Shown here in pieces: positions 1 to 64,000 of a stretch of 64,000 nucleotides of DNA. Numbering within the stretch: position 1 is the first letter of the stretch; every line of letters begins with the position of its first letter. Under the pieces are notes generated by a model, which was not told the origin of the DNA, did no database searches, and saw nothing but the letters and a program-made list of their open reading frames with translations. The stretch is from positions 186,001 to 250,000 of IMG/VR virus record IMGVR_UViG_3300042558_003926. One strand, 5' to 3'. A program made the translations under genes and the position numbers.

Positions 1-1592
1 TTTAGATCATACATACCACCAGCGATTAAAGCAGATCCTAGGAAAGGTGTTTTATAAACTTGCCCATATGATATTGTCCCCATATAAACTGCCTTCAGAT
101 TCGGTATCTTCGGGAACATAAACATTTGACCTCCTGCTAATGTTCCGTAAATAGAACCTCTTCCTTCAAATCCTACCGATAATGTTCCAGATAAAAGACC
201 AACACTTTTCTTATTTATCCATGCATGATATCCAGTTAGATTTGGCCCTTTCTGAGCAGATACGTAGTCTAGTAAACCCCCACGAGCAGTTTCTCCATCC
301 CATCTCATATTGTGATACCCACCTGTTAATTTTAGTCCTGTTCTGACTTCAGAATTTTGAAAATTAAATCCAACAAAATCACTTGATGCTATTACAGTAG
401 GCTTACCCCCATCCTTATTTTGATTTATAGTCTTCGTAGCTCCCTGTGTAATATTTGTTTGCCCACCTTGTTCTTCTTGAGGTTTCGTCGTTTCCTCCGA
501 ATTTGTAGTGTTTCCATTTTCATTAGGAGATCCACTATTTGAATTTCCACCGGAGTTAGAGTTGCTATTTGTTGAATTGGTAGGAGTAGGAGTAGGAGTA
601 GGATTACCGTTAGTTATTCCCTGATTCGTTTCTCCTTTTTCCCCTTGCCCGGAAGTACTAGACCCCATATTGCCATTCCCGACAGAGCCGCTAGGATTAT
701 TATTGACAGTGCTATTGATATTAGTTCCATTGGTATTTGAATTTTGATTATTTACAGACGGCAAAGTCTGTGTATTTCCATTTTCATTTGATCCATTTTG
801 AGCTGCATTGCTTCCTGTTGGTGTCTCACCTTGAGCTCCAGCATTTGAACCAGAGGTTCCAATTCCTCCATTGTTTGAGCCTCCTTCATTTGATCCAGAA
901 GTGGCTTGATTTCCTCCATTAGTGTTACCTGTTCCATTAGTTCCATTTTGATTATTTGATGCGGTGCTATTGGAGATTCCCCCTGAATTTGAATTTGTAC
1001 CGGTGCTATTGCTTGTACTGGTCTCTGAGTTATTATTAGGATTTAAGTTACTGTTTGAACTTCCCGCATTATTTGTAGATCCGCCGGCATTAGTTCCACT
1101 ATTTACAGTTCCTGAAGCCGTCTGCTGAGAATTAGCATTCCCACCGTTATTATTCTTTTTATCCCCTTTTTTTTCCCGTGTATTTGATGAATTTGATGCT
1201 GCTGTTAAAGTTCCACTTAAAAAATCAGTAGCACCATTAGATAAATCCATGAGGGAAGAAAGAGAGTTAATTATACTTATAGTATTAAGAGCAACATCCT
1301 GAGCCATGTTTATCTGGCCGCCAAGTCCAATTATCTCAGAGCATGGAGATCCATTATATTGGGAAAATATATTATTAGCCCATGATTCAAAATTCCCATT
1401 GGAGAAGTCCTGCTGTGAAAAATTACCAATAAATCCATAGTATCCCACAGTAACAGTACCGTTTATTGGTACTATTAGATTTTTAATATTGCCAGTACAT
1501 GGATCAGTGTAAGAATAATTATACGTTTGCGCATTTGTTTTTAAAAAAGCAAACACCAAAAAAAATAAAGATATAGAAATTCTTATTCTCAC
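1..1592 (-). CDS. Secreted protein (partial, runs off the left edge): signal peptide, N-terminal domain, long Asn/Gly/Ser/Thr-rich linker, C-terminal beta-strand-rich (possible outer-membrane barrel) region
   Basis: Absent from the ORF track because it has no stop in the window. Hand translation from GTG at 1592 (overlaps the upstream TGA) gives MRIRISISLFFLVFAFLKTNAQTYNYSYTDPCTG..., then low-complexity NSG repeats and PTPTPTP, then alternating strands such as GLKLTGGYHNMRWDG and YGTLAGGQMF. I spot-read the start and end rather than checking every codon. Confidence 0.8.
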   Translation of the reverse strand, partial: MRIRISISLFFLVFAFLKTNAQTYNYSYTDPCTGNIKNLIVPINGTVTVGYYGFIGNFSQQDFSNGNFESWANNIFSQYNGSPCSEIIGLGGQINMAQDVALNTISIINSLSSLMDLSNGATDFLSGTLTAASNSSNTREKKGDKKNNNGGNANSQQTASGTVNSGTNAGGSTNNAGSSNSNLNPNNNSETSTSNSTGTNSNSGGISNSTASNNQNGTNGTGNTNGGNQATSGSNEGGSNNGGIGTSGSNAGAQGETPTGSNAAQNGSNENGNTQTLPSVNNQNSNTNGTNINSTVNNNPSGSVGNGNMGSSTSGQGEKGETNQGITNGNPTPTPTPTNSTNSNSNSGGNSNSGSPNENGNTTNSEETTKPQEEQGGQTNITQGATKTINQNKDGGKPTVIASSDFVGFNFQNSEVRTGLKLTGGYHNMRWDGETARGGLLDYVSAQKGPNLTGYHAWINKKSVGLLSGTLSVGFEGRGSIYGTLAGGQMFMFPKIPNLKAVYMGTISYGQVYKTPFLGSALIAGGMYDL

Positions 1593-2332
1593 CTTGGAAA
1601 TATCCCTTTCGATATAAGCCTAGTTACAACTCTTGATGAAGCTGTTTCTAAAGCTTTCTTTGTTGATATACCAACAGTAGATTGATTAAACTTCACATCA
1701 TCGCTAATGTCACCCAATATAGAAGATGTCTTGATTGTTACAGCTTCTCCCAGACCAGATCCAACTATAACCTGACTTGTTTCTGCATCAACGAATTTAA
1801 TCTGCAATCCTAATCTTGTAGTCTGATTTACTGTTTGCTGTCCATTTACCTTAATTATCTCATCTTCAGATACACTAAAGTCATAAACCTCTATATAAAC
1901 AAAATATTTAGCTAAAACCACATTACCTTTAACTTCAATCTTGTTCGAAGACACACCTTTATCTGAAGCCTTGTCCTGTGCGATCATCCTCTGCTTGATG
2001 TCTTCCTTTTCTTCGGTGAATATGAATCTGTTGGTATATTCTAGATACTCGATAACAATATTAGTTACACCAAGACCAACTCGTTTGTCTTTTAATTCTG
2101 GGTATAGATCATACAGTTCTTCGTTAATTCCGATTTTTAATAATTGTATTGGAACTTGTACTGATCCATCGTAATCAGCAACAGAATCTATCGATTGCTT
2201 CTTTTCAAAATCAGCAACGTACTGTTCTGTTTTAACAGAACCTATACCCCCTCCATTTTGAGGGGGTTGGGCCTGTAAGGTTTTACAGCTGAATAAGCTT
2301 AATATTAATGTTACAAATATTATATTTTTCAT
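1589..2332 (-). CDS. CsgG/HfaB-family lipoprotein
   Basis: Probable start at MKNIIFVTLILSLFSC (lipobox-like LFSC). The body RVGLGVTNIVIEYLEYTNRFIFTEE...VYDFSVSED...LGLQIKFVDAETSQVIVGSGLGEA fits the CsgG-like fold as I recognise it. Confidence 0.7.
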   Translation of the reverse strand: MKNIIFVTLILSLFSCKTLQAQPPQNGGGIGSVKTEQYVADFEKKQSIDSVADYDGSVQVPIQLLKIGINEELYDLYPELKDKRVGLGVTNIVIEYLEYTNRFIFTEEKEDIKQRMIAQDKASDKGVSSNKIEVKGNVVLAKYFVYIEVYDFSVSEDEIIKVNGQQTVNQTTRLGLQIKFVDAETSQVIVGSGLGEAVTIKTSSILGDISDDVKFNQSTVGISTKKALETASSRVVTRLISKGIFPR

Positions 2333-2334
2333 TA

Positions 2335-2982
2335 TTATTCTTCTATTTGGCTTCTTAATAATCCGCATTCTTGACATTCTTCGAATCCGTCTCCGTCTGC
2401 GTCTCCCCAAACATGTTCGCAATTTCTATGCTCGAAATATTCATCGATATCACCGTCTCCGTCTGTGTCGTATCCATCATTTATACCGTCTCCGTCTTCA
2501 TCAACTTCAGATTTTTGGAATTCCTCTGCAATAGGTTCTTCTATTATTGTCTCCTCTACTGCTGAAGGGTATTCAACTTCTGGTTCTTTGACGTAAACTT
2601 CCTCTACGACACTAGTTTTTTTTTCTCCTAAATGAGAGTCATCAGCTACATTAGAAATGCTTACTCCGTCTTCCTCGTCAACTTTTTGGATTAGCATTTT
2701 ATCTCGGTCTTCTGAGTTGAACCAGTAATCTACCACCTTATTCAAGTTACCTACAAAGGCTCCTAATAGGATCAATAACATTTCTTTCCAATCTTCTCCT
2801 ATAGTCTTACCAAAGAATACACCCGCATTAATACCCAATATGATAAGGGTAAATAATCCTAATACGATTGCTGTTATTCTCCATCTGTTTGCTTGCATTT
2901 GTTGAAGCATATAGTAGAATCTATTTTTATCTTCTACTTTTACGTAATCTGTTTTGCTGCTAAAGAATTTTTTAATTGCCAT
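2335..2982 (-). CDS. Membrane protein (2 TM) with acidic tail, DxDGDG Ca-binding-like motifs and terminal Cys/His cluster; holin candidate
   Basis: Two hydrophobic segments ending ...NKVVDYWFNSE, then DEDGDGINDGYDTDGDGDID and CEHVW...CQEC. It lies in the endolysin operon. Confidence 0.5.
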   Translation of the reverse strand: MAIKKFFSSKTDYVKVEDKNRFYYMLQQMQANRWRITAIVLGLFTLIILGINAGVFFGKTIGEDWKEMLLILLGAFVGNLNKVVDYWFNSEDRDKMLIQKVDEEDGVSISNVADDSHLGEKKTSVVEEVYVKEPEVEYPSAVEETIIEEPIAEEFQKSEVDEDGDGINDGYDTDGDGDIDEYFEHRNCEHVWGDADGDGFEECQECGLLRSQIEE

Positions 2983-3007
2983 TTTTATAATTTATTTTAT
3001 TTTTTAA

Positions 3008-3349
3008 TTACCAAGATTCCTCTTCCTTTTTAGGTTGAGTTTGGGTTGTCTGCTGAGGTGCAGGTTTTTCAATAACTCTTTCGTGTATTACTGTACCACC
3101 ACCGTTATTTTCAGTCTTTTGCTTGTTCTCTTGGTTTTGTTGTACATTTAAATTGATAACCGGTTGTTGTGCAGGAGCAGCTTGTTCAGTTTTATTTTCC
3201 TCGCTTTCTTCACCTCCACCACCAAAAATAGTAGTACTTATCCATACTCCACCTCCAGCAATTACTGTAGTTAATGTTCCGATAATTGTCTTTTTTAGTC
3301 CAGACCAAGTCCCGTCGTTGGTCTCTGGCGCATTTGTTTCTTCACTCAT
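3008..3349 (-). CDS. Small single-TM protein with Gln/Pro-rich tail
   Basis: TIIGTLTTVIAGGGVWISTTIFGG hydrophobic segment; co-directional in the operon. Confidence 0.6.
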   Translation of the reverse strand: MSEETNAPETNDGTWSGLKKTIIGTLTTVIAGGGVWISTTIFGGGGEESEENKTEQAAPAQQPVINLNVQQNQENKQKTENNGGGTVIHERVIEKPAPQQTTQTQPKKEEESW

Positions 3350-3357
3350 TTTTTATT

Positions 3358-5283
3358 TTATTTTATTTTAGCTATCTTTTCTACTATAGATGTTCCGTTC
3401 TCCGTATTTAGAGTTACGAAATATAATCCCGATTGTAATTTACCAAGATCTGTATAGTATGAAAATTGTCCGTTTGGCACCTGACCTGTTAATATAGTAG
3501 CTACCTTTCTACCTTGCAAATCTGATATGTATAACGAAGCATTTGAAGTTTCAGATAGGTTGAATGTTATCATAACATCCTTTTCAAATGGGTTAGGATA
3601 AACTAACATGGAGTTCGAGTCTATCAATTGTCCGTTAGAAATTTTCAATACCTGAAGTATACCATTTGTTGGGGTCAATGTTAAATCTTTAGAATTAGAA
3701 GAGTTACCCGCAAATTTTCTGGTAGTATATAATGGGCTCTCGTCCCATTGATTCTGTGGTTGGAGTGCTACAAATTGTAGTGTTACAACCTCATCTCCGT
3801 TTTTAAGGGTATTCTGATTATTGGTAATATCATATCCTCCCCAATCTATTTCCCCGTTATTTGGATTAATATAAGTTAACCATTGCATTGCAGAAGATGA
3901 TGAATAAACTCCCTTAAATGAAAGTAGGTCCTCGTTATATTTTAATCCAAATTGAAGTGAACTTAATTCGATGCCATTAGTTAATACCTTAACTGGTACG
4001 TTTACTAAATTTCCCTCTTGTACTGATATGTGTGGTACGTTAACTTCTATAGTAGAAGTTGGGAAATCATATTCCACTTTAGTATCGATTACATTGTAGA
4101 TTTGATTCTCTAATCCTGGAGCAGGCCCAACTATTACTTCGATTGGTGTTACACGAGCCATATTATAGCCAGTTCCATTGGCATCTCCCGGTACAGACAC
4201 GTAATAAACTACTGAATCAGGTTGACCTGGTAAAATTTCAAATGTGAAGTTTGTTGTTCCTGCTATTGATGCAGTGTAGTTAGTTGAAGATCCGTTGATT
4301 GTGTTATATTCTGATTGAGTAAAGAATTTAACGTCTTTAGTGTTATTTGGCCAAACGTTGAATCTGCCCGAGATTCTACCAAATACTCCCCAAGCGTCGG
4401 ATATTGTTACGTTGTTTGATCCATTAACATCTGCTGCATAGTAATCAAATCCTGTCATAGTACCGTTACCTAATACCCATTGGTTTATTAGCTGAGCATC
4501 CGCAGTTGAGATGATGTTACCGACTGTCATTGAATCACCTTGTACTGCTAATCTTACATCCCAATAGGTTGTATCCAGAGGAACAGATATAGCAAAGTCA
4601 CCATTTATGTCAGTAACGTATGTTGAGTGTTGTGTCCAAGTGTTACCTCCAAACGGTCTTCTCTGTAAAGCTAATGTTAAGTTCTTAGCTGGTGTTCCAG
4701 TTACGTTGGTGAATGTTCCATGGTAAGCAAAGTTTACTGGAGTAAATACACCGCCGTAATTGTGTACACTTAGTGTGGTATCCATACCGTCTTGTTTAGC
4801 AGCATACGGGGTAAAGGTCTGAGCTCCCGACCATGTCAAGTTGGATATGGAAACTAAGTTATTAAATGTAGCTGCTGGTGCATGAGTAAATGTTATTAAG
4901 AATCTCTCACCGTTTGGTATCGTATAAGTAGCACTTGAACCAGTGTAAACTAGAGTTATAGTAATGTATCCGTTTGCTGTGTTTGTTATGTACTGTAGAT
5001 CCAAGTTTGTCGGAGATCCGATCAAAGACACAGTAGCATTTGTGAAAGCTACATTATCGTAAAATACTCTAAATTGAACACCCGCAAATTTTGTAAGCGT
5101 TGTGTTTTGTAGAGTGATCTTAGCGTTTGTAGTTCCTTGAGCTGATGTTCCAATCTGATATTGAGCATCAATAATACCCCATAATCCGTTGGATGGAGCT
5201 GCCGGAACAGCCTGTGCAAAAAGGTGGTCCGTTGTTAACGAAAGCAAGCTTAAAAGCAGTGCTAAAATAATTTTGTTTTTCAT
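3358..5283 (-). CDS. T9SS cargo protein: signal peptide, cohesin-like domain, Ig-like domain, dockerin-like segment, second cohesin, T9SS type A C-terminal sorting domain
   Basis: Cohesin-like motifs (FAGVQFRVFYD; VNVPVKV...LSSLQFGLKYNEDLLSF). Dockerin-like ISTADAQLI...AADVNGSNNVTISDA. C-terminal LVYPNPFEKDVMITF...LYISDLQGRKV...LQSGLYFVTL...VEKIAKIK. Confidence 0.85.
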   Translation of the reverse strand: MKNKIILALLLSLLSLTTDHLFAQAVPAAPSNGLWGIIDAQYQIGTSAQGTTNAKITLQNTTLTKFAGVQFRVFYDNVAFTNATVSLIGSPTNLDLQYITNTANGYITITLVYTGSSATYTIPNGERFLITFTHAPAATFNNLVSISNLTWSGAQTFTPYAAKQDGMDTTLSVHNYGGVFTPVNFAYHGTFTNVTGTPAKNLTLALQRRPFGGNTWTQHSTYVTDINGDFAISVPLDTTYWDVRLAVQGDSMTVGNIISTADAQLINQWVLGNGTMTGFDYYAADVNGSNNVTISDAWGVFGRISGRFNVWPNNTKDVKFFTQSEYNTINGSSTNYTASIAGTTNFTFEILPGQPDSVVYYVSVPGDANGTGYNMARVTPIEVIVGPAPGLENQIYNVIDTKVEYDFPTSTIEVNVPHISVQEGNLVNVPVKVLTNGIELSSLQFGLKYNEDLLSFKGVYSSSSAMQWLTYINPNNGEIDWGGYDITNNQNTLKNGDEVVTLQFVALQPQNQWDESPLYTTRKFAGNSSNSKDLTLTPTNGILQVLKISNGQLIDSNSMLVYPNPFEKDVMITFNLSETSNASLYISDLQGRKVATILTGQVPNGQFSYYTDLGKLQSGLYFVTLNTENGTSIVEKIAKIK

Positions 5284-5336
5284 GATCTAAAAATGTTTGT
5301 TTTGGTTGTTTTGGTTTTTTGGGTTCTTAGTAGGTA

Positions 5337-6167
5337 TTACGAGCTAAGAGCTTTGTAATATTCCTTAAAGTGTTTAATTCTATCAGCTAATCCGATTGTT
5401 CCTCCATTTACTCTTTTAGTAACTGCAGTAACAGTTGCATCATCAGCTCCTCTATCGCAAATAGACCAAAGTTTATTTGAATCAAAAAAGAATGCTGCTG
5501 AAGCTAAAGGATATTTAGTAGCAACTAGATCCGGATTTGAAACACAATCTTCTCCGATAAACTTTGTGAAATTTGTGTAGTTTGATTTTCCTGTCAATTG
5601 GATGTATCCTCTACCTCTGAACTTGAAACCTTCTTTAGATGATTCATCACCGTTACCCATTCTAGATGCGTAAACTCTGGAAGCTATCTTCTCAGGTTGG
5701 CGAGCGTATGATTCATTAAGATTACCCGGAAAATATTTTCCAAAGATTTTCTTTAGTCCATCAGCAGAATAGTTGAGATTTTCGCTAACCGCTTTGAAAC
5801 CACCAGATTCATGCCCGCACTGTGCTAAGAAGTGTGCTAGTCTCAGATTGTTTGTAATATTAAATTTCTTTGCAGTGTCTGGTATCTGGGCTAGAACTGC
5901 ATCCGGAACGTGACCTCTAAGACCCTCCAGATTTAAATTCTCCATTTTTGGAATGGATACCGGTGCTGCAGCTGGTGTATTACTTTCGCCAAACATCTTA
6001 CTCCAAGTTCCAGATCCGACAATTCCATCGGCTGTTAATCCATTGGCTGCTTGCCATTCTTTAACTTTAGCTTCTGTTCCTGCTCCAAAAGCCCCGTCTG
6101 CATTTAAACCTAATTTTTGCTGAAGTTTTTTTACATCTTCACCACTAGATCCTTTTTTTAGTAGCAT
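5337..6167 (-). CDS. Endolysin: peptidoglycan-binding domain plus GH19 muramidase/chitinase-like domain
   Basis: LKKGSSGEDVKKLQQKLGLNADGAFG (PG-binding); RLAHFLAQCGHESGGF and FRGRGYIQLTGKSNY (GH19). Confidence 0.92.
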   Translation of the reverse strand: MLLKKGSSGEDVKKLQQKLGLNADGAFGAGTEAKVKEWQAANGLTADGIVGSGTWSKMFGESNTPAAAPVSIPKMENLNLEGLRGHVPDAVLAQIPDTAKKFNITNNLRLAHFLAQCGHESGGFKAVSENLNYSADGLKKIFGKYFPGNLNESYARQPEKIASRVYASRMGNGDESSKEGFKFRGRGYIQLTGKSNYTNFTKFIGEDCVSNPDLVATKYPLASAAFFFDSNKLWSICDRGADDATVTAVTKRVNGGTIGLADRIKHFKEYYKALSS

Positions 6168-6184
6168 AATTTTTTATTTTTTTT

Positions 6185-6193
6185 CTATATATC
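6185..6193 (-). promoter_or_regulatory. Putative late promoter GATATATAG (endolysin/envelope operon)
   Basis: Recurrent motif 17 nt upstream of the ATG. Confidence 0.55.
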
Positions 6194-6274
6194 CCCCCAT
6201 AAATCGAAAACATCCCCCTATATTTTTTAATATCCGCAACTTTTTAATATGTTTGAGTTATATAAAAATAAAGG

Positions 6275-6556
6275 ATGCACGAAAAACCACTTTTACAGGA
6301 TTTTAAGGCAGAAACTGCTGGAGAGAATTGCATAAAAATAACCGTAGATCCGGATCTAAATCTGGAAGGAGCATGTTTAAAGATTCTGGGATCATCCAGA
6401 AATCTTTTGGTAACAGTTAAGCCGGTCAACCTCGTAAATGAGATATGTCTATCTACTGGCAATCCCATGTTTGTTGAGCTGGTAACTCCTTGTGGGATAT
6501 CTGTTCAATATGTAAAAGGATCTGGAAAGAATTTTTACATTCAAAATCTAAACTGA
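6275..6556 (+). CDS. Hypothetical protein
   Basis: 93-aa ORF with an ATG start filling the gap. Confidence 0.55.
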   Translation: MHEKPLLQDFKAETAGENCIKITVDPDLNLEGACLKILGSSRNLLVTVKPVNLVNEICLSTGNPMFVELVTPCGISVQYVKGSGKNFYIQNLN

Positions 6557-6606
6557 TGTCAGGATACGATCTATTCACTTTATTATTGGATAATAAGTCG
6601 ATTTAA

Positions 6607-6637
6607 TTTTTTTCCCCGAAACAGTTACTTATCTTTA
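6607..6637 (+). promoter_or_regulatory. Putative early promoter (T-run CCCCG-N11-TATCTTTA)
   Basis: One of 16 copies with an identical 11-nt spacer. Confidence 0.65.
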
Positions 6638-6656
6638 CGTTAAGAAATTGAAAAAG

Positions 6657-7094
6657 ATGACACTTAAAAAAAGAATTAACACCGATTACATGATCGCTTT
6701 CAAGGAAAGAGACATGCTAAAGAAAAATTTACTTTCCGTAATCAAAGGAGGAATTGAATTGGCAGAAAAAAATAAAAACGTACAGGATCTAAGCGACGAG
6801 GATGTAACTGCCATTCTAAACCAAGCTGCTAAGGCATCGAAGGAAACTATCGGGAAGATGGAAGATGGACAAATTAGGGATTTCGCAAAAGAGGAGCTAA
6901 AGATCATAGAAAGCTATCTACCTAAGCAAATGACCGAGGATGAGATTGTAGATAAAATCAATGAGCTTATCTCGAATGGTGCTTCCTCTACAGGAGAAAT
7001 CATGAGAGGCTTTGCTGGTCTTCCTGCTGACAGAAAGATGGTTTCCGAGATCTACCTCTCGAAAATTAATAAGCTCGAAAATAAAATCGACTAA
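6657..7094 (+). CDS. GatB/YqeY-domain protein
   Basis: AFKERDMLKKNLLSVIKGGI...ELKIIESYLPKQMTEDEI...GEIM; ATG at 6657 preferred over TTG at 6648. Confidence 0.85.
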   Translation: MTLKKRINTDYMIAFKERDMLKKNLLSVIKGGIELAEKNKNVQDLSDEDVTAILNQAAKASKETIGKMEDGQIRDFAKEELKIIESYLPKQMTEDEIVDKINELISNGASSTGEIMRGFAGLPADRKMVSEIYLSKINKLENKID

Positions 7095-7095
7095 C

Positions 7096-7200
7096 ATGGA
7101 AAATTTACATCCAGTAGCACAAGTAGTAGCTATCATAGTAATTGGTGTAATCGCTTGTGTATACTTGCTAGGCATTACAGGTTATTTTGATAAGGAATGA
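7096..7200 (+). CDS. Small membrane protein
   Basis: MENLHPVAQVVAIIVIGVIACVYLLGITGYFDKE; the stop overlaps the next start (ATGA). Confidence 0.6.
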   Translation: MENLHPVAQVVAIIVIGVIACVYLLGITGYFDKE

Positions 7201-7550
7201 GAACCTTTGTTTTCTATAAAGAGATTAGCGGCAGATGGTATGTTGACTTACCCGAATGGGAAGGAAGCAAGGACGATCTCGAGATGATTGCTGGTGCCGA
7301 CTCTTTTTTAGAAATCTTATCGCAGGGGGAAGAGGAGATATGTGTCACTCTTTCGGTTCTTGATTTCGATGGATCTGGCAAACTAGAATTGATAAAACCA
7401 GGTAGAATCGAAGGCTGGGAAATGGGCGAAGGATCTTGGTACAGATTAAACAACTATATAGGGATAGAATATGAACTGGATATGTGGCTATGTGATGTTA
7501 CTAAGTTTGTATTTGGGTATTTCCCGGAAATAATTTATTTTAAAAGATGA
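7197..7550 (+). CDS. Conserved phage hypothetical protein (DUF6717-like)
   Basis: FYKE..GRWYVDLPEWEGSKDDLEMIAGAD motif; family name recalled from memory. Confidence 0.5.
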   Translation: MRTFVFYKEISGRWYVDLPEWEGSKDDLEMIAGADSFLEILSQGEEEICVTLSVLDFDGSGKLELIKPGRIEGWEMGEGSWYRLNNYIGIEYELDMWLCDVTKFVFGYFPEIIYFKR

Positions 7551-8179
7551 GCGAAAAAGAAATAATCGTGAGAATTGAGACCCTGAAAAAATACATTAGT
7601 GAAAGCGCAGACTCGGATCCTAGAGATGCCTATGAAATCCGTCACTGGAAGATGGAGATAGCTGATCTTGAAAATGCTTTAAGCACGATTAGAGACAAGA
7701 AAAATTCTCCCGAGCCTTGGCTTAGAGCTAGTATCGAGATTACCAAGCCTATAGTTCTCATTGATATGGATGGCGTTATCTGCGATTTCGATAAGAGAGC
7801 TAAGGAATTGGAAGCTAAGGGTGTAAAGGGACACAGTCTTTTTAGACACACTGAAGCATATAAAGATCTTGAGCCAATCGAAGGAGCTATTGATGCTTGG
7901 ATCGCACTTCAGGAAAAATACGAAACCTATATCTTAAGCACACCACCGTGGAGTAATCCAGATGCATGGGCAGAGAAAAGATCATGGGTACAAAGGTATT
8001 TGGGTGACACATCTAAAAAGAAACTAATTCTTTGCCACAATAAAGGATTGGTTAAGGGGGATTTTCTTATAGATGACCGAATCGCCAACGGTGTTGCAGA
8101 TTTTAGCGGAGAACACATTCACTTCGGACAGGATAAATTTCCGGGATGGAAGGAGGTTATGACTTATTTAGGACATTGA
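7547..8179 (+). CDS. HAD-family 5'(3')-deoxyribonucleotidase (NT5C-like) with N-terminal extension
   Basis: VLIDMDGVICDF, ILSTPPW, KGDFLIDD. Confidence 0.85.
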   Translation: MSEKEIIVRIETLKKYISESADSDPRDAYEIRHWKMEIADLENALSTIRDKKNSPEPWLRASIEITKPIVLIDMDGVICDFDKRAKELEAKGVKGHSLFRHTEAYKDLEPIEGAIDAWIALQEKYETYILSTPPWSNPDAWAEKRSWVQRYLGDTSKKKLILCHNKGLVKGDFLIDDRIANGVADFSGEHIHFGQDKFPGWKEVMTYLGH

Positions 8180-8212
8180 AAACAATGTCATACCATTTAA
8201 ACAACAAGAAAA

Positions 8213-8575
8213 ATGACAAAAGAATTTGTACCCTATGAGTTGGCTTTAAAACTCAAACAACTTGGATTTGATGAACCTTGTTTTGCGTGGTATGTTAGTG
8301 AGTCATATGGTTTAGCATATGGGGAAGCGGTTAAATCCGATTTGATAAAAGATGGAATAGTTGCACCAACATTTTCACAAGCATTTAGATGGTTTAGAGA
8401 AAAACAATTTCTTATTGATGTGACAAGTCTTAATAGCGATGAATATGAGTTTTATATTAAATGGTCATTTGCATATTCATTTCTTTCAGATATCTATAAA
8501 ACCTATGAAGAAGCGGAGCTTGCTTGTCTTGACAAATTGATTGAAATTGTAGAACTTAAACAACGGGAACAATGA
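8213..8575 (+). CDS. Conserved phage hypothetical protein
   Basis: KEFVPYELALKLKQLGFDEPCFAWY...APTFSQAFRWFRE...TYEEAELACL. Confidence 0.7.
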   Translation: MTKEFVPYELALKLKQLGFDEPCFAWYVSESYGLAYGEAVKSDLIKDGIVAPTFSQAFRWFREKQFLIDVTSLNSDEYEFYIKWSFAYSFLSDIYKTYEEAELACLDKLIEIVELKQREQ

Positions 8576-8644
8576 AAGATATAAACATTCATAACAAAGA
8601 GTATTACTTGTGGCGTATTGAAAACAATTAAAATAAAATAAAAT

Positions 8645-9322
8645 ATGATTTACTTATCAATCGATCTCGAAACTACCGGTCTAGAGAAGGACAAATACCA
8701 GATTCTTTCATTCGGAGCTATCCTTGAGGACACAGAAAAAAAACTCCCTTATGATGAAATTCCTAAATTCCATGCTGCAATCTTGCACAACGAGATAACG
8801 GGATCTCCATTTGCTATGAATATGAACAAGAAGATAATAGAGGCTATTGTCCAGTACCAAACAGCAAAGGATCAGGACGAGAAAAACGATATTGTTCAGA
8901 TGACGGGCATGCAATTCTACCACGAGAGCGATTTAGTCGAAGGATTTTATCGATGGCTATATGATAATGGTGTGGTGGAATTTAACCCGGATATGCTCAA
9001 TGGTCAAATGGTCAAGCTAGAAAACGGGAAAACATATCCCATGATTACATCCAAAACGAAGCCAGTTACTATAAATGTAGCAGGAAAGAATTTTGCTTCT
9101 TTTGATAAGCATTTCGTCGATCGTCTACCGAGATGGCAGCAGCTTATAAGAATCAGGCAGAGAATAATTGACCCCGCAGTTATTTTTACAGATTGGAAAA
9201 ACGATAAGGCATTACCTGCACTTTATGATTGTAAGAAGAGAGCTAAAGTGGAGGGAGTAGTTACTCACGATGCTTTGGAAGACTCTTGGGACGTAATACA
9301 GCTTTTAAGAACCCAGTATTGA
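8645..9322 (+). CDS. DEDDh 3'-5' exonuclease
   Basis: SIDLETTG (Exo I), NFASFD (Exo II), HDALED (Exo III). Confidence 0.85.
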   Translation: MIYLSIDLETTGLEKDKYQILSFGAILEDTEKKLPYDEIPKFHAAILHNEITGSPFAMNMNKKIIEAIVQYQTAKDQDEKNDIVQMTGMQFYHESDLVEGFYRWLYDNGVVEFNPDMLNGQMVKLENGKTYPMITSKTKPVTINVAGKNFASFDKHFVDRLPRWQQLIRIRQRIIDPAVIFTDWKNDKALPALYDCKKRAKVEGVVTHDALEDSWDVIQLLRTQY

Positions 9323-9326
9323 TGGT

Positions 9327-9449
9327 ATGAGAAATAGAAATAAGGTAGCAGTAAATAAGGATCTTTCGTTAATTAGAAAAATTCTAAGATCGAAGAAGTT
9401 GAAGAAATTAAAATCTATAGATTTTTACAAAAATCCTGAATTTGATTAA
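9327..9449 (+). CDS. Small basic protein (40 aa)
   Basis: Hand translation MRNRNKVAVNKDLSLIRKILRSKKLKKLKSIDFYKNPEFD; lies between the exonuclease and a terminator. Confidence 0.4.
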   Translation: MRNRNKVAVNKDLSLIRKILRSKKLKKLKSIDFYKNPEFD

Positions 9450-9453
9450 TCAC

Positions 9454-9488
9454 AAAAAAAACCTAGATCTTTCAATCTAGGTTTTTTT
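9454..9488. terminator. Bidirectional intrinsic terminator
   Basis: A-run ACCTAGAT-loop-ATCTAGGT T-run between convergent genes. Confidence 0.8.
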
Positions 9489-9504
9489 ATTTTATTGTTA
9501 TCGT

Positions 9505-10920
9505 TTAATGAGAAGAATCTCTAAATCTAACACCATCAATCTTACTCACCCTTTCATAAAGTCCTCTTTGTTTAGACTCGTTTAGATATTTAGATAGTTC
9601 TTTTACCCTATCGAAGTCTCTAGCATCGATCGCATCGTCGATCAATCTACTAATTTCTTTTTGAGACATATTAGCGTAATCTGGTTCTCCCTCCGGCTCT
9701 TCTGTTGCGGTTGGATACTCCTTGTAATCATCTGAATCTATACCAGCCATTGCCAATTCATAGTCTTTCAATTCCTGAACTATCTCATCGATAATTTCCT
9801 GAACCCCTTCTTTGGCTTTAGGATCCTCTGATAAAATCATCAGCATTAACTTTAGAAAATCATCAGCAGGCATGAGCATGAGCTTACCAAAAACATGCTC
9901 TCTTAAGTTTGGTACATCTGCAGACTCTGGAAATTCGTTGATAAAATCTCTAAGGTCTCCTGCAATCTCCGGCCCATATCTAAGATCCTCAATTTCATCT
10001 GCTAAGGTATCAGTGTTATCTATAACCATTTGAGCGGATTCTTCGTCTTCCGGAATAGCACAAGCAGCGATTAGCTCATATATTCCTTTAACTGTTTCAT
10101 GCAAAAGCATAGCAAAGTCAGTACCAAGAACGTTTATCGTTGGTCTAACTGAATCGAAAAGCTCTTCAGTTTCTTCCTTAGGAAGTTCAGAATCGTCCAT
10201 TAGCTCATCTAAAATTTGCTGTGCTAAGTCTTCCGAATCCTTAGATTCTTCTGGAGTTTCCCACTGAACTGAAACGGATCCAGAAAAACCAGATTTGTCT
10301 CTTTCCCACATCTCTTTTTGAACCTCCATTGGAATCATCCAATCGAAGAATCCAGCAATTTCAGTGATCTTATTCAGGGTAACCCGATATTCCTCACCAA
10401 CTTCTCTACCAAGGATCTCATATAAACCATCTCTAACTTCCGGAAGGTTCAACATTTTCTTGGTGTTCTTAGCTTCTCCCTGAGTTATGTTGTTTGCGAT
10501 TTTTCTCTTGTGGATTTCTGAAATAATCCCAGCGTCTTGCAATTCTTTGAATTGTGGCATTTCTGCTGGTTCTGCTGGAACATTCTCCATGCTTTTCTTC
10601 ATCTGGTCACCTTTAGGAAATTTAATTCTTAATTCAACATCATTTAGAATATCTCCATACATGGTTCTGATAGCTCTTTCTGCTAAAGCCTCTAATTGAG
10701 CTTCCTTACCTTTTTGAATAGCTTTCGCTCTAGAGACAAGACTCATGAATTGAGGGATGTCCCTTCCGTGGGTTCTTTGCAATTGAGCGTTTCTTTCCTC
10801 CGCCTTTCTCTCTATATCGGCTAGGTATTTTTTTCTTTGATCTCCCTCTCCCTCACCAGGTATTCCTGGATTTCCTCTAAGAGAAGCTTCATTTAGTCTG
10901 TCATGGAATGATTTAATCAT
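9505..10920 (-). CDS. Hypothetical protein with CTS-like N-terminal tag; putative virion protein
   Basis: MIKSFHDRLNEA; acidic and helical. Confidence 0.6.
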   Translation of the reverse strand: MIKSFHDRLNEASLRGNPGIPGEGEGDQRKKYLADIERKAEERNAQLQRTHGRDIPQFMSLVSRAKAIQKGKEAQLEALAERAIRTMYGDILNDVELRIKFPKGDQMKKSMENVPAEPAEMPQFKELQDAGIISEIHKRKIANNITQGEAKNTKKMLNLPEVRDGLYEILGREVGEEYRVTLNKITEIAGFFDWMIPMEVQKEMWERDKSGFSGSVSVQWETPEESKDSEDLAQQILDELMDDSELPKEETEELFDSVRPTINVLGTDFAMLLHETVKGIYELIAACAIPEDEESAQMVIDNTDTLADEIEDLRYGPEIAGDLRDFINEFPESADVPNLREHVFGKLMLMPADDFLKLMLMILSEDPKAKEGVQEIIDEIVQELKDYELAMAGIDSDDYKEYPTATEEPEGEPDYANMSQKEISRLIDDAIDARDFDRVKELSKYLNESKQRGLYERVSKIDGVRFRDSSH

Positions 10921-11173
10921 CGTATCTGGATTTTAGTTTTGATAAGTCGAATTTAATTGCCATTTTGCTTTTTCTTAATTCTGTCATGAATCTTTTCATA
11001 ACATCATCAATCTTAGCTTTAGGTCTAGGATCAACAGAAGGCTTGTCCCTTCTGATAGGTCCTGGCTTGGACGGAGTTGTGCCTGGGGTTGTTCCTGGCT
11101 TAATATCTGGCCTAGTCGGAGCTGTTCCGGGTCTGGTGGCCAAAAACTCATTCATTTTTGTAATTATTGCCAT
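10913..11173 (-). CDS. Small Pro-rich protein with CTS-like tag
   Basis: MAIITKMNEFL followed by PGT/P-rich repeats. Confidence 0.6.
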   Translation of the reverse strand: MAIITKMNEFLATRPGTAPTRPDIKPGTTPGTTPSKPGPIRRDKPSVDPRPKAKIDDVMKRFMTELRKSKMAIKFDLSKLKSRYDD

Positions 11174-11193
11174 TCTTTTATGATTTAGTTTTG

Positions 11194-11203
11194 AATATAT
11201 ATC
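11194..11203. promoter_or_regulatory. Putative bidirectional late promoter AATATATATC
   Basis: Near-palindromic motif in the 40-bp gap between two divergent tagged genes. Confidence 0.55.
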
Positions 11204-11213
11204 GAAAGTAAAT

Positions 11214-12752
11214 TTGTATAAAATGATGAAAAGCCTTAGCTTCCGAACTTTTTTTGAAGCTGTAGATCCTCTTAATGAGAGTCTTCAACCAGCCAAAGAT
11301 TATCTATTAAAGAAACATGCAGACAAAAAGGAGATAAAAATCTCAGATATTCCAGAGGAAGACAAGAGAAGGATTCTTCAGAACCCTAGATATATTCAGG
11401 TTCGAGATTTAACTCAGAAGAATACTGGGTATACGCTACCATTCTTAAAGTTCTATCTGGAACAGAATGCAACGCTAGAGGAACTACAGGAGATCTTCGC
11501 TCTGTTAACAAAATACAAGAACACTTTATCAGACCTTTCAATGTCTGTTGGTGACTATTCTAAATACGTACCAGGTGAGGATGACGAAGAGACTAAACCG
11601 GGATATGAACTTCTTGGTGATGAGCTAAGAAGCTTTGAAAGAAGAAAGAAGGTTAAAGATTTCTTCCAAGAGATGACTCCGAGAATGAAGAAAGAATTCA
11701 ACAAGGCATCGGAAGAAGAAATTGAGGACCTAACTGCAATATCTAACCAGTTAAAGACACTACCTGATGTTGACGGTGAGAATGCTTGGAAGTCTTTTTC
11801 TAAGAATATGAAGAAGTATGACGATACTAGAACATACACTGAATATTCAAATTCACGTACAGCATTCCTGGATATTAAAAAGGATGCTCTTAACTTTATA
11901 GAAGCATGGGGTAAAGGAGACGATGAGCTTCTAGCATCGCTGAAAAAATTAGGACCACAAGCTGGTATTCTCTATGCTAAAAACAAGTATATTGCAATGT
12001 CTGCAAGAACACCGGAAGCAAATAGAGCAGTTTGTTCTGATACTGGCTGGTGTATTAAAACGGACTCTACATTCTGGTCATACGGTGGAGGTAGAATCCA
12101 ATTAAATATTATCGATAGAAACCGTCCGGTTTCTGATCCTAAGAGTTTGCTTGGTATCACAATAAACCCAGATGGAAGTGTACACACATCCCACGATAGA
12201 CCAAATTCAAGAGTTAGCGGAAGAACTTATGTTGAAATTCTCAAGCAATATTACCCGCAGGAACTTGTTGATGCAGTTAAGGAAAGATTTGATAGAGAGG
12301 TTTCAATTAAGCTTGCTTTAGAGAAATACTTTAGAGATTCTTCCGGTCTAGACACTAAGAAAATCATAGAATCTCTAATCACATTAAGCAAAGGATTCCT
12401 ATCTGGAGCGGTTCCGCCGGAAGACTGGGAACAAATCTCAGGAACTGTTGCTGAAATTATCTTCATAGAAAGAAAACTGACCAAGAGCGAGTTCATGAAA
12501 GTATTTAGGGATCATGGAATTTTCTCAGCTGCAACTTGGCACGTTTTCGATGCTATTGTTGGCACTGATTATTCCAAAGATGATATGGAAAAAATCGGGG
12601 AATCAGTTAAGAGAAATCTGAAGAACATGCAGGATCTTATCGATCTTAAAAAACAGGGTGTCCTAGATATTAAACCGAAGGATATGGAAAGCATGGAGGA
12701 AATTATCAAAAACCGAGATGAGGTTATGTCGGAGATCTCTAAAAGAATGTAA
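11214..12752 (+). CDS. Hypothetical protein with CTS-like tag
   Basis: MKSLSFRTFFEAVDPLNES; internal TPEANRAVCSDTGWCI segment. Confidence 0.65.
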   Translation: MYKMMKSLSFRTFFEAVDPLNESLQPAKDYLLKKHADKKEIKISDIPEEDKRRILQNPRYIQVRDLTQKNTGYTLPFLKFYLEQNATLEELQEIFALLTKYKNTLSDLSMSVGDYSKYVPGEDDEETKPGYELLGDELRSFERRKKVKDFFQEMTPRMKKEFNKASEEEIEDLTAISNQLKTLPDVDGENAWKSFSKNMKKYDDTRTYTEYSNSRTAFLDIKKDALNFIEAWGKGDDELLASLKKLGPQAGILYAKNKYIAMSARTPEANRAVCSDTGWCIKTDSTFWSYGGGRIQLNIIDRNRPVSDPKSLLGITINPDGSVHTSHDRPNSRVSGRTYVEILKQYYPQELVDAVKERFDREVSIKLALEKYFRDSSGLDTKKIIESLITLSKGFLSGAVPPEDWEQISGTVAEIIFIERKLTKSEFMKVFRDHGIFSAATWHVFDAIVGTDYSKDDMEKIGESVKRNLKNMQDLIDLKKQGVLDIKPKDMESMEEIIKNRDEVMSEISKRM

Positions 12753-12773
12753 AATCAAAAGCATAAATATAAA

Positions 12774-14024
12774 ATGGAAGAATTCAAAAATAACACAGTA
12801 TCCATAGATGAAATGGCCAGAAGAGGTCAATGGTACGGAACGACCGAAACTACTAGAGAGCTTACTGACTCATTTAATAACAGCGAAGAAGGACGAGATC
12901 TTCAGGCGATTGGAGTCCAGATTGAAGCTAGGGATAGAGACACCATACTTCTAATTAGAAGAGGAGGTCCTATGGCAGACGTTGAGCTCTACAAGAATGA
13001 GGATGGCGAGTTCTGTTATGAGTACCTATCTAGCAAAGCTGGTGTTGAAAGATATGCACTTCACAAGTTCGATACTCCTGAGGCATGTTTAAGATCACTG
13101 CTCCTTAGAATTATTAGAAATAATATTCCGGCAGCGATTATTCCTAAGAAAGATATCCCGAATATCAACTTCAACGAATTAGTTCCTGTTGGAGCTGCTT
13201 TAAGTATGCAGGATATCCTATCCAGAATGAAAGAAACTATTGCAGCGGACGAGTTAATTGATCCAGATGCTAATGCAGTTGAGGCTTTACCAACAATCAG
13301 AAACCTGGAGAATATGGGTATTGTCGGTAAGAGTCTTACTGGAAGTACCAGAGGTGATGTTATTAAAAAAGTTGATGTTATTGCTCCAAAATATAAATTT
13401 TACTCAAGAGCAGCCTCTAGAGTAGGTGAAATCTATGGTGAGATGATAGCACAAATATTGGGAGTTAGATATACAGATCTTAGTGGTACTATAAGACAAA
13501 GCAATGAGGTTTGGCGTGTAAATAACACCAATCGATTACCATTAAATGGAATCAACTTCAGAACAGGTGACAATTCAGTTAGATGTAACATCCAGGACAA
13601 CGAGATCTTTGGATCGGTATTCATCGCTATCTTTAAAAGAACCTTTAAAAGGGCTAAGGGTAAATACGAGAAAGAACATTTACTTAAAGGAGGATATAGC
13701 TTTTTCACAACAGCAAGAGGTACGAACAAAGAGGAACTACTCGTAGAGCTTAATGCACTCCTGTCCGATTACTTTACCGAGGCAGCGGAAAAACTAGAGC
13801 CTACAGTATTTATAGATCCAGGAATGGAGGGATCACAAGTTCACGAGAACGCTAAAGCTCTCCTAATAAAATACCTTCTCAAAAAGGGATCAATGGATCT
13901 TAAAAGAGCAATCGGAGAGAATGACGAACTTAGCGATCTTGTAGATATGACTACTAGACACGAAGATATGGACGACTTAACAAGAAAACTAATCGACGTA
14001 TCTAGAGCACTTAGATTTGTATAA
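12774..14024 (+). CDS. Hypothetical protein
   Basis: 416-aa ORF; TAAATA just upstream; C-terminus RKLIDVSRALRFV. Confidence 0.65.
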   Translation: MEEFKNNTVSIDEMARRGQWYGTTETTRELTDSFNNSEEGRDLQAIGVQIEARDRDTILLIRRGGPMADVELYKNEDGEFCYEYLSSKAGVERYALHKFDTPEACLRSLLLRIIRNNIPAAIIPKKDIPNINFNELVPVGAALSMQDILSRMKETIAADELIDPDANAVEALPTIRNLENMGIVGKSLTGSTRGDVIKKVDVIAPKYKFYSRAASRVGEIYGEMIAQILGVRYTDLSGTIRQSNEVWRVNNTNRLPLNGINFRTGDNSVRCNIQDNEIFGSVFIAIFKRTFKRAKGKYEKEHLLKGGYSFFTTARGTNKEELLVELNALLSDYFTEAAEKLEPTVFIDPGMEGSQVHENAKALLIKYLLKKGSMDLKRAIGENDELSDLVDMTTRHEDMDDLTRKLIDVSRALRFV

Positions 14025-14034
14025 AGAATAGAAC

Positions 14035-14280
14035 ATGGAATTACAAGAAAGAAAAAGACAGGACTTATGCTCAGGATGTGGAAAGTCAATAGCTGATCCG
14101 GAAAAAGAATGTCCCCACTGCGGAACATTCCCACATAAGGCATATCACGAAAGATCCGCTGCTAGTACTCTAGGTATAGCGAAATGGTTACAGAATGCTC
14201 CTGTCATGCAACCTAATCAGAAGCTAAGCGAAGATAATGGAGGTATGCAGAACCTAATTAGTTTCGAAGATTTCAAATAG
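14035..14280 (+). CDS. Zinc-ribbon protein
   Basis: CSGC...CPHC; C-terminal MQNLISFEDFK resembles the N-terminal tag of other genes. Confidence 0.65.
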   Translation: MELQERKRQDLCSGCGKSIADPEKECPHCGTFPHKAYHERSAASTLGIAKWLQNAPVMQPNQKLSEDNGGMQNLISFEDFK

Positions 14281-14299
14281 TAAATAACTAGAATAAAAG

Positions 14300-14328
14300 A
14301 TCCGGAGTTTTCGCTTCGGATTTTTTTT
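14300..14328 (+). terminator. Intrinsic terminator
   Basis: ATCCGGAG-loop-CTTCGGAT followed by a T-run. Confidence 0.75.
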
Positions 14329-14336
14329 GTGTTCTA

Positions 14337-14368
14337 TTTTTATTTCCCGAGTTACTTTTTTATCTTTA
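14337..14368 (+). promoter_or_regulatory. Putative early promoter (CCCG-N11-TATCTTTA)
   Basis: Motif copy. Confidence 0.6.
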
Positions 14369-14384
14369 TGGTAAATTCAAAAAA

Positions 14385-14603
14385 ATGAAGGCAACCAAAA
14401 GCGAGAGAGTAGGGATAAAAATTTCCAAGCACGAGGTTTATTCGATAATCATAAATCATTTGGCATCAAAGGGATTTGAGGTTAATCACTGTTCTGCTAT
14501 TATAGAAACGGTATATGATGGGACTATGGGCGATACTGGAACCGAAGAGTTCATCGGATTAACCATAGTGGCCAATGAGAAAAAGGAGGAGTTTGAGATA
14601 TGA
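14385..14603 (+). CDS. Hypothetical protein
   Basis: ORF directly after the promoter; stop overlaps the next start. Confidence 0.6.
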   Translation: MKATKSERVGIKISKHEVYSIIINHLASKGFEVNHCSAIIETVYDGTMGDTGTEEFIGLTIVANEKKEEFEI

Positions 14604-14869
14604 AAACAATTATTCACGTAAACCAACACAATATAAGGGCAAACTCTAAAGGTGAGAACAAGCCAGTGCTGACTTGCAAGACTTACAAGTCTAACGTTTA
14701 CTGTAATGAGGCAATAGTATATGGACAAGACGGACTTCCCGCTGCAAGAATAGTATATTCTCCAGAAAAACCGCTATCCTGCGGAGCTAAGGTTTGGATA
14801 GAAACGTATGGGGAAGTGAAAACAAACAGGGAAATTGAGATAATAGAAGAATCAAAGTGCATAATTTGA
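14600..14869 (+). CDS. Conserved phage hypothetical protein
   Basis: MKTIIHVNQHNIRAN...PVLTCK...PLSCGAKVWIET. Confidence 0.7.
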   Translation: MKTIIHVNQHNIRANSKGENKPVLTCKTYKSNVYCNEAIVYGQDGLPAARIVYSPEKPLSCGAKVWIETYGEVKTNREIEIIEESKCII

Positions 14870-15411
14870 AATTAAAAGAGAAAATGGAAAAGAAGATTGA
14901 GTATTTAGAATTTAGTAAAACAGAGAAAGAAAATTCTGTGGAAGAGCTATTCTGTGGGGAATTGGAAAGAACTGGGAAGATAAACCCTCTTGATGAGGGC
15001 ATGATGAAATTGCTGGTCACCCTTGTTACAAACAAATCGGCTATCGATGAGATCTACGAGGATGCACGTAAGATGTCATTTCTAATTCCAATACTAGAGG
15101 ATAGGTTAAAAACGATGAACCGAGAATTGGATAAGGCTGCTGCTATTTTCATCGGTCTTGCATGTCAAACACCAGGAGATTCCGTCATGTATTCATATTA
15201 CATTGCTTATCAGATGAAAAAGAAGGGAATTGGCAAAAAATTGACATTGGAAGAAATCTGTATGTCTATTTTCCCAAATGGTCTTTTTGATAGTGAATCA
15301 ATGGATGAGATTTGGGACAAACAGAAAGTTAATAGAGATGGATCAGGATCAGACAATCTCTTAGATTACAGGAAAGCTTCGGAAAGCTTAATATACGAAG
15401 CGAATGAGTAA
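14857..15411 (+). CDS. Hypothetical protein
   Basis: ORF in the operon; alternative ATG at 14884. Confidence 0.6.
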   Translation: MHNLKLKEKMEKKIEYLEFSKTEKENSVEELFCGELERTGKINPLDEGMMKLLVTLVTNKSAIDEIYEDARKMSFLIPILEDRLKTMNRELDKAAAIFIGLACQTPGDSVMYSYYIAYQMKKKGIGKKLTLEEICMSIFPNGLFDSESMDEIWDKQKVNRDGSGSDNLLDYRKASESLIYEANE

Positions 15412-16015
15412 AGTAAATAATTTTGATCTCATAAGGCCTCTGATAGTTTTTCCTGACGATCAGAGTTTCTATTTTCTCCAGATACTAAAGAGAAGAAAGG
15501 ATAATCCTGATCTAGAAAAGGATATGATCCATATAGCGGACTTCTACATCTACAGCACAGAGGAGTATGATAAGCTAAAACATCGGATTATTAAAATATG
15601 CGACAACGAGAATGCTAGAGCATACCTTAGACTTAACGTACGGGACTCAAAGAAGATCGCTATGCAGACTTTGAAGAGAATAGTGGACTACATATCATCT
15701 GAGAATTATAAGGCCGTAAAGAAAGCGTATGCGTCCTGTACAGGTGAGTTCGGATCGTCATCCGACAAGACTTGGATAGTTGACATAGATAACGTCTCTA
15801 TGGATTCTTTTGGTCACGCAGAAAAATACGCTAAGATCCGTGACTTCGTTTCTGATTTGCAGAGAGAAGCTGGAAAGGAACCGATGGTAGGGATCATACC
15901 AACTAAAAGCGGATTTCATCTCATCACCAGACCATTTAATCTGCAGAAATTCAAATCAGAGTATCCCGATATAGACGTTCATAAAGATAATCCAACAACT
16001 TTATATTGTCCATGA
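15404..16015 (+). CDS. Conserved phage protein, possible AEP (primase-polymerase) fold
   Basis: FYFLQILKRRKDNP; WIVDID (motif I-like) and TKSGFHLIT (motif II-like). Confidence 0.45.
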   Translation: MSKVNNFDLIRPLIVFPDDQSFYFLQILKRRKDNPDLEKDMIHIADFYIYSTEEYDKLKHRIIKICDNENARAYLRLNVRDSKKIAMQTLKRIVDYISSENYKAVKKAYASCTGEFGSSSDKTWIVDIDNVSMDSFGHAEKYAKIRDFVSDLQREAGKEPMVGIIPTKSGFHLITRPFNLQKFKSEYPDIDVHKDNPTTLYCP

Positions 16016-17457
16016 AGGTAAAGGAAAAAGATAAAAGGATAGTAGATCTAAGTACACTGAATTCTGATCAGTTGAAAGCTTTTGAGACCCTTCGAGACTA
16101 TCTCTCTGATAAGGAGGATCAAAGTGTCTATGTTTTAAAAGGATGGGCAGGAACCGGTAAAACATACTGTATAAGCGTTCTCATCAGGTACGTGCTAGAG
16201 GTTATGTACTCCTCACATGCATGGTATAAGGTAGCAGTGACTGGACCTACCAATAAATCAGTTAGAGTTATCAAAAAAACTGCGGGAATAAAAAATAGCA
16301 GGGTATCATTTCAAACGGTACATAAGCTTCTAGGATTAAAAGAGAAGATTACTCAGGATGGACAACAGGTTTTCGAGAACGATGGATTTCTTAAACCTGG
16401 AATAAACTCCATAAAGCTTCTGGTCATAGATGAGGTTTCCATGCTAAACGATGATCTATTTCAGAAGATTATAAAATATCGGGGTAAATTAAAGATTATC
16501 TGTATGGGAGATCCAGCTCAGATCCCTCCTGTGGGAAGACCTGACTGCATACCTTTTAGAGATGAATTGGCTGATTTTTATAACATCAAGACCATACAGT
16601 TAAAAAAGGTCATGAGGCAAAAGGATGGAAATTCAATTATAGGCGTCTCGGTAAGGATTAGATCGGATCTTGGTTCAACCCAACAGGTAGCTCCGGAGAA
16701 TTTAATAAATGACAGGGGGGAAGGAGTAGAATTTCTAAACCTGAACAGCGATAATATTCGTAAGGAATTTTCCAAAATACTAGAGGGATATTTTAAAACT
16801 AAGGAGTTTGAAAGAGATTCTGAATATGCTAAGATTATAGCATGGAGAAATAAGACCGTATCATCGATGAACTCTCTTATTAGGAAAGTTATTTATGGAG
16901 ACGAGTCATTGAGTTCCAAGATATTAGTTGGGGAAAAACTTATAGCAAATACTCCAATAATAGAAGGGGAGTCGATCATCTTTAATACAAATGACGAATT
17001 TACCGTAGAGAAATTTGAGATTAAAAGTAAGGATCATAGATTTAAAATATCAGACGATCCAGACGAGGAACTTTTCGGTATAAGTTTGAAATACTACAGT
17101 ACAACGGTGTCTTATTTTAACGAGGACGATGAGCTGGAGAGAAAGGTAATTCAGATCCTCCACGAAGATAGTGAGAGCGATTTCAACAAACTAGCTAACA
17201 TACTGAAACTTAGAGCTATTAGAAAGTCTGGTAAGGATAAGACATGGATTCAGTATTATAACTTCCTCCGAAGATTTGCTGATGCGAGTTACGCATACGC
17301 AATAACATGTCACAAATCTCAGGGAAGCACATATAACACAGCATTTGTTCTAGAGGATGATATCAATATGAACTTCGATATTGTCGAAAGAAATAGAATA
17401 AAATACACAGCCTATACAAGGGCGAGCAAAAAAGTTTACGTACTAAAAAGATTTTAA
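16006..17457 (+). CDS. SF1B DNA helicase (Dda/RecD2-like)
   Basis: GWAGTGKT, TGPTNKS, VIDEVSM, MGDPAQIPPV, VMRQ, AITCHKSQGST, YTAYTRA. Confidence 0.92.
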   Translation: MSMKVKEKDKRIVDLSTLNSDQLKAFETLRDYLSDKEDQSVYVLKGWAGTGKTYCISVLIRYVLEVMYSSHAWYKVAVTGPTNKSVRVIKKTAGIKNSRVSFQTVHKLLGLKEKITQDGQQVFENDGFLKPGINSIKLLVIDEVSMLNDDLFQKIIKYRGKLKIICMGDPAQIPPVGRPDCIPFRDELADFYNIKTIQLKKVMRQKDGNSIIGVSVRIRSDLGSTQQVAPENLINDRGEGVEFLNLNSDNIRKEFSKILEGYFKTKEFERDSEYAKIIAWRNKTVSSMNSLIRKVIYGDESLSSKILVGEKLIANTPIIEGESIIFNTNDEFTVEKFEIKSKDHRFKISDDPDEELFGISLKYYSTTVSYFNEDDELERKVIQILHEDSESDFNKLANILKLRAIRKSGKDKTWIQYYNFLRRFADASYAYAITCHKSQGSTYNTAFVLEDDINMNFDIVERNRIKYTAYTRASKKVYVLKRF

Positions 17458-17458
17458 T

Positions 17459-17926
17459 ATGTTGGTAGATTTATCAAAGTCAGAACAGGAAGTTCTGAAT
17501 GGAATTAGAAATTCAGAACAGTATAACAATAAGGATTTCTCGGGTAATTATTTCAGACTTTCCGGAGAGTTAGGTATGGTTGTCGGAGCAGCAAAAATTT
17601 ATATTCTGGATAACTATGGGAAGGTAAAGGACTATTCGGATCTGGGTTTAATTCTTAGATGCGCTAACCACGAAGGAACAAAATATTTCGGAAAGAAGAG
17701 GGAGAGAAGATCTAAGAAGGAGGGTTCAGGTAGCAGGGTGATATCCGAAATGATGAGGGAATTAGACAAGGAGAGAATCGAGATAAAGGAGTTCAACAAA
17801 GCTGTTTATGATTGGTCAGATGGGGATTTTTCGGTTGTTTTCAATGGGGTTTCATACAATTGGATAGATTCCATGAGCATTATAGAGATTGCTTCCTATA
17901 TTGAAGAGAGAATTAAAGGAGAATAA
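17459..17926 (+). CDS. Hypothetical protein
   Basis: ORF in the operon. Confidence 0.55.
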   Translation: MLVDLSKSEQEVLNGIRNSEQYNNKDFSGNYFRLSGELGMVVGAAKIYILDNYGKVKDYSDLGLILRCANHEGTKYFGKKRERRSKKEGSGSRVISEMMRELDKERIEIKEFNKAVYDWSDGDFSVVFNGVSYNWIDSMSIIEIASYIEERIKGE

Positions 17927-17945
17927 CGATCTAAAAATATCATGG

Positions 17946-18464
17946 ATGGAAACACCAAAAAAGAAATACCACTCTAAAATTCACGGAGCCTCCTTATTCC
18001 CCGATCTGGTATTAGTTCACTATGGATCATCCAAATATAAGTCCGAACTATTCAGAGAGGTAAAAAACGAGAACTGGGTTAAGCCCAGAGGAGGTTTATG
18101 GACATCTCCACTAAAATCTAACTGGGGATGGAAAGATTGGTGCTTGGCAGAAAACTTTAGAACTTGCGATGAATCGGATAGCTTTAATCTTAAATTTAAA
18201 GATGAGGCCAAAATATTGGTTATAGATAGTCTGCAAGATCTGGAAATGATCCCAAAATCTAAAGTAGCATACAGTAAAAGGTTTTCTAAGGAGTATCCAG
18301 ATTTCGAGTTATTAGCAAAAGAGTGTGACGCAATATGGCTAACAGAGAGTGGACAGAGAGAAACCCATTTATCCCACCCACTATCTCTATATGGATGGGA
18401 CTGCGAAAGTGTACTTATTCTTAACCCGAATTGTTGTTATGAAGTCACATCTACTCTAATTTAA
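17946..18464 (+). CDS. Hypothetical protein (possible ADP-ribosyltransferase-like fold)
   Basis: VHYG...KPRGGLWTSP...GWDCES; ATG at 17946 chosen. Confidence 0.4.
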   Translation: METPKKKYHSKIHGASLFPDLVLVHYGSSKYKSELFREVKNENWVKPRGGLWTSPLKSNWGWKDWCLAENFRTCDESDSFNLKFKDEAKILVIDSLQDLEMIPKSKVAYSKRFSKEYPDFELLAKECDAIWLTESGQRETHLSHPLSLYGWDCESVLILNPNCCYEVTSTLI

Positions 18465-18495
18465 TTTTTTTCCCCGTACAATTATATTATCTTTG
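18465..18495 (+). promoter_or_regulatory. Putative early promoter (CCCCG-N11-TATCTTTG)
   Basis: Exact TAnnTTTG element of the Bacteroidota -7 consensus. Confidence 0.7.
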
Positions 18496-18514
18496 TGATT
18501 GTAAAATCTAACAG

Positions 18515-19588
18515 ATGAAATACGATCTCAAAATATTAAATGATTATATCGAAAGAGGGATGCTGGAAAGGAATCCACATCCTTATCTTTCTATAGACAT
18601 TTACAACTATACAAGAGATTGTCAGTTCACCCAAAGCTGGGACGATATAACTCTGAATATGAGAGGTACAGTACTAGATCTGGAGGGTAACGTCGTAGCA
18701 AGAACTTTTCCTAAGTTCTTTAATATGGAAGAACATACGCCAGATCAAATCCCTTCGGAGCCTTTTGACGTGTTCGAGAAAATGGACGGATCATTGGGAA
18801 TTCTTTTTCATTATGACAGCGATTGGCATTTGGCAACTCGAGGTTCGTTCGTCTCTGATCAGGCAGTAAAAGGAAAGGGGATACTCTCGAAATATAAATA
18901 CCAAGATCTAGATCCCGGATGCACCTATTTATTTGAGATCATATATTCGGAAAACAGAATAGTTGTTAGCTACGATTACGAGGACCTAGTTCTTCTTGCT
19001 ATAATAGACAACCAGACTGGATACGAGTATGATATACACAACGTTCTTTTTAGAGACTTTGAGGATGCTGGCTTTAAGATAGTTAAGAAATACAATGGAA
19101 TAGATGACTATAAGGAGCTTAAAAAGATAATCCCAGATAATTCAGAGGGATTTGTTATTAAGTTCGTCTCAGGCTTTAGAATGAAGATTAAAGGGGAAGA
19201 ATATGTTAGACTCCATAGACTTATTACTAATTTCTCCAATGTTGATATATGGGAGGTACTAAAAGAAGGCAAGAATTTAGAAGATTTTCTGGACAAAGTA
19301 CCCGATGAATTCGACTCTTGGGTAAAGAGGACAATGAATTCTATTTTAACAAATTACCAGAGAATAGAATCACAGGTTGGTAAAATCTATGAGTATCACA
19401 TGTTCGGTAAATTTGGCGACAAAGAGCCAGAGACTGACAAGAAAAAATACGCTGAGTGGGTAAAGGAACGGGATCCTAAAATTCAGCCCATATTATTTAA
19501 GATGTTTGACGGCGGAGACTATTCCAAATATCTATGGAGATTAGTTAGGCCAGAATACCAAAAACCATTTTGGAATAAAGAGGATTAA
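18515..19588 (+). CDS. RNA ligase, T4 Rnl1/RnlA-like
   Basis: RTFPKFFN, FEKMDGSLG (KxDG), LATRGSF, FEII, SEGFVIKF, MKIKGEEY. Confidence 0.88.
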   Translation: MKYDLKILNDYIERGMLERNPHPYLSIDIYNYTRDCQFTQSWDDITLNMRGTVLDLEGNVVARTFPKFFNMEEHTPDQIPSEPFDVFEKMDGSLGILFHYDSDWHLATRGSFVSDQAVKGKGILSKYKYQDLDPGCTYLFEIIYSENRIVVSYDYEDLVLLAIIDNQTGYEYDIHNVLFRDFEDAGFKIVKKYNGIDDYKELKKIIPDNSEGFVIKFVSGFRMKIKGEEYVRLHRLITNFSNVDIWEVLKEGKNLEDFLDKVPDEFDSWVKRTMNSILTNYQRIESQVGKIYEYHMFGKFGDKEPETDKKKYAEWVKERDPKIQPILFKMFDGGDYSKYLWRLVRPEYQKPFWNKED

Positions 19589-19589
19589 T

Positions 19590-20231
19590 ATGAAAATAAT
19601 ACTAGCAAAAAATCAAAGACTATTCTTTACCTCAGATACACACTACAATCACACTAATATATGTAGGGGTATTTCTAATTGGGACGGAAGAAGGGGAACA
19701 AGAGATTTTAATTCCCTTGATGAAATGAATGCCTCAATTATCGATGGAATAAATTCCACTGTAGGAGAGGATGACGTTTTGGTTCACTTGGGGGATTGGA
19801 GTTTCGGTGGGTTTGATTCAATATCTGAATTCCGAGAAAAAATAAATTGTAAGAACGTTATTCTTTTCCTAGGAAACCACGATCATCATATCCGACGAAA
19901 CAAAGAGGAGATCCAAAAAATATTCGCTAACGTTACAGATTATGATGTATTGGATGTTCGTGTTCCTGAGGGTAAGGAAACCAAAAAATATCAATTTGTC
20001 TGTTCACACTATCCTATAGCTAGCTGGGATGGGATGGGAAAGGGTGTACCTCATTTGCATGGACATGTACACCTTCCCCCACATCTCCGATTACATGAGG
20101 GTAAAGCGATGGATGTTGGTATGGATGGGAACAACCTAATTCCTCATTTAATGGAGGACATTTTGGAAATGCTGAGTGGCCGACCGAATAAGTATCTGGT
20201 TTTACCTAAAGATCATCACACTGAAATTTAA
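19590..20231 (+). CDS. Calcineurin-like metallophosphoesterase
   Basis: SDTHYNH, HLGD, GNHDH, SHYP, HGHVH. Confidence 0.9.
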   Translation: MKIILAKNQRLFFTSDTHYNHTNICRGISNWDGRRGTRDFNSLDEMNASIIDGINSTVGEDDVLVHLGDWSFGGFDSISEFREKINCKNVILFLGNHDHHIRRNKEEIQKIFANVTDYDVLDVRVPEGKETKKYQFVCSHYPIASWDGMGKGVPHLHGHVHLPPHLRLHEGKAMDVGMDGNNLIPHLMEDILEMLSGRPNKYLVLPKDHHTEI

Positions 20232-20255
20232 AAAAAGTTATGCTAGAATACAATG

Positions 20256-20280
20256 TTGCCGTAAGAAGGTTTTATATTTG
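20256..20280 (+). promoter_or_regulatory. Putative early promoter (GCCG-N11-TATATTTG)
   Basis: Motif copy lacking the T-run. Confidence 0.5.
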
Positions 20281-20389
20281 GAGGTTAGAACTATGGTGGA
20301 TCGCTTTCGATTCACCCAGATTCTATCCAGAGGGTAGAACCCATCTAAAAGGTAATTGGTTCTGGAGAAATAGAAAAAAATAAAAAATA

Positions 20390-20842
20390 ATGGAAAAGAC
20401 AAATTCTAGAAACGAGAACTCTGACGTTCTAAAGCCTACCCTCTTTATAGTGAGAGGTATACCAGGCTCTGGTAAATCTACATTTGCGAATCACATCTGG
20501 AACGAATATGCAATCTGCGAGGCAGATAAGTTCTTCTATGACAAAGAGGGAAACTACAACTTCGATGTCTCTAGATTAAGAGAAGCCCACGAATGGTGCA
20601 GAAAAGAAGTAGAGACTAGAATGCAGGACAATAAGGTCAATCCTCAGTTTTATCCGGAGATAGTAGTCTCCAATACATCCACTCAGGAGTGGGAGATGAA
20701 AGCATACTTTGATCTTGCCGAGAGATACGGGTATCGCGTGGTTTCCCTAATAGTTGAGAACAGACATGGTGCTAAAAACACCCACAATGTTCCTGATGAG
20801 GTATTGGATAACATGAGAAGTAGATTTGAGATTAAGCTATAA
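20390..20842 (+). CDS. P-loop kinase (polynucleotide kinase-like, AAA_33 type)
   Basis: RGIPGSGKST, CEAD, AHEWC, VVSNT. Confidence 0.85.
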   Translation: MEKTNSRNENSDVLKPTLFIVRGIPGSGKSTFANHIWNEYAICEADKFFYDKEGNYNFDVSRLREAHEWCRKEVETRMQDNKVNPQFYPEIVVSNTSTQEWEMKAYFDLAERYGYRVVSLIVENRHGAKNTHNVPDEVLDNMRSRFEIKL

Positions 20843-20900
20843 GAATAAAGAGGGTAAGATACCAGTATAAAAAGTAAAAATAAAAAGGGAAAGAAAGAAT

Positions 20901-21299
20901 ATGAGCGAACTCAGGATAAAAAAGCAAACAGTAAAGTACAGCGATTTCAAAATTAATTTCATAAAAATACAAAATAAGAAAGATATAGAGAGAAAGATAT
21001 CCAGATCACTGGAGGATGTATCATTTTTGATAACCTCTCTACTTTTCGAAATGCCCACAAAAAATACACTTCAGAAGCTGGCTAAAAGAATGGAACCATT
21101 GTTTTTACCGGACGATAAGAAATACAAAATAGAGCTAGTGGTTTCGGATGATAGCAGTAAGGGTCTTCCTGCATATTGGACTAATCTTGGATTCGAGGCC
21201 TATGTAAAGGACATAGAAAATAGAAACAGATTCGAGTTTCTGGACTATATTATAATGAAGGAGAAAGTCTCCGAAGTTGAAAACTGGATAAAGTTATAA
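20901..21299 (+). CDS. Hypothetical protein
   Basis: ORF in the operon. Confidence 0.55.
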   Translation: MSELRIKKQTVKYSDFKINFIKIQNKKDIERKISRSLEDVSFLITSLLFEMPTKNTLQKLAKRMEPLFLPDDKKYKIELVVSDDSSKGLPAYWTNLGFEAYVKDIENRNRFEFLDYIIMKEKVSEVENWIKL

Positions 21300-21300
21300 A

Positions 21301-21708
21301 ATGTACAATCTTTTTTTAGATGACTTCAGACACCCCTACGACTGCGTAGCATACATGGTGGATCCAATTAAATACGCAAAGTGGAACTGGGTAATCGTAA
21401 GAAGTCATGACGAGTTCGTGAAAAAAATCGAGGAGGATGGTTTACCCATTTTAATCTCGTTTGATCATGATCTAGCGGACGAACATTATGACAATTCAAT
21501 GTACCAAGGGGTGGATGAATATAATAAGAAGTACGATCATTTTAAAGAAAAAACGGGTCTAGATTGTGCTAAGTGGTTGACTGAACACTGCATGGACACC
21601 AACCAGAAACTTCCCGAGTTTGAGATCCACTCAATGAATCCAGCTGGTGGGGAGAATATAAGATCGCTGCTGATGAGTTTTAAGAAATTTCAGAATAGCG
21701 AAATTTAG
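21301..21708 (+). CDS. Cyclic-phosphate-processing receiver-like protein (RNA repair associated)
   Basis: LFLDDFRHP, ISFDHDL, TGLDCAKWL, HSMNPAG. Confidence 0.75.
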   Translation: MYNLFLDDFRHPYDCVAYMVDPIKYAKWNWVIVRSHDEFVKKIEEDGLPILISFDHDLADEHYDNSMYQGVDEYNKKYDHFKEKTGLDCAKWLTEHCMDTNQKLPEFEIHSMNPAGGENIRSLLMSFKKFQNSEI

Positions 21709-21729
21709 TAATTTTAAAAAATCAAACTT

Positions 21730-21858
21730 ATGTCGGAATTAATCGAAATATCAAATTATCTGCTACTGAATTATTGGTGGATAATCGTACCTTCAGCTTT
21801 CGTATTTGGATGTGCTGCTGCATATCTAGAATGTAAAATAACAAATAACTGTAAATAA
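21730..21858 (+). CDS. Small membrane protein (42 aa)
   Basis: Hand translation MSELIEISNYLLLNYWWIIVPSAFVFGCAAAYLECKITNNCK. Confidence 0.45.
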   Translation: MSELIEISNYLLLNYWWIIVPSAFVFGCAAAYLECKITNNCK

Positions 21859-21861
21859 AAA

Positions 21862-22533
21862 ATGGACGTCAATAAAGAATTTGAGAAATATTCTCTCAGC
21901 GAAGGTATAAGTTCTCTTAGCCTTGATTATTATAAAAAACAAATTGAGTCATCAATGACCCCGATGATTCTGGAGGAAAGAGAATTAAGAGTTACCCAGA
22001 TGACGGTCTTCGATCGATTAATGATGGATAGGATCCTCTGGGTTGCAGGCCCCGTCAACGATAGAATGTCTACAGTTGTTCAAGCTCAATTGATGTTCTT
22101 ATCTTCTTTCGATGCCAAGAAAGACATTACGATGCACATAGACTCACCCGGAGGATCGGTGAAGTCCGGATTAAGTATAGTTGATGTTATGCAATACATA
22201 AAACCGGACATCATCACAGTTAACACCGGTATGGCAGCTTCAATGGGATCTGTACTTTTAGGTGCGGGGACAAAGGGTAAAAGATCTTCACTTAGATTTA
22301 GTAAGGTGATGCTTCATCAATCCAGCGGCGGATTCAGAGGAAACATTCAGGATGCAGAGGTTGACTGGAAAGAATGGAAAGAGGTGAATCAGATTCTATT
22401 TGATCTTCTTGGAGAATTTTGCGATAAGGATCCTGAGGTAGTTAAGAACGATGCAACCAGAGATTTCTGGCTAAGCTCGGCCGAAGCAGTAGAATATGGA
22501 ATTATAGACGAGGTGATTAAGTCACAGAAATAG
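21862..22533 (+). CDS. clpP: ATP-dependent Clp protease proteolytic subunit
   Basis: FDRLMMDRI, IDSPGGSV, GMAASMG (Ser), VMLHQ (His), RDFWLS...YGIID. Confidence 0.92.
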   Translation: MDVNKEFEKYSLSEGISSLSLDYYKKQIESSMTPMILEERELRVTQMTVFDRLMMDRILWVAGPVNDRMSTVVQAQLMFLSSFDAKKDITMHIDSPGGSVKSGLSIVDVMQYIKPDIITVNTGMAASMGSVLLGAGTKGKRSSLRFSKVMLHQSSGGFRGNIQDAEVDWKEWKEVNQILFDLLGEFCDKDPEVVKNDATRDFWLSSAEAVEYGIIDEVIKSQK

Positions 22534-22588
22534 TTAATTTCTCTTTGTTATAGCAACTCTAAACGATAAATATCGTGTATAAAAACAG

Positions 22589-22777
22589 TTGCTAATGGAA
22601 AGGGATAGAGATCCGGTCGGTATTTTTGTAGTTTCACTACTAGTTTCATTGCTTTATATTTTCGGAACGGTTAGCAAAAAAGAGAAAGATGCTATGAACT
22701 TAAAAAATGATAGCATCAGGAAAGAAAATAAGCGTAAAGAAAAATATATACAGCATGAAGAATATACTAGACTTTAA
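22589..22777 (+). CDS. Small hypothetical membrane protein
   Basis: One hydrophobic segment; overlaps the next gene's promoter and start. Confidence 0.35.
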   Translation: MLMERDRDPVGIFVVSLLVSLLYIFGTVSKKEKDAMNLKNDSIRKENKRKEKYIQHEEYTRL

Positions 22778-23441
22778 TCAGTTCAGTGAGATCAACGAGG
22801 CATATAAGCCATCCAGTGGGATGGATTATGTGAAGAATATGATAAAAGGTGGTGTAAAATCAGCAGCAGATTTTCTTAAAAAACCTAAGGTTGTCAAAAA
22901 AACCCCCATCGATAATTCGGAATATTGGACTCTAATAACTATAATGGCATGTGAGAATTTCTCAGATCAAAAACAAGGTATGTCCGATACAGCCCAATCA
23001 ATCTACAATAGATTAGCAGTTCCAAATAAACCTTACGGAAAAACGATTAAGGAGATAATTCTTGCTAAGGGACAATATGAGCCGGTTAGTGTAGGTAAAA
23101 AAAGAGGAGCAGATTGGAATAACATAAACTCAAAAGAGAAGGCTATAACGGTATACATGAAAACCAAAAAGCTAGACAGAAATAAAGCCACCGCTGCCAT
23201 TAATAACGCTATATTGGCTCAAAAAGATCCAAAATTGGCTAAGGAAGCTGGAAAGCACGTTCAATCCAGAACGGAGTTCTTAGCTGATAAACCAAAAAGC
23301 GGAGGAGCAGCTAAACCAGTAGAGAGACAAAGTCCTAAGACTAACAATGCCTTTTTCTGGAACTATGCAGGAAAAACTAGATTCTATTCTAAGAATGATT
23401 TAGCTCCTAAGCCTAAACCAGGAAACGTTAACGTAGCTTAA
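22755..23441 (+). CDS. SleB-like cell wall hydrolase with CTS-like tag
   Basis: MKNILDFNQFSEINEA; IMACEN...QSIYNRL...YGKTIKEIILAKGQYEP; AATATATA at 22743-22750. Confidence 0.7.
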   Translation: MKNILDFNQFSEINEAYKPSSGMDYVKNMIKGGVKSAADFLKKPKVVKKTPIDNSEYWTLITIMACENFSDQKQGMSDTAQSIYNRLAVPNKPYGKTIKEIILAKGQYEPVSVGKKRGADWNNINSKEKAITVYMKTKKLDRNKATAAINNAILAQKDPKLAKEAGKHVQSRTEFLADKPKSGGAAKPVERQSPKTNNAFFWNYAGKTRFYSKNDLAPKPKPGNVNVA

Positions 23442-24016
23442 TCCTTTTTATCTTTCATGTTTTTTCTAGCTCTTTTATAAAGAGCCTTATCTGACATTTC
23501 AGTAGTTCTCCCGCCGGTTACAAATGAGTTCACTCGTGCAAATGCCCACTGTTGTGGGGTAGTTCCTGGAACATGTCCAGTTTTCCAAGCTGCATACCCT
23601 CTGCTCCAGACTTGTTTCAATATACCGAGCGGGAATCCAGTCTTATCAGATTTTTTCTTCAAAGCTTTATAGACTGGTGAATTCTTACCCATTTTTTCAT
23701 TTAGAATCTCTTCGGTTAAAGAATCATCCTCCAAAACTATCTCCTCAAATACATTATCTGGAATATTAGAAAAATCTTCATATGATAATACCATACCTTC
23801 CGTATCATCGTCTTCCTCGAACATCTCCTTATACTTCTTGGTGTATTTACTAGGTTTAGTTTCTACTGGTTTACCCTTACCTGCCTTTCTACTTTTATAA
23901 TCAGCATCCCAAGGACCATAAGCTGAAGAATCATTATCCGATTTATCCGCATGTTTCTTGATTTCCCTCTTCATAACTTCGGGATTAGTTTTTAAGTATT
24001 TCTTTGGAAGTTTCAT
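23438..24016 (-). CDS. Phage protein, DUF5824-like
   Basis: YGPWDAD; LKKKSDKTGFPLGILKQVWSRGYAAW...PQQWAFARVNSF; family name recalled from memory. Confidence 0.6.
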   Translation of the reverse strand: MKLPKKYLKTNPEVMKREIKKHADKSDNDSSAYGPWDADYKSRKAGKGKPVETKPSKYTKKYKEMFEEDDDTEGMVLSYEDFSNIPDNVFEEIVLEDDSLTEEILNEKMGKNSPVYKALKKKSDKTGFPLGILKQVWSRGYAAWKTGHVPGTTPQQWAFARVNSFVTGGRTTEMSDKALYKRARKNMKDKKD

Positions 24017-24017
24017 A

Positions 24018-25106
24018 TTATTTAAGATATCCTTTTAGTTGACTTGGTCGATTAGTCATGATTAGACTAGGTTTTATGTTTTTAACTATTTTTTCCCATG
24101 CTGTCTTAGAATCTCCTCTGTAAGAAGCACCGTTTGTATTTTTGGTTCCTCCTACCGCAACTACCATGGGATAAACACCCTTAGTTCTCAGAGAATCCGA
24201 CATATATCCATTAAGTATATAGGAGTCAGAGTCACTGAACTGATATTCGAAAAACCCCGGGGTTGTTTTTGATACTATATCATCAGCCGAGATCTTAGAT
24301 TTTATTTTCCCCACATTAGTGGTGGGGAGAATGGGCATCCATTTGATACCCATTGTCTTAACTATGGATGGAGGATAGTATGATTGACCCTTTGCTACTA
24401 TTTGATTTTCTATCCCTCTAAGCATTCCAATTTTATTGATCACTGACAATTCTTTAGCGTCGCATTTATCTAATTGTAGCATTGTTTTGGATGAGTATTT
24501 TTTTATAAGATTCACAACATCCTGAAGGGAACATATTTTCTGGGATGGGTCGGAATTATAAGAAATCACTTTAACCTGGCTCCAATTCAGATTCTGTATC
24601 TTTCCTTTACCATTAGTTTTAGAATCAAGACGGGAGTCATGGAAAAGAACAGGAACACCATCGGCTGTTATTTGTATATCTATTTCTATCATGTCTATCT
24701 TGGCCTTGATATTCTCCTCGATGTTCTTTAGACAATTCTCTGCCTTGGATGCACCGGGACCATCCCATTTACCAGCATGTGAGCAGATCATAGTTGATGT
24801 GTTCGTGGAAGGAATAAAGTCCTGTTTATTACCTGGTGTTAAATTAGTAGCCGTATTTGTAGGTGTATTTGTAGGTGTGTTGGAATAAGTTGTTTGCTGG
24901 GCTACTTTTTTTCTAGCCTGTGGATGTCTAGAATCAAGAATGTCCGTTGCCGTCTGGTTACCTGATAAGGACTTCCAGTCCTTTATATCTTTACCCTTGG
25001 TCATCCATACGTTATTAATCACTTTGTATTGATACGGATCTCCTGGGGTTTTATAGATCTTCTCAGATTCTAAAATAAACTCGTTAAATTCTAAGATTAT
25101 TCTCAT
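24018..25106 (-). CDS. Glycerophosphodiester phosphodiesterase-domain protein with CTS-like tag
   Basis: MRIILEFNEFILES; CSHAG...AENCL...MIEIDIQITADGVPVLFHD; GDPD-like C-terminus IMTNRP. Confidence 0.8.
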   Translation of the reverse strand: MRIILEFNEFILESEKIYKTPGDPYQYKVINNVWMTKGKDIKDWKSLSGNQTATDILDSRHPQARKKVAQQTTYSNTPTNTPTNTATNLTPGNKQDFIPSTNTSTMICSHAGKWDGPGASKAENCLKNIEENIKAKIDMIEIDIQITADGVPVLFHDSRLDSKTNGKGKIQNLNWSQVKVISYNSDPSQKICSLQDVVNLIKKYSSKTMLQLDKCDAKELSVINKIGMLRGIENQIVAKGQSYYPPSIVKTMGIKWMPILPTTNVGKIKSKISADDIVSKTTPGFFEYQFSDSDSYILNGYMSDSLRTKGVYPMVVAVGGTKNTNGASYRGDSKTAWEKIVKNIKPSLIMTNRPSQLKGYLK

Positions 25107-25109
25107 AGT

Positions 25110-25118
25110 TTATATATC
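25110..25118 (-). promoter_or_regulatory. Putative late promoter GATATATAA
   Basis: 3 nt upstream of the tagged GDPD start. Confidence 0.55.
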
Positions 25119-25123
25119 CTTAA

Positions 25124-25155
25124 TTTTTTATTACCGTCTTCCTGGATTACTTTTA
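25124..25155 (+). promoter_or_regulatory. Putative early promoter (ACCG-N11-TACTTTTA)
   Basis: Motif copy, back-to-back with a late promoter. Confidence 0.55.
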
Positions 25156-25171
25156 TGAAAAAAAAAACGAT

Positions 25172-26038
25172 ATGTCACACTTTACAGTAATGGTAATTGG
25201 CAACGATCCAGAAAACCAATTAGCCCCCTATCAGGAAAACAATATGGAAGATTGTCCGGAAGAGTATTTGTCCTTTGTAGACGAAACTGAATATTTAAAG
25301 GATGGATGGGATAAACTCACGGAGGATGAAAAGAATGGATACGGAAATTCGTTCGAAGAGTATGCTAAGGACGAGGGTTACAAAAAGCATCCAGAGGAAG
25401 AAAAATATGGGTTCTATGAAAATGCAAATGCCAAGTGGGACTGGTATCTTCTGGGAGGAAGATGGACTGGATTCTTAAAATTGAAAGACGGTGCCGAAGG
25501 TCAAATAGGAGAAGCGGGCATTATGACAAGAAGTGCAATACCAGGATTTGCAGATAGTGCAAGAAAAAAGGACATAGACTTTAACGGTATGAGAAAATCG
25601 GAGGCTGAGGATGCAGGTAAAACGTGGGACAAGGTAAATAAGATCCTCGGTGATGTTGAAATACCACATTCATGGGAACACGTTAGAGAAGTTATGTTCC
25701 CTGGCGACCTTCAAGCAGCTAGGGAGTACTACCACAATCAGGATGCAAACAAGAAAATAGATGAATGGAACAGAAAAAATAATCACTCACTATTTGGGGT
25801 GGATCCACTTGATTTTCTGACTGTTTCGAAGGAAGAGCATTGTCAAAAAGCTGCGGATTCTGCAATATCTACATTTGCTGTCTTAAAGGACGGTGTATGG
25901 TACGAGAAAGGAGAAATGGGATGGTGGGGAACAGTAAGTGGAGAAAAAGACCAATCCGACTGGAACAAAGAGGTCTCCAAAATGATAGAATCATTGGATG
26001 ATGATACCATGATCTCAATCTACGATTGTCACATATAA
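25172..26038 (+). CDS. Conserved phage hypothetical protein
   Basis: MSHFTVMVIG, NAKWDWYLLGGRW, GEMGWWG, IYDCHI. Confidence 0.75.
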   Translation: MSHFTVMVIGNDPENQLAPYQENNMEDCPEEYLSFVDETEYLKDGWDKLTEDEKNGYGNSFEEYAKDEGYKKHPEEEKYGFYENANAKWDWYLLGGRWTGFLKLKDGAEGQIGEAGIMTRSAIPGFADSARKKDIDFNGMRKSEAEDAGKTWDKVNKILGDVEIPHSWEHVREVMFPGDLQAAREYYHNQDANKKIDEWNRKNNHSLFGVDPLDFLTVSKEEHCQKAADSAISTFAVLKDGVWYEKGEMGWWGTVSGEKDQSDWNKEVSKMIESLDDDTMISIYDCHI

Positions 26039-26047
26039 GTATTAAAA

Positions 26048-27190
26048 ATGGAAAGAAAATTAGCCTCCATACAGAGAGTAAAGGAAATCCTTCATATAGA
26101 AGGAGCTGATGCTATTGAGATAGCAGTAATTAATTCTTGGAAAGTAGTAACTAAGAAAGGAGAATATAGTCCTGGTGATCTTTGCATCTACTGTGAAATA
26201 GACTCTTTCCTCCCAGTAAGAGATGATCTTGAATTTCTAAGAAAATCATCCTACAAGAAAATGGGAGATCTAGAGGGATTCAGATTAAAAACAATCCGTC
26301 TCAGAGGACAGATTAGTCAAGGACTCATTTTGCCGCTACATGTCTTGGAAGATGATGGTGAAATGAAGATCGGAACTAGCAAACAGCCCTGGGGAGATCA
26401 GCTCCAATTGGGTCCATATGATAATGCCTTAGTGATAGAGGAAGGAACCGACGTAACTGGAATTCTTGGAGTGGTTAAATATGAGCCACCGATACCTGCA
26501 GAGTTATCGGGTAAGGTTAAAGGATTTTTTCCTGGATTTATCAGAAAGACTGATGAGGAGAGAATCCAAAATATGACCAAGGAGTTTGATAATATGAAAT
26601 CCCAGAAGTATTACGTCACAGAGAAACTTGACGGTTCTTCTGCAACATACTACTTCAGAGACGGTGTTTTTGGTGTCTGTTCAAGGAATCTAGAATTGGC
26701 AGATCCCGGGGAGTTCCAACCAGGAACGGTCTTATGTGAAGATGGAGTGGAAAGACCTAAGAAGGAGAATACTTTCTGGAAGATTGCTAGGGAATTTTTC
26801 ATCGCAGAAAAACTCGGAACCCAGAATCAAAACTACGCAATCCAGGGAGAATTGATAGGTGAGGGCATTCAAGGAAATCCATACAGAATTAAAGGACATA
26901 AGGTTATGATCTTCAACGTTTTCAACATAGACGAACAGGAGTACCTTGGTCTTGATGAGATGAGAGACTTTTTAGATAAAATCAACGTAGACGGAAACCC
27001 CCTTGAATTAGTTCCAATTATATCAGAAGACTATCAACTTCCTGAAACTATAGATGAGATTCTAAATCAGGCGGAAGGAAAGTCGATCTTAAATAATCAA
27101 ACGGAAAGAGAGGGTATAGTTATTAGAAACCGTAACAAGACAGTTTCTTTCAAAGCTATCTCTAATAATTTTCTACTTAAAGAAAAATAA
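26048..27190 (+). CDS. RNA ligase (ATP), DRB0094-like (Rnl2-related)
   Basis: RKLASIQRV...GADAIE, EIDSFLP, RGQISQGL, TEKLDGSS, QGELIG, REGIV, FKAISN. Confidence 0.9.
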   Translation: MERKLASIQRVKEILHIEGADAIEIAVINSWKVVTKKGEYSPGDLCIYCEIDSFLPVRDDLEFLRKSSYKKMGDLEGFRLKTIRLRGQISQGLILPLHVLEDDGEMKIGTSKQPWGDQLQLGPYDNALVIEEGTDVTGILGVVKYEPPIPAELSGKVKGFFPGFIRKTDEERIQNMTKEFDNMKSQKYYVTEKLDGSSATYYFRDGVFGVCSRNLELADPGEFQPGTVLCEDGVERPKKENTFWKIAREFFIAEKLGTQNQNYAIQGELIGEGIQGNPYRIKGHKVMIFNVFNIDEQEYLGLDEMRDFLDKINVDGNPLELVPIISEDYQLPETIDEILNQAEGKSILNNQTEREGIVIRNRNKTVSFKAISNNFLLKEK

Positions 27191-27197
27191 AAAACGC

Positions 27198-27635
27198 ATG
27201 AATAAAACAATCTTGTTAATAGCAATATCCATTATCCTCGTTTCTTGTGAGGATGTAAATATCAAGAAGGCTTCTGATAAGGATAAGATTTCTTTAGATA
27301 CTACCGCAGAATTTTCGGATCAGAATTATAGCGTATATCGTTTAAATAACTGCGAGTACATTGTATACGGTTCAGGGAATAACAGATGGGGATCACATAG
27401 AGGCGATTGTAAAAATCCAATTCACAATAAATCAGAGGACAAAAATTCTTTCCCTTATGATTCCTCTATTTATCGGGAAAAGCATTTTGATTGTTATGTT
27501 GAAGAAATAATGGAGGAGGAGAATGAAAAATATAAGTATTGGGTTTACACTGAATGCGGGATTGCATTTTTAACCAATAGGAAATATAAAATAGGAGAAA
27601 AGCTTAAAGGATTTAAATCACCTAAGCACAAATGA
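27198..27635 (+). CDS. Putative lipoprotein
   Basis: MNKTILLIAISIILVSC lipobox. Confidence 0.65.
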   Translation: MNKTILLIAISIILVSCEDVNIKKASDKDKISLDTTAEFSDQNYSVYRLNNCEYIVYGSGNNRWGSHRGDCKNPIHNKSEDKNSFPYDSSIYREKHFDCYVEEIMEEENEKYKYWVYTECGIAFLTNRKYKIGEKLKGFKSPKHK

Positions 27636-28675
27636 GAATTTTAATAACCGGAGGTGCGGGGTACATTGGATCTCACACCGCAGTAGAAGCTTTAAGGGAG
27701 GGACACGATGTTGTAATCTTGGACTCATTCATAAATTCAGATAGATCTGCTGTAGAGAATATAGAAAAAGCCAGCGGAAAGAAAGTAGATCTAGTAGAAT
27801 GTGATCTCAGCTTACCTATGCACATGGTTTTTGAAAAATTAGACTCTCTTGATCCTAATTTTGATTCGGTGATACACTTTGCAGCATTAAAATCTTCTCC
27901 AGAATCGGTTTCCAATCCAATAGAATATTATGATAACAATCTGAAATCACTTCTTAATATTCTGAAATTCTGCAAGATTCGGAATGTTAAAAATTTTATA
28001 TTCTCAAGTTCCGCTACTGTTTATGGCGATCCCCAATTTTTACCAATTACAGAGGAACATCCAATCGGGAAGGGCACTACTCCCTACGGATCTTCTAAGG
28101 TTATGGGTGAGTGGATAGTTGAGGACACGACAAAATCACAGAACATTAGATCAGTTGCTCTGAGATATTTTAATCCAGCAGGAGCTGATAACAGCTTATT
28201 AATAGGGGAACTACCAAAAGGGAAACCGAGCAACCTTGTCCCCATCATAACACAATCTGCTGCAGGAGTATATGGACCGATGACTATAACAGGGTCGGAT
28301 TTTCCAACTCCTGATGGTACAGCTATTAGGGATTATATACACGTGACAGATCTCGCAATCGCTCATCTAAAAGCTTTATCTTGGCTGGAATCTCAGAATA
28401 TCGGGACTTTCGATTACTTCAACATAGGAACAGGAAAGGGGACATCAGTTTATGAAATGGCGGAAACATTTGTCTTCTGCGTTGAGCCGGATCTTTTAGT
28501 TTGCGAAAGAGGACCAAGAAGGCCAGGAGATCCTGCTGAAGTTTGGTGCGACAGTACCAAGGCTAATTCTATTCTGGGATGGGAGTCTAAATTCGGTGTG
28601 AAGGATATTTTAAATAGCGCATGGGAGTGGGAAAAGAAAATTCGTTGGGAAGATACTGATAATATTTATCACTAA
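27632..28675 (+). CDS. galE: UDP-glucose 4-epimerase
   Basis: ITGGAGYIGSHT, FSSSATVYG, YGSSK, LRYFNPAG, DGTAIRDYIHV, RRPGD. Confidence 0.93.
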   Translation: MRILITGGAGYIGSHTAVEALREGHDVVILDSFINSDRSAVENIEKASGKKVDLVECDLSLPMHMVFEKLDSLDPNFDSVIHFAALKSSPESVSNPIEYYDNNLKSLLNILKFCKIRNVKNFIFSSSATVYGDPQFLPITEEHPIGKGTTPYGSSKVMGEWIVEDTTKSQNIRSVALRYFNPAGADNSLLIGELPKGKPSNLVPIITQSAAGVYGPMTITGSDFPTPDGTAIRDYIHVTDLAIAHLKALSWLESQNIGTFDYFNIGTGKGTSVYEMAETFVFCVEPDLLVCERGPRRPGDPAEVWCDSTKANSILGWESKFGVKDILNSAWEWEKKIRWEDTDNIYH

Positions 28676-28714
28676 AAGGAAACATAAGATCCATATATAG
28701 ATAAAATATCTAAT

Positions 28715-28906
28715 ATGATGATCTACTGTCTAATATTTTTTGCTCCTGGAGTTCCCATCTGGATAACTATGGAGCTATTGTCTCTTTTTTCTAAGGATGA
28801 GGAATATAGAATGGACAGCTTTATTGAGAGGGTCATCATTTTCCACTTTTGGCCTTTTGTCGGTTATTTTCTATACCACAAATTATTCAGGTCTAGGTGT
28901 GATTAG
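28715..28906 (+). CDS. Small membrane protein
   Basis: Hydrophobic 63-aa ORF. Confidence 0.5.
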   Translation: MMIYCLIFFAPGVPIWITMELLSLFSKDEEYRMDSFIERVIIFHFWPFVGYFLYHKLFRSRCD

Positions 28907-28922
28907 ATAAAACATTCTAAAT

Positions 28923-29330
28923 ATGAGGAAAGGTAAACAAAACAAGCCTAAGGAGACGGAGGTTACGGATCTAGAAGTAGCCAAAAAAATGCTAAAAATA
29001 CACCAGAGCGCACAAGACAGAAAATTAGAATTCGATCTTTCATTCGAATCAGTAAAGAAACTTTTAGCTTACCAGACATGTTATTACACTGGTAAAAAAT
29101 TCGAGGAAGAGGGATTACTCGCAAGAAGCTTTGATAGAATAGATTCAGCAAAGGGTTACATCGAGGGAAATGTTGTAGCTTGTACCGTTGATATAAACGG
29201 GAAGAAAAGCAATTTAAGTTTGGATGAAATAGAGTGTCTCTACAATAAACTAATAGTAAAAATGTGTCCAAAAAAGGATCCGGATTTAATAAGTGTAGAG
29301 ATAACCGATATTAAGGATGTTGAATCCTAG
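28923..29330 (+). CDS. HNH/endonuclease VII-like protein
   Basis: CYYTG...SFDRIDSAKGYIEGNVVACTVDIN. Confidence 0.6.
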   Translation: MRKGKQNKPKETEVTDLEVAKKMLKIHQSAQDRKLEFDLSFESVKKLLAYQTCYYTGKKFEEEGLLARSFDRIDSAKGYIEGNVVACTVDINGKKSNLSLDEIECLYNKLIVKMCPKKDPDLISVEITDIKDVES

Positions 29331-29337
29331 ATATATA
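29330..29337 (+). promoter_or_regulatory. Putative late promoter GATATATA
   Basis: Directly upstream of three tagged genes. Confidence 0.55.
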
Positions 29338-29342
29338 CCTAC

Positions 29343-30179
29343 ATGAACCTAAAACACATAAAGAAATACTCCATAAACGAATCCGAAGATGCTTTGAAAT
29401 CCGGTGGAATAACTTTAACCGATGACCAGATTGACTATCTAAACAGCGAAGGAGTAGATCTTGTGGTGAAGGTAAATAAAAATCTTAAGAAAAACGGTGG
29501 GCTTCCATGCATATCAAATAAAAAATGGGGGCAAAACTCCATATCTATTTCAATAGGTTTAAAAGAATTAGGTATATCAGAAAATATAGATAAGCTTGAA
29601 AAATATTCGGATAGCGATATAATCCCAAAATATCCTATCTCCGAAAATAATATGCAATTCCAATATTTTTTAGATCCTTCTCTAGCTTCGGGTAGTTATA
29701 AATTGAATAATTATAACTTCTCCCAGTACGGAGCTCAAACTATAAGGGTAGACATTAATTTTGAAACATTCGAAGATATCACAAGGATTATTAACGAATC
29801 GATTACTGAGATCTTTCAGGACTTCAAAAAGGTTAGAATTTTTGTCAATTGGAATTTGAAAAGACTCCCATCGATATCTTCGCATATAAAAAAAGAGGTG
29901 AAAGAGATTTACTGTAATCTGCTTGATCAATTTTTGGAAAATGGTAGGATAGAAGGAGACGACATAGACGAAAGCTTACATGCTATTCTCCTCGGTGATG
30001 CTTTAGAAAAAAATCAAGACGAGATCGAAAAATTTAATTCTCTACCCGAAGAAGCGAGAAAATCCCTTCTCTCCGGGTGGAGCCAAATACTTAAAAGCGA
30101 CGATCTAACGATATCTCTTAGAAAAATAGAAGCTCTTAAGAAATACATTAGCGTAAAAAAATCCTGGGATTTTATTTAG
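29343..30179 (+). CDS. Hypothetical protein with CTS-like tag
   Basis: MNLKHIKKYSINES; C-terminus RKIEALKKYISVKKSWDFI. Confidence 0.65.
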   Translation: MNLKHIKKYSINESEDALKSGGITLTDDQIDYLNSEGVDLVVKVNKNLKKNGGLPCISNKKWGQNSISISIGLKELGISENIDKLEKYSDSDIIPKYPISENNMQFQYFLDPSLASGSYKLNNYNFSQYGAQTIRVDINFETFEDITRIINESITEIFQDFKKVRIFVNWNLKRLPSISSHIKKEVKEIYCNLLDQFLENGRIEGDDIDESLHAILLGDALEKNQDEIEKFNSLPEEARKSLLSGWSQILKSDDLTISLRKIEALKKYISVKKSWDFI

Positions 30180-30223
30180 GGGGTTTGAACATGGATAAGG
30201 ACAAAAATTAGATAATAGGTAAG

Positions 30224-30478
30224 ATGGAACATATAGAACTGTACGAGAATTTCAGTAAGCCTGAAAAAAAAGAGTTTACTGATGCAGAGATCCAGTACTA
30301 CCAGAAGCTCTGGGACTGGTTACCCCAGAAGTATAGATTCAATCCTTTTTTCTCTAAGTTATGGAATCAGGTTAAGGATAAAAAGTACCTAACGAAAAAA
30401 CAATGGACCCAGCTAGAATATCTTCTTAAGAATGGCAAATCGCAATACGAAGCAGGAATTCTACCGTCTAATTATTGA
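30224..30478 (+). CDS. Small protein with CTS-like tag
   Basis: MEHIELYENF. Confidence 0.65.
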   Translation: MEHIELYENFSKPEKKEFTDAEIQYYQKLWDWLPQKYRFNPFFSKLWNQVKDKKYLTKKQWTQLEYLLKNGKSQYEAGILPSNY

Positions 30479-30481
30479 TCG

Positions 30482-30865
30482 ATGAAAAATATAGAACTAT
30501 ACGAATCTTTTGAGGAAGAAGATCCAAAGGAACTTTTAAATGATTTTATAAAAGAGATATGGCCGGATATAGAAAAGTACCTGGAGTCAGCGGGATTGGA
30601 GAGTGATTACGTTTGGATTGACGAGGAAGAATTCGCAATTGAATATTGGCCAACCAGCATGGATGGATCTGTACCTAACAGAATTTCCTATATAGTAGAC
30701 GATTTAAAAACCATTCTGGAGAAAGAAATGGGTACAGGTATATCGTGGAGATTTGCACCAAACGGGAACTGTCAAAGACTTATCTTTGTTCTGGATTCTC
30801 CTATAGAAACTGGGTCTGTCACGGACAAAATACTTAAGGTTAAAAAGGCTTTAAAGTTCACATAA
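30482..30865 (+). CDS. Hypothetical protein with CTS-like tag
   Basis: MKNIELYESF; C-terminus DKILKVKKALKFT. Confidence 0.65.
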   Translation: MKNIELYESFEEEDPKELLNDFIKEIWPDIEKYLESAGLESDYVWIDEEEFAIEYWPTSMDGSVPNRISYIVDDLKTILEKEMGTGISWRFAPNGNCQRLIFVLDSPIETGSVTDKILKVKKALKFT

Positions 30866-30896
30866 TTTTTATTTCCGGGATTTGTTATTATATTTA
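30866..30896 (+). promoter_or_regulatory. Putative early promoter (CCG-N11-TATATTTA)
   Basis: Motif copy. Confidence 0.6.
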
Positions 30897-30912
30897 CCTA
30901 AATTTTAAAACA

Positions 30913-31263
30913 ATGAAAGTAATCATAGCCGGAGGTAGAGACTTTATGGAATATGAACTTCTATATGAATCATGCAGAAGAATCTTTGAAAATCGTGAAA
31001 TAAGAGAAATTGTTAGTGGATGCGCTAAAGGGGCTGATAGGGTTGGAGAAAAATACGCTGAATTCAACAAGATACCGATTAAAAAATTTCCTGCAGAATG
31101 GGATAAGTATGGTAAATCAGCAGGTTACCGTAGAAACAAGGAAATGGCAGACTATGGTGACGTTCTAGTTGCTTTCTGGAATGGTGAGAGCAAAGGAACT
31201 AAGCACATGATAGATCTAGCAACGGCAAATAAATTAGAAGTACACGTAATAAAATACACATGA
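30913..31263 (+). CDS. SLOG-superfamily protein (DUF2493/YspA-like)
   Basis: VIIAGGRDF, IVSGCAKGAD, AGYRRNKEM, AFWNGESKGTKHMI. Confidence 0.85.
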   Translation: MKVIIAGGRDFMEYELLYESCRRIFENREIREIVSGCAKGADRVGEKYAEFNKIPIKKFPAEWDKYGKSAGYRRNKEMADYGDVLVAFWNGESKGTKHMIDLATANKLEVHVIKYT

Positions 31264-31478
31264 GCACATTTATTAAATTAACACACTCCGACGTACAAGG
31301 AGATCTTAGGATTAATCCTATTTTTATATCTGCAATGAATAGATTAGATGATAGAACTGAGGTCTATTGCATGGGGGTAGAATATGCTTGGGAGGTAAAG
31401 GAAACCCCCGAAGAAATTATAAAACTTTCAGAGACTAAGAAATATTTTACCACCTATAATAAACCAGGAAATGAGTAG
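31260..31478 (+). CDS. Small hypothetical protein (FlbD-like beta fold)
   Basis: FIKLT...INPIFI...EVKETPEEI. Confidence 0.5.
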   Translation: MSTFIKLTHSDVQGDLRINPIFISAMNRLDDRTEVYCMGVEYAWEVKETPEEIIKLSETKKYFTTYNKPGNE

Positions 31479-31716
31479 ATACGTTATAAAAAACCAGGAG
31501 ACCAATAGAACATTGACATATGGATGGGATCACGCTCTTGGGTACTTCTATGACATTACCGATTCGTCTAAAAATGAAGATGAGCCTGGATATCTGATAG
31601 AGGAAAAATGTTATTTTCTGAATCGGCTATCGCGAAACGATTTTGCTGAGGTACTTTTAGAATGGAAGGCTCCGGAAAAACATCTAACTTCTCTGAGCTT
31701 AGATCTGCCTTTTTAG
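31471..31716 (+). CDS. Hypothetical protein
   Basis: YGWDHALGYFYDI; overlapping starts and stops. Confidence 0.6.
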   Translation: MSRYVIKNQETNRTLTYGWDHALGYFYDITDSSKNEDEPGYLIEEKCYFLNRLSRNDFAEVLLEWKAPEKHLTSLSLDLPF

Positions 31717-32264
31717 GAGTATGTGATTCTCCCAGCAGCCCTGCTACCAAGTTCTTTTAAAACACTATCTACGAAATCTTCCCAATTTACATAGGATACC
31801 TCCGGGGTTCCATTTATTTCTGCAGTTACCCTAAATTCGTTATAGGTAAATTTTCCTCTTTCTACGGTCCAGCTTATAGTGCAATCCCCTGTGTATATCG
31901 ATTCAACAAAATCTCTCCCGTCATCATTGTTGCCTATCGCATCATATATCGCTTTTTCTATCTCGCTCGCCGTAAATAGAGGGGTTTCTTCAGAAGGATT
32001 TATATAGGCGAAAAGGTCATTCGATATCTGTTCATTGTCCATCTCTATATAGTAGTCGCTTGGATGATCGCTTAGTTCCGCAGTGATTTTTAGTTCTGTA
32101 TCATCCTCCGAATAATCTAATTCCGGACTATGATCATCCATGTTTATTATGAAATATGATTCAGCTTGACTCTTCAGAGACTCTAATCCTTCTTTAATGT
32201 CCATGATATTGAAATATTCATCATCGGACTCGTTAAGTTTTTTAAAACTTCTTATGTGCCTCAC
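31713..32264 (-). CDS. Acidic protein with CTS-like tag
   Basis: MRHIRSFKKLNES; GATATATAG at 32280-32288 on the minus strand. Confidence 0.65.
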   Translation of the reverse strand: MRHIRSFKKLNESDDEYFNIMDIKEGLESLKSQAESYFIINMDDHSPELDYSEDDTELKITAELSDHPSDYYIEMDNEQISNDLFAYINPSEETPLFTASEIEKAIYDAIGNNDDGRDFVESIYTGDCTISWTVERGKFTYNEFRVTAEINGTPEVSYVNWEDFVDSVLKELGSRAAGRITYS

Positions 32265-32299
32265 TTGTAGATTTTTTCTCTATATATCGATAGATTATC

Positions 32300-32878
32300 C
32301 TAGAGCTTTACTAAAAGATCCTTCATCACATAAGCATCCCTATCCTGTATAGGGATATGACTTAAATCGACATATGGAATCTTTTCAAGTTCTAGATAAT
32401 TCTTGATAATCGAATCAAGTTTTATGATCTCTGCCTTATTGTGATATCTGATACCATCCTGCTCATCCTCTTCAAGAAAGGGTGGTACGTAGTATATCTT
32501 GTGCCACTGATTGAGAGATTTCAGAATCTCCTTCTGGATATGATTTATCGTTGCTATGTCTTTCTGCGATAGAGTTGAATTGAATCTGGATCTAAAATAG
32601 AAATAGTTTAGGATTGAGCTCGAGTCGCATATGATCCAATCTTTACTACCATCGTACATTCTTTCTCTTCCTAGCTGCTTATAAAAGATAACTATTTGGT
32701 CAACAGGGGTATCCGGAATTCCCCACTCGGCTATATAATCAGTAGCTGCTTCTCCGACAAAGATCGAATTCTGTTTTCTTATTTTTAATCCATGATGCAC
32801 AGAAGCTGCCAGTGTGCTTTTCCCTGATGATGGAGCTCCTATTATAGAAACCAATTTAGACTTTATCTCACCTTTCAT
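32300..32878 (-). CDS. NadR-like/AAA_28 P-loop kinase
   Basis: IGAPSSGKSTL, IICDSS, EQDGIRY. Confidence 0.75.
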   Translation of the reverse strand: MKGEIKSKLVSIIGAPSSGKSTLAASVHHGLKIRKQNSIFVGEAATDYIAEWGIPDTPVDQIVIFYKQLGRERMYDGSKDWIICDSSSILNYFYFRSRFNSTLSQKDIATINHIQKEILKSLNQWHKIYYVPPFLEEDEQDGIRYHNKAEIIKLDSIIKNYLELEKIPYVDLSHIPIQDRDAYVMKDLLVKL

Positions 32879-32957
32879 TACCTCAAATTTAATTTTTATA
32901 TCGTAAAAGACATCTATTATTTCAGATCATTTAAAAAATATAATAATCTGATTTATC

Positions 32958-32988
32958 TTTTTTATCCCGTAACGTTGTTGTAAATTAG
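32958..32988 (+). promoter_or_regulatory. Putative early promoter (CCCG-N11-TAAATTAG)
   Basis: Motif copy. Confidence 0.55.
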
Positions 32989-33005
32989 CTCTTAAATATA
33001 AGGAC

Positions 33006-33758
33006 ATGAACAAGATATTAGAATCATTAGCACCATTCTGCCAAGAAAAAAACGCAGGAAATGCTACATTAAATACTGAAGAGCCAACTCCACGAGTAAA
33101 GTTTCTATTGTCTTTGTTAGATGGACTTGAGATTCCCTACGAGTTAGATAGTTTCCTAGCTAGAGAAACAACATACCATAATATCATTCTTCGTGGAACT
33201 AGTAATAGAATGGTAATAGCTCATCATGATATAGTGAACCCAGATTCGGATAATGCTAACGATAACTCAGCATCTGTAATAAATGCAATCTACTTAAAAT
33301 CCTTAGTCCCTGATCTTAATGTTGTTCTTACAGATGGTGAGGAAGTTGGATTTATTGGTGCTAATCATTTAGCTAAACAAATCCTCTGTGGGGATTTTGG
33401 TGATATTGAATGGGTTCTTAATATAGAGCTAAGTGGTAAGGGGGGTAAGAACTTTATGATCGGGGCACATTCAGGGAAACTAACAGAGCACATTCTTGGT
33501 ATATTCGATGCACCTGTAGTTCAAACTCCTCCCAGTGACTGTTATGCTATTTCCAGGTATGGAATCGATACCAATGTCATCAATCCTCTTCCGATGCTAT
33601 TAGAAGGAGAGTCTGGTATTAAGCAAGGAGATTCTTTCCTAGATAATTCTTCTTGGTATTTATGTCATAGCAAAGGTGATTCATTGGATAAAATCTCTCT
33701 TAAGGATATGAACGAATTCGTGACTGAAGTTCTATATCCGATCGTAACACATAGATAA
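33006..33758 (+). CDS. M28-family metallopeptidase
   Basis: IAHHD, ANDNSASV, TDGEEVGFIGA, LNIEL, terminal H. Confidence 0.8.
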   Translation: MNKILESLAPFCQEKNAGNATLNTEEPTPRVKFLLSLLDGLEIPYELDSFLARETTYHNIILRGTSNRMVIAHHDIVNPDSDNANDNSASVINAIYLKSLVPDLNVVLTDGEEVGFIGANHLAKQILCGDFGDIEWVLNIELSGKGGKNFMIGAHSGKLTEHILGIFDAPVVQTPPSDCYAISRYGIDTNVINPLPMLLEGESGIKQGDSFLDNSSWYLCHSKGDSLDKISLKDMNEFVTEVLYPIVTHR

Positions 33759-33776
33759 GGTTGGATATATAAGTAC

Positions 33777-33959
33777 ATGATACTTAAATTCCAAGAATTT
33801 ATCACCGAGTCCAAAAAAGAGGACAAAAAAATCACAAAATCCAAATCGAAGAAGTCCACAAATTGCAATGAATGTGGACAGAAAATTAGAGAGTGTTCCT
33901 GTCAGGATTATGGTGGAGGGTATCTAGGGCCAGAGATGCCATCAAATTTACTTTACTAA
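33777..33959 (+). CDS. Small Cys-containing protein with CTS-like tag
   Basis: MILKFQEFITES; CNEC...CSC; GATATATA at 33764-33771. Confidence 0.6.
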   Translation: MILKFQEFITESKKEDKKITKSKSKKSTNCNECGQKIRECSCQDYGGGYLGPEMPSNLLY

Positions 33960-33961
33960 TT

Positions 33962-34162
33962 ATGATTAAAGCTTTTGTTATTAAATCCCAGACCATTAAG
34001 GAGGCTAAAGAGGTTTGGGGGGAATCCATATTGAATGATGTTTTCTCCATTACTCGAAAGGTTAAGCCAAATGAAGCTCTAGAAATTCTAAAAAACGAGA
34101 ATAAATCTAAGCATTCCGACTGTTTACGATATATTTTTAGCGAAATGCTGATTAATAGGTGA
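33962..34162 (+). CDS. Hypothetical protein
   Basis: ATG at 33962 avoids overlap with the upstream gene. Confidence 0.5.
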   Translation: MIKAFVIKSQTIKEAKEVWGESILNDVFSITRKVKPNEALEILKNENKSKHSDCLRYIFSEMLINR

Positions 34163-34236
34163 AACCATTTATTCTTTCTGATATAGAACACTAGCAACAT
34201 TTAGGAGGTTCTCTAAAAATGTTTGTTTTGGTTTAG

Positions 34237-34264
34237 AATCAGGGAACACGGTTCCCTGATTTTT
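34237..34264 (+). terminator. Intrinsic terminator
   Basis: AATCAGGGAAC-ACG-GTTCCCTGATT then a T-run. Confidence 0.8.
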
Positions 34265-34290
34265 ACTTCTAAGTAAATATATAACGGACT

Positions 34291-34497
34291 ATGAGCAACT
34301 CCGAATTTCTAGAAGAAATCCTTTTTGAAGGCCACAAATTGGGAATTATAGATCCATTAATGAATGAGGCTAAAATAGAAATAGATAAGGGTGTACATGC
34401 TCATCCCTGTGATGCTTACCTCTCAGCATTAGTTAGACTCATAAGGGAAATGGACATTAAGGAATCCTCTTTTTATTCCCTATCCCTGGTATCCTAA
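34291..34497 (+). CDS. Hypothetical protein
   Basis: AATATATA at 34276-34283 upstream. Confidence 0.55.
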   Translation: MSNSEFLEEILFEGHKLGIIDPLMNEAKIEIDKGVHAHPCDAYLSALVRLIREMDIKESSFYSLSLVS

Positions 34498-34546
34498 TAG
34501 GTTTATCCGAAAGCCAAAAATATAAGCCAGAAAAAAGTAATGGAAA

Positions 34547-34850
34547 TTACTCCTTCCATTTCCATTTACATCCTAATCTCGTTTTTTCTGGATGATTGAT
34601 ACCTGTAAATAAGCTGCCACAACTAGCATTATAGAATTTGGCAGCCTCTGATAAACTGTTCCATTCTCTAATAAAATTCATATTTAAATCCATCTGGATT
34701 AGGATTTTTGCTCTAGTTCTGTGGTTTCTTTCCTTTCCCTTCTGTGATTTACTCATTTTTTCCCTAGATTCTTGAGTATGAGATTTTCCTAACCATGATA
34801 TTTTTTTCTTATGCTCTTCTGTAAACTTCCTGCATTTATTAATGCTAACT
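34547..34850 (-). pseudogene. Homing-endonuclease remnant (NUMOD3 plus NUMOD1-like DNA-binding modules, no nuclease domain)
   Basis: Frame reads FTEEHKKKISWLGKSHTQESREKMSKSQKGK...IQMDLNMNFIREWNSLSEAAK...GCKWKW; an in-frame TAA lies just upstream and there is no catalytic domain. Confidence 0.65.
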
Positions 34851-34860
34851 AATTCTCCAT

Positions 34861-35076
34861 TTAGATATCTTTATTAGGGGTGTTATTTTTTACATTGATA
34901 CCCATAAAAAAATATAATCCAAAAAATAGGAGAGATGTGAAATAGAAGATTAAATCGGTTGCCCAATATGACCCTGTCCACTTCATCACAAGAGCGAATA
35001 AAGCGTCGAATCCTAGTGGATTGAAAAACGTTGCTAGGATCAGGGCAACTGTCTGGATCTTTTTTCTGTGATTCAT
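34861..35076 (-). CDS. Small membrane protein
   Basis: LILATFFNPLGFDALFALVMKWTGSYW; start uncertain (35076 or 35118). Confidence 0.6.
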   Translation of the reverse strand: MNHRKKIQTVALILATFFNPLGFDALFALVMKWTGSYWATDLIFYFTSLLFFGLYFFMGINVKNNTPNKDI

Positions 35077-35237
35077 TATCCTTATGCTCAGGGTCCATAG
35101 TGGAAAATTTTTGCACAATTTTTATTCATAGTGGAAAAAAATTGAGGGATTCGAGTTATCCGATTGTATATATTGGAAAATTTTTAATTTTGCCGAAATA
35201 TTTTGAATGACACTCATATAAATTAAAAATAATAATT

Positions 35238-35546
35238 ATGGCAAATTTTGAAGCATGGGTAGATGTTGATCCAGATGATTACTGGAGAGAAATGTCTAAA
35301 AGGGAAAAGAAGGAAATGATCGGTATACTTGTGGAAGAGGCATCAGAAGATAATGATCTCATGGATTCACTAAAAGAAAACTTAAGCGAATATTCTAAAG
35401 GAAAAGCCGCATTAATATTTAGCTCGGATGCCTCTTATGATCAGATAGATTTTGAGAAGTCTCTTGTTGCTCTACAGGGAGCTTATTATAGTTTATCCAA
35501 GGAAAAGATCGACCAGATAAACGAGATTGCTAAGTTATACAAATAA
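35238..35546 (+). CDS. Hypothetical protein
   Basis: Acidic 102-aa ORF. Confidence 0.6.
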   Translation: MANFEAWVDVDPDDYWREMSKREKKEMIGILVEEASEDNDLMDSLKENLSEYSKGKAALIFSSDASYDQIDFEKSLVALQGAYYSLSKEKIDQINEIAKLYK

Positions 35547-35547
35547 A

Positions 35548-35955
35548 ATGGAGTTACTAAACACACATCCAATTAAGAAGTCTGATTTGGGTTTCCATGG
35601 GAATCTATTTGGAGGAAAACTATTGGCTTGGATCGATGCAGCTGCAGCTGGTTATTCGATGCAGCTATGTGATACGCCAAGAATGGTAACTGTACAGATA
35701 GACAAGTGCAATTTTGAAAAACCAGCAAGAGAAGGACAGCTACTTAAAATATATGGTTATCCGACAGGAGTTGGTAACAGTTCTATTACTTTAATTATGG
35801 AGGCTAGAGCTCATAATGTTTATACTGGTAAGCAAATATTAGTTCTTAGAACACACATTAAATTTGTTCATATAGATGAGGAGGGACATCCGATACCTAT
35901 CGGTGAGAAGGGGAAAAATAGAATCAACGATCTTATCGCTGATTTATCAAAATAA
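35548..35955 (+). CDS. Acyl-CoA thioesterase (hotdog fold)
   Basis: DLGFHGNLFGGKLLAWIDAAA, MVTVQID..NFEKP, GNSSI. Confidence 0.88.
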   Translation: MELLNTHPIKKSDLGFHGNLFGGKLLAWIDAAAAGYSMQLCDTPRMVTVQIDKCNFEKPAREGQLLKIYGYPTGVGNSSITLIMEARAHNVYTGKQILVLRTHIKFVHIDEEGHPIPIGEKGKNRINDLIADLSK

Positions 35956-35968
35956 ATTTTTCAAATTA

Positions 35969-36000
35969 TTTTTTTCCCCCGTAATCCTTTAATATATTTG
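35969..36000 (+). promoter_or_regulatory. Putative early promoter (CCCCCG-N11-TATATTTG)
   Basis: Motif copy. Confidence 0.7.
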
Positions 36001-36024
36001 AGTATAATTTAAAAAACATTATTT

Positions 36025-36462
36025 ATGGCTTACGAAAAAAAACCAGTTAACACAGCCGCTCCTTCTAACAATAAGGCGTGGACAAAAGATGATCTAAACA
36101 TCCTACAGTCTTTGGCTGCAAAGGGTGCTTCAACCGTAGAGATCGCTAAGATCTTAGGAAGAACTAAAGCTTCTATATGGTGCAGAAAAAGCTCCATGGG
36201 CATTGATAGAAGATTGGCTTCCTCTAAAGGGAAGGGAATCGTTGCTCCGACTACAGTTAGCACCAAGATGCGAGGAGGTAAAAAGAAATTAAAAATCGAA
36301 ACTCCTAAAATGGAAACTCAGAAAAATGAAACTAAGATGAGTCTCCCTAAGGCAAATCCAGCACCACAGACCACTGTATATGCTAACGCAGTTCAAGGTC
36401 TAATGGATCTTAAGAAGTTAGCTAAGGTAACCGGAGCTAAAATTGTCATCACACTGGAGTAA
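36025..36462 (+). CDS. Basic HTH/Myb-like DNA-binding protein
   Basis: WTKDDLNIL...STVEIAKILGRTKASIW. Confidence 0.65.
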   Translation: MAYEKKPVNTAAPSNNKAWTKDDLNILQSLAAKGASTVEIAKILGRTKASIWCRKSSMGIDRRLASSKGKGIVAPTTVSTKMRGGKKKLKIETPKMETQKNETKMSLPKANPAPQTTVYANAVQGLMDLKKLAKVTGAKIVITLE

Positions 36463-36482
36463 TTAAACTCTTATACCGAAAT

Positions 36483-36515
36483 AAAATCCCTGTCTCTAAT
36501 AGGCAGGGATTTTTT
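36483..36515 (+). terminator. Intrinsic terminator
   Basis: AAAATCCCTGTCT-loop-AGGCAGGGATTTT. Confidence 0.8.
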
Positions 36516-36517
36516 GT

Positions 36518-36526
36518 GATATATAG
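36518..36526 (+). promoter_or_regulatory. Putative late promoter GATATATAG
   Basis: Precedes three tagged enzymes. Confidence 0.55.
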
Positions 36527-36530
36527 ATTC

Positions 36531-37016
36531 ATGAGGTATATCCAGCTATTCGAATCATACACAGCAACTAATGCCGACTATAGTGCTATGGTATTCAACG
36601 TTCCTAATTTCAAGGAGGATTTTGAAAAATTAGCTGAGGCATTTCTCAGAGATTTGGGAAAGGATTATGATCTTAGAAAGGGAGAGAAATTCGATCCAAA
36701 GATAGGGAACTGTGCATGGTACTCCAAGAAGTTCTTCGAGTGGTGTGAGAATCAGAGACTGCCGATTAAACTTATCTACTTCGACGAAACAAAGAAGAAC
36801 AAGGAGGCTCATATAGCTCCTTATTTGGAAGGATGGGTTATAGATTTTACATATAAGCAATTCTCCGATAACTCCAAACAATCTTTTAGAGTTGGTAAGC
36901 CAGAGGATTATGAAAAGTTAGGGTATGTTCTTAGTCCAGAAAACATCTACGAGGAATTCCCTAATTGGATAGAGACGATATATAGTTTGAAAAAAAAGGA
37001 AGATGAGGTACATTAA
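36531..37016 (+). CDS. Papain/transglutaminase-like protein with CTS-like tag
   Basis: MRYIQLFESY; candidate triad GNC(AW)...AH(IAP)...ID(FT). Confidence 0.55.
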   Translation: MRYIQLFESYTATNADYSAMVFNVPNFKEDFEKLAEAFLRDLGKDYDLRKGEKFDPKIGNCAWYSKKFFEWCENQRLPIKLIYFDETKKNKEAHIAPYLEGWVIDFTYKQFSDNSKQSFRVGKPEDYEKLGYVLSPENIYEEFPNWIETIYSLKKKEDEVH

Positions 37017-37821
37017 GCTATTTGAATATTTCTCTCCTGGAGATGGCAATAAGCTAAAGCATTTTATATTGGATGGTGCATCTTCCGCAGGTAAAAGCTC
37101 AGCTTTGGTTAATCTAGATTCATCTTGGTGTGTATTAGCGGTAGACTCTTTTTACAATGTTATGTTTGAAGAATTGGGAATGGAAGATTTTGGTAATAGG
37201 GGAAAGCCAACTATTTCAGAGATCTATCCAGGATGTCCATATAAGTATACTAGTCCAGAGGATTATCCTAATTACGATAAGGCTGCTAGATGGTATATGG
37301 CACAAGAAGCTATGTATGGTAAGATTTTTGAAACAGGTCTAAAAGATGCTTCGGGAAATCTATTCGGTAAGCCACACGATAAGAATAAGGTGATATATGA
37401 TGATGTTGAGGGGAGGGTGATCGATATGTTTAATAAGGCGGATAAACCAAAATGGTTACTTATTCATGCTCCCATAGATCACACTATTAAGAATGTTCAG
37501 AGAAGGGGAGACAGACCTTTGGATGGTGTTCTTAAGAATTCCTACTGTTTTAAGTATTATGCAAAACCTATTCGAGGTGGTGTTGACCCAGATAAGTCAT
37601 GGACTGCCGATGAGATAAGATCTTTACTACCGAAAGAAGAATGGGTAGAAGTATTTCTAACGGATCTCGGTATATCGGATGAGAATAGAGAATATTGGAT
37701 TTACCCTAAACCACAGCCTCAGGGTGAATATGACGTGATTATTAACACAAGAGACAGTAAAGGAAATCAAAAGTCGATAGAGCAAATTGCAAAAGAGGCT
37801 AAAATAAAATTTGAACAGTGA
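37003..37821 (+). CDS. P-loop small-molecule kinase (chloramphenicol phosphotransferase-like) with CTS-like tag
   Basis: MRYIKLFEYF; DGASSAGKSS, LAVDSF, VIYDDV, YDVIINT. Confidence 0.7.
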   Translation: MRYIKLFEYFSPGDGNKLKHFILDGASSAGKSSALVNLDSSWCVLAVDSFYNVMFEELGMEDFGNRGKPTISEIYPGCPYKYTSPEDYPNYDKAARWYMAQEAMYGKIFETGLKDASGNLFGKPHDKNKVIYDDVEGRVIDMFNKADKPKWLLIHAPIDHTIKNVQRRGDRPLDGVLKNSYCFKYYAKPIRGGVDPDKSWTADEIRSLLPKEEWVEVFLTDLGISDENREYWIYPKPQPQGEYDVIINTRDSKGNQKSIEQIAKEAKIKFEQ

Positions 37822-38633
37822 GATACATTAAATTATTTGAATATTTTCAAAAAACCAGACAGACATCGGATATCACTCTAGCGTGGTCTACGAGAAGACT
37901 AAATCCTCTGGACATTGGGGTATGGAAAGGAAAGGGCATAGAACCCAATAGAAAAGTCTATAAGAAAGGAACGATGGACGGAATACCGTATTCTAGTAGA
38001 ACCATGTTTACATTCCCGAATGACGGAACCCTTTTAGAAAATATCAAATACATCTCAGGAGGAATAACAAGAAAAGATGTTGCTGAATTGGTTGATTATG
38101 GGATTTCTTTGCTCCCTAGTAAAATGGAGCTGGAGAATTATGATGTTGTTCTTATACCGGATAGCAGATCTAGGTTATTGGTTGAAATGGTTGATGCTCT
38201 TTTAGACATAGCTCCATCATATTCATCACATAAAAAGGAATGGAAGCCAAATGTAATAAGCAGAGCTTTTAGTAAAAGAAACTGTAACGAGGTAGAGTGG
38301 GATATGGATAAATTGAATAGGGTAAACTCTCAGGACACGAGAAATCAAGTACTGAGGATTATAGAAAAAGTAAGGGGAAGAACTGAGCCCTTTAGATTAT
38401 CCGATCATTTACAATATCCGCCACATAGAAAATTTGTAGCCAGATTCATGGATATAAGCCCGATAGCTCAAGAGGATGTCAGAGGTAAAAGAGTCTTAAT
38501 CGTTGATGACTTTGTTACAGACGGAACAACTAAAAGACAGATGAGGGATCTAGTTTTACCCTTTGGTCCTAGAGAGGTTACTAACTTGGCTCTATTTAAT
38601 ATCAAGGGAGCGAGAGACTCCGACGAGGCTTAG
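37818..38633 (+). CDS. Type I phosphoribosyltransferase-domain protein with CTS-like tag
   Basis: MRYIKLFEYF; GKRVLIVDDFVTDGTT (PRPP-binding loop). Confidence 0.8.
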   Translation: MRYIKLFEYFQKTRQTSDITLAWSTRRLNPLDIGVWKGKGIEPNRKVYKKGTMDGIPYSSRTMFTFPNDGTLLENIKYISGGITRKDVAELVDYGISLLPSKMELENYDVVLIPDSRSRLLVEMVDALLDIAPSYSSHKKEWKPNVISRAFSKRNCNEVEWDMDKLNRVNSQDTRNQVLRIIEKVRGRTEPFRLSDHLQYPPHRKFVARFMDISPIAQEDVRGKRVLIVDDFVTDGTTKRQMRDLVLPFGPREVTNLALFNIKGARDSDEA

Positions 38634-38720
38634 TATTTATTAATTTTAAAGCACTTTAAAGAGCTTTATTAGAGAAGCTAAGTTATCCGATAGATTTATC
38701 TAAATAATGTCTTATAACAC

Positions 38721-38747
38721 AAAAAAAGGAGCTAAAAAGCTCCTTTT
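38721..38747. terminator. Bidirectional intrinsic terminator
   Basis: A-run GGAGCT-AAAA-AGCTCC TTTT between convergent genes. Confidence 0.7.
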
Positions 38748-38766
38748 ATTATTTATTTTGATAGTC

Positions 38767-39222
38767 TTATTGTGCTTGATTAAATAGACCTCCTAATTTA
38801 GAAAAGAAAGAAACCTTCGAGGGATCTGGTCTAAGTTCTTTAGAGGTATCTATATCAGTTTGGGAGATGCTACCAAGAACAGTAGGTATAGCCTCAACCA
38901 TAGATTTAGCAAGCTTAGGTGCCTGTGATTTTATCTGATTGATAAATCCAGGATCTATACCGGGAACATCATTTAGAATGCCTTCAATTCTTTGCTGAAG
39001 ATAAGATGCTGCACTTGCGGGATTGGTATCCGCCATTTTTGCAATTCTCTCAGCCTCACCCGATACTAAAACTGATTTAGCCATTAAACCAGCGATAAGC
39101 TTCATAGCCTCATCCGAAACACCGGATACTGTGAAGTCGATCTCACCAAAAATAGGTGGAGCTGCTTCTACCCCAGCTTCCTGAGATTCGAACATTTTTC
39201 TGAAGTGTACTATATTTTCCAT
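38767..39222 (-). CDS. Hypothetical protein with CTS-like tag
   Basis: MENIVHFRKMFES. Confidence 0.6.
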   Translation of the reverse strand: MENIVHFRKMFESQEAGVEAAPPIFGEIDFTVSGVSDEAMKLIAGLMAKSVLVSGEAERIAKMADTNPASAASYLQQRIEGILNDVPGIDPGFINQIKSQAPKLAKSMVEAIPTVLGSISQTDIDTSKELRPDPSKVSFFSKLGGLFNQAQ

Positions 39223-39229
39223 TTATTAA

Positions 39230-39886
39230 TTATTTTTTAGTTGAATATTTCGCTGCTATATCAGCAAGTTTACCGAATAGGATTAACCATTTAGGGTCAG
39301 TCTCTCCCAATTGCTGCATAGTGTATCTTGTTGGTGAATTCTCAAAATCTATTTCGTTACCAACCTTCTTGTAAAGGAAAGAATATCCACCAAAGTTTTC
39401 CGGGCCTAATTTTATCATATTTCTGACGTCCTCCGGTGATTTATCTATGAATGGGTTATAGAAATTAAATCTAAGATTCTCGATATCATAAAATACGTCA
39501 ATAAAGAATGAGCATTTAGGAAACCCTGCATCTACCTTAGATTTTTCGGTTCTTGTTGCTTCAACAACTAGACCTGCTCCACTTTTTTCTCCTACACATC
39601 CCCAGTAAATGTCCTCGTAATTTCCAAATTTAAATGATGCCGGCTTTATCACACCATATCCAGGAACCTTGTAAACCTTACCTGTTAAATCTGAGGTGAT
39701 TAAATCCTTAATATCCTTAGTGTATCTAGTTAGGACATCAGTTTGAGGTTTAAGCATTCCTCTAGACTTTGCTTCCACTGCTTTACGAACAGAAGTTCCC
39801 TTCATTAACTTATTAGTTTCCAGATAATTTACAGCAGATTGCTCGGCTTGTTGAGTAAAAGCTTCAAAAAGATTAATATATTTCAT
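39230..39886 (-). CDS. Hypothetical protein with CTS-like tag
   Basis: MKYINLFEAF; AATATATAG at 39909-39917 on the minus strand. Confidence 0.65.
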   Translation of the reverse strand: MKYINLFEAFTQQAEQSAVNYLETNKLMKGTSVRKAVEAKSRGMLKPQTDVLTRYTKDIKDLITSDLTGKVYKVPGYGVIKPASFKFGNYEDIYWGCVGEKSGAGLVVEATRTEKSKVDAGFPKCSFFIDVFYDIENLRFNFYNPFIDKSPEDVRNMIKLGPENFGGYSFLYKKVGNEIDFENSPTRYTMQQLGETDPKWLILFGKLADIAAKYSTKK

Positions 39887-39922
39887 TTTGATTGGATTTA
39901 TATTTACCCTATATATTCAACC

Positions 39923-41017
39923 CTAGATTTGTTTTAATGCGAATCCTAAATCCGAAAAATCCCTCATACCTGTTCTTTTCAATATACCATCCTTAATATC
40001 TGGATGATTTTTAAGGTACTGTAGGTCCAACGGATTTTTTTGGAAATGACTATCTGGCAAAGCCGTTGCAATAAATTCCTTAAATTTATCATCATCCTTA
40101 CTAAATGCCATATAATGCGAAATTTGATAGTGATGGTCTATATATGAGCCAGGACCCTTATCCATTATCATAGGAAGTACCTCTATATCGAAAGGAGAAG
40201 CGTAAAAGTAATCACACTGGAAAGCAACTATTTTTCTTTCCCTATCGAAATATCCAGCTAGAGAATTTAATGCAGGTGATTCTGACATGGTTCTTCTTTC
40301 ATGGTTTACCGATAAAATTCTAAGAGGTTCCGAAACCTCTATAGTAGGAAATGTCATTAGATCTTTGATTCCTCCCAGAGAGTATAGTAGCATTTCTCCG
40401 CCAACTTTTTCGGGGAGAAATTCCAATGACTCCAGATCATTCAACCGAATGATCACAAATTTACCCTTCACTGTACCAAAATTTATAGATGCTAGTATAT
40501 CTGGATCAGATGTTTGAGGATCCTGTGAGAATGTTCCCGAAATATCCACTGCTTGACTTACTCTATTCCATTTCCATTTAGATTTAGTCCCCTTGTTTAT
40601 CTCGATAATCTGATTAGCCGTCAAAGGACCAGTATTTTCATTTGGCTCATTCCTTTTTATTTCTCCGGAAAATCTATCAAGTAGATTAAGAAGCATATCA
40701 TACAGGGTGAAATCACTCTGGTATCTTTTAATAAATCCAGAGGTTGCCGCTTTATCTCTTATATAACCGGATTTCTGTAAAACGATTCCGTCTGGGTACA
40801 TATAAGAAATTGATGGATTATTGGTTTTTAACATGATGGTAGAGTTCTTGGCTTGAAGTGGGGTTGTGACTTCTACAAATCCGATATCCTCTAAAGACTT
40901 CCATATTCCCATTTCTTTCCAGTTAGAAGGCCAATGTTCTTTTTCTATATCAGATAGATTTGAATTCTCGTAGATATAACCAGAATTAAACTCCTTGAAC
41001 CCCTTTATATTTTTCAT
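39923..41017 (-). CDS. Tagged protein with a degenerate copy of the LRR-like module found in the 48-53 kb array
   Basis: MKNIKGFKEFN...YE; WKWNRVSQAVDISGTF...FGTVKGKF...LESLEFLPEKVGG. Confidence 0.65.
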   Translation of the reverse strand: MKNIKGFKEFNSGYIYENSNLSDIEKEHWPSNWKEMGIWKSLEDIGFVEVTTPLQAKNSTIMLKTNNPSISYMYPDGIVLQKSGYIRDKAATSGFIKRYQSDFTLYDMLLNLLDRFSGEIKRNEPNENTGPLTANQIIEINKGTKSKWKWNRVSQAVDISGTFSQDPQTSDPDILASINFGTVKGKFVIIRLNDLESLEFLPEKVGGEMLLYSLGGIKDLMTFPTIEVSEPLRILSVNHERRTMSESPALNSLAGYFDRERKIVAFQCDYFYASPFDIEVLPMIMDKGPGSYIDHHYQISHYMAFSKDDDKFKEFIATALPDSHFQKNPLDLQYLKNHPDIKDGILKRTGMRDFSDLGFALKQI

Positions 41018-41118
41018 ATATAAAATTAATTTTTTGCAATTTATTAAATCATTACGATGGATAAAAAATATTAATATATTTCATTCCAATTATATTTACC
41101 GTGTATCCATAAATTTTT

Positions 41119-41349
41119 CTATTCCTCAGCAGAAACCTCAAATTGGTAGGGTTCCCCGAGGATGGGCTCTGTCCCCTCGTAATATTCGATATACCAAAAC
41201 ACTGGATTATCCAAACTTGCTTCCTTGTAGTCGACGTAATATTTAGTTACGTCTTCAGCTGTTTTAGGAAGTCCGTAGTAATCAGCACACGATTTCCTTG
41301 CATCTATAGCCTCTTGTTCAGTTGTATATTTATATCCATCAATAAACAT
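41119..41349 (-). CDS. Small protein downstream of the fibre-like gene (possible chaperone or partner)
   Basis: Start overlaps the upstream stop. Confidence 0.6.
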   Translation of the reverse strand: MFIDGYKYTTEQEAIDARKSCADYYGLPKTAEDVTKYYVDYKEASLDNPVFWYIEYYEGTEPILGEPYQFEVSAEE

Positions 41350-43036
41350 CCCAGTAAGTATTTATGTTTGATTCTATTCCTGTTCTATTTGCACTCTGAT
41401 CAGAATCCCAATATATGTATTCAGCATATCTACCCGAAGTTGTGCCCGATCCGGTTCGGCCAAAGTAAATAAAATTAGCACCAGTTGCTGGAATTTGGGT
41501 GGCTGTCGTAGCCGAAGCGCTACCGTTAACATAAGCAGTTTTTAAATCACTTGAATTTTTTTCCGAAGTAATTATAAACGCACCTACATTAACATCGAAC
41601 CCATGGCTTACCAGAGAACTCATGTCGCTCCTCAATCTTCCCGTTGTAGCTTGCCAATATAAAGGTTGCTGACCCTGTATGCCGCCAATAGTACTATTAC
41701 CAATTGAACCGATATTAATAGTATTCGAAGTTCTATTGACAACACCTACCGATAAATATCGTGTATTTGGACTTATCCCAGATGCTAATGAATAACTATC
41801 ATTTACCCAAGTAGTGGTTATTTTACCTGTATTTGGGTCTGTTATAATTGAACCACCTGAAACAATTTGAGCTTGATCTGCTGTTGCTGCTTGTGTTGAA
41901 TTATTCGAGTTTGTACTTTGGTCATACCAGGTTGTTACAAAACCACCACCTGCTGAAGCTAACGTTTTTTGATATGCCCTAAGATCTGCTGTTTTACTTA
42001 ATTGAAAGCCCCAAACATAAGCACCAGAAGTACCGTCCCCCGCATAGGCTAACTCTCCATTCGCAGCTCTTAAATAAATTCTAAAACAATTTGAAGTAGA
42101 AGTTTGCCCAGCAGTAATTTTAACTGAAAATCTATACCACCCGTTAGATTCTGCTGATATTACGGGCGAATTCGTAAAATTGCTACCCGATATAGTTCCA
42201 TCTATTAAATTTATGACGCAAGCTTGTGTAGTTCCGGGTAGGAGTGATTCAAATCTTACGCTTGTTCTTTCTCCTTGTTTTAGATATAGAGATAAATTAT
42301 AATCCGCTCCAATTACAGCAGTAACTCCTCCAGTTTTGTTCAATATATGGGTTGCATCTGATGTACCTTCGATAAGTTTATCACCGGATAGGGTATTGTC
42401 TGGAGCTGTTATAACATTTAAATAGGGAGGAGTCCCAGTTACATTTAAAGAGGCATACGAGTAGGTGGACGTCTGACTTATATCTTCCGAATATGTTGTT
42501 ATATTATAACCTATGAAATCGAGTAAACCTACCGTGTCCAGATCATTGGAAGAAAATCCTATATCTTGTTCAGCGTCATCCAACGATCTTCTTACCCTTA
42601 TGGCACTTCCAGAGTAAGCTGTTCTGAGTTTACGCAACGAATAAGCTAATGCTGCATTTGGGTATAGATCAAGTAAAGGTGTAATTAGGGGGAAAGAAGT
42701 CCAATATCCATTATTATTTAAATATGTCTTTGCGGAAGATCCGTCCGAAAAAGATTGGCCAAATATACTGTTTGTTAGATCAACAAAAGATTGCTCCGTT
42801 AATGATCCGCTTCTCCAAAATCCAACTGATGCTCCCAATCCATCTGGTGTGGGTTGATTCCCCCCGGGAACTGATGCCGCTATAACATATCCTAGATCCT
42901 CATCCGGACCATTCCACCAGCTAACCCCAGTAGATCCAAACCCAGATGATGGGTATCCGACAGCCAGGTTACCAACCTGTTCGGTTCCTGCAATAGAAGC
43001 TCCTGTGTTATATGCGAATGGTCTTGCTGTTGGCAT
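41339..43036 (-). CDS. Putative virion fibre/spike protein with lectin-like (LamG/concanavalin-type) modules
   Basis: Gly/Ser/Thr-rich; LLDLYPNAALAYSLRKL...AIRVRRS...EQDIGF; inserted beta-sandwich (NGWYRFSV...YVWGFQL); GFVTTWYDQS. Confidence 0.6.
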   Translation of the reverse strand: MPTARPFAYNTGASIAGTEQVGNLAVGYPSSGFGSTGVSWWNGPDEDLGYVIAASVPGGNQPTPDGLGASVGFWRSGSLTEQSFVDLTNSIFGQSFSDGSSAKTYLNNNGYWTSFPLITPLLDLYPNAALAYSLRKLRTAYSGSAIRVRRSLDDAEQDIGFSSNDLDTVGLLDFIGYNITTYSEDISQTSTYSYASLNVTGTPPYLNVITAPDNTLSGDKLIEGTSDATHILNKTGGVTAVIGADYNLSLYLKQGERTSVRFESLLPGTTQACVINLIDGTISGSNFTNSPVISAESNGWYRFSVKITAGQTSTSNCFRIYLRAANGELAYAGDGTSGAYVWGFQLSKTADLRAYQKTLASAGGGFVTTWYDQSTNSNNSTQAATADQAQIVSGGSIITDPNTGKITTTWVNDSYSLASGISPNTRYLSVGVVNRTSNTINIGSIGNSTIGGIQGQQPLYWQATTGRLRSDMSSLVSHGFDVNVGAFIITSEKNSSDLKTAYVNGSASATTATQIPATGANFIYFGRTGSGTTSGRYAEYIYWDSDQSANRTGIESNINTYWDVY

Positions 43037-43086
43037 CTCTTTATATATTCTAAATAAATATATAGATCACAAATAGAATTAAAATA

Positions 43087-43656
43087 ATGGCATCGTCAAT
43101 TAACCCTATATCGGTTACTCTCCATGAGTTGGGATCATATCTAGCAGATAATGGAATAGAAGTAAATCTATGGGGCAGAGGAGCTGCTAAAACGGTAGAT
43201 CATCTCTTACAGGAGATACGATCTGGGGAATGCGAATTAACAGAAACGGAAGATGGATTAATCCGAGTAATCCACGTGGTCTCTGCTAATATCTACTATG
43301 AGGACACATTCGGAATGTTTATTCTAAAAGAGGACAAACAGGTTTTCAAAGGAGGCAGAACAAAAACAAGATCTTTAAACACTTCTCTATCAGAAAAGAT
43401 TGGACCGAATGAAATACCCCTGGAAGGGATCATCCGAGGAATAAAGGAAGAATTAAACATAACGATATCACCAGACCAGATAAAAGAGGTTTCCAAATTT
43501 AATGAGTCTAGGGAATCGAATTCTTTTCCTGGTCTATCTACAATCTATATGGGAACTAGGTTTTCTTGCAGATTAAACAGGGATCAATATAAACCGAATG
43601 GCTATATAGAGGTTCAGAATGACAAGACCGTTTATTTTAAATGGGAGAAGGCTTAA
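43087..43656 (+). CDS. Nudix-like protein
   Basis: LSEKIGPNEIPLEGIIRGIKEELNI (degenerate Nudix box); AATATATAG at 43057-43065. Confidence 0.6.
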   Translation: MASSINPISVTLHELGSYLADNGIEVNLWGRGAAKTVDHLLQEIRSGECELTETEDGLIRVIHVVSANIYYEDTFGMFILKEDKQVFKGGRTKTRSLNTSLSEKIGPNEIPLEGIIRGIKEELNITISPDQIKEVSKFNESRESNSFPGLSTIYMGTRFSCRLNRDQYKPNGYIEVQNDKTVYFKWEKA

Positions 43657-43862
43657 ATAAAAAAGGATCGGAGTAGCGAATTCCGATCCTTAGTAGTCGT
43701 AACTACTCCGGTCCTAAAATGGGGGATTAAACCCGCCGGATATCTTTATGATAATTTATTCGAGGTATTAGCCCTACTGCCAATGGCACCCCGCTAAGAG
43801 TGCCATTGGAGGGAGATGATTCTGACACGAGGTCCGAATTTCTTAAATACCTTCTCTTTCGT
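43657..43862 (-). ncRNA. Candidate structured ncRNA (about 200 nt)
   Basis: No ORF. Late-type promoter at 43863-43871. Several stems (CCAATGGCAC/GTGCCATTGG; GAAGGTATT/AATACCTC; TCCGG/CCGGA; AGTAG/CTACT). Ends in an AGGATCGGA/TCCGATCCT stem plus a U-run. Confidence 0.6.
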
Positions 43863-43896
43863 CTATATATTACAGTTGAGGATAAAAATATGTGAA

Positions 43897-45300
43897 TTAT
43901 TTTAGTGAAATGCTAATATCCCCATAATCGATACTCGTATTCATTTTCTTCTTATGGTGAACCCAATATTTTTCGTGATTGGTGAATTGGGTTTGTTCCT
44001 TGAGCAAAGATAAATTTGTATGAAGAAATCCATTATAATATGGTGGAGTCACTATCTTAGAGAGAATGTTAAATCGGAAATCAATAAATTCTTCTCTAAT
44101 CGATGAAATATCTCCGGTATAAGACTTTATTGCTTGAGATTCATCAACACCTTTTAATATTTTTTCACGAATCTCCTCGCGATTACTATTATGATTAAAT
44201 CCAGGTAGCGAAGCTATTAAGAATTTTTCATTATACTTGGTCCGTTTATCCAGATCCCCCAACATCTCTTGAGCTTTATCAAAGCTGTCAAAAAGATTTT
44301 TTCTGCGTAATTTTTCACAGTTTTTATTCCACAGAATTCTTGGAACCAGAGCAACTTCTTGGAGCAAATCATTAACATACAAATGGACTTTATATGTATT
44401 ATCCGTTGTACCGTCCTCTTTTCTTAATTCTATCCTCAGATTATACCATTTCTTCAATTCAAACTTATAATCTGTGTAGACTGTTTGGGATCCGGAGGCT
44501 AATGGAAAGGCAACCCCTATCGAAAATGGACTTCTTTTCTCTTTATAGGATTCTTTGTATCTATATTTATTGCCTTCCGTCTCGACAGGTATGATAGAGT
44601 AAGGGGCAACTGCTCCTATCGAGATAAAGTTATGAGGAGGATCAGTATAAAGCTTAGTACCCTTTTCATTTTCACCGTTTTCTCGTGAATACTGAAATCT
44701 CATTATCTCCGTACGTCTAGTTGTATTGGTTTTATAGATAGAATCTATCGATCTGTAAAATGTTCTAGTTGGAAATCTATTTAATCTAAATGAACAGCTA
44801 ATCGTATATTCGCTAGTCATCTTATTATCAGTAGAATCATATATCGGTTTCCAGTTATCCTCCGAAAGTTCATTTCTACCCAATATTTGTAAAGTTGGTT
44901 GATGACCAAATGCAAATAGATCATCAGGTAATCCCTTAAATTTTTTATTAGCACCATTAATGGTTGCCTGGTTTATTTCAGTAGAGGTAACAACAATCAG
45001 ATCCGATGCGGATGTTTTTGGCTGATAAGTAAAAACTGTTCTCTTATCATCCTTAGTCCCTACAATCGATTGGACTTTAACTAGAGTTGGAGCATCCACA
45101 AACTTATAAGCATCCTTAGTGGTATTTTCAACCGACTTCATTAACTTATCCTTTAAGTCCGAGTATTTTTGAACCTCTTGTTCGCTCAATTCTTTCTCCC
45201 CCTTAGATTCTATCTTAGTTCTAAGTTTTTCATATTCAGGATAGAATCTTCTAATCTCGCTGGATAGCTCAAGAGCTTTCGATTTATTAACAGAACTCAT
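43897..45300 (-). CDS. Hypothetical protein (possible LamG-like beta-sandwich in the middle)
   Basis: 467-aa ORF; FELKKWYNLRIEL...VHLYVND. Confidence 0.6.
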   Translation of the reverse strand: MSSVNKSKALELSSEIRRFYPEYEKLRTKIESKGEKELSEQEVQKYSDLKDKLMKSVENTTKDAYKFVDAPTLVKVQSIVGTKDDKRTVFTYQPKTSASDLIVVTSTEINQATINGANKKFKGLPDDLFAFGHQPTLQILGRNELSEDNWKPIYDSTDNKMTSEYTISCSFRLNRFPTRTFYRSIDSIYKTNTTRRTEIMRFQYSRENGENEKGTKLYTDPPHNFISIGAVAPYSIIPVETEGNKYRYKESYKEKRSPFSIGVAFPLASGSQTVYTDYKFELKKWYNLRIELRKEDGTTDNTYKVHLYVNDLLQEVALVPRILWNKNCEKLRRKNLFDSFDKAQEMLGDLDKRTKYNEKFLIASLPGFNHNSNREEIREKILKGVDESQAIKSYTGDISSIREEFIDFRFNILSKIVTPPYYNGFLHTNLSLLKEQTQFTNHEKYWVHHKKKMNTSIDYGDISISLK

Positions 45301-45316
45301 TTATTAAAAATTTATT

Positions 45317-45769
45317 TTATGCTACTTTAGTAAGTGTTGCATCATAGTCTCCCTCGACTCCTTTAATCTCTCCGGTCCCACTAAAAGCTATACTTGATGC
45401 TTTTGTCTTAACCTTGGATGCAAGAGTGTTTAGAGTTGCATCGTCCAATTTAAATACCTTATCTGTGTTGTCCTTAACGTAGATGTCTCCGGTCTCCTTG
45501 CTTTTCCAAACCACTTCAACAGCTATAGGTCCTTCATACCAAGTTACAAGGAGTTTTTTAACTTTGACATTTACCTTATAATAAAGTTCTGTGTTGTTAT
45601 AGATGAAAACTATTCTACCGGTCAAATCCTTTGGCTTACCAGTTTTGGGATCCTTACCCCCGTGTGTTCTGGCAGAAACTATCTCTACCCCCTTCCACTC
45701 TACTGATTCTAAAATTGGTTGATTTAAAGATTCGTTTACGAAATCTTGATATCCCTTAATGTTTTCCAT
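45317..45769 (-). CDS. Hypothetical protein with CTS-like tag
   Basis: MENIKGYQDFVNESLN; AATATATAC at 45790-45798 on the minus strand. Confidence 0.65.
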   Translation of the reverse strand: MENIKGYQDFVNESLNQPILESVEWKGVEIVSARTHGGKDPKTGKPKDLTGRIVFIYNNTELYYKVNVKVKKLLVTWYEGPIAVEVVWKSKETGDIYVKDNTDKVFKLDDATLNTLASKVKTKASSIAFSGTGEIKGVEGDYDATLTKVA

Positions 45770-45833
45770 TGAACTCTATATCTCTTTCTGTATATATTCC
45801 AATGGAACGGATAAATTGGAAAGAGATCCGGAT

Positions 45834-46148
45834 CTAAACTAGATGCTTCAGAAGTTCATGCTTTCTAGATCTGTGTCTTCGCTGTGTCTCTGCCCACTCG
45901 ACTCCGCCTTTATAGTAGATCTTACTTCCTCCTCTTTCGGCTCTTCTCTGTAGATCTATCTCCTTCTTCTTGGGATCTTGGATAAATGTAATTAGTCTTC
46001 TGGAAACCTTAAATAGTTTTGCGAGGTTTCTCTGACTCATGCCTCTCTCGGTCCAGTACAATACCATTTCTTTCTGGCATGGCAACAGCTTAACCCTTTT
46101 ATCCAGAAAGGGTGAATCGAGCTTAAGTTTTTCAGTTTTGTATGGCAT
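45834..46148 (-). CDS. Small HTH protein
   Basis: GMSQRNLAKLFKVSRRLITFI. Confidence 0.7.
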   Translation of the reverse strand: MPYKTEKLKLDSPFLDKRVKLLPCQKEMVLYWTERGMSQRNLAKLFKVSRRLITFIQDPKKKEIDLQRRAERGGSKIYYKGGVEWAETQRRHRSRKHELLKHLV

Positions 46149-46158
46149 CTTGCTTTAT

Positions 46159-46395
46159 TTAGACATCTTCTGAATTAGTTTTGCTTTCCTTGTCTTCCTG
46201 TTTTTGCTCTACGAATTCATACTCCATTGTTTCTGTTGGTCGATAGTACTCGCATCTTTCCTCCTCCCTCTTATAAGGGGCTTCGGAAAAATATGCTTCC
46301 ATAAAAGAATCTTTTAAATACATGTGTCTGCTGCAGGTTTTCTTTAAAGGACAATCCTTTCCCACGCAAAATGTAATATCAATGTCCATTCTCAA
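46159..46395 (-). CDS. Small Cys-rich conserved phage protein
   Basis: DITFCVGKDCPLKKTCSR...CEYY. Confidence 0.65.
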   Translation of the reverse strand: MRMDIDITFCVGKDCPLKKTCSRHMYLKDSFMEAYFSEAPYKREEERCEYYRPTETMEYEFVEQKQEDKESKTNSEDV

Positions 46396-46470
46396 GTTCT
46401 TTTATTTGTTGTTATCTATCAATTTTCTCAATATTAATAATACATTCCGTGAATAAAAAATTGTGATTTA

Positions 46471-46502
46471 TTTTTTCATCCCGTATATGGTGTCTATATT
46501 TG
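46471..46502 (+). promoter_or_regulatory. Putative early promoter (CCCG-N11-TATATTTG)
   Basis: Motif copy. Confidence 0.7.
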
Positions 46503-46518
46503 CTCAAAACTAAAAGAA

Positions 46519-47064
46519 ATGAAAAACCAAAAATCAGAATCAGAACAGGGTCTAAAAGCTTTCCCTGGACCACCGATGGGCATGGGTATGATCATACCAA
46601 TTAAGATCAAACAGGCTTCAGAATTTCTAAGTAGAGGAAATGATAGGAGTCAGAAGCTAGGAAAAATCCTATCTGGAATATTCGAAGCAATGGTTAAAGG
46701 CGGCGAAACCTATTTCAATCTCTACGAGAATATTGGACGTTCCTATCCAAAAATGTCCAAATTCTGGAACGATGAGATTTTTCATAAGATGAACGGGAAG
46801 GAAGGACCTACTGAGATTGGTGACGTTAAGAAGAACACTGGCATCGACTTCGAGGTTCTTGTTTCTGGAATAGATCCAGAGGGATTCAATTATTTACAGG
46901 CAACTATCATGTTCGTGAAGAATGTACGGAATCATGCTCAGAAAGAATCGGAGGATGAGATCGAAAGATTTGAGATCTTCTATCCTATGATCTGGGGGGT
47001 GTACATCTCGGTATTTAATGACGAGTATCTGGACGAAATTCTAGATATAGTCGAGAGAGCATAG
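46519..47064 (+). CDS. Hypothetical protein
   Basis: ORF after the promoter. Confidence 0.6.
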   Translation: MKNQKSESEQGLKAFPGPPMGMGMIIPIKIKQASEFLSRGNDRSQKLGKILSGIFEAMVKGGETYFNLYENIGRSYPKMSKFWNDEIFHKMNGKEGPTEIGDVKKNTGIDFEVLVSGIDPEGFNYLQATIMFVKNVRNHAQKESEDEIERFEIFYPMIWGVYISVFNDEYLDEILDIVERA

Positions 47065-47745
47065 TTAGTTCCCGATCATCACGGGAATCGGTGTTCCCAC
47101 TGGATAAGGAAATCCTTCCTTAGCTGCTGTTACTGAGGTCTGTCCGTTTTTGACAGGGATTGCAACACGAAGAGGAACTGCATCCTCATTCAAAGGCCCG
47201 TAAACTCTAGCCAGTACAATACCGGTTTCGGTTGTATCGAATATTACACCAGGCATGGCAAACATGTTGCTCTCGCTTGTTGCTGGATCTGACATATCAA
47301 TTACAAATGCACGATTAACCGGTGACATCAACTCCCATTTCTTGCTATCAGGATTGAACTGTGGGATAACGGTTGTGGTGTCAAAGTACCAGAATAGAGA
47401 CCAAACGGTGTTGTCAGTGCCATCTGGGGTTTGAAAATTGCTGGCAACATTAAAGTCTCCCCAGGTTCCACCACTACCGTACATGGCCAAGTTAGAGATA
47501 GAAGGTCCATTAAGTACAGGACAGATAGCGCACCCTTCACGATACTCAACGCCCTGAATTGTTATGGTCTTTCCAGTAGGAACTGCTGCAGAAGCTCCAC
47601 AGAAAGCGAATTGACCTTCGTGAATTCTAAGAACCCCCGCTTCTTTCTCTTGTGCAACTTCGATTTGTGTCTCATGCTTCTTATCCGAGCATGATGTAAA
47701 AGCAAGAATTGCGGCTACCATTAATAGTATTTTTGTTCTTTTCAT
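47065..47745 (-). CDS. Putative lipoprotein
   Basis: MKRTKILLMVAAILAFTSC lipobox; GATATATAA at 47783-47791 on the minus strand. Confidence 0.7.
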   Translation of the reverse strand: MKRTKILLMVAAILAFTSCSDKKHETQIEVAQEKEAGVLRIHEGQFAFCGASAAVPTGKTITIQGVEYREGCAICPVLNGPSISNLAMYGSGGTWGDFNVASNFQTPDGTDNTVWSLFWYFDTTTVIPQFNPDSKKWELMSPVNRAFVIDMSDPATSESNMFAMPGVIFDTTETGIVLARVYGPLNEDAVPLRVAIPVKNGQTSVTAAKEGFPYPVGTPIPVMIGN

Positions 47746-47853
47746 TTTTGTTTATTTGTTATTTATAATTATTTCTCTGAACTTATATATCCACCGATTT
47801 CTGACAGCTATCAAAGAATATAGCCCGCTTCAACATCAAGTAACTTACCCCAC

Positions 47854-47879
47854 AAAAAAAGCAGACCGGAATCTGCTTT
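47854..47879 (-). terminator. Intrinsic terminator
   Basis: A-run then GCAGA-loop-TCTGC on the + strand (U-run on the minus strand). Confidence 0.6.
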
Positions 47880-47899
47880 CTAAATGCTTATGAGTTTAC

Positions 47900-48361
47900 T
47901 TATCCTATGTAAGTTTTGATGAATTCATCAACACCCATTAATTCTGTGTGACCGTGATGGTCGATACAAAGCAATTTACCTTCAACTAGGTCAAATAAAC
48001 GAGCTTCTTCGTAAACTTGGAAAGAATCACTACCGTTGTTCTCATTACCAAGTCTACCATCTTTAGCTATGTAGTAAGCATAATCCTCTGTGTTAGTGCT
48101 ATTCGGCACCGCCTCAAATTCTCCATTCTCGTCATGAATTACATAACCCATTCCTGTTACATCGACATCGAAGATTTTTAATTCGTCTTCAGTTCCAGGA
48201 AATTCGGCAGCAAGTCTGTCAATAGCACTTTGCAATTTCTCTTTCTGAACTTCGTCGATGATTCCTACTGCTGCATAAGCATCTCCCTGAAAGCAAGTAG
48301 CATATCTTCTACCGGATCTTTGTGTGGGACCGAAGTTCTCAAATAATCTAAGGTGTTTCAT
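47900..48361 (-). CDS. Hypothetical protein with CTS-like tag
   Basis: MKHLRLFENF; GATATATAA at 48382-48390 on the minus strand. Confidence 0.65.
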   Translation of the reverse strand: MKHLRLFENFGPTQRSGRRYATCFQGDAYAAVGIIDEVQKEKLQSAIDRLAAEFPGTEDELKIFDVDVTGMGYVIHDENGEFEAVPNSTNTEDYAYYIAKDGRLGNENNGSDSFQVYEEARLFDLVEGKLLCIDHHGHTELMGVDEFIKTYIG

Positions 48362-48423
48362 TTTAGTTTATTTTTTTTGGTTTATATATCTCCAAATATA
48401 AGGAAGAATTGCGGAAGAATCAT

Positions 48424-49098
48424 TTATATCATACCCTTAAATCCATGGTAAGCCCTTATCAATTCCAGTCTCTTTATTTCTTCCGGCCCCACCCACTCGA
48501 ACTCTGGTTTGTAGAGTAGCATCTGATCCTCTAACGGGATCTCGCTCCAAAGTGACTCTACAGCCTCCTGATAGCTCATCTCATCTTCCATTTGGTAGAA
48601 TATACTCCTGAGTGTATCCTCAGAAACCGGATTATTTACACATTTGAACATCCCTCCGATTTTCTGAGGGGCACCTTCGAGAGAGGTGAGCTGGTTGTTG
48701 CTACAATTGAAATCGCTACCGATTTCCTGTGGTGCTCCCTCCAGTGAGGTAAGCTGGTTGTTGTTACAAAAGAAATCAAGGCCAACTCTCTTTGGTGATC
48801 CCACCAGCGAGGTGAGCTGATTGTCGTCACAATAGAAACCCTCAGCCTCCTGTGGTGCTCCCTCCAGTGAGGTGAGACGGTTGTCCTCGCATGAAAAATA
48901 TGCTCTCACTACACCAAATCTAACTCCTTTAAAATCTGTCAGATCCTGTCCAGTGCAGCTAAAGCTCCCATCCACATCAACAAGTCCGGTATGAGGATTA
49001 ATAGTCCATTTATCAGAGCACTCATCAAGCCACTCGATCTGCTCCGGGGTAAGCTCTACCGCACTCTCAAACATCTTATATGTCTTTAGATTCTTCAT
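48424..49098 (-). CDS. LRR-like repeat protein, paralog 6 of 6 (4 modules)
   Basis: MKNLKTYKMFES tag; xxNQLTSLEGAPQxVGxxFxC repeats; conserved C-terminus. Confidence 0.85.
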   Translation of the reverse strand: MKNLKTYKMFESAVELTPEQIEWLDECSDKWTINPHTGLVDVDGSFSCTGQDLTDFKGVRFGVVRAYFSCEDNRLTSLEGAPQEAEGFYCDDNQLTSLVGSPKRVGLDFFCNNNQLTSLEGAPQEIGSDFNCSNNQLTSLEGAPQKIGGMFKCVNNPVSEDTLRSIFYQMEDEMSYQEAVESLWSEIPLEDQMLLYKPEFEWVGPEEIKRLELIRAYHGFKGMI

Positions 49099-49100
49099 TC

Positions 49101-50156
49101 CTATATCATACCCTTAAATCCTTGGTAAGCCTTTAACGCTTCCAGCTTCCTTCCCTCCTCTGGACTCACCCACTCGAACTCTGGTCTGTACAGCAGAGCC
49201 TGATCCTCTATAGGGATCTCATTCCAGAGTGATTCCATAGCCTGGATGTAACTCTTCCCTTTCTCCATGGGGTATAATATTCTCCTGAGTGTCTCTTCAG
49301 AAACCGGATTGCTCTCGGAATAGAAAATCCCATTAATCTCCCGTGGTGCCCCATCCAGTGAGGTGAGCTGGTTGTTTTCGCAGAAGAAACCCCCTCTGAC
49401 CCGCTGTGGTGCTCCCTCCAGTGAGGTGAGCTGGTTGTTCCTGCAAATGAAATCCTCTCCAACCTCCTGTGGTGCTCCCTCTAGTGTGGTGAGCTGATTG
49501 TGGTCACAACTGAACCAAAATCCAACCTTCTGTGGTGCTCCCACCAGTGAGGTGAGCTGGTTGTTGCTACAATTGAAAGCCTGTCCAACACTCTGCGGTG
49601 CTCCCTCCAGAGAGGTGAGCTGGTTGTTGGTACACTTGAAACTCCCTCTGACCCGCTGTGGTGCTCCCACCAGTGATGTGAGCCGGTTGTTCTCACAATA
49701 GAAATACCCAGCAATCTCCTGTGGTGCTCCCACCAGTGATGTGAGCCGGTTGTTCTGGCAATAGAAATACCCACCAACATCCTGTGGTGCTCCCTCCAGT
49801 GAGGTGAGCTGGTTGTTGCTACAATTGAAATCCTGCCCAACACTCTGTGGTGCTCCCACCAGTGAGGTGAGCTGGTTGTCGTGGCAATAGAAATCCCCTC
49901 CAACATCCTGTGGTGCTCCCTCCAGTGAGGTGAGCTGATTGTTCCGGCAAATGAAATCCTCACTGACCACTCCAAACCTAACGTCTTTAAAATCTGTCAG
50001 ATCCTGTTCAGAGCAATCGAAATCCCCATCCACATCAACCAGTCCGGTTTGTGGATTAATAGTCCATTCATCAGTGCACTTGTCCAACCACTCGATCTGC
50101 TCTGGTGTAAGCTCTACCGCACTCTCAAACATCTTATATGTCTTTAGATTCTTCAT
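49101..50156 (-). CDS. LRR-like repeat protein, paralog 5 of 6 (10 modules)
   Basis: Same architecture. Confidence 0.85.
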   Translation of the reverse strand: MKNLKTYKMFESAVELTPEQIEWLDKCTDEWTINPQTGLVDVDGDFDCSEQDLTDFKDVRFGVVSEDFICRNNQLTSLEGAPQDVGGDFYCHDNQLTSLVGAPQSVGQDFNCSNNQLTSLEGAPQDVGGYFYCQNNRLTSLVGAPQEIAGYFYCENNRLTSLVGAPQRVRGSFKCTNNQLTSLEGAPQSVGQAFNCSNNQLTSLVGAPQKVGFWFSCDHNQLTTLEGAPQEVGEDFICRNNQLTSLEGAPQRVRGGFFCENNQLTSLDGAPREINGIFYSESNPVSEETLRRILYPMEKGKSYIQAMESLWNEIPIEDQALLYRPEFEWVSPEEGRKLEALKAYQGFKGMI

Positions 50157-50157
50157 T

Positions 50158-50844
50158 TTATATCATACCTTTAAATCCTTGGTAAGCTCTTAACGCTTCC
50201 AGCTTCCTTCTCTCCTCTGGACTCACCCACTCGAACTCTGGTCTGTACAACAGAGTCTGATCTTCTAACGGAATCTTGCTCCAGAGTGATTCCACAGCCT
50301 GCATGTGACTCTCCCCTTTCTTCATGAGGGAGAATATTCTCTTGAGTGTTTCATTAGAAACTGGGTTGCCGTAGCAATAGAAAATCAATCTCACCCGCTG
50401 TGGTGCTCCCACTAGAGAAGTGAGCTGGTTGTTGTCACATCTAAAATCCCCTTCAACCTCCCGTGGTGCACCCTCCAGTGAGGTGAGCTGATTGTTGTTA
50501 CAATAGAAATCCCATCCAACCTTCTGTGGTGCTCCCTCCAGTGTGGTGAGCTGGTTGTCACTACAACTGAAACCCCCACCAACCCGCTGTGGTGCTCCCT
50601 CCAGTGTGGTGAGCTGGTTGCCGTAGCAATAGAAATACCCACTGACCACTCCAAACCTAACGTCTTTAAAATCTGGCAGATCCATACGAGAGCAGCCAAA
50701 ATCCCCATCCACATCAACCAGTCCGGTTTGTGGATTGAGTGTCCAGGTACCATCAATGCACTCGTCAAGCCACTCGATCTGCTCTGGTGTAAGTTCTCCT
50801 ACACTCTCAAACAGTTGGCGATATGTCTTTAGATTCTTCATCAT
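50158..50844 (-). CDS. LRR-like repeat protein, paralog 4 of 6 (4 modules)
   Basis: Same architecture; start at 50844 or 50841. Confidence 0.85.
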   Translation of the reverse strand: MMKNLKTYRQLFESVGELTPEQIEWLDECIDGTWTLNPQTGLVDVDGDFGCSRMDLPDFKDVRFGVVSGYFYCYGNQLTTLEGAPQRVGGGFSCSDNQLTTLEGAPQKVGWDFYCNNNQLTSLEGAPREVEGDFRCDNNQLTSLVGAPQRVRLIFYCYGNPVSNETLKRIFSLMKKGESHMQAVESLWSKIPLEDQTLLYRPEFEWVSPEERRKLEALRAYQGFKGMI

Positions 50845-50848
50845 AATA

Positions 50849-51661
50849 CTATATCATACCTTTAAATCCTTGGTAAGCTCTTAACGCTTCCAGTTTTCTT
50901 ACCTCCTCTGGACTCACCCACTCGAACTCTGGTCTGTACAACAGAGCCTGATCCTCTACTGGAATCTCGTTCCAGAGTGTCTCCACAGCCTGAATGTAAC
51001 TCTCCCCTTTCTTCATGAGGGAGAATATGCTCTTAAGAGTCTCCACAGAAACTGGGTTGTTCTCACAATAGAAATAATCCCGTCCGATCTCCAGTGTTGC
51101 TCCCTCCAATGAGGTGAGCTGGTTGTCCCCACAATAGAAATACCCATCCACCTTCTGTGGTGCTCCCTCCAGTGTGGTGAGCTGATTGTTCTCACAATTG
51201 AACCTCCCTCCAACCCGCTGTGGTGCTCCCTTCAGTGAGGTGATCTGGTTGCCGTTACACTCGAAATACCCTCCAACCTTCTGTGGTGCTCCCTCCAGTG
51301 TGGTGAGCTGATTGTTGTTACAAAAGAAACCACTTCTGACCCGCTGTGGTGCTCCCACCAGTGAGGTGAGCTGGTTGTTGCTACAACTGAAATGCTCTCC
51401 AACCTCCTGTGGCGATCCCTCCAATGAGGTGAGCTGGTTGTTCCTACAATTGAAACTCCCACTCACCACTCCAAACTTAACGCCTTTAAAATCTGTCAGG
51501 TCCTGTCTAAAGCAATCGAAGTCTCCTTTCACATCAACCAGTCCTGTTCGTGGATTGATCTTCCAGGTACCATCAGTGAACTTGTCCAGCCACTCGATCT
51601 GCTCTGGTGTGAGCTCTTGTGTGTTCTCAAACATTTGGCGATATGTCTTTAGATTCTTCAT
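50849..51661 (-). CDS. LRR-like repeat protein, paralog 3 of 6 (6 modules)
   Basis: Same architecture. Confidence 0.85.
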   Translation of the reverse strand: MKNLKTYRQMFENTQELTPEQIEWLDKFTDGTWKINPRTGLVDVKGDFDCFRQDLTDFKGVKFGVVSGSFNCRNNQLTSLEGSPQEVGEHFSCSNNQLTSLVGAPQRVRSGFFCNNNQLTTLEGAPQKVGGYFECNGNQITSLKGAPQRVGGRFNCENNQLTTLEGAPQKVDGYFYCGDNQLTSLEGATLEIGRDYFYCENNPVSVETLKSIFSLMKKGESYIQAVETLWNEIPVEDQALLYRPEFEWVSPEEVRKLEALRAYQGFKGMI

Positions 51662-52408
51662 TTATATCATACCTTTAAATCCTTGGTAAGCCTGGAGAGC
51701 TTCCAGCTTTCTTCTCTCCTCTGGACTCACCCACTCGAACTCTGGTCTGTACAGCAGAGCCTGATCCCCTAATGGAATCTCACCCCAGAGAGACTCCACA
51801 GCCTGAAGATAGCTCTCACCCTTCGTCATGGTGGAGAAGATGCTCTTGAGTGTCCCTTTGGAAACTGGGTTGCCCTCACAATTGAAATGCCGTCCGATCT
51901 CCCGTGGTGCTCCCTCCAGTGAGGTGAGCTGGTTGTTACTACAATAGAAATACCTCCCAACCTTCTGTGGTGCTCCCTCCAGTGTGGTGAGCTGATTTCC
52001 CTCACAAATGAAATCACCCTCAACCTTCTGTGGTGCCCCCACCAGTGAGGTGAGCTGGTTGTTGTCACACCTGAAACGCTCTCCTACCTCCTGTGGTGCC
52101 CCCACCAGTGAGGTGAGCTGGTTGTTGTTACAATAGAAACCCTCACCAACCTTCTGTGGTGCTCCCTCCAGTGAGGTGAGCTGGTTGTAGTCACAACCGA
52201 AATCCTTACTCACCACTCCAAACCTAATCCCTTTGAAATCCGTCAGATCATGTTCAGAGCAATCGAAGTCTCCTTTCACATCAACCAGTCCTGTTCGTGG
52301 ATTGATCTTCCAGGTACCATCAATGCACTCGTCAAGCCACTCGATCTGCTCTGGTGTGAGCTCTCCCACACTCTCAAACAGTTGGCTATATGTCTTTAGA
52401 TTCTTCAT
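51662..52408 (-). CDS. LRR-like repeat protein, paralog 2 of 6 (5 modules)
   Basis: Same architecture. Confidence 0.85.
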   Translation of the reverse strand: MKNLKTYSQLFESVGELTPEQIEWLDECIDGTWKINPRTGLVDVKGDFDCSEHDLTDFKGIRFGVVSKDFGCDYNQLTSLEGAPQKVGEGFYCNNNQLTSLVGAPQEVGERFRCDNNQLTSLVGAPQKVEGDFICEGNQLTTLEGAPQKVGRYFYCSNNQLTSLEGAPREIGRHFNCEGNPVSKGTLKSIFSTMTKGESYLQAVESLWGEIPLGDQALLYRPEFEWVSPEERRKLEALQAYQGFKGMI

Positions 52409-53281
52409 TTATATCATGCCTTTAAATCCAGCGTAAGCCTTAATGACATCCAGCTTCTTACCAAACTCTGGACTCACCCACTCGAACTCTGGTCTGTATA
52501 ACAGAGCCTGATCATCTAATGGAATCTCGTTCCAGAGTGTCTCCACAGCCTGCAGGTAGCTATTCCCTTCCTTCGTGAGGGAGAATATGCTCTTGAGTGT
52601 CTCTTCAGAAACGGGGTTTTTCTCACAATAGAAACCCCCTCCAACCTTTTGTGGTGCTCCCTCCAGAGAGGTAAGTTGGTTTCTATCGCAATTGAAACTT
52701 CCACCGACCTCCTGTGGTGCTCCCTCCAGTGAGGTGAGGTTGTTGCCCTCACAAAGGAAACGCTCTCCTACCTCCTGTGGTGCCCCCTCCAGCGAGGTGA
52801 GCTGGTTGTTGTTACAACTGAAACCTCTTCCGACCCGCTGTGGTGCTCCCTCCAGTGAGGTGAGCTGGTTGTCGCTGCAATAGAAATCATGTCCAACCCG
52901 CTGAGGTGCTCCCTCTAGGGAGATGAGCTGGTTGTCCTCACAATTGAAATTCGCTCCGACTTCCTGAGGTGCTCCCACCAGCGAGGTGAGCTGGTTGTAC
53001 CTACAATAGAAATCCTCTCCAACCTTCTGTGGTGCTCCCTCTAGGGAGATGAGCTGGTTGTTGCTGCAATAGAAATACCCACTGACCACTCCAAACCTAA
53101 TCCCTTTGAAATCTGTCAGGTCCTGTTCAGAGCAATTGAAATCCCCATCCACATCAACAAGTCCGGTTTGTGGATTGATCTTCCAGGTACCATCAGTGCA
53201 CTTGTCCAACCACTCGATCTGCTCTGGTGTAAGCTCTCCCACACTCTCAAACAGTTGGCGATACGTCTTCAGATTTTTCAT
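52409..53281 (-). CDS. LRR-like repeat protein, paralog 1 of 6 (7 modules)
   Basis: Same architecture. Confidence 0.85.
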   Translation of the reverse strand: MKNLKTYRQLFESVGELTPEQIEWLDKCTDGTWKINPQTGLVDVDGDFNCSEQDLTDFKGIRFGVVSGYFYCSNNQLISLEGAPQKVGEDFYCRYNQLTSLVGAPQEVGANFNCEDNQLISLEGAPQRVGHDFYCSDNQLTSLEGAPQRVGRGFSCNNNQLTSLEGAPQEVGERFLCEGNNLTSLEGAPQEVGGSFNCDRNQLTSLEGAPQKVGGGFYCEKNPVSEETLKSIFSLTKEGNSYLQAVETLWNEIPLDDQALLYRPEFEWVSPEFGKKLDVIKAYAGFKGMI

Positions 53282-53285
53282 CCCA

Positions 53286-53294
53286 CTATATATC
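53286..53294 (-). promoter_or_regulatory. Putative late promoter GATATATAG driving the LRR array
   Basis: 4 nt upstream of the first paralog. Confidence 0.6.
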
Positions 53295-53420
53295 TCTCAA
53301 TATAAGGCATCATCCCGGTCTAAAAAAAAATGTGTTGGGGGCTTTTGGGACCAAATCCCCAGGAGGGGCCCGCCCACCAAATAGATGTAGTATATGTTCC
53401 GTCTCCTATAGATAGAGGTA

Positions 53421-53843
53421 GTGATAGATAGAGTACAGTCACACACACTAAAGAGCATGAGCACACAATCGCATATAGACAAGGTAAACATGAAACCTAA
53501 TCTACTACCTTATCCACACCATGTAGCAGCACCTAAGATAGAGACAGTAGATCTATCAGCGTTCAATACACTACAGGCACACAAGGTGAGCAAGTCACTA
53601 CAGAAGAGAGCAGAGGAGATAGCTAGTGCTGTGAAATCCCTACAAGAAGACTATGCACTCAACCTACAGCTATACTCTGCAACCAGATCATTCGAGCCTG
53701 TACTAGGAGAGGTGTATCATCTATATGAGAAGGCAGATGGCACCCAGTTCCTAAGTCTCATATCTCCCAGAGAATGGAAGCAGAAGTACCTGTATTCTGG
53801 TGTGCTAAACTCCGATGGTACCTGGACCCGAGTAGATCTGTAG
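53421..53843 (+). CDS. DUF2452-like protein
   Basis: LPYPHHVAAPKI...FEPVLGEVYHLYE...FLSLISPREW; start uncertain (53421, 53457 or 53490). Confidence 0.7.
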   Translation: MIDRVQSHTLKSMSTQSHIDKVNMKPNLLPYPHHVAAPKIETVDLSAFNTLQAHKVSKSLQKRAEEIASAVKSLQEDYALNLQLYSATRSFEPVLGEVYHLYEKADGTQFLSLISPREWKQKYLYSGVLNSDGTWTRVDL

Positions 53844-54048
53844 GAGATCCCAGAACTGATCCCAAACTAACCCCCAACAACATAGTATGTTAGTAAGATA
53901 GTATGCACAGCCATGTTCATCTGAGTGGGAAGCACGTGGAGGCACTCATATAGGTACTCGTATGCGAAAACTTGGCCCTCCCGGCAGCCCCTCTCCAGGG
54001 CCGAGCAACCACCCAGGGTGCGAACAAGGGTGTTCTCGGATAGCCCCG

Positions 54049-54170
54049 TTAGCCCGGGTTAACCACCCCCGCTTAGCCCGGGTTAACCCAGCCTCCCACT
54101 AACCCGGGGTAATTCCTGGTAAGCAATGGTAAAAACTGGAATTTTAGCCCGGGTTAACTAGGTTAACTCG
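54049..54170. repeat. Near-palindromic iterons TTAGCCCGGGTTAAC (3 exact copies plus variants) in a GC-rich non-coding segment
   Basis: Exact copies start at 54049, 54073 and 54144; variant TAACCCGGGGTAA at about 54100; extra GGTTAAC at about 54161. Confidence 0.85.
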
Positions 54171-54395
54171 GCCCGCCCCGAATCCCTAGGATTTCTCGCC
54201 CCGATTCCAGCCTCAGACACCGCGGTTATCTCTTAGGTATCTCGCCTCGCCTCACTCTACCTCTCTCTATAGGATCAGGAGACGGAATCTACTCATGTCT
54301 ACTCTATCTATAGGGAGAAGGATAAGGATAATACATAACTATTTGGGGCGGGTTTCCCACGGTGTTACCCCTCAGAAAACCCCCCGAAGAATTTG

Positions 54396-54404
54396 GATAT
54401 ATAG
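54396..54404 (+). promoter_or_regulatory. Putative late promoter GATATATAG
   Basis: 6 nt upstream of a tagged gene. Confidence 0.55.
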
Positions 54405-54410
54405 ATCACT

Positions 54411-55205
54411 ATGAAACATGTTAAAATATTTGAAGAGTATATCCCAGGAGGCAGAGCCTCTGGCAAGAGCCTAAAGGATCTCGCCAAGATCCACGGTGTA
54501 GGAATCAAGAGCCTGGAGAAGCAGCTGAAGGTTGGCGTAGCCGTTGAGATGGAACACACCAACAGTGAGGCCAAGGCCGAGGAGATAGCTATGGATCACC
54601 TAGCAGAAAACCCACGGTATTACACTCGGCTTATCCGGAAGGGATTCGTGGATGAACCAAAGGCTCTGAAGATCTATAAGGAACTCTATGAGGGAGACTG
54701 GTTTGATAATCTAAGTTACCACCCGGCAAACCAACCAGATGGACCTGATCCAACAAGGGAGATCGAATACACCCCGGCCCAACAGAAGTTTACCACTATG
54801 TCATTCCTAGGTGATAGCAGCATTGGCTTTACTCTGCTGCATGGCAAGGACTCCGTGGGAGGTGGAGCTTGGGTGCTTAACATCGATGAGGTTCCGGATG
54901 ACTATCAGCTGATCACTGTCTATGGAGATGATGAAGAGAATGAGACGGAGATTGATGAGGACACTTGCATCAACTACGCTACTGATCTCTGGGATGCTAG
55001 AGATAGAGATGTTGAGAATGTAGGAGAAGGCATGGAAGGCTGGGAAGATGGTAAGTTGCTATGTAAGCTAGATGCTGAACTGGCAGAGGATTTGATTGGC
55101 ACTATGGAGTTCGTGATGAGAAGAGGTAATTACGGTCCTGGTTCTAATATCAAGAAAAAAGTCTCTGGTGCTGTCTATGAGCTAAGCAAACTATTTGAGC
55201 TGTGA
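54411..55205 (+). CDS. DUF5661-like domain protein with CTS-like tag and acidic C-terminal domain
   Basis: MKHVKIFEEY; KQLKVGVAVEMEHT...AEEIAMDHLAENPRYYTRL; family name recalled from memory. Confidence 0.7.
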   Translation: MKHVKIFEEYIPGGRASGKSLKDLAKIHGVGIKSLEKQLKVGVAVEMEHTNSEAKAEEIAMDHLAENPRYYTRLIRKGFVDEPKALKIYKELYEGDWFDNLSYHPANQPDGPDPTREIEYTPAQQKFTTMSFLGDSSIGFTLLHGKDSVGGGAWVLNIDEVPDDYQLITVYGDDEENETEIDEDTCINYATDLWDARDRDVENVGEGMEGWEDGKLLCKLDAELAEDLIGTMEFVMRRGNYGPGSNIKKKVSGAVYELSKLFEL

Positions 55206-55258
55206 AAGATAGTATCTTCGTAACATACTCTGTGGTCGGGCGCAAAACCTGGCCATTA

Positions 55259-55290
55259 TTTTTTTACCCCGAGTCTAAACGTTATATTTG
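55259..55290 (+). promoter_or_regulatory. Putative early promoter (CCCCG-N11-TATATTTG)
   Basis: Motif copy preceding a 31-aa membrane ORF (ATG at 55297). Confidence 0.7.
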
Positions 55291-55550
55291 AAAGTATGAA
55301 GAATCCAAAAGATAAAAGCGATCTAGTGATAGCACTGATAATAGCTGGATGGTTCTTGGCAATAGGTGTTGTAGCTTATCTCTTTACTTAAGAGCCATCC
55401 CGGCTCTTGCCAATAGATCATGCTATCCCAAAGAATTATAAGACTGGGGCTAAAGGTTAGACCCCTTACCACACCTCACCCACGGTGTTACCCTCTTCAA
55501 CCGCTAAACACAACACCGAACTTCATAAATAGAATTCCGATATATAAAGC

Positions 55551-55766
55551 ATGGGAATCAAAAGATTTAAGTGCTGCAAAGAGAGCAACAGATTTGCCTT
55601 TATGAAACAAGGTAAATTTCTAGTCTTTAGTTTTTTAATCATATGGCTCGGTCTCTCACTACATTTAAACGAGATTAATCCTATTGAATGGCCGAACATC
55701 TATAAGCCATTCCTCTTTCTTTTTATCTGCCCGATGTTCGCGTATCTCTCTCAAGAAAAAGTTTAG
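55551..55766 (+). CDS. Small membrane protein
   Basis: Two hydrophobic segments; GATATATA at 55539-55546. Confidence 0.5.
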   Translation: MGIKRFKCCKESNRFAFMKQGKFLVFSFLIIWLGLSLHLNEINPIEWPNIYKPFLFLFICPMFAYLSQEKV

Positions 55767-55772
55767 TAATTA

Positions 55773-55804
55773 TTTTTTTTCCTGGAACCGAATGGTTATC
55801 TTTG
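55773..55804 (+). promoter_or_regulatory. Putative early promoter (CCTGG-N11-TATCTTTG)
   Basis: Motif copy. Confidence 0.65.
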
Positions 55805-55826
55805 ATTTAACCAAAAAAAGAACACC

Positions 55827-56222
55827 ATGAAAATTACCTTTGAAAAGAAAGAAGCAGAAGAGATCTTCTACAGCGCATTATGCAACGGCTTAGGCTACAT
55901 TGGAGGCTACGGTCTAGTCCTCGACTTCGAAGACAAGGCATACGAAAAAGCAAAGAAAACACTTAAGAAGGCCACGCCTAACGAAACTATCTGTTATGAG
56001 GACGTGCTCATGCAGATCCTCAGAGAAGGAGGAGAGCTGGTTCTGATCGACGAGGAATGCGACGGTGAATACACCAGCCGAATCAAAATGGAAGACGTCT
56101 ATGAAAGACTTCCTCTTACACCCACACGATTCTTAATGGACATGATCAACGAACAGGACGACGCTGAGACAGCAGACTGTATTATCCAGACCGTGTTCTT
56201 TAAAGATATAGTGTTTGGTTAA
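55827..56222 (+). CDS. Conserved phage hypothetical protein
   Basis: Ends DAETADCIIQTVFFKDIVFG. Confidence 0.7.
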   Translation: MKITFEKKEAEEIFYSALCNGLGYIGGYGLVLDFEDKAYEKAKKTLKKATPNETICYEDVLMQILREGGELVLIDEECDGEYTSRIKMEDVYERLPLTPTRFLMDMINEQDDAETADCIIQTVFFKDIVFG

Positions 56223-56465
56223 TCCAATATATAATTTACACCAAATCAAATTATATGAAGACCACTAAAGATAAAACAAAGGGTAAATGGACTCAGGAAT
56301 CTTTTCAAGGTAAGAGTCAAAGAAACTACGAAACTTCCGCGACCATTATTCTTTGGTGCTCAATCCTTACAGCAGTAATTTCTATCTCCGCAATTTTTTT
56401 CAAAATTTTTTTCTAAAGGGGTTTACTTTTTCCATTTTTTTCCTTATAATTAGATAAAGAAAAAA

Positions 56466-56496
56466 TTTTTTTCCTGGAACTGAATACTTAATTTAG
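56466..56496 (+). promoter_or_regulatory. Putative early promoter (CCTGG-N11-TAATTTAG)
   Basis: Motif copy. Confidence 0.65.
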
Positions 56497-56515
56497 AATT
56501 ATCAAAACAAACAAA

Positions 56516-57163
56516 ATGAAAACAATTTGCATTTACGAATTTTCTGAATTGAATCCGGAGGCTAAAGAATTAGCAATCGAATCGGTTAGAGAAGAGATGG
56601 AATCGAACGAATGGCACGAGGCTTACAACTGGGCCGTTGATGACTGTGCTCTCTTCGAACCCAAGCATGAGGAAATGGTTAAGACCTGTGGGGACAACTA
56701 CTATGAGGAGAACAGAACTTCCGACGGTAAGTATGGGCAGTTCGTTTTCAAGAACCGCAGGAAGATCAAGAGCTTCGATCCGGATCCGGGAGCAACCATT
56801 ATCTTAGGAGAAGCCTTAGAGATAACCAACGATCGTATGTTCAAACTCTGGTTAGGAATCCCGGAGATATTCCACGAGAGTGTTGAATATCGCATAGGGG
56901 CTTCTATCCCTGAGGACTTCATCAGATGGTCTAAGTCCACCACCATAGAATTTGAACACAATGAATTGAATGGGGAGATCATGGGAGACGTGTTGATAGG
57001 TATCTTGGAATTGGCCAAGGAAAAGTTCGACTCACACATTTCTGATATCCATGACAGAATCCTTACCGGGATAGATGCTTACTTCGATGACGAGAACGTA
57101 GAATACAGAATAGAAGAAAGAGAATACGAGTTTCTAGAAGACGGATCTATCTGGAATAGCTAA
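56516..57163 (+). CDS. Acidic hypothetical protein
   Basis: IYEFSELNPEAKELAIE...EYEFLEDG; typical early phage protein. Confidence 0.7.
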   Translation: MKTICIYEFSELNPEAKELAIESVREEMESNEWHEAYNWAVDDCALFEPKHEEMVKTCGDNYYEENRTSDGKYGQFVFKNRRKIKSFDPDPGATIILGEALEITNDRMFKLWLGIPEIFHESVEYRIGASIPEDFIRWSKSTTIEFEHNELNGEIMGDVLIGILELAKEKFDSHISDIHDRILTGIDAYFDDENVEYRIEEREYEFLEDGSIWNS

Positions 57164-57404
57164 TTAACAAGTAAACAATTAAAATCCAAATATCATGAAC
57201 AAAGCAAAGAAAAACACAAGCACTCGCTCTTTAGAGCAATTAGTAGCAGACTTCCAAGCATCTGCAGGATCATTCCTAACATTTCACGGAACGCTAAACG
57301 GAAAAGAGCGAAGCTTATTTAAAGGTTGGTTAGCAGATATGCGTCAACCCGCGGTGTAACCCAAGACCGTCCGATACGAAATCTTTTTCCACTAGAAATC
57401 TATA

Positions 57405-57653
57405 ATGATAGATACAGAAAAGAAAGATATGGCAGCTATTAGATTTGTATGCACCACAGATAACAAGGCCAAGCACTACGATATCAAGAATCGTGCTTAT
57501 CTGGCCGGCGGTGCTATCCTCAGAGAGAAAATCAGAAAAGATACCAGTTCAGAATTCGAGGGTGAGATGGAGATCGTATCGGAAGGCGGAACACTATACC
57601 GAGAGGTTAAGGAATTAGGTCTAAGTAAGACTGAAATGATAATTACACAATAG
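57405..57653 (+). CDS. Hypothetical protein
   Basis: ORF track. Confidence 0.5.
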   Translation: MIDTEKKDMAAIRFVCTTDNKAKHYDIKNRAYLAGGAILREKIRKDTSSEFEGEMEIVSEGGTLYREVKELGLSKTEMIITQ

Positions 57654-57665
57654 GAAAGGGAAATT

Positions 57666-58031
57666 ATGTTTGATGATGAAAGAAGCGATGATCACCCGTA
57701 TTTCGGAGATGATATCCACAAGAAGATCAAGACAACCCAACAGAGAATGAGAGAAGCAGCGGTGAGAGAGTTTGTTGATGGTTGTTACGCGGCATACAGT
57801 GTGCTACACGTTAGAGGGGTAGAGGCCCTCGAGGATGGAGATCCAGACGCGATCAAAATGGCTATCAATCGCATGATGGCTCTTTTCCTACACAGGGAAG
57901 AATATGAGAGATGCTCATTTGTTAAATGGTTTGTTGAGAAACATATTCCTGACTTTGTGATAGAACCAGATTGGAAAGTGATTGAAGATATGGAAGAAGT
58001 AAAAAGTTTATCCAATGGCACTAAGAGTTAA
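57666..58031 (+). CDS. Hypothetical protein (UVR-like EEYERC motif)
   Basis: FLHREEYERCS. Confidence 0.6.
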   Translation: MFDDERSDDHPYFGDDIHKKIKTTQQRMREAAVREFVDGCYAAYSVLHVRGVEALEDGDPDAIKMAINRMMALFLHREEYERCSFVKWFVEKHIPDFVIEPDWKVIEDMEEVKSLSNGTKS

Positions 58032-58221
58032 TAAACCGACCGGAAGGGGTAACACTCCAAGGTCTAGTCAAACCCTTCCTTGTAAACTTTGTGGAGAGAA
58101 GGTACGTAACGTAGATAGTAAAGCGGACGCGGTAACGTGCTTCCGCTGTGTTAGTAAGATGTGCGGTGGTGGTGGAATGATAGAACCTGAAAAACCAAAG
58201 ATTAAAAAATCAGATAAATAG
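58015..58221 (+). CDS. Zinc-finger protein
   Basis: CKLC...CFRC. Confidence 0.6.
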   Translation: MALRVNKPTGRGNTPRSSQTLPCKLCGEKVRNVDSKADAVTCFRCVSKMCGGGGMIEPEKPKIKKSDK

Positions 58222-58224
58222 TAT

Positions 58225-58413
58225 ATGGATCCTAGAACAGAAGAGCTACTTCAAGATTACCGAAAGATGGTGGAGAAGACCGCAAAAAGTCTATACCTCC
58301 AAACAATAGCAGTCCGAAGAGAGTTAGAGAACAGCAAAATTAATCCAGAGGATAAACACGAAATATTGCTACATTGTGTGGGATTACTAATCTCCAAAGA
58401 AAATAAAAAATGA
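58225..58413 (+). CDS. Hypothetical protein
   Basis: Tightly packed ORF. Confidence 0.55.
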   Translation: MDPRTEELLQDYRKMVEKTAKSLYLQTIAVRRELENSKINPEDKHEILLHCVGLLISKENKK

Positions 58414-58616
58414 GAATGAAACCATCAGACAGAGAACTTGAACAGGACGTCATCTTTCAAGAAATCAAAAAAGACCACGAGAAACACGGAGACATTAACC
58501 TTCCAAGGGTTAAGGGAGAACTTGAAAAGAAATCCGTTCATTTGGTTAACTCAGTGTTAGAGTCAAGGAGAGATGCTTATCTAGCCTACGTTAAGAAGTC
58601 TAGTTCTAGAGTTTAG
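58410..58616 (+). CDS. Hypothetical protein
   Basis: ATGA overlap with the previous gene. Confidence 0.55.
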   Translation: MRMKPSDRELEQDVIFQEIKKDHEKHGDINLPRVKGELEKKSVHLVNSVLESRRDAYLAYVKKSSSRV

Positions 58617-58758
58617 AATTCTAGAAACTCCTTCAATACACCGTGAGAGACTCTCCGAGGTGTAACACATTCTGCTCTGAATATTTTTCTTACGTTTCGA
58701 AAGAAATGAATTGCATCAACAATATATAGAGACATAGCCCAATTTCAAAAGATAAAAG

Positions 58759-58789
58759 AGCGGACACGAATTTACGGTCCGCTTTTTTT
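58759..58789 (+). terminator. Intrinsic terminator
   Basis: AGCGGAC-loop-GTCCGCT then a T-run. Confidence 0.75.
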
Positions 58790-58797
58790 ATGGTTTA

Positions 58798-58829
58798 TTT
58801 TTTTATCCCGTGTTAGTGGATTAATTTAG
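58798..58829 (+). promoter_or_regulatory. Putative early promoter (CCCG-N11-TAATTTAG)
   Basis: Motif copy. Confidence 0.65.
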
Positions 58830-58853
58830 TTGAGTAAATCAAAAGGGTGTATT

Positions 58854-59471
58854 ATGGAAAATCTAAGTTTAACAATGGATACTGGTATTTATAAGATACT
58901 AGGTCAGATCAAGAAAGCCTTGATCACCTCGCTAATGCTTGGCGGGATATTTATAGTTCTAATTGGCGTGTACGCTATATTCGTTTCACTACTCATGGCA
59001 GTAGGTGTTTCAGCAGAAGGAGCAGGTTACGTTGTGGGTATGATGCCATTCATCAACGGTGCATTCCATGCAGATTTTGGTCATCTCTTCGGAAATCTCC
59101 TTATACTATTCATCTTTCTCCTGCCAGAGGTAAACCAGGGTTATGATCTGAAGAAGCTGTTCTGGACCTCAGCAATTCTATCCACTATTTACATACCAAT
59201 ATTCATTCTGGGTCTATCATGGCCGGTAATTGGATCCTCTGGAGTATTCTACTTTTTAATGGGGAGATTCATATTTAGCAGAAAGTTAGTTGTGTCTAAG
59301 ATATTTGCCTATGGATTCTTTTTCCTTATTATGATGGGTGATTTGGGTATGATGGCCTCTGACGACGGTGTAGCTCATCTCTTCCATGTGATGTGTGCAG
59401 TAATTGGAATCGTAACAGTTACGAGACTAAGTAAAAGAATTCCAGAAGGGATACATAAGTTAATAGCATAA
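58854..59471 (+). CDS. Rhomboid-family intramembrane serine protease
   Basis: FHADFGHLFGN, IGSSG (catalytic Ser), VAHLFH (catalytic His); multiple TM segments. Confidence 0.8.
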   Translation: MENLSLTMDTGIYKILGQIKKALITSLMLGGIFIVLIGVYAIFVSLLMAVGVSAEGAGYVVGMMPFINGAFHADFGHLFGNLLILFIFLLPEVNQGYDLKKLFWTSAILSTIYIPIFILGLSWPVIGSSGVFYFLMGRFIFSRKLVVSKIFAYGFFFLIMMGDLGMMASDDGVAHLFHVMCAVIGIVTVTRLSKRIPEGIHKLIA

Positions 59472-59487
59472 AAATAATTTTTAGAAA

Positions 59488-59826
59488 ATGATATTCTACG
59501 GTATAGCGGATGCACATGGTATAGAGAGTTTCAAACCTCAGCAGTTTGATTCAGAGGTCGAGCAATTTAATGCTGATCCCAAAGAGCTGTCGATAATGGC
59601 ATTGAGAGCAAATGCTAATAGACACAGACATGCTGTTGTTTATCAAGCAGAGGTTGAAAGTCATACGGCTAAAGAGATTCTGGATCTTCTTAAAGATGGA
59701 GATTATGTTGAAGCTTTGGTGAAACTAAAGGAGGAGGCAACATCTATAAGTCTTATGAGAAGTCCAGGAGCTGAGAAGAGCTGGAATCTAATTCCAAACT
59801 CAGATCTGGATCCGTACCGAGATTAA
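59488..59826 (+). CDS. Hypothetical protein
   Basis: ORF track. Confidence 0.6.
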   Translation: MIFYGIADAHGIESFKPQQFDSEVEQFNADPKELSIMALRANANRHRHAVVYQAEVESHTAKEILDLLKDGDYVEALVKLKEEATSISLMRSPGAEKSWNLIPNSDLDPYRD

Positions 59827-59844
59827 CGTTTTAAATAATAACAT

Positions 59845-60120
59845 ATGCCAGTCAAAGTAAAAGACGAGTACAGAACAAATCCACTAAGTGTGGAGCCAGG
59901 AGGACACGAGGTAACTGTAATCCACGAAGGAGGAAAGACCTTCATTTATGATAAGGTTAAGAGACCGGGAGCTTATATCAAGGGTATCTCTAGTGTAACT
60001 CAAACCAAGAACGGACCAATCATCAAGATTAACATCGACGGTGAAGAGGTGTGGAACGTGAGACACGATGAAACAGAACCTTGGGATAGTCCAGCTATTA
60101 AGAATCTAGGAAAGAAGTAG
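59845..60120 (+). CDS. Hypothetical protein
   Basis: ORF track. Confidence 0.6.
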   Translation: MPVKVKDEYRTNPLSVEPGGHEVTVIHEGGKTFIYDKVKRPGAYIKGISSVTQTKNGPIIKINIDGEEVWNVRHDETEPWDSPAIKNLGKK

Positions 60121-60124
60121 GACT

Positions 60125-60394
60125 ATGAAAAAGATTTTAAGAAAAATAGCAGAAGCGGGTAAGACGATATCATCTGGGAACTTCAAAGCCTCACAATTGT
60201 TAATAGCAGTACCGTTAGTTATTTTAGCAGCAGCTATCATACTATCGATTCCTCTATTACTAGTATGGGGATTACAGCTTTTAGGTTTCGATGAGGTTAG
60301 GGTTGGTTTTAGAAGTTGGTTTGGTGCAATCCTTATTATGCTATTTCTAGCTTATGCCTCAGTTATAAGAGTTAACGGAAATAAGAATCAGTAA
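60125..60394 (+). CDS. Small membrane protein
   Basis: Two hydrophobic segments. Confidence 0.6.
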   Translation: MKKILRKIAEAGKTISSGNFKASQLLIAVPLVILAAAIILSIPLLLVWGLQLLGFDEVRVGFRSWFGAILIMLFLAYASVIRVNGNKNQ

Positions 60395-60405
60395 ACTAAA
60401 GGAAG

Positions 60406-60678
60406 ATGAGAACTATAGAGTTATATAAAAACCAATCCCAGATGGTGGAAGGGTTAAAGCTTAGACAGAGTTTAAGCAACATCGTGGAGGATGCCGAGGT
60501 GATTGATCTGAAAGCTCTTGGGTATCTCATGCTTCAAAAGGAATGGACAGAGGAAGAAATTGAATCTGATCTTGGATCAGTAGCTATCGAAGCTCTCCTT
60601 GATGAGATTGAAAATGCTGACCACTCTAAGATAGTTACCGTTGTTAAGACTTTAAGAGATCAAGGGGCAATTATCTAA
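60406..60678 (+). CDS. Hypothetical protein
   Basis: ORF track. Confidence 0.6.
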   Translation: MRTIELYKNQSQMVEGLKLRQSLSNIVEDAEVIDLKALGYLMLQKEWTEEEIESDLGSVAIEALLDEIENADHSKIVTVVKTLRDQGAII

Positions 60679-60751
60679 AAAATTGATTCACTTTCGAATA
60701 TATAAGTTTCCACTCGGAATCTCAGATTCCGTCCATATACACCCAAAAAAG

Positions 60752-60787
60752 AAATCCTCCGGACGCCAAGCGACTGGAGGGTTTTTT
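60752..60787 (+). terminator. Intrinsic terminator
   Basis: CCTCCGG-loop-CTGGAGG followed by GTTTTTT. Confidence 0.7.
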
Positions 60788-60798
60788 ATCAGAGATTA

Positions 60799-60830
60799 TT
60801 TTTTTTCCCAGAACTGGTTAATTAAATTTA
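60799..60830 (+). promoter_or_regulatory. Putative early promoter (CCCAG-N11-TAAATTTA)
   Basis: Motif copy. Confidence 0.6.
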
Positions 60831-60849
60831 CTTAACAAACAAACAAATT

Positions 60850-61380
60850 ATGGGATTAGATATCGTAGCTTACAGCAAATTAGAGCCACAAAGAGATGAA
60901 AGGGTAGAAGAGGTTATGCAATCTCTCTTCACTCCTCTTGGTGAAGAAGTTATGGAGATTGGGGAAGCATCCGAAAGACTCCGATGTATGGACATGAAGG
61001 TTGGCAAATGGCATCGAACAGAGGAGACTAAGGAAACGCATTTCCGAGCGGGTTCATACTCTACTTACAATTATTTTCGAAATCTCTTATCGAGATGCTT
61101 CCATGGGGTTGATCCTAGTGTTATCTGGGAAGATGAGATGAGCTGGGAAGGTGCTCGTTTCGTCGAAATGATAAATGCTAGTGACTGCGACGGTGTTTAT
61201 GGTCCGACTGATTCTGAAAAACTTTACAAAGACTTCGAAGAGGGAGAAGAGTTATTTCAGGAATTCCTCGCTGATAGATTCGAGGATGATGACGAGGGAG
61301 AATATTATCTCGACGTTTATCGTAACTTCAAAGAGGCATATGGATTAGCTGCTGAAGAGGGAGTACTAATCTTCTGTTAA
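60850..61380 (+). CDS. Conserved phage hypothetical protein
   Basis: MGLDI; FRAGSYSTYNYFRNLL; INASDCDGVYGP. Confidence 0.75.
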   Translation: MGLDIVAYSKLEPQRDERVEEVMQSLFTPLGEEVMEIGEASERLRCMDMKVGKWHRTEETKETHFRAGSYSTYNYFRNLLSRCFHGVDPSVIWEDEMSWEGARFVEMINASDCDGVYGPTDSEKLYKDFEEGEELFQEFLADRFEDDDEGEYYLDVYRNFKEAYGLAAEEGVLIFC

Positions 61381-61412
61381 TTTTTTTGTCTCGGAGATTT
61401 AATCTAATTTTA
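61381..61412 (+). promoter_or_regulatory. Putative early promoter (CTCG-N11-TAATTTTA)
   Basis: Motif copy. Confidence 0.5.
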
Positions 61413-61417
61413 TACCA

Positions 61418-61630
61418 ATGAAGAATCAAAGTCATATCAACGATCTACTTAGAACTCAAAAGGTTCTAGCTTCTTGCAACAGTAAGGAGCACGTGGATGC
61501 TGCTATCCGATACTTCCGCTTATTTATTAAAAAATGGAAACACTTATTTAGTGTTGAGGTGGTGACGGATTTGGAGATGAATTTCACTATCGATGTTGCA
61601 AAGAAACTAAAACAAATACAATTGAAATGA
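61418..61630 (+). CDS. Hypothetical protein
   Basis: ORF track. Confidence 0.55.
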   Translation: MKNQSHINDLLRTQKVLASCNSKEHVDAAIRYFRLFIKKWKHLFSVEVVTDLEMNFTIDVAKKLKQIQLK

Positions 61631-61929
61631 AAAACATAGTTTACATATTAGCTTTGTCTTCTATTCTTCTTGGATTGGCTTCATGTCAGATAAAGGAGGA
61701 AAAGATCATTAAAGAAGGTGATAAGGAATTTGTTGTTTTAGGTGGAGATACTCTTGGAGTAGTTTACGAAAAACACACGGTGATATCATGTGAGAGAACA
61801 ACCCCTAATAATATCCACGAGGAAATGAATCCATCATTCGACATAAAACTAGAGAATGGAAGTTCTTTTGAATCAAGAAAAACTTACGAGGTTGGTGATA
61901 GCATAATTTATACAATCTACACTAAATGA
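61627..61929 (+). CDS. Putative lipoprotein
   Basis: MKNIVYILALSSILLGLASC lipobox. Confidence 0.65.
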   Translation: MKNIVYILALSSILLGLASCQIKEEKIIKEGDKEFVVLGGDTLGVVYEKHTVISCERTTPNNIHEEMNPSFDIKLENGSSFESRKTYEVGDSIIYTIYTK

Positions 61930-62201
61930 AGTTAATCACCATAATAAAAGAAACCGTAATCGGAGATAACCAAAACCAAGATAAGTTATTCTTTGAGTAT
62001 TGTGACGAGTATTCAATAGAACACAAAATAATAAACGAAAACTTAGAAACCTCATCATATCCTGATATAGAGTTTAAATCAGGTCCAGTTGCTTTAAGTA
62101 ATATGCTAAAGGAAAGATTTGGCTACACACAAGAAGAAATCAACGAGGAGTTTCCTCAAATAAAAGAAGCCTTAGAAGAAGATACAGCCAATCAAAACTA
62201 A
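61926..62201 (+). CDS. Hypothetical protein
   Basis: ATGA overlap. Confidence 0.55.
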   Translation: MKLITIIKETVIGDNQNQDKLFFEYCDEYSIEHKIINENLETSSYPDIEFKSGPVALSNMLKERFGYTQEEINEEFPQIKEALEEDTANQN

Positions 62202-62257
62202 GAAACCGGGTGCCTCTTCCCGCCATAAGAGGATTGTTTGTTTGTTTTGATTATGGG

Positions 62258-62285
62258 AAAGGTCCAGTTTATCTGGACCTTTTTC
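62258..62285. terminator. Bidirectional intrinsic terminator
   Basis: AAAGGTCCAG-TTTAT-CTGGACCTTT. Confidence 0.75.
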
Positions 62286-62334
62286 TATTTGCGTGGATTT
62301 ATTATTGCTAAGAGCTGCGGGGAAACACCGCGGG

Positions 62335-63168
62335 TTATTTCAACTGAGTAAGAACCCCTTGAATCTCCGACGGTGAAAGATCTAGTTCCTTATTGTGTAG
62401 TACTTTAGATAAACCACCAAAGATAGATTGTGCTAATGTTTTTCCTTTAATTGCTGAATCAAATTGAGAACCAACAACAGAACTAGAAGGCATTGATGTT
62501 GAATCAGGAAGAGGAGTTGTAGGTATTGGACCTAAAGAACCACTTACTGCTTTAGCACCTTTAATTAGATCGTTTTCAAATTCTTTAGTTCTAGTAGTTC
62601 TGAAGTAATCAATAAATCCATATAGAGTTTTCGAATCCAATTTTCTAACATTAACACCAACTCTATCTCCTTCTCCTGATTGCTGGTCGTTAGTGTTACC
62701 TTCTATTGTAGTAAATGTTCTTTTCTGCGGATCAACACCTAGGACTATACCAGTATGACCCAAACCTTTACCAGGTCTACTCATAATAAATATCTGTCCA
62801 GGTCTTACTAGGTTAGGATCCTTCCTTGCTTGGTCTATAGTAATCTTTGCATCTGCTGGTGCTTTAGTCCAGTGATTCATAACTCCCGCGGTTTTTGGGA
62901 GAGGATTCGTTTGACCTAATTGTTTACTTAATTCGTTAAACACGTAGTAGACAAAAGCCATACACCAAGGATAGCCTGCTCCTAATCCAGTAGATGCAAG
63001 ATAAGCTGAAACCATTTGACCTCTGTTAGAACCTTTTGGTTCTTCTTTAACATTTCTGTTTATTGAAAGAATCTTTGCAAACTTGTCTCCATCACCACCT
63101 GGGTTTTTTAAAGAGAACTGAGCCTCGTTTACAAAATCGCAAAAGTTCTTTATTCTTTTCTCTACCAT
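62335..63168 (-). CDS. CHAP-domain peptidoglycan amidase/peptidase with CTS-like tag
   Basis: IKNFCDFVNEA; YPWCMAFV (Cys), GHTGIV (His), TIEGNT; GATATATAG at 63189-63197 on the minus strand. Confidence 0.85.
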   Translation of the reverse strand: MVEKRIKNFCDFVNEAQFSLKNPGGDGDKFAKILSINRNVKEEPKGSNRGQMVSAYLASTGLGAGYPWCMAFVYYVFNELSKQLGQTNPLPKTAGVMNHWTKAPADAKITIDQARKDPNLVRPGQIFIMSRPGKGLGHTGIVLGVDPQKRTFTTIEGNTNDQQSGEGDRVGVNVRKLDSKTLYGFIDYFRTTRTKEFENDLIKGAKAVSGSLGPIPTTPLPDSTSMPSSSVVGSQFDSAIKGKTLAQSIFGGLSKVLHNKELDLSPSEIQGVLTQLK

Positions 63169-63216
63169 CTCTAGATTATTTAATTATTCTATATATCTAA
63201 AAAAACATTGCTTTTA

Positions 63217-63248
63217 TTTTTTTAACACGATAAACATAGATATATTTG
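63217..63248 (+). promoter_or_regulatory. Putative early promoter (CACG-N11-TATATTTG) with no downstream ORF
   Basis: Motif copy. Confidence 0.6.
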
Positions 63249-63251
63249 TAT

Positions 63252-63380
63252 CATAACAATCAGCCATTAAGGTATTAGAGTATAAAAGCTCTAAGAGAAA
63301 CTGTGATTCTCTGCTTTGTTCTGCAATCACGGTGTTTTAATTGGTTAGAGACTGGATCCGCAAGGGTCCAGTTTCGTTTT
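63252..63380 (+). ncRNA. Candidate small RNA (about 125 nt)
   Basis: Promoter, then closing stem, two hairpins (TTAGAG/CTCTAA; ACTGTGATT/AATCACGGT), then GACTGGATCC-GCAA-GGGTCCAGTT terminator; no ORF. Confidence 0.55.
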
Positions 63381-64000
63381 ATGCAAGATTGTTAGTCCAA
63401 GACCCTACATTAAGAGAAGCCCAATCGCCACCTAATGTTTTTTTGAATTCTTTAATGTTATCAGCTAGAAGAGCAATACCAGCTTCTGCATTAACATAAG
63501 GATCTTTCCAGTTTGCTCCCATAGGTTTAACTACTCCACCGTAATTACTTTCGGGCCTCATAGCAAATAGACCTTTATATGTTCCTCCTCCTGCTAAAGG
63601 GTTTAAACCAGATTCAATCATAGCTACAGTTACTGCGAAATCGAATGGTACATTATACTTAGCACCGAATTTGGTAATAGCATCTTTAACTGCAGCGTTC
63701 TTAGGTTGATTGATTGCTTTAAGAGCCTGATTCTGTTTATCGAACCATTTCTCTTTCCACATGTTAAGGAAAAGTCCAGCAGCAGTCTTCTGATCACCGT
63801 TGTCTAATGCCTTAATTAGATCTGTTTTAACTTGAGGTCTATCGGAAGGTATGTTACCTACTAGATTAGCATATTTAACACCGCTCTTAGTCTTAATCGT
63901 TTCTGGGTGCATCTCACCAGTTCCATTAAGAGCTTTGATTATACCCGTTGCCCCTGCAAGACCTTGTTGATGCTGCATGTATAAAGCAAAGTCATCGTTT
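63379..64000 (-). CDS. Lytic transglycosylase/lysozyme-like protein (partial, starts beyond the right edge)
   Basis: Frame is open to the window edge; YMQHQQG motif and a second domain AVTVAMIESGLNP...YKGLFAM...WKDPYVNAEAG. Confidence 0.75.
   Translation of the reverse strand, partial: NDDFALYMQHQQGLAGATGIIKALNGTGEMHPETIKTKSGVKYANLVGNIPSDRPQVKTDLIKALDNGDQKTAAGLFLNMWKEKWFDKQNQALKAINQPKNAAVKDAITKFGAKYNVPFDFAVTVAMIESGLNPLAGGGTYKGLFAMRPESNYGGVVKPMGANWKDPYVNAEAGIALLADNIKEFKKTLGGDWASLNVGSWTNNLA

What the first reader, a model, noticed from the sequence alone, without database searches (positions are those of the whole stretch)
1..6193. Endolysin-headed operon encoding a host-envelope module: T9SS cohesin/dockerin cargo, CsgG channel homolog and amyloid-like secreted protein
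Seen in sequence: six co-directional, closely spaced genes follow one late-type promoter. In order they are a GH19 endolysin, a cohesin-dockerin-cohesin-T9SS CTD protein, a single-TM protein, a 2-TM acidic protein, a CsgG-family lipoprotein, and a signal-peptide protein with several hundred aa of Asn/Gly/Ser low complexity plus a beta-strand-rich C-terminus. Established: T9SS CTDs route proteins through the Bacteroidota type IX system. CsgG forms the outer-membrane channel for curli, whose subunits are Asn/Gln/Gly/Ser-rich. Inference: the phage builds a surface or outer-membrane assembly late in infection. Possible roles are an alternative to spanins for outer-membrane disruption, receptor masking, or aggregation of infected cells. 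I cannot tell these apart.
Basis: partly seen in the sequence, partly recalled or inferred. Interest (0 to 1): 0.8.

Follow-up and report, generated by a model that had tools for sequence, protein, structure and literature searches.

The report
Phage late lysis-and-envelope operon
A large phage of Flavobacterium-like bacteria carries one late operon that joins its cell-wall-digesting lysis genes to a conserved, undescribed set of exported envelope proteins, which may show how such phages deal with the host outer membrane.

Summary
Six tightly packed minus-strand genes follow one copy of a motif, GATATATAR, that marks about a dozen other genes in the window. Identities were confirmed:
- a GH19 endolysin;
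- a T9SS-sorted cohesin protein;
- a one-TM protein;
- a two-TM acidic protein;
- a lipoprotein that is a remote, full-length CsgG homolog;
- a secreted protein with a disordered Asn/Gly/Ser/Thr stretch and a beta-rich C-terminus.

Three corrections:
- The unit is longer. An identical contig shows about 12 genes over 10.4 kb, adding a dockerin-like lectin, a nuclease, a small CsgG/LpoB-like protein, a secreted HExxH protein and a second wall hydrolase, then a terminator.
- The last protein is not amyloid-like. It models as a 12-stranded outer-membrane barrel joined by a spacer of variable length (52-395 residues) to a small N-domain with two conserved cysteines.
- Channel function of the CsgG homolog is unproven, because its hairpins are short and polar.

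The core (genes 2, 3, 5, 6, 9 and the lectin) recurs in 77 viral contigs but in only 2 genome-collection contigs. Lysis genes sit beside or inside it in five arrangements. My best reading, at 0.38, is a late envelope complex acting at the outer-membrane step of lysis, plus a surface lectin scaffold.

The parts
6185..6193 (-). Probable late promoter motif GATATATAG, 18-26 nt upstream of the g1 start codon
   Evidence: GATATATAR occurs 12 times in the window against 2.4 expected, and none of 100 shuffles reached 12. The nine sites checked against the gene list lie just upstream of a gene in its own orientation; these include a tail-fibre-like gene and a second endolysin-like gene. It is the only ATATATAR motif on the coding strand between g1 and the terminator in L002. 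That it is 'late' is an inference.
5337..6167 (-). g1: endolysin of 276 aa with a PG_binding_1 domain and a GH19 domain, and no signal peptide
   Evidence: Pfam PF01471 E 1e-13, PF00182 E 1e-9; phrog_181 E 4.6e-69.
3358..5283 (-). g2: secreted 641-aa scaffold protein. It has a signal peptide, an N-terminal cohesin-like domain (4729-5214), a dockerin-like Ca loop (4393-4512), a cohesin domain (3661-4050) and a T9SS type A C-terminal sorting domain (3373-3603).
   Evidence: Cohesin 30.7 bits, Por_Secre_tail 50.2 bits and TIGR04183 44.3 bits are all above their cutoffs. Dockerin_1 at 14.6 bits is below its cutoff. N-domain against the cohesin profile: hhalign probability 42%.
3008..3349 (-). g3: 113-aa protein predicted to cross the inner membrane once. 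It has Lys-Lys before a Gly/Thr-rich TM segment, a tail of about 65 aa predicted to lie in the periplasm, and a Trp as the last residue in all 44 homologs.
   Evidence: Sequence. An alignment of 44 homologs shows a conserved TM segment, PVIxVNV and TVIRERVIEKP blocks and an acidic stretch ending in Trp. The topology is inferred from the positive-inside rule.
2335..2982 (-). g4: 215-aa protein with two TM segments and an acidic tail carrying DxDxDG-type repeats and a Cys/His cluster. It is the only holin-like candidate in this operon.
   Evidence: TM windows at residues 33-61, pI 4.23. There is no family hit, and the nearest Atlas clusters are all viral. It is present in 33 of 81 loci. An unrelated 87-98-aa two-TM protein turns up in 55 locus hits (36 with the 93-aa query, 19 with the 98-aa one); in L008 and L069 it lies between g3/g4 and g5, and in L031 directly before the endolysin.
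1589..2332 (-). g5: 247-aa lipoprotein (lipobox LFSC, Cys16 at 2285-2287). It is a remote full-length CsgG homolog with a near-invariant YPEL motif (2093-2104).
   Evidence: 20 of 32 family members hit Pfam CsgG, best E 1.9e-17. hhalign against E. coli CsgG gives probability 94.6%, E 6.7e-8, over 225 columns. The AF2 model has pLDDT 82, and its top PDB fold hits are CsgG at E 2e-8, TM 0.5-0.59. A lipobox is present in 84 of 120 close relatives.
1..1592 (-). g6 (530 of 609 residues are in the window). It has a signal peptide, an N-domain with two conserved Cys (1218-1526), a disordered Asn/Gly/Ser/Thr spacer (408-1217) and the first part of a 12-stranded outer-membrane beta-barrel (1-398).
   Evidence: The GTG start overlaps the g5 stop codon. 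The full length comes from the identical contig L002. In the AF2 model the 12 strands span residues 399-608 at pLDDT 75-90, and the spacer has pLDDT below 40. Fold hits are autotransporter and intimin beta-domains, FapF, PcoB and Tsx. Atlas structural hits are outer-membrane barrel families.

Best explanation
This is the promoter-proximal 6.2 kb of a late transcription unit of about 10.4 kb and 12 genes. It belongs to a phage of Flavobacteriia with T4-like genes; the contigs carrying it are 238 and 290 kb long.

The unit joins the lysis genes to a phage-specific set of exported envelope proteins.
- Lysis genes: the GH19 endolysin g1, the two-TM holin-like g4, and a second wall hydrolase g11 beyond the window edge.
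- Envelope proteins: the inner-membrane-anchored g3; the CsgG-homolog lipoprotein g5; g6, an outer-membrane 12-stranded barrel carrying an N-domain on a flexible spacer; a small CsgG/LpoB-like protein g9; the T9SS-sorted cohesin scaffold g2; and a dockerin-like C-type-lectin/LamG protein g7.

Proposed mechanism (inferred). Late in infection g3, g5, g6 and g9 are exported by Sec, Lol and BAM. They assemble into a complex at or across the periplasm and outer membrane. Once the holin and endolysin have removed the wall, this complex weakens or opens the outer membrane, which is the job spanins do in other phages. In parallel, g2 is exported and surface-anchored by the host T9SS and may recruit g7 through a cohesin-dockerin contact, coating the cell or its debris.

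Shown: gene identities, the single shared promoter motif, the tight spacing, the restriction to phages, and the repeated linkage to lysis genes.
Inferred: the timing, the localisation, complex formation and the outer-membrane-breaching role.
For: - One GATATATAR motif and no coding-strand terminator until a hairpin after the twelfth gene.
- The same motif precedes a tail-fibre-like gene and a second endolysin-like gene.
- The core g2-g3-g5-g6-g7-g9 keeps its order in most of 81 loci.
- Lysis genes stay with the core through rearrangements. The endolysin is upstream and divergent in 26 loci, embedded after g5 in 11, downstream and co-directional in 7, and upstream and co-directional in 4.
- In L031 a holin-like gene, the endolysin and the second hydrolase close the module. 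In L008 a hydrolase-like gene heads it and a holin-like gene sits between g3 and g5. In L069 the endolysin lies between g5 and g6.
- On L088, a 39%-identical g5 homolog is preceded, with an ATGA overlap, by a protein with a TM segment followed by a charged, heptad-like tail that I read by eye as an i-spanin-like coiled coil. It is followed by homologs of g6 and g9. This gives the inner-membrane-protein plus outer-membrane-lipoprotein arrangement of two-component spanins.
- No canonical spanin pair was seen beside the lysis genes in the 64-kb window.
- g5 and the g6 barrel are strongly conserved, at 75-100% and 72-98% identity among the 120 best hits listed for each.
Against: - No functional or expression data exist; no RNA run was listed.
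- In the cultured relative, phage immuto, the module is about 8 kb from the annotated lysozyme-type gene, and 33 of 81 loci show no endolysin within the fetched flanks.
- g5 is far larger than any o-spanin, and some lineages have lost its lipid-anchor Cys.
- g3 has no coiled coil.
- Nothing in a lysis role explains the surface lectin and cohesin pair, the nuclease or the variable g6 spacer.
- Clustering could reflect shared late timing only.
- The rest of the genome (over 200 kb) was not searched for spanins.
Confidence: 0.38

Rival explanations
1. Surface masking or superinfection exclusion. The T9SS-anchored cohesin scaffold g2 displays the dockerin-like lectin g7. Together with the phage outer-membrane proteins g5, g6 and g9, it covers or alters receptors. 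Progeny and rival phages then do not adsorb to infected cells or lysis debris. The lysis genes are neighbours only because they share late timing.
For: - g2 has a signal peptide and a bona fide type A sorting domain.
- g7 has a C-type lectin domain with EPN/WND motifs, a LamG insert and a near-threshold dockerin (20.2 bits; sequence).
- g2 and g7 share a common framework: in several loci the g2 N-half query also matches the lectin gene at about 30% identity.
- Phage-encoded T9SS cargo has been proposed to act in competition or superinfection (PMC7468147).
- A nuclease gene travels with the module in 29 of 81 loci, and the immuto copy begins with a signal-peptide-like segment.
Against: - Exclusion functions are usually made early, whereas this unit has the motif shared with tail genes.
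- In phage immuto and L069 the cohesin protein or its N-half lacks a sorting domain, so surface display is not uniform.
- This reading gives no role to g3.
- It does not explain why holin and endolysin genes are inserted inside the module.
Confidence: 0.25
2. A curli-like secretion system. g5 forms a nonameric CsgG-type outer-membrane channel. This channel exports an unfolded Asn/Gly/Ser-rich substrate, namely g6 or its spacer, which builds a fibre or matrix.
For: - g5 aligns with E. coli CsgG over its whole length, including both hairpin regions.
- The family's most conserved motif, YPEL, aligns with the CsgG constriction loop YPASNF.
- CsgG structures are the best fold matches.
- The g6 spacer composition (N 24%, G 17%, S 15%) superficially recalls curlin.
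Against: - The g5 segment matching CsgG's first membrane hairpin (residues 155-173) is polar and charged across the family, and both hairpins are shorter than in CsgG.
- The same fold is used outside channels: it is fused to kinases and caspases, and the lipoprotein PelC is among the next-best fold hits.
- g6 has no S-x5-Q-x4-N-x5-Q curlin-type repeat, and no Pfam family matched it at all. Its spacer is 5% hydrophobic, disordered and varies from 52 to 395 residues. The protein ends in its own outer-membrane barrel, and its N-domain has two conserved Cys that suggest folding in the periplasm.
- None of the neighbouring genes scanned matched a curli family in Pfam.
Confidence: 0.1
3. Control of wall metabolism. 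g5 and g9 act like LpoB/TolB-N-type periplasmic adaptors. They bind host peptidoglycan synthases or hydrolases, or the phage endolysin, to time or localise wall breakdown.
For: - 7 of 32 members of the g5 family also match Pfam LpoB.
- g9-type proteins are short versions of the same fold family.
- The module is flanked by two wall hydrolase genes in this genome.
Against: - CsgG is a much better fold and profile match than LpoB.
- This reading gives no role to the g6 barrel or to g2 and g7.
- No direct evidence supports it.
Confidence: 0.1
4. The block is a recent neutral capture of host genes or an assembly chimera.
For: The domains (T9SS sorting domain, cohesin, CsgG-like fold, outer-membrane barrel) are typical of Bacteroidota cells.
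Against: - The identical block was assembled in at least 6 independent samples.
- 77 viral contigs carry g5, most of them with the ordered core, against only 2 hits in 185,579 species genomes. Both of those are MAG contigs that carry the same module together with an endolysin gene.
- GC content equals that of the flanks.
- The genes show strong purifying conservation.
Confidence: 0.02

Closest known systems
CsgG, the curli secretion channel lipoprotein (Pfam PF03783; PDB 4UV3, 4UV2)
   Same: g5 is a lipoprotein of similar length. Its profile aligns with E. coli CsgG over 225 columns (probability 94.6%). CsgG is its best fold match. The conserved YP motif aligns with the CsgG constriction loop.
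   Different: g5 itself does not reach the Pfam model. Its hairpins are shorter and the first is polar. No curli family (CsgA/B/E/F) was detected among its neighbours. Some lineages have lost the lipobox. It is encoded by a phage in a late lysis-linked operon.
Two-component spanins (lambda Rz/Rz1 type)
   Same: An inner-membrane protein gene (g3; a TM protein with an i-spanin-like tail on L088) is followed by an outer-membrane lipoprotein gene (g5). Both sit in a cluster with holin-like and endolysin genes under late control.
   Different: g3 lacks a coiled coil. g5 is a 225-aa globular CsgG-fold protein rather than a short Pro-rich lipoprotein. Extra partners (the g6 barrel and g9) are conserved with them.
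Type V (autotransporter and intimin) beta-domains and other 12-stranded outer-membrane barrels (NalP 1UYN, EstA 3KVN, intimin 4E1S, FapF 5O65)
   Same: The g6 C-terminus models as 12 antiparallel strands. It follows an N-terminal domain and a linker, and ends in a hydrophobic C-terminal signal in many homologs.
   Different: There is no Pfam autotransporter match and no helix predicted before the barrel. The linker is disordered and its length is unconstrained. The two conserved Cys in the N-domain suggest that it stays in the periplasm.
T9SS type A cargo, including the phage-encoded cargo reported for 'Cryophage' (Bellas et al. 2020, PMC7468147)
   Same: g2 has a Sec signal peptide plus a C-terminal Por_Secre_tail/TIGR04183 domain. 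It is encoded by a phage of a T9SS-bearing host group.
   Different: Here the cargo is a cohesin/dockerin-like scaffold embedded in a conserved lysis-linked operon. It is not a variable glycoside hydrolase island.
Cohesin-dockerin scaffolds (cellulosomal and non-cellulosomal)
   Same: There is a cohesin domain above the Pfam cutoff in g2, and Ca-loop dockerin-like segments in g2 and g7.
   Different: The dockerins are below threshold and only one of the two loops is canonical. No binding has been shown. No carbohydrate-active enzymes are attached.
PelC and LpoB-type lipoprotein rings and adaptors
   Same: They share the alpha/beta fold family and outer-membrane lipoprotein anchoring. PelC forms a ring without spanning the membrane, which would suit the polar g5 hairpins.
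   Different: They are weaker matches than CsgG (TM 0.27-0.33), and g5 is longer because of its extended beta hairpins.

Membership tests
CsgG curli channel family | Match to Pfam PF03783 above the gathering score | tested here: not met
   g5 has no CsgG hit at E <= 0.1. However, 20 of 32 homologs in alignment A1 match, best E 1.9e-17, and hhalign of the family profile against E. coli CsgG gives probability 94.6%. Homology is therefore transitive.
CsgG curli channel family | CsgG fold over the full length | tested here: met
   AF2 model with pLDDT 82. Its best PDB matches are CsgG 4UV2, 4UV3 and 6L7C, at E 2e-8, TM 0.5-0.59, over 219-250 columns.
CsgG curli channel family | N-terminal lipobox and lipidated Cys | tested here: met
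   LFSC in the window's g5. A lipobox is present in 84 of 120 close relatives and lost in some lineages.
CsgG curli channel family | Two amphipathic hairpins that form a 36-stranded nonameric barrel | tested here: inconclusive
   Both regions align but are shorter. Residues 155-173 are polar across the family. The oligomer could not be modelled with these tools.
CsgG curli channel family | Genomic partners CsgE, CsgF and CsgA/B | tested here: not met
   Pfam scans of g1-g11 gave no match to any curli family.
Curlin or functional amyloid subunit | Imperfect Gln/Asn repeats that form a beta-helix core | tested here: not met
   g6 has no S-x5-Q-x4-N-x5-Q curlin-type motif, and the only tandem repeat is a 24-nt hexamer array. 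The spacer is disordered, 5% hydrophobic and varies from 52 to 395 residues.
T9SS type A cargo | Sec signal peptide plus a C-terminal sorting domain (PF18962/TIGR04183) | tested here: met
   g2 scores 50.2 bits (cutoff 27) and 44.3 bits (cutoff 23) at residues 561-639 of 641. It has a hydrophobic N-terminus ending in AQA.
T9SS type A cargo | The host has a T9SS and exports the protein | not testable with these tools
   The cultured relative infects Flavobacterium sp. LMO8. That Flavobacteriia carry a T9SS is established knowledge. Export was not tested.
Cohesin-dockerin pair | Cohesin domain above the Pfam cutoff | tested here: met
   g2 residues 412-541 score 30.7 bits against a cutoff of 24.1. 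The N-terminal domain reaches only hhalign probability 42%.
Cohesin-dockerin pair | Dockerin with duplicated Ca-binding loop-helix, above the cutoff | tested here: inconclusive
   g2 scores 14.6 bits and g7 20.2 bits against a cutoff of 22.9. One loop is canonical and one is degenerate, as read from the sequence.
GH19 phage endolysin | GH19 catalytic domain, usually with a wall-binding domain | tested here: met
   PF00182 scores 39 bits (cutoff 25.5), PF01471 51.7 bits, and phrog_181 E 4.6e-69.
Two-component spanin | i-spanin: an N-terminal TM segment plus a periplasmic coiled coil | tested here: not met
   g3 has the TM segment, but its tail is rich in Pro, Gly and Gln with short beta-like blocks. 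An i-spanin-like partner is seen only on L088, and it was judged by eye, not with a coiled-coil predictor.
Two-component spanin | o-spanin: a short outer-membrane lipoprotein whose gene is adjacent to or embedded in the i-spanin gene | tested here: not met
   g5 is adjacent and lipidated, but it is 247 aa, globular and of the CsgG fold.
Type Va autotransporter | Pfam autotransporter beta-domain with a pore-filling helix | tested here: not met
   g6 has no Pfam hit. The model has 12 strands but no helix before the barrel. The fold resemblance is only generic.

The most novel reading that the evidence does not exclude
g3, g5, g6 and g9 make up a previously unrecognised machine that replaces spanins in large Bacteroidota phages. 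An inner-membrane anchor, a CsgG-fold lipoprotein ring and a tethered 12-stranded barrel together breach the outer membrane once the wall is digested. This is coupled to a T9SS-displayed cohesin-lectin coat that keeps progeny from sticking to debris.
Probability: 0.25. Interest if true: 0.85.

Novelty: new variant of a known kind. Interest (0 to 1): 0.65.

Why it matters
How phages of Bacteroidota get through the outer membrane at lysis is not established. My searches of the held paper library found no account of it and no description of this module. This operon gives a concrete, widely conserved candidate set. The g5 family has about 3,900 sequences, and the module occurs on 77 viral contigs of up to 373 kb. 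A cultured relative, Flavobacterium phage immuto (genes 13-19), is available for testing.

It also shows three things that would be of wider interest:
- a phage using the host T9SS for a structural scaffold rather than an enzyme;
- a CsgG-fold protein recruited by a virus;
- a tethered outer-membrane barrel architecture with no described counterpart.

Even if the lysis role is wrong, the module is a large, strongly conserved, unannotated investment in the host envelope by abundant aquatic phages.

Tried and rejected
- Direct family searches of g3-g6 in Pfam, PHROGs and NCBIfam gave nothing above threshold.
- Searching PDB sequences with g5 and with its family profile gave only chance hits. The CsgG link needed member-wise Pfam scanning, hhalign and fold search.
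- The sigma-70 consensus scan was uninformative: it found fewer sites than in shuffled sequence. The G-rich word GGGGGAT upstream of g1 is not enriched. An unbiased k-mer count of upstream regions found the real motifs.
The single-protein scan reaches only close relatives.
I reran it without that row.
- No RNA run was listed, so co-transcription and timing rest on sequence alone.
- The contexts of distant bacterial g5 relatives were not informative for the phage role. They sit next to a caspase/PEGA protein or a DUF3187 protein, or lie on short contigs.
- The N-domain of g6 occurs only in g6-type proteins. The g4 Atlas search found only unannotated viral clusters. g4 shows no similarity to the 93-aa holin-like protein.
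- Literature searches found no description of this module.

Full report
**What is in the window**

All six genes lie on the minus strand: g1 6167..5337, g2 5283..3358, g3 3349..3008, g4 2982..2335, g5 2332..1589, and g6 from GTG 1592 off the left edge. The gaps are 53, 8, 25 and 2 nt, followed by a 4-nt GTGA overlap. GC content is 0.35-0.39, the same as the flanks.

The window is phage DNA. It encodes a Dda-like helicase, two T4-type RNA ligases and tail proteins. The exact g5 protein is recorded in 53 index blocks of the assembly collection (24 contigs were read). The same gene order was recovered from six different samples, on contigs of up to 238 kb, and from a 289,651-bp IMG/VR contig (L026). 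It is therefore not a chimera.

**The transcription unit**

A sigma-70 consensus scan was uninformative. An unbiased count of 7-mers in 47 upstream regions gave two motif classes.

The first class, GATATATAR, occurs 12 times against 2.4 expected, and none of 100 shuffles reached 12. Nine of the 12 sites can be matched to a listed gene, and each lies just upstream of that gene in its own orientation. It precedes g1 (6185-6193), a tail-fibre-like gene and a second endolysin-like gene. It resembles the T4 late promoter, so 'late' is a reasonable inference. It is not a measurement.

The second class is a T-run followed by CCCG, then TATCTTTG. It looks like a Bacteroidota -7 element and precedes other genes.

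On the identical contig L002 the motif occurs once on the coding strand, before g1. No terminator-like site follows on that strand until a strong hairpin at L002 16533-16562. The unit therefore has about 12 genes over 10.4 kb. Beyond the window edge come:
- g7, with Lectin_C, a Laminin_G_3 insert and Dockerin_1 at 20.2 bits;
- g8, an Endonuclease_NS gene;
- g9, a small secreted protein related to the C-terminal part of g5;
- g10, a secreted protein with an HExxH motif;
- g11, which matches an endolysin PHROG;
- a 46-aa basic protein.

**Gene identities**

- g1 is a GH19 endolysin with a peptidoglycan-binding domain.
- g2 has a signal peptide, a cohesin above the Pfam cutoff and a type A T9SS sorting domain at its very C-terminus. 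Its dockerin and N-terminal cohesin are below threshold.
- g3 is conserved in 44 homologs. They share a Gly/Thr-rich TM segment, two short conserved blocks and an acidic stretch ending in Trp.
- g4 has two TM segments and an acidic tail with Ca-loop-like repeats and a Cys/His cluster. It matches no family.
- g5 has a lipobox but no direct family hit. Even so, 20 of 32 of its homologs match Pfam CsgG. The family profile aligns with E. coli CsgG over 225 columns at 94.6% probability. An AF2 model (pLDDT 82) has CsgG structures as its best PDB matches, followed by PelC, FlgT and LptE. The nearly invariant YPEL motif aligns with the CsgG constriction loop. Against a channel, both hairpins are shorter than in CsgG, and the first is polar across the family. 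The fold also occurs fused to kinases and caspases.
- g6 models as three parts: an N-domain of about 100 residues with two conserved Cys, a disordered spacer, and a 12-stranded barrel at pLDDT 75-90. The barrel resembles autotransporter and intimin beta-domains, FapF, PcoB and Tsx and outer-membrane barrel clusters in the Atlas. Among homologs the spacer ranges from 52 to 395 residues and changes composition, while both end domains keep their length. It has no curlin-type repeats and is 5% hydrophobic. It is a tether, not an amyloid core.

**Distribution**

- g5 has 3,946 database relatives at E <= 0.001. The best 120 are 73-100% identical to it.
- The g6 barrel has 1,092 relatives, and the best 120 are 72-98% identical.
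- A scan of IMG/VR gave 77 loci on contigs of up to 373 kb.
- The same scan of 185,579 species genomes gave two contigs from MAGs (metagenome-assembled genomes). Both carry the same module together with an endolysin gene.
- The cultured Flavobacterium phage immuto carries the module as genes 13-19, all annotated as hypothetical or by domain only.

This refutes a recent neutral host capture.

**Synteny**

Across 81 loci, g2, g3, g5, g6, g7 and g9 keep the same order in most. Counts are g2 65-71, g3 62, g6 73, g7 56 and g9 61.

The endolysin is not a fixed head of the module:

| Endolysin position | Loci |
|---|---|
| Upstream, divergent | 26 |
| Embedded just after g5 | 11 |
| Downstream, co-directional | 7 |
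| Upstream, co-directional (as in the window) | 4 |
| Not within the fetched flanks | 33 |

g4 is present in 33 loci. An unrelated 87-98-aa two-TM protein is present in most others. It lies between g3 and g5 in L008, between g4 and g5 in L069, and directly before the endolysin in L031. It is probably the holin there.

On a marine fragment (L088), a 39%-identical g5 homolog is preceded, with overlapping codons, by a protein with a TM segment and a charged tail that looks i-spanin-like by eye. It is followed by homologs of g6 and g9.

**How it most likely works**

Shown:
- a single late-type motif and tight packing;
- predicted export signals on most products;
- restriction to phages;
- strong conservation;
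- repeated intermixing with holin-like and wall-hydrolase genes.

Inferred: g3, g5, g6 and g9 form an envelope complex that acts on the outer membrane once the wall is digested. g2 is displayed by the host T9SS and may recruit g7. I put this at 0.38.

The rivals are:
- surface masking or exclusion, with lysis genes as neighbours only (0.25);
- a curli-like channel and substrate (0.10);
- LpoB-like control of wall enzymes (0.10);
- capture or chimera (0.02).

The evidence against the lysis reading is stated plainly. There is no expression or phenotype data. Phage immuto keeps the module about 8 kb from its lysozyme-type gene. Some lineages have lost the g5 lipid anchor. The lectin, the nuclease and the variable tether are not explained by a lysis role.

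**Comparison and novelty**

Each part belongs to a known kind: GH19 endolysin, T9SS cargo, cohesin, CsgG fold and 12-stranded barrel. Phage-encoded T9SS cargo has been reported before (PMC7468147).

Several things were not found in the literature searched: the combination of these parts, its conservation, and its coupling to lysis genes. g5 fails direct CsgG family membership and lacks the curli partners. The g3/g5 pair fails the spanin definitions. g6 fails the autotransporter definitions. I rate the finding as a new variant of a known kind, namely a phage lysis and envelope cassette. There is a 0.25 chance that the core is a categorically new outer-membrane-breaching device.

Noticed in passing
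window, upstream of genes starting at 6657, 14385, 18515, 30913, 33006, 36025, 46519, 55827, 56516, 58854 and 60850 (+ strand) and of the minus-strand gene 39923-41017: A second conserved upstream motif: a T-run, then CCCG and AAC, then TATCTTTG-like about 15 nt further on. It resembles the Bacteroidota -7 TAnnTTTG element. It probably marks early or middle promoters, as distinct from the GATATATAR class.
   Followed up: partly
window 48424-53281 (- strand): Six tandem paralogous genes of 224-351 aa lie in a GC-rich island (GC 0.45-0.485 against 0.36-0.39 elsewhere). Each is built from a variable number of 22-residue leucine-rich-like repeats (NNQLTSLEGAPQ...) between conserved ends. The GATATATAG motif precedes the first one (53286-53294).
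   Followed up: partly
window 62335-63168 (- strand), motif at 63189-63197: A second endolysin-like gene (phrog_9589, E 7e-12) carries the same late-type motif. The phage therefore has at least three wall-hydrolase-like genes when g11 is counted.
   Followed up: partly
L002 12540-16562 (identical contig, beyond the window's left edge): The operon continues with a lectin/LamG protein with a dockerin-like segment, a nuclease, a small CsgG/LpoB-like protein, a secreted HExxH protein, a second hydrolase, a 46-aa basic protein and a hairpin terminator.
   Followed up: yes
L088 479-3068: A marine metagenome fragment carries, in order, a protein with a TM segment and a charged i-spanin-like tail (judged by eye), a g5-like lipoprotein overlapping it (ATGA), a short-linker g6 homolog of 329 aa, and a 170-aa relative of g9.
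   Followed up: partly
L069 4443-12649: In a divergent phage clade the cohesin protein lacks a sorting domain. A separate 122-aa lipoprotein whose C-terminal sequence looks sorting-domain-like by eye (it matched no Pfam family) follows it. A 139-aa small barrel-like protein and the endolysin lie between g5 and g6, and the g6 spacer is rich in Ala, Ser and Lys.
   Followed up: partly
P0206, P0218, P0222, P0228, P0243; L090 6001-8546: Distant bacterial relatives of g5 are fused to Ser/Thr kinases or caspase (Peptidase_C14) domains, or sit next to a caspase/PEGA protein. This suggests the fold also serves as a periplasmic sensor or anchoring module.
   Followed up: no
window 6191-6218 (- strand): Two copies of a G-rich word (GGGGGAT), 21 nt apart, lie in the divergent intergenic region just upstream of the late motif. 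The word is not enriched in the window (6 found, 7.8 expected), and its role is unknown.
   Followed up: partly
window 580-603: A perfect hexanucleotide array (GTAGGA x4) encodes the Pro-Thr run inside the g6 spacer. It fits slippage as a source of the spacer's variation in length.
   Followed up: no
window 27198-27635 (+), 47065-47745 (-), 61627-61929 (+): Three further lipoprotein-like ORFs with good lipoboxes. None forms an obvious embedded or overlapping spanin pair with a neighbouring gene for a TM protein.
   Followed up: partly

Follow-up and report, generated by a model that had tools for sequence, protein, structure and literature searches.

[quoted passage not shown] The tags were first noted in a window of 64,000 nucleotides, which corresponds to bases 186001-250000 of a 289.6-kb IMG/VR contig (IMGVR_UViG_3300042558_003926). 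An earlier note had listed 26 such N-termini and proposed that the tag is a portable module for packaging cargo, an interpretation that is well supported by comparative evidence, though packaging, cleavage and injection remain inferences from sequence.

A shared N-terminal tag on largely unrelated proteins

All 26 N-termini of the earlier note were confirmed at their coordinates, two of them with GTG starts (32264 and 37818) and three with a start codon downstream of the longest ORF start (11226, 22755 and 36531). At least one further tagged gene is present at 34291 (MSNSEFLEEILFE, 10.2 bits), and another is cut by the end of the window (63379-64000, with its start at 64227 and tag MTHRVKSYDEFVNE). 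The strict pattern ^M..[ILVM]..[FY]..[FYLM] occurs at 16 of 128 first-ATG ORFs of at least 60 aa, in comparison to 3 of 258 internal ATGs, two of which are the true starts (Fisher p = 4e-6). With a profile HMM of the tag, 23 of 100 gene starts in the window score at least 8 bits, against 1 of 256 internal Met peptides.

The tagged genes and the associated promoter motif are listed below. Bit scores are those of the tag profile unless a Pfam family is named, promoter refers to the motif RATATATA, and an arrow marks the proposed cleavage position after Glu.

9505-10920, minus strand: tagged gene, 471 aa, MIKSFHDRLNE↓AS, 10.0 bits; no known domain; downstream of 11173 in the same transcription direction and conserved with its 86-aa neighbour in a related contig (L071)
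10913-11173, minus strand: tagged gene, 86 aa, MAIITKMNE↓F, Pro/Thr-rich, 12.0 bits; GATATATA at 11196-11203, 22 nt upstream
11194-11203, no strand assigned: example of the late-promoter-like motif RATATATA, here palindromic and serving both strands
11226-12752, plus strand: tagged gene, 508 aa, MKSLSFRTFFE↓AVDPLNE↓S, 9.9 bits; AATATATA at 11194-11201, the other arm of a bidirectional late-promoter-like element
22755-23441, plus strand: tagged SleB-like cell-wall hydrolase, 228 aa, MKNILDFNQFSEINE↓A; Pfam Hydrolase_2 at 25.6 bits, just under the cut-off of 27, and a PHROG endolysin hit; promoter at 22743
24018-25106, minus strand: tagged glycerophosphodiester phosphodiesterase (GDPD), 362 aa, MRIILEFNEFILE↓S; Pfam GDPD 63 bits; promoter at 25118
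29343-30179, plus strand: tagged gene, 278 aa, MNLKHIKKYSINE↓S, 15.5 bits; promoter at 29330
30224-30478, plus strand: tagged gene, 84 aa, MEHIELYE↓NF, 18.5 bits; in an operon behind 29343
30482-30865, plus strand: tagged gene, 127 aa, MKNIELYE↓SF, 23.2 bits
31713-32264, minus strand: tagged gene, 183 aa, GTG start, (M)RHIRSFKKLNE↓S, 11.0 bits; promoter at 32288
33777-33959, plus strand: tagged gene, 60 aa, MILKFQEFITE↓S, 8.9 bits, closest in the window to T4 MKTYQEFIAE; promoter at 33764
34291-34497, plus strand: tagged gene absent from the earlier note, 68 aa, MSNSEFLEEILFE↓G; promoter at 34276
36531-37016, plus strand: tagged gene, 161 aa, MRYIQLFE↓SY, 15.2 bits; no Pfam or PHROG hit; promoter at 36518
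37003-37821, plus strand: tagged gene, 272 aa, MRYIKLFE↓YF, 22.8 bits, possible P-loop kinase; weak Pfam CPT hit of 17.7 bits, below cut-off; promoter at 36977
37818-38633, plus strand: tagged phosphoribosyltransferase, 271 aa, GTG start, (M)RYIKLFE↓YF; Pfam Pribosyltran 31 bits
38767-39222, minus strand: tagged gene, 151 aa, MENIVHFRKMFE↓S, 10.5 bits; in an operon behind 39886
39230-39886, minus strand: tagged gene, 218 aa, MKYINLFE↓AF, 18.2 bits; promoter at 39917
39923-41017, minus strand: tagged gene, 364 aa, MKNIKGFKEFNSGYIYE↓N, 20.0 bits, with a weak LRR-like repeat region
45317-45769, minus strand: tagged gene, 150 aa, MENIKGYQDFVNE↓S, 19.2 bits; promoter at 45798
47900-48361, minus strand: tagged gene, 153 aa, MKHLRLFE↓NF, 20.4 bits; promoter at 48390
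48424-53281, minus strand: six tandem tagged leucine-rich-repeat (LRR) paralogs with starts at 49098, 50156, 50841, 51661, 52408 and 53281, MKNLKTY(K/RQ/SQ)(M/L)FE↓(S/N); Pfam LRR_4, 51-70% BLASTP identity between copies, GC 0.47-0.48; one promoter at 53294 ahead of the array
54411-55205, plus strand: tagged DUF5661 protein, 264 aa, MKHVKIFE↓EY; Pfam DUF5661 52 bits; promoter at 54396; tagged homologs lie directly after the capsid gene in the related loci L141 and L142, and homologs also occur in T4-like cyanophages
62335-63168, minus strand: tagged CHAP peptidoglycan hydrolase, 277 aa, MVEKRIKNFCDFVNE↓A, 22.1 bits; Pfam CHAP 46 bits; promoter at 63197
63379-64000, minus strand: C-terminal part of a tagged SLT-like transglycosylase (282 aa, weak Pfam SLT hit), whose start and tag MTHRVKSYDEFVNE↓T lie just outside the window at 64227

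The description of these genes as unrelated is largely right, as BLASTP after trimming of the first 20 residues links only the six LRR paralogs and, weakly, the gene at 41017. The assignments of papain-like and kinase functions in the earlier note, on the other hand, were not confirmed, with no Pfam hit for the former and only the weak CPT hit for the latter.

The tag is conserved as a peptide and not as DNA. Synonymous codons at the conserved positions are used roughly in background proportions, and the identical tag peptides of 37003 and 37818 differ at 5 synonymous sites in 30 nt. The tagged N-termini also have a higher helical hydrophobic moment than untagged N-termini (0.47 against 0.29, p = 5e-9), and in an AF2 model of the GDPD the tag (residues 1-14) is predicted to be unpacked, with pLDDT below 50. 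In addition, the same GDPD catalytic domain occurs with at least five tag variants, or with an N-terminal membrane anchor instead of a tag, indicating that the tag is portable.

A late-promoter-like motif upstream of tagged genes

The motif RATATATA occurs 26 times in the window, against 10.8 +/- 3.1 expected, and 22 of the 26 lie 4-50 nt (mostly 4-23) upstream of a start codon. In 220 kb of the genome, 20 of 33 tagged genes have the motif directly upstream, in comparison to 31 of 254 untagged genes (p = 3e-9). Thirteen of the 33 tagged genes lack their own motif, though most of these are plausibly in operons. The earlier note overstated the association in placing the tag on nearly every gene behind this motif, since it also precedes the endolysin (6193), the tail fibre (43049), a lipoprotein and, outside the window, the baseplate genes and the prohead protease. 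This sharing with virion structural genes suggests that RATATATA behaves as the late promoter. One tagged gene, however, is an adenylate kinase inside the ribonucleotide-reductase operon with no late motif, which is an odd place for cargo.

Head genes in the same genome and in relatives

Outside the window, at contig positions 43277-47065, the genome encodes a protease-scaffold fusion of 676 aa and, next to it, a Gp23 capsid protein of 579 aa (143 bits). The protease (L373:641-2671, where L373 is a stretch of this genome) is of the gp21 family, with 32 bits to Pfam Peptidase_S77 (cut-off 27) and 31 bits to the S80 family (cut-off 23.4). BLASTP against T4 gp21 gives E = 2e-9 with the His and Ser motifs, GELxHP and SSR(G/A)xGS, aligned: GELDHP aligns with GELNHP, and ISSRAAGS with VSSRGLGS.

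The expected substrates of this protease carry the motif found in the tags. All 33 tags have [LIVMF]-x-E with the Glu at residue 3-15, mostly 8-13, followed most often by Ser. The scaffold part contains about 14 tandem Y-LAE↓N repeats plus LNE↓S and INE↓A sites, and [LIVMF]NE[SANT] is 16-fold denser in the scaffold than in the rest of the genome. The capsid protein starts MKLINE↓Q and has HSLNE↓S near residue 45, and these capsid motifs are conserved in about 40 distinct homologs. The same class of motif is carried by T4 gp22, gp23, gp24, gp67 and gp68, as read from NC_000866. Given that [LIVMF]-x-E is short, and that 104 of 252 untagged genes also have one in their first 20 residues, the cleavage-site argument rests on position and conservation and not on the motif alone.

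In a wider collection of sequences, nearly all hits to the tag pattern are ORF starts, and the positions left free in the pattern still prefer K5, [IVL]11, N12 and E13. The neighbours of those tags are T4 core genes, namely Portal_T4, gp32, UvsW, Peptidase_S77 and Gp23. In 80 loci chosen by the capsid gene alone, 86 of 1067 N-termini are tagged, against 12 of 7482 internal Met peptides. The tagged genes cluster at positions -3 to -1 and +1 relative to the capsid gene, that is, between the protease and the capsid gene or directly after the capsid gene. This resembles the place of T4 genes 67 and 68, which lie between portal gene 20 and protease gene 21. The order portal, protease, capsid protein holds in 73-79 of the 80 related loci, and Portal_T4 scores 222 bits in one locus (L020), while the portal of this genome lies upstream of the stretch that was read. 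Among GenBank phages, no cultured phage carrying this tag was found, and the cultured or named distant relatives PTm1, MaF61, Lak-A1 and LR756500 show no tag within 20 kb of their capsid genes.

Proposed mechanism of capsid targeting

In combination, these observations support, with fairly high confidence, the interpretation of the tag as a capsid-targeting propeptide of the T4 type. In the proposed mechanism, the RATATATA promoters drive both the virion structural genes and about 30-45 tagged genes late in infection. The tag, an exposed and amphipathic N-terminal peptide of 8-17 residues with the consensus M-K-H-I-K-L-F-E-x-F-[IVL]-N-E in the wider clade, would bind the assembling scaffold core, which would be built from the protease-scaffold fusion protein on the gp20-type portal, so that the tagged protein ends up enclosed by the gp23-type shell. 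The gp21-family serine protease would then cut after Glu in [LIVMF]-x-E, shredding the scaffold at its LAE repeats, removing the propeptide of the capsid protein and clipping off the tags. The mature cargo would stay in the head with the DNA and be ejected into the next host cell. This cargo includes three peptidoglycan hydrolases, a GDPD, a phosphoribosyltransferase, P-loop proteins, six LRR proteins and many unknowns. Binding to the core, cleavage, retention, ejection and all cargo functions are inferred.

A broader possibility, about as likely as not, is that a large clade of uncultured T4-related phages of Bacteroidota, from about 30 kb contigs to genomes over 400 kb, uses one portable 13-residue address (MKHIKLFEQF[IV]NE) to load an open-ended, fast-turning-over arsenal of enzymes and binding proteins into the capsid and inject it with the DNA. 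In this genome, that arsenal would be more than a tenth of all genes. If so, the injected proteins of thousands of uncultured phages, including new anti-defence and host-takeover proteins, could be read directly from sequence, and the tag would also be a ready-made tool for packaging foreign proteins in Bacteroidota phages.

Alternative explanations

It is possible, though unlikely, that the tag brings proteins into the prohead core only as assembly or filler components that, like T4 gp67, gp68 and gp22, are degraded or expelled at maturation and are not delivered as working effectors. In line with this, the tagged genes of relatives occupy a slot resembling that of T4 genes 67/68, some tagged proteins are small, acidic or low-complexity, such as the 86-aa Pro/Thr-rich protein, and several contain further internal [LIVMF]-x-E sites. 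However, many tagged proteins are intact enzymes with confident catalytic domains (GDPD, CHAP and phosphoribosyltransferase) in addition to the LRR arrays, and an enzyme fold has no use as scaffold filler. T4 also packages working enzymes such as Alt by the same route (PMC5694885).

It is more doubtful that the tag sends proteins to the tail or baseplate, the membrane or periplasm, or another late intracellular structure. Three tagged proteins are peptidoglycan hydrolases, which in many phages are tail-associated, and the cargo island also holds a tail-fibre gene. Nevertheless, the tag is amphipathic and charged and is not a Sec, Tat or lipoprotein signal, and the true lipoprotein and signal sequences in the window look different. 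In loci chosen by the tail-fibre domain, only 13 of 1314 N-termini are tagged, in comparison to 60 of 1067 in capsid-selected loci at the same threshold, and the baseplate and fibre proteins of this genome are untagged.

There is little to favour the conserved start being an RNA or translation signal, for example a downstream enhancer for the very short or absent leaders of late mRNAs in a host without Shine-Dalgarno-based initiation, or a recombination cassette that moves promoter and first codons together. The promoter motif ends only 4-23 nt before the start codon, so leaders are very short, the codons are A/T-rich, and Leu at position 6 uses CTA more often than background (39% against 16%). 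Synonymous codons at the conserved positions otherwise follow background usage, however, and substitutions are conservative at the protein level (I/L/V, F/Y, K/R). Tagged genes inside operons, with no promoter of their own, keep the tag, while untagged late genes with the same promoter and the same short leaders do without it. Furthermore, the motif matches the capsid and scaffold sites, which are internal to those proteins.

Common descent of one protein family, or chance in an A/T-rich genome, is very unlikely, for although six of the 26 are true paralogs and Lys/Asn/Ile-rich N-termini are common in low-GC genomes, the other roughly 20 proteins share no similarity beyond residue 20 and carry different Pfam domains, and internal Met peptides from the same proteins almost never match.

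Comparison with known packaging systems

The closest known system is that of the T4 internal proteins IPI, IPII and IPIII (and Alt), which carry the capsid targeting sequence and are processed by the gp21 prohead protease (PMC3012670; PMC5694885). Both have an N-terminal tag of about 10 residues on otherwise unrelated proteins, ending in hydrophobic-x-Glu, as well as a gp21-family protease, a gp23-family capsid protein, a gp20-family portal (here in relatives), a scaffold rich in L-x-E sites and, as the promoter motif suggests for this phage, late expression. In NC_000866, IPII and IPIII read MKTYQEFIAE↓A and IPI reads ...ITE↓A. The IPII/IPIII peptide scores 8.5 bits with the tag profile and IPI scores 6.4 bits, while at 8 bits or more only 3 of 7482 internal control peptides pass. 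Direct similarity is seen between T4 MKTYQEFIAE and both MILKFQEFITE in the window and MKTLKTYNQFIAE in relatives. The two differ in scale, with at least 33 and probably about 45 tagged genes in 220 kb against a handful in T4, and in the tag itself, which here carries an extra N-terminal turn (MKHI-). The cargo comprises recognisable enzymes and a six-copy LRR array rather than small basic proteins, and the protease and scaffold are one fused polypeptide. The phage also has a Bacteroidota host and a different late-promoter motif, RATATATA, where that of T4 is probably TATAAATA. Packaging is proven for T4 and not for this phage.

The giant phages phiKZ, 201phi2-1 and SPN3US, whose ejection and inner-body proteins are processed by the S80 prohead protease, package tens of different proteins with the DNA, and a related protease cuts after Glu in a three-residue motif (PMC5694885). 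In those phages the propeptides are long and dissimilar, no short portable consensus tag has been defined, and the motif is A/S/G-x-E, whereas the tags described here are short and end in L/I/V/M/F-x-E. Their cargo includes a virion RNA polymerase, which was not seen here, and although the protease of this genome also passes the Pfam S80 cut-off, its head genes are clearly closer to those of T4.

Genomic context and likely host

The viral contig IMGVR_UViG_3300042558_003926 is 289,651 bp in length, and the window (contig positions 186001-250000) has a GC content of about 0.37 and contains no tRNAs. A Bacteroidota host is likely, as the window encodes a cohesin protein with a type-IX-secretion C-terminal sorting domain and lipoprotein-type signals. 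The nearest capsid proteins in GenBank belong to uncultured huge phages, the Prevotella Lak megaphages, and phages of Flavobacterium, Tenacibaculum and Chryseobacterium. However, there are no close relatives among GenBank phages, as the capsid protein is at most 45% identical, to LR756500 and the Lak megaphages, and Dda helicase hits are at most 30% identical. A search of the window against Rfam gave no hit.

A shared N-terminal tag

All 26 of the tagged N-termini listed in an earlier note are present, and two more can be added, the gene at 34291 and a gene cut by the window end, whose tag lies at 64227. A strict tag pattern is found at 16 of 128 ORF starts, against 3 of 258 internal ATGs (p = 4e-6), while a profile of the tag gives 23 of 100 gene starts against 1 of 256 internal Met peptides at 8 bits. 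Beyond residue 20, only the six LRR paralogs at 48424-53281 are related, with 41017 weakly linked. Pfam confirms GDPD, PRTase, CHAP, LRR and DUF5661, and nearly confirms the SleB-like hydrolase, whereas the "papain-like" and "kinase" labels of the earlier note are not confirmed. A PHROGs search with 20 tagged proteins returned nothing except the SleB-like hydrolase, and the ESM Atlas returned only viral hypothetical clusters for the two large conserved tagged proteins.

Conservation of the tag is at the peptide level. Two genes share the identical decapeptide MRYIKLFEYF but differ at five synonymous sites, and across 135 tag DNAs, codon choice at the conserved positions follows background usage. 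In addition, the tags have a higher helical hydrophobic moment than other N-termini, and in an AlphaFold model of the tagged GDPD, residues 1-14 are an unpacked peptide ahead of folded domains.

In the 220 kb of the genome that were recovered (287 ORFs), 33 genes score at least 9 bits, 26 of them in the window, and about ten more late genes have weaker versions ending in INE or LFE. The cut-off of 9 bits was used for the counts because a cut-off of 6-8 bits picks up the clamp loader (MKNIQNILLTEKYRP) as a false positive. The window is therefore the main cargo island of the genome. One of the tagged genes sits in an unexpected place, as an adenylate-kinase-family protein inside the ribonucleotide-reductase operon (positions 347-973 of the retrieved stretch L213, contig 128426) carries a good tag (MGQIKYFEQFLNE, 12.7 bits) without a late-promoter motif.

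Features of the window other than single tagged genes are as follows.

3358-5283 (-) and 5337-6167 (-): a protein with a signal peptide, a cohesin domain and a type-IX-secretion C-terminal sorting domain, next to an untagged GH19 endolysin with a peptidoglycan-binding domain.
33006-33758 (+) and 23438-24016 (-): an untagged M28-family peptidase and a DUF5824 protein, inside the cargo island.
41339-43036 (-): a tail-fibre-like protein, whose first 115-143 residues are conserved in more than 500 IMG/VR stretches while the rest varies; it sits between divergent late promoters at 43049/43057.
48424-53281 (-): the six tandem LRR paralogs, with GC 0.47-0.48 against about 0.37 elsewhere and a repeat unit of roughly NQLTSLEGAPQxVGxxFxC; an independent ENA assembly of the same phage ends inside them, near window position 49919.

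The RATATATA promoter motif

RATATATA occurs 26 times in the window against 10.8 expected, and 22 copies lie upstream of a start codon, most of them 4-23 nt away. Over the recovered 220 kb, 51 genes have the motif within 45 nt upstream, and 20 of those are among the 33 tagged genes (p = 3e-9). The others include the prohead protease-scaffold gene, several baseplate genes, the tail fibre and the endolysin. The motif therefore appears to behave as the late promoter, with tagged genes as one class of late gene, and the claim of the earlier note that nearly every gene behind the motif is tagged is an overstatement. Tagged genes without their own motif mostly follow another tagged gene on the same strand. 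For the second promoter class mentioned in the earlier note, only a hint was found. TAnnTTTG, the Bacteroidota -7 promoter type, lies 15-22 nt upstream of the first genes of untagged plus-strand blocks (14035, 18515, 46519 and 55827) and may represent this class.

Distribution of the tag among T4-related phages

Nearly all hits to the tag in the wider collection are ORF starts. The positions left free in the search pattern still show strong preferences (K5, [IVL]11, N12 and E13), giving the consensus MKHIKLFEQF[IV]NE. The recurrent neighbours of these tags are T4 core genes, namely Portal_T4, gp32, UvsW, a split family-B polymerase, Peptidase_S77 and Gp23, and many genes of the present genome have 40-80% identical counterparts in those loci. 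The family-B DNA polymerase is split into an exonuclease-part gene of 468 aa (L214:4493-5899, in a second retrieved stretch) and a polymerase-part gene of 382 aa (L213:10770-11918) about 15 kb apart, and the same split is seen in related contigs.

As an independent sample, 80 loci were chosen only by similarity to the capsid protein, and the present contig was not among them. These loci show a conserved order of portal, protease-scaffold and capsid protein. Among them, 86 of 1067 N-termini score at least 6 bits, against 12 of 7482 internal peptides (p = 2e-65). The tagged genes sit between the protease and capsid gene, or directly after the capsid gene (36 of 78 loci), resembling the place of T4 genes 67 and 68, which lie between portal and protease. 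The gene directly after the capsid gene often begins MKRVKSYNEFIAE or MKTLKTYNQFIAE, while T4 IPII/IPIII begin MKTYQEFIAE (NC_000866). As a control, loci chosen by a tail-fibre domain have only 13 tagged N-termini of 1314.

In contrast, no tags were found near the capsid genes of the cultured or named distant relatives PTm1, MaF61, Lak-A1 (read with TAG as sense) and LR756500, and thus no published virion proteome could be brought to bear. A DNA-level search for the tag in GenBank phages gave only noise, plus weak hits in huge uncultured phages. No tag-bearing cultured phage was found, nor was a description of this tag found in the literature searched, although that coverage is incomplete.

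The head module

The head module of this genome was reached by walking about 145 kb leftwards from the window, first through replication and nucleotide-metabolism genes, then through fibre and baseplate genes. It encodes a 676-aa protein whose N-terminal domain is a gp21-family protease (Peptidase_S77 32 bits, S80 31 bits). BLASTP against T4 gp21 gives E = 2e-9, with the His and Ser motifs aligned. The remainder of this protein is a scaffold-like region with about 14 tandem YSxY-LAE-N repeats and several LNE|S and INE|A sites. The capsid protein is a 579-aa Gp23 protein (143 bits) beginning MKLINE|QE and carrying HSLNE|S near residue 45, and both features are conserved across about 40 distinct homologs. 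Three more tag-like genes follow the capsid gene. Elsewhere in the genome, to the left of the window (contig about 170-171.5 kb; L126:575-2043, in a third retrieved stretch), there is a 303-aa half-size paralog of the Gp23 capsid protein, 26-28% identical to the C-terminal half of clade capsid proteins, next to a homolog of Tad6.

In the T4 record, gp22, gp23, gp24, gp67 and gp68 carry the same class of sites, including LAE|N and LAE|S in gp22, although the three-residue motif is common by itself. All T4 internal head proteins join the core through the CTS (PMC5694885), and the T-even internal proteins have been described as diverse defence proteins that share only the CTS (PMC3012670).

Portability of the tag and candidate cargo

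Homologs of the tagged GDPD fall into two classes. In one class, the catalytic domain is found behind at least five tag variants: MRIILEFNEFILES, MSKILNFDEFLFES, MIKILDFTSFINEA, MKHIKLFEDY fused directly to the domain, and MKLKSFTQFIES. In the other class, the same domain is found behind an N-terminal membrane anchor. No relative of the membrane-anchored class was found in bacterial genomes by the method used, and so the class could not be assigned as cellular or viral. While the true endolysin (GH19 with a peptidoglycan-binding domain) is untagged, three further wall hydrolases (CHAP, SLT-like and SleB-like) are tagged. This fits a role at entry rather than at lysis, though this remains an inference.

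Taken together, the tag is real, and the interpretation put forward in the earlier note, that it directs proteins into the capsid, is the best explanation. In the absence of direct evidence for packaging, cleavage or ejection, it is likely, but not established, that the tag is a capsid-targeting, protease-removed propeptide, and there is less confidence that the cargo is delivered and acts in the next host. On this reading, it is a strongly expanded form of the T4 internal-protein system in an uncultured clade and not a new kind of system. Proteins that travel inside the capsid act before any phage gene is expressed and therefore decide the first minutes of infection, the classic case being T4 IPI*, which blocks the GmrSD restriction enzyme (PMC3012670). 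Outside T4 and a few giant phages, such proteins can be found only by proteomics of cultured phages. Here, a recognizable sequence address may mark them in uncultured genomes, together with the protease that should remove it. This provides a list of about 30-45 candidate injected proteins for this phage, including three cell-wall hydrolases, a GDPD, a phosphoribosyltransferase and six LRR proteins, a way to mine hundreds of related contigs for the same class, and a natural experiment on how far a capsid can be used as a protein-delivery device.

CTS-like tags may be general in the wider T4 superfamily. The T4-like cyanophage Synechococcus phage DSL-LC02 (L125:4923-5243) has a small gene starting MKSFNQFLSES, next to a DUF5661-containing protein, and Flavobacterium phage immuto (L124) has genes just upstream of the terminase starting MADNFNLRSFLTENKL and MENFDLKKFLVENKL.

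What the first reader, a model, noticed from the sequence alone, without database searches (positions are those of the whole stretch)
43657..43871. Late-promoter-driven structured RNA of about 200 nt with a possible terminator/antiterminator switch
Seen in sequence (minus strand): AATATATAG promoter, then a multi-stem region with no ORF. It has a closing stem GAAGGUAUU/AAUACCUC, CCCU/AGGG extending a perfect 10-bp CCAAUGGCAC/GUGCCAUUGG hairpin, and UCCGG/CCGGA enclosing GGG-UUUAAU-CCC. The 3' end has GGAGUAG, which can pair either with the adjacent CUACU or with CUACUCC inside the terminator hairpin; the second pairing would disrupt termination. Inference: a phage ncRNA of a class I cannot name, possibly switch-like. 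Read-through would run antisense into the Nudix-like gene.
Basis: partly seen in the sequence, partly recalled or inferred. Interest (0 to 1): 0.62.

Follow-up and report, generated by a model that had tools for sequence, protein, structure and literature searches.

The report
Two-module phage RNA with switchable terminator
An uncultivated 290-kb phage carries a real, conserved non-coding RNA gene of about 200 nt, built from two separately conserved folded modules, and the second module is a transcription terminator with a built-in competing helix that could make it a switch.

Summary
On the minus strand of window 43659-43871 there is a promoter-like motif, about 200 nt with no conserved ORF, and an intrinsic terminator. 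The element matches no Rfam family, tRNA or tmRNA.

It is conserved downstream of homologues of the upstream 467-aa gene. It consists of two modules.
- **Module 1 (43763-43859):** two hairpins with strong covariation (14 of 24 pairs show compensatory changes). It also occurs alone in L014/L015. Weak model hits suggest it next to homologues at 24-31% identity.
- **Module 2 (43659-43740):** a nearly invariant cassette of a small junction, a UACG-capped hairpin and a terminator. It also occurs alone in other phage contigs, either behind its own promoter or 9 nt after a gene's stop codon.

It is 12 of 13 bp, lies 1.6-5.6 kcal/mol above the terminator fold, and ranks first among 78 terminators of this genome. 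No compensatory change supports it, and no RNA data exist.

"Late" timing of the promoter is unproven. The motif is a genome-wide phage promoter element.

My best reading is a new structured RNA family whose 3' module is a portable, possibly conditional terminator cassette. Function is untested.

The parts
43863..43871 (-). Promoter-like motif AATATATAG (core ATATATAG, a -10-like element with no -35)
   Evidence: Genome-wide enrichment in intergenic DNA and a fixed position upstream of start codons. Conserved as ATATATAG/C at the same place in L004, L005, L006/L016 and L007/L008, while the surrounding spacer is not conserved.
43859..43859 (-). Inferred transcription start (an A, 4 nt after the motif)
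   Evidence: Inference. 41 of 65 intergenic motifs have an A at this offset. 17 genes have their start codon 3-6 nt after the motif, which implies leaderless mRNAs. In L017 the same offset falls on the first conserved base of module 2.
43763..43859 (-). Module 1 (5' module): leader, conserved AUUUAAGAA, P2, AUCAU joiner, P3, and a lineage-specific P1
   Evidence: Model R2 scores 73-112 bits in homologous loci. 97.2% of cells are paired, 14 of 24 pairs have compensatory changes, 0 of 500 shuffles reach this, and slid controls give 27-49%.
43819..43839 (-). P2 hairpin (AUUCGGAC / GUCAGAAU, loop CUCGU)
   Evidence: RNAalifold. 4 of 8 pairs have compensatory changes.
43772..43813 (-). P3 hairpin: P3a CCCU/AGGG, P3b 13 bp, loop UAGC (43796-43793), 3' bulge CAGU (43779-43776)
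   Evidence: 9 of 13 P3b pairs and 1 of 3 P3a pairs have compensatory changes. The AGU-containing bulge is kept in all close variants, and also in L010, L061 and L022 and in L068 by eye.
43846..43852 (-). P1 5' strand AGGUAUU (pairs with 43769-43763)
   Evidence: Duplex of -6.7 kcal/mol in the window. L016 has GAGAUU/AAUCUC, a compensatory version. No equivalent in L005, L008 or L014. Not a conserved feature of the family.
43741..43762 (-). A/U-rich linker between the modules, ending in the conserved AAAGAUAU
43659..43740 (-). Module 2 (3' module): P4 junction, P5 hairpin, intrinsic terminator and U-run
   Evidence: Model R1 scores 92-125 bits in L005, L016, L017, L085-L094 and L070-L074. It is nearly invariant while the neighbouring protein is only 53-65% identical.
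43707..43740 (-). P4: UCCGG/CCGGA closing GGG-UUUAAU-CCC and an unpaired CCAUUUUAGGA
   Evidence: All pairs are invariant in 6 variants, so covariation cannot test them. The 2-bp CC/GG mini-hairpin that RNAalifold predicts is not supported in L070, which has one C and one U fewer.
43692..43707 (-). P5 hairpin AGUAGU-UACG-ACUACU
   Evidence: One compensatory pair (A-U to G-C) and one G-C to G-U change in the L017, L085 and L070 lineages.
43659..43690 (-). Intrinsic terminator: AGGAUCGGA / UCCGAUCCU, loop AUUCGCUAC, then U6 (43664-43659)
   Evidence: three compensatory pairs. The CUAC half of the loop is invariant, whereas the 5' half tolerates U to C in L085.
43703..43715 (-). Competing strand X (AGGACCGGAGUAG), which can pair with 43676-43664
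43664..43676 (-). Strand Z (CUACUCCGAUCCU): the terminator's loop 3' half plus its 3' strand, partner of X in the alternative fold
43897..45300 (-). Upstream 467-aa gene. Probably structural: N-terminal helices plus a ConA/LamG-like beta-sandwich. Module 1 follows its family.
   Evidence: Homologues. AF2 model with pLDDT 56. Weak LamG and lectin fold matches. No Pfam or PHROG hit.
43087..43656 (+). Convergent 189-aa gene ('Nudix-like'), present only in this lineage (window, L002/L003)
   Evidence: No Pfam or PHROG hit. Nearest Atlas clusters are NUDIX, score 0.98.

Best explanation
**What it is.** This is a self-contained non-coding transcription unit of an uncultivated 289.7-kb phage. A phage-specific -10-like promoter (ATATATAG) starts an RNA near 43859. 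The RNA ends about 200 nt later at an intrinsic terminator (U-run 43664-43659). The RNA is a fusion of two RNA modules that evolve and move separately.

**Module 1.** It has two covarying hairpins, P2 and P3, and P3 carries an invariant AGU-containing bulge. Module 1 stays next to the LamG-like 467-aa structural gene family.

**Module 2.** It is a portable, almost invariant terminator cassette: a small junction (P4), a UACG-capped hairpin (P5), and the terminator.

**The two folds.** The 3' strand of P4 together with the 5' strand of P5 is 12-of-13 complementary to the terminator's loop and 3' strand. The cassette therefore has two near-isoenergetic folds, one terminating and one not.

**Mechanism I commit to (inferred, not shown).** Module 2 is a conditional terminator or insulator placed between phage transcription units. 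By default P4 and P5 fold first and the terminator forms, which releases the roughly 200-nt RNA. An unknown factor, probably a phage or host protein or RNA that recognises the invariant P4/P5 sequence, could keep P4/P5 from forming. That would free the competing strand, abolish the terminator and let RNA polymerase read through. In this window read-through would run antisense into the convergent 189-aa gene. In the other lineages it would run into the next same-strand gene.

**Shown versus inferred.** Shown by computation: the conservation, the structures, the modularity, and the existence and rarity of the competing helix. Inferred: that the RNA is made, where it starts, that the switch operates, and what triggers it.
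For: **Conservation**
- The intergenic element is conserved downstream of homologues of the 467-aa gene at 53-97% identity, whatever gene follows it.

**Structure**
- Module 1: 97.2% of cells paired, 14 of 24 pairs with compensatory changes, 0 of 500 shuffles as good.
- Module 2, terminator fold: 100% of 138 cells paired, with 4 compensatory pairs.

**Modularity**
- Module 1 occurs alone with a different terminator in L014/L015.
- Module 1 probably also occurs in L010, L061 and L022 (27.5, 17.1 and 14.1 bits; E 7e-4 to 3e-3, 0.1-0.5 and 0.5-2.4). Each is the top hit of its locus and falls in the gap right after the homologous gene.
- Module 2 occurs alone behind its own promoter in L017 and L085-L094, and 9 nt after the stop codon of a 175-aa gene in L070-L074.

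**Promoter**
- The motif is enriched about tenfold in intergenic DNA.
- The phage has three sigma-70-type ORFs, and no match to the RNA polymerase beta-subunit domain (Rpb2_6) was found.

**Competing helix**
- The forced alternative fold lies only 1.6-5.6 kcal/mol above the MFE.
- The duplex is -18.6 kcal/mol against -9.4 +/- 2.1 for shuffles, 0 of 1000 as good.
- This terminator ranks 1 of 78 in the genome for such complementarity: z = -5.6, next best -3.5, median 0.1.
- 12 of 13 pairs are kept in all 6 variants, although the terminator stem changed in the L017, L085 and L070 lineages. Slid controls give 38-62%.
- In the terminator loop only the half that joins the competing helix (CUAC) is invariant.

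**Context**
- In all five non-window lineages the U-run is followed within 1-3 nt by the promoter of the next same-strand gene. This fits a terminate-and-restart boundary.
Against: - No RNA data. No RNA sequencing run was listed, so transcript ends, termination and read-through are all unobserved.
- The competing helix has no compensatory (double) change, only wobble-compatible single changes.
- Its predicted equilibrium occupancy is 3% in the window, 0% in L016 and 0.2% in L017.
- The variants represent few independent lineages, essentially two clades for module 2.
- Downstream genes differ and carry their own promoters, so read-through is not needed to express them.
- In the window lineage the downstream gene is convergent.
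- No trigger is identified.
- The similarity of the competing strand to the terminator's 5' strand (AGGAYCGGA twice) could instead reflect two copies of a protein-binding site.
Confidence: 0.45

Rival explanations
1. It is a trans-acting stable small RNA, acting as a decoy, a protein-binding RNA or a base-pairing regulator. The two modules are the functional bodies and the terminator merely ends the RNA. The competing helix is a by-product or serves a conformational change after release.
For: - It has its own conserved promoter and terminator with no ORF.
- The unit is kept intact even where the downstream gene is convergent.
- Unpaired nucleotides are invariant (AUUUAAGAA, AUCAU, the AGU bulge, CCAUUUUAGGA).
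- Module 2 is far more conserved than the neighbouring proteins.
Against: - No complementary target longer than 12 nt in the phage genome, which is chance level.
- No match of the module-2 core in 185,579 prokaryotic species genomes, so no host RNA or CRISPR repeat that it could mimic was found.
- In L070-L074 module 2 has no promoter and sits in a gene's 3' UTR.
- No partner protein is identified.
Confidence: 0.3
2. It is a passive 3'-end element: a multi-hairpin terminator, stabiliser, insulator or processing site for the highly expressed structural gene upstream. One version would resemble T7 RNase III sites next to promoters, with P3 and its asymmetric internal loop as the cleavage signal.
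For: - Module 1 always follows the same gene family. In L010 its P3 is itself followed by a U-run.
- Distant homologues carry other conserved multi-hairpin elements at the same place.
- Module 2 sits in a 3' UTR in L070.
- P3 is a hairpin of 16-20 bp with an asymmetric internal loop, placed beside a promoter. The resemblance to T7 RNase III sites comes from my own knowledge, not from a test.
Against: - A promoter motif is conserved between the stop codon and module 1 in five lineages.
- Module 2 stands behind a divergent promoter with no upstream same-strand gene in L017 and L085.
- Near-total sequence invariance and the exceptional competing helix are more than a passive hairpin needs.
Confidence: 0.17
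3. It is a metabolite-sensing riboswitch. P4 or module 1 would be the aptamer and the terminator/antiterminator pair the expression platform.
For: - Invariant junction nucleotides.
- Two mutually exclusive folds.
Against: - Downstream genes are unrelated to each other: LamG-like tail-fibre type, a 116-aa gene, an FMN-reductase-like gene, or a convergent gene. Each has its own promoter.
- No Rfam riboswitch hit even at E = 10.
Confidence: 0.05
4. It is not a functional RNA: a short protein-coding gene, or chance hairpins in an AT-rich spacer.
For: A 33-codon GTG ORF overlaps 43727-43828.
Against: - ORFs differ in frame, start and length among homologues, and are absent in L014.
- Substitutions are compensatory in stems.
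- Indels are not multiples of three.
Confidence: 0.03

Closest known systems
Terminator/antiterminator attenuators (riboswitch expression platforms; protein-controlled RAT-terminator pairs of the BglG/LicT type)
   Same: An intrinsic terminator whose 3' strand can instead pair with an upstream segment, giving two mutually exclusive folds.
   Different: No consistent regulated gene. Downstream genes have their own promoters. No known ligand or binding protein. No sequence or model match to any Rfam family. The cassette moves between contexts as a unit.
Lambda PR'-tR' unit (the 194-nt terminated '6S' transcript that is read through when Q modifies RNA polymerase); from my own knowledge
   Same: A promoter followed by a short non-coding transcript of about 200 nt that ends at a terminator placed before late or structural genes. 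Read-through would need a factor.
   Different: No Q-like factor was searched for, and no qut-like site was identified. Here the following gene has its own promoter. In the window the following gene is convergent.
Phage T7 RNase III processing hairpins next to promoters; from my own knowledge
   Same: An intergenic hairpin of about two helical turns with an asymmetric internal loop, placed just after a promoter and between highly expressed genes (P3 of module 1).
   Different: Cleavage is untested. Conserved flanking single strands and the P2 hairpin have no T7 counterpart. No sequence similarity.
Stable small phage RNAs of unknown function (for example T4 RNA C and RNA D); from my own knowledge
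   Same: Phage-encoded, structured, non-coding and of unknown function.
   Different: No sequence relation was tested or found. The phage collection gave no DNA match.

Membership tests
Any Rfam 15 family | Covariance-model score at or above the family's gathering score | tested here: not met
   No hit in the whole window at gathering thresholds. In 43500-44000 at E <= 10 there were only 11-19-bit hits to LhrC, ncr1241, Afu_191 and WT1-AS_5, against gathering scores of 60-110. Those hits were driven by the terminator.
tRNA / tmRNA / tRNA-like | Cloverleaf or tmRNA architecture recognised by ARAGORN | tested here: not met
   No tRNA or tmRNA in the window. The GGG-UUYAAU-CCC hairpin has only 3 bp and lacks the conserved T-loop C in most variants.
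Intrinsic (factor-independent) terminator | G+C-rich hairpin immediately followed by a U-run | tested here: met
   A stem of 9-10 bp plus U6 at 43690-43659. Three compensatory pairs among homologues. The simple scanner missed it because its loop is 9 nt.
Terminator/antiterminator switch | A competing helix that sequesters the terminator's 3' strand, conserved among homologues | tested here: met
   12 of 13 pairs in all six variants. 1.6-5.6 kcal/mol above the MFE. Rank 1 of 78 terminators.
Terminator/antiterminator switch | Covariation (double compensatory changes) in the competing helix | tested here: inconclusive
   Zero double changes. The only changes are G-C to G-U and A-U to G-U, plus a mismatch that shifts by one position. 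Too few independent lineages to decide.
Terminator/antiterminator switch | Condition-dependent read-through and a defined trigger | not testable with these tools
   No RNA run was listed. Needs termination assays.
Riboswitch | Consistent association with a functional class of downstream genes | tested here: not met
   Downstream genes differ and have their own promoters. In the window the downstream gene is convergent.
Independent sRNA gene | Own promoter and own terminator, no ORF | tested here: met
   For the window, L005, L016, L008, L017 and L085. Not met for module 2 in L070-L074, where no promoter is present.
Base-pairing sRNA | Conserved complementarity to a target mRNA | tested here: not met
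   The longest complementary matches in the phage genome are 12 nt, which is chance level. Host targets could not be searched because the host is unknown.
RNA anti-CRISPR / host-RNA mimic | Near-identity to a host CRISPR repeat or other host RNA | tested here: not met
   Two exact-pattern scans of 185,579 species genomes with the module-2 core gave no match. Only exact patterns were searched, and the host may not be represented.
T4-type late promoter | Single -10-like element, no -35, used for late genes through a phage sigma factor | tested here: inconclusive
   A single ATATATA(G/C/A) element is enriched upstream of genes, including structural ones. Three sigma-70-like ORFs are present. Timing is unknown, and the motif differs from TATAAATA, which is not enriched (5 of 39 occurrences intergenic).

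The most novel reading that the evidence does not exclude
Module 2 is a portable, factor-controlled terminator switch, a 'regulated insulator cassette'. A clade of freshwater jumbo phages moves it between transcription-unit boundaries to time or dose late gene expression. Module 1 is a separate RNA partner tied to a LamG-like virion protein family across deep divergence. The two-module RNA in this window couples the two.
Probability: 0.3. Interest if true: 0.72.

Novelty: new variant of a known kind. Interest (0 to 1): 0.55.

Why it matters
Very few non-coding RNAs of jumbo phages are characterised, and none from this uncultivated freshwater group, whose helicase hits hint at a Bacteroidota host. 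This locus offers three things.
- **A new structured RNA family.** It has clean covariation and sits beside a structural gene family.
- **An ultra-conserved terminator cassette.** It is about 80 nt long, has a built-in competing helix, and appears in at least four different genomic contexts. If it is a real switch, it would be a compact, transferable regulatory part and a handle on how these phages separate transcription units.
- **A working promoter model.** Defined promoter and leaderless-start rules for the phage make it possible to annotate other small transcripts.

If the competing helix proves irrelevant, what remains is a well-supported but functionally anonymous phage RNA family, which is of moderate interest.

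Tried and rejected
**Database and homology searches that found nothing**
- Rfam at gathering and at permissive thresholds: nothing.
- tRNA/tmRNA: none.
- GenBank phages: no match by DNA, or by protein with the upstream 467-aa gene as query.
- Single-protein locus searches in IMG/VR: nothing.
- Host or CRISPR-repeat mimicry: two exact-pattern scans of species genomes gave no match.
- Expression: no RNA run was listed.

**Pattern scans that gave only chance or uncertain hits**
- Looser pattern scans of IMG/VR returned only chance hits in coding DNA, L036-L047.
- One isolated partial match, L069.

**Ideas tested and dropped**
- Extra copies in the same genome: none. nhmmer and the two models gave one copy each in G000 and G001, and module 2 only in G002.
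- Antisense targets in the phage genome: no match longer than 12 nt.
- Diversity-generating retroelement or other repeats near the locus: none.
- RNA-guided nuclease idea for the 467-aa protein: the model shows helices plus a lectin-like sandwich, not a nuclease.
- Kissing-dimer idea for the palindromic GAAUUC in the terminator loop: the palindrome is broken in L085.
- Loop-to-leader or loop-to-module-2 pseudoknots: examined by eye, the variants do not covary.
- K-turn or sarcin-ricin reading of the AGU bulge: by eye, the required G.A pairs or GAA strand are absent.
- P1 closing stem as a family feature: rejected.
- Homology between module 2 and the three-hairpin element of L026-L066: not supported by alignment.
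- Multisubunit or T7-type phage RNA polymerase: no Rpb2_6 hit. The PF00940 search is uninformative because its controls also failed.

Full report
**Context**

The window is bases 186001-250000 of a 289,651-bp IMG/VR virus record with 37% G+C. It has no DNA relative among GenBank phages, and the upstream 467-aa protein has no match there either. Its Dda-like helicase is about 30% identical to helicases of crAss-like and Flavobacterium phages, which hints weakly at a Bacteroidota host.

The finding lies in a 240-nt gap. On one side is a 467-aa ORF on the minus strand (43897-45300). On the other is a convergent 189-aa ORF on the plus strand (43087-43656).

**The observation**

The 215-nt stretch folds at -65.4 kcal/mol, against -51.3 +/- 4.5 for dinucleotide shuffles (z = -3.15).

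Four corrections apply.
- A further hairpin, P2 (43839-43819), was missed.
- The long hairpin runs 13 bp up to a UAGC tetraloop.
- The 'closing stem' is lineage-specific.
- The alternative pairing is longer than described.

No ORF is conserved in frame, start or length among homologues.

**Homologues and covariation**

The 467-aa protein has relatives at 97, 65, 62, 55, 54, 53, 52 and 29% identity in freshwater metagenomes. In every contig that extends past the gene, a 240-257-nt gap follows it, although the next gene differs in identity and orientation. The gap aligns along its whole length.

A covariance model of the 5' part (R2) recovers all of these at 73-112 bits. On that alignment:
- 97.2% of cells are paired.
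- 14 of 24 pairs show compensatory changes.
- No shuffle out of 500 reaches these values.
- Sliding the partners drops pairing to 27-49%.

This is a genuine structured RNA. The alignment was fitted to the model, which favours the structure somewhat, but the MAFFT/RNAalifold analysis gave the same helices with 11 compensatory pairs.

**Two modules**

*Module 1.*
- It spans 43763-43859. It consists of the conserved AUUUAAGAA, P2, an AUCAU joiner, and P3 with a (C/G)AGU bulge and a UAGC loop.
- It occurs alone, followed by an unrelated G+C-rich terminator, in L014/L015.
- Weak model hits (27.5, 17.1 and 14.1 bits) are each the best hit of their locus. Each falls exactly in the gap after homologues of the gene that share 24-31% identity (L010, L061, L022).
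- These hits share the joiner, the P3a/P3b arrangement and the AGU bulge. L068 looks the same by eye.
- Module 1 therefore follows this LamG-like gene family, most likely over deep divergence; the distant cases rest on weak model hits.
- The protein model is poor (pLDDT 56). It shows N-terminal helices and a lectin-like beta-sandwich. Neighbouring genes are LamG-type and 'tail/virion structural'.

*Module 2.*
- It spans 43659-43740: P4, P5 and the terminator.
- It is almost invariant between phages whose flanking protein is only 53-65% identical.
- It also occurs without module 1 in two settings. In L017 and L085-L094 it sits behind its own ATATATAC promoter, next to a divergent 151-aa gene. 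In L070-L074 it starts 9 nt after the stop codon of a 175-aa gene, with no promoter.
- In all five non-window lineages its U-run is followed within 1-3 nt by the promoter of the next same-strand gene.
- Each genome searched holds one copy.

**Promoter**

- ATATATA[ACG] occurs 88 times in the genome, and 65 of these lie in the 7.3% that is intergenic.
- The extended consensus is T at -3, R at -1, then ATATATA followed by G, C or A.
- 41 of 65 sites have an A four nucleotides after the motif.
- 17 genes start 3-6 nt after the motif, which implies leaderless mRNAs.
- The element's promoter is the only one with no same-strand ORF within 800 nt.
- The motif is conserved upstream of the RNA in five lineages, while the spacer around it is not.
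- The phage has three sigma-70 region-2 ORFs. No match to the RNA polymerase beta-subunit domain (Rpb2_6) was found. The T7-type search was uninformative.

The promoter is therefore probably read by host polymerase with a phage sigma factor. Whether it is 'late' is not shown. It precedes structural genes, and it also precedes the ORF at window 11214-12752, upstream of the helicase gene.

**Terminator and competing helix**

The terminator fold of module 2 is 100% paired in six distinct variants. It has compensatory changes in P5 (one pair) and in the terminator stem (three pairs). These reflect essentially two clades.

The segment 43715-43703 (AGGACCGGAGUAG) can instead pair with 43676-43664 (CUACUCCGAUCCU). 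The evidence on this alternative is as follows.
- The forced alternative fold lies 1.6, 2.2, 5.6 and 4.0 kcal/mol above the MFE in the four variants first tested.
- The duplex is far stronger than with shuffled upstream sequence: 0, 3, 0 and 30 of 1000 shuffles are as good.
- Among 78 terminator-like hairpins of this genome, this one ranks first for upstream complementarity (z = -5.6, next -3.5, median 0.1).
- 12 of 13 pairs persist in all six variants, although the terminator stem was rewritten in one clade. The single mismatch simply moves by one position.
- In the terminator loop, the half that joins the competing helix is invariant, while the other half tolerates change.

Against the switch:
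- There are no double compensatory changes.
- Predicted equilibrium occupancy is 3%, 0% and 0.2% in the window, L016 and L017. In L005 it is 64%, in a fold where the 5' leader pairs with the U-rich 3' end.
- No trigger is known.
- No RNA data exist.

**Mechanism**

I commit, at about 0.45, to module 2 being a conditional terminator or insulator cassette. By default it terminates and releases the roughly 200-nt RNA. The invariant P4/P5 is then the recognition site for an unknown factor whose action frees the competing strand.

Rivals:
- A trans-acting stable RNA, 0.30. No phage target longer than 12 nt was found, and no host match.
- A passive 3'-end or processing element, 0.17.
- A metabolite riboswitch, 0.05, which fails on gene association.
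- Coding sequence or chance, 0.03.

These readings are not fully exclusive. A terminated RNA can also act in trans.

**Comparison with known systems**

It works like terminator/antiterminator attenuators. In layout it resembles the lambda PR'-tR' terminated transcript. P3 resembles T7 RNase III sites. The last two comparisons come from my own knowledge and are not tests. It is a member of no described RNA family.

**Side points**

- The 'Nudix-like' label of the 189-aa gene has no Pfam or PHROG support.
- The same gene has a 0.98 language-model match to NUDIX-containing clusters, and by eye a partial Nudix-box-like string. I treat the label as a lead only.
- That gene is present only in the window lineage (window, L002/L003) and looks like an insertion between the RNA and the tail-fibre-like gene.

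No alternative genetic code was used. No toxin or animal-virus sequence was involved.

Noticed in passing
window 58722-58790 (+) and 60698-60790 (+); also G000 261464 (+): Further promoter motifs (ATATATAG/A), each followed by a short hairpin plus a T-run and no ORF. These are candidate short terminated transcripts or leader attenuators upstream of the genes at 58830 and 60850.
   Followed up: no
window 48000-56000: G+C is 0.45-0.485 here, against 0.35-0.39 in the rest of the window. This is a compositionally distinct block.
   Followed up: no
G000 280319-280531 (-), 20290-20496 (+), 27795-27974 (+) (outside the window): Three ORFs carry sigma-70 region 2, and no RNA polymerase beta-subunit domain (Rpb2_6) match was found. 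The phage probably redirects host RNA polymerase.
   Followed up: partly
whole genome; in the window e.g. 25117 (-), 29331 (+), 43048 (-), 53293 (-), 55540 (+): 17 of 65 intergenic promoter motifs lie only 3-6 nt before the start codon, which implies widespread leaderless mRNAs.
   Followed up: partly
window 43040-43066: Back-to-back divergent promoter motifs serve the 565-aa tail-protein gene (minus strand) and the 189-aa gene (plus strand).
   Followed up: no
L010 10472-10815 and 11899-11971: The 91-kb phage contig that carries the distant homologue encodes a tmRNA (tag ANVDYSTEYFAVAA) and a tRNA-Met.
   Followed up: no
L026, L027, L028, L030, L033, L062, L065, L066: the 80-95 nt after the stop codon of the LamG-like gene: A different conserved three-hairpin element: a covarying first hairpin, CGUGGU, a second hairpin, then GGGGCGUGAAAGCGCCCC plus a U-run. 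It sits directly after distant homologues of the 467-aa gene. It does not align with module 2.
   Followed up: partly
L069 3070-3112 (-): An isolated match to the P5-loop and terminator-loop pattern in a 170-kb viral contig. There is no recognisable module or U-run, and it partly overlaps an ORF on the other strand. It may be chance or a relic.
   Followed up: partly
L017 3209-4039 (-), L085 155-994 (-), L070 1-808 (-): An FMN-reductase-like gene (PF03358, 24.9 bits) lies one or two genes downstream of the stand-alone module 2 in those phages.
   Followed up: no
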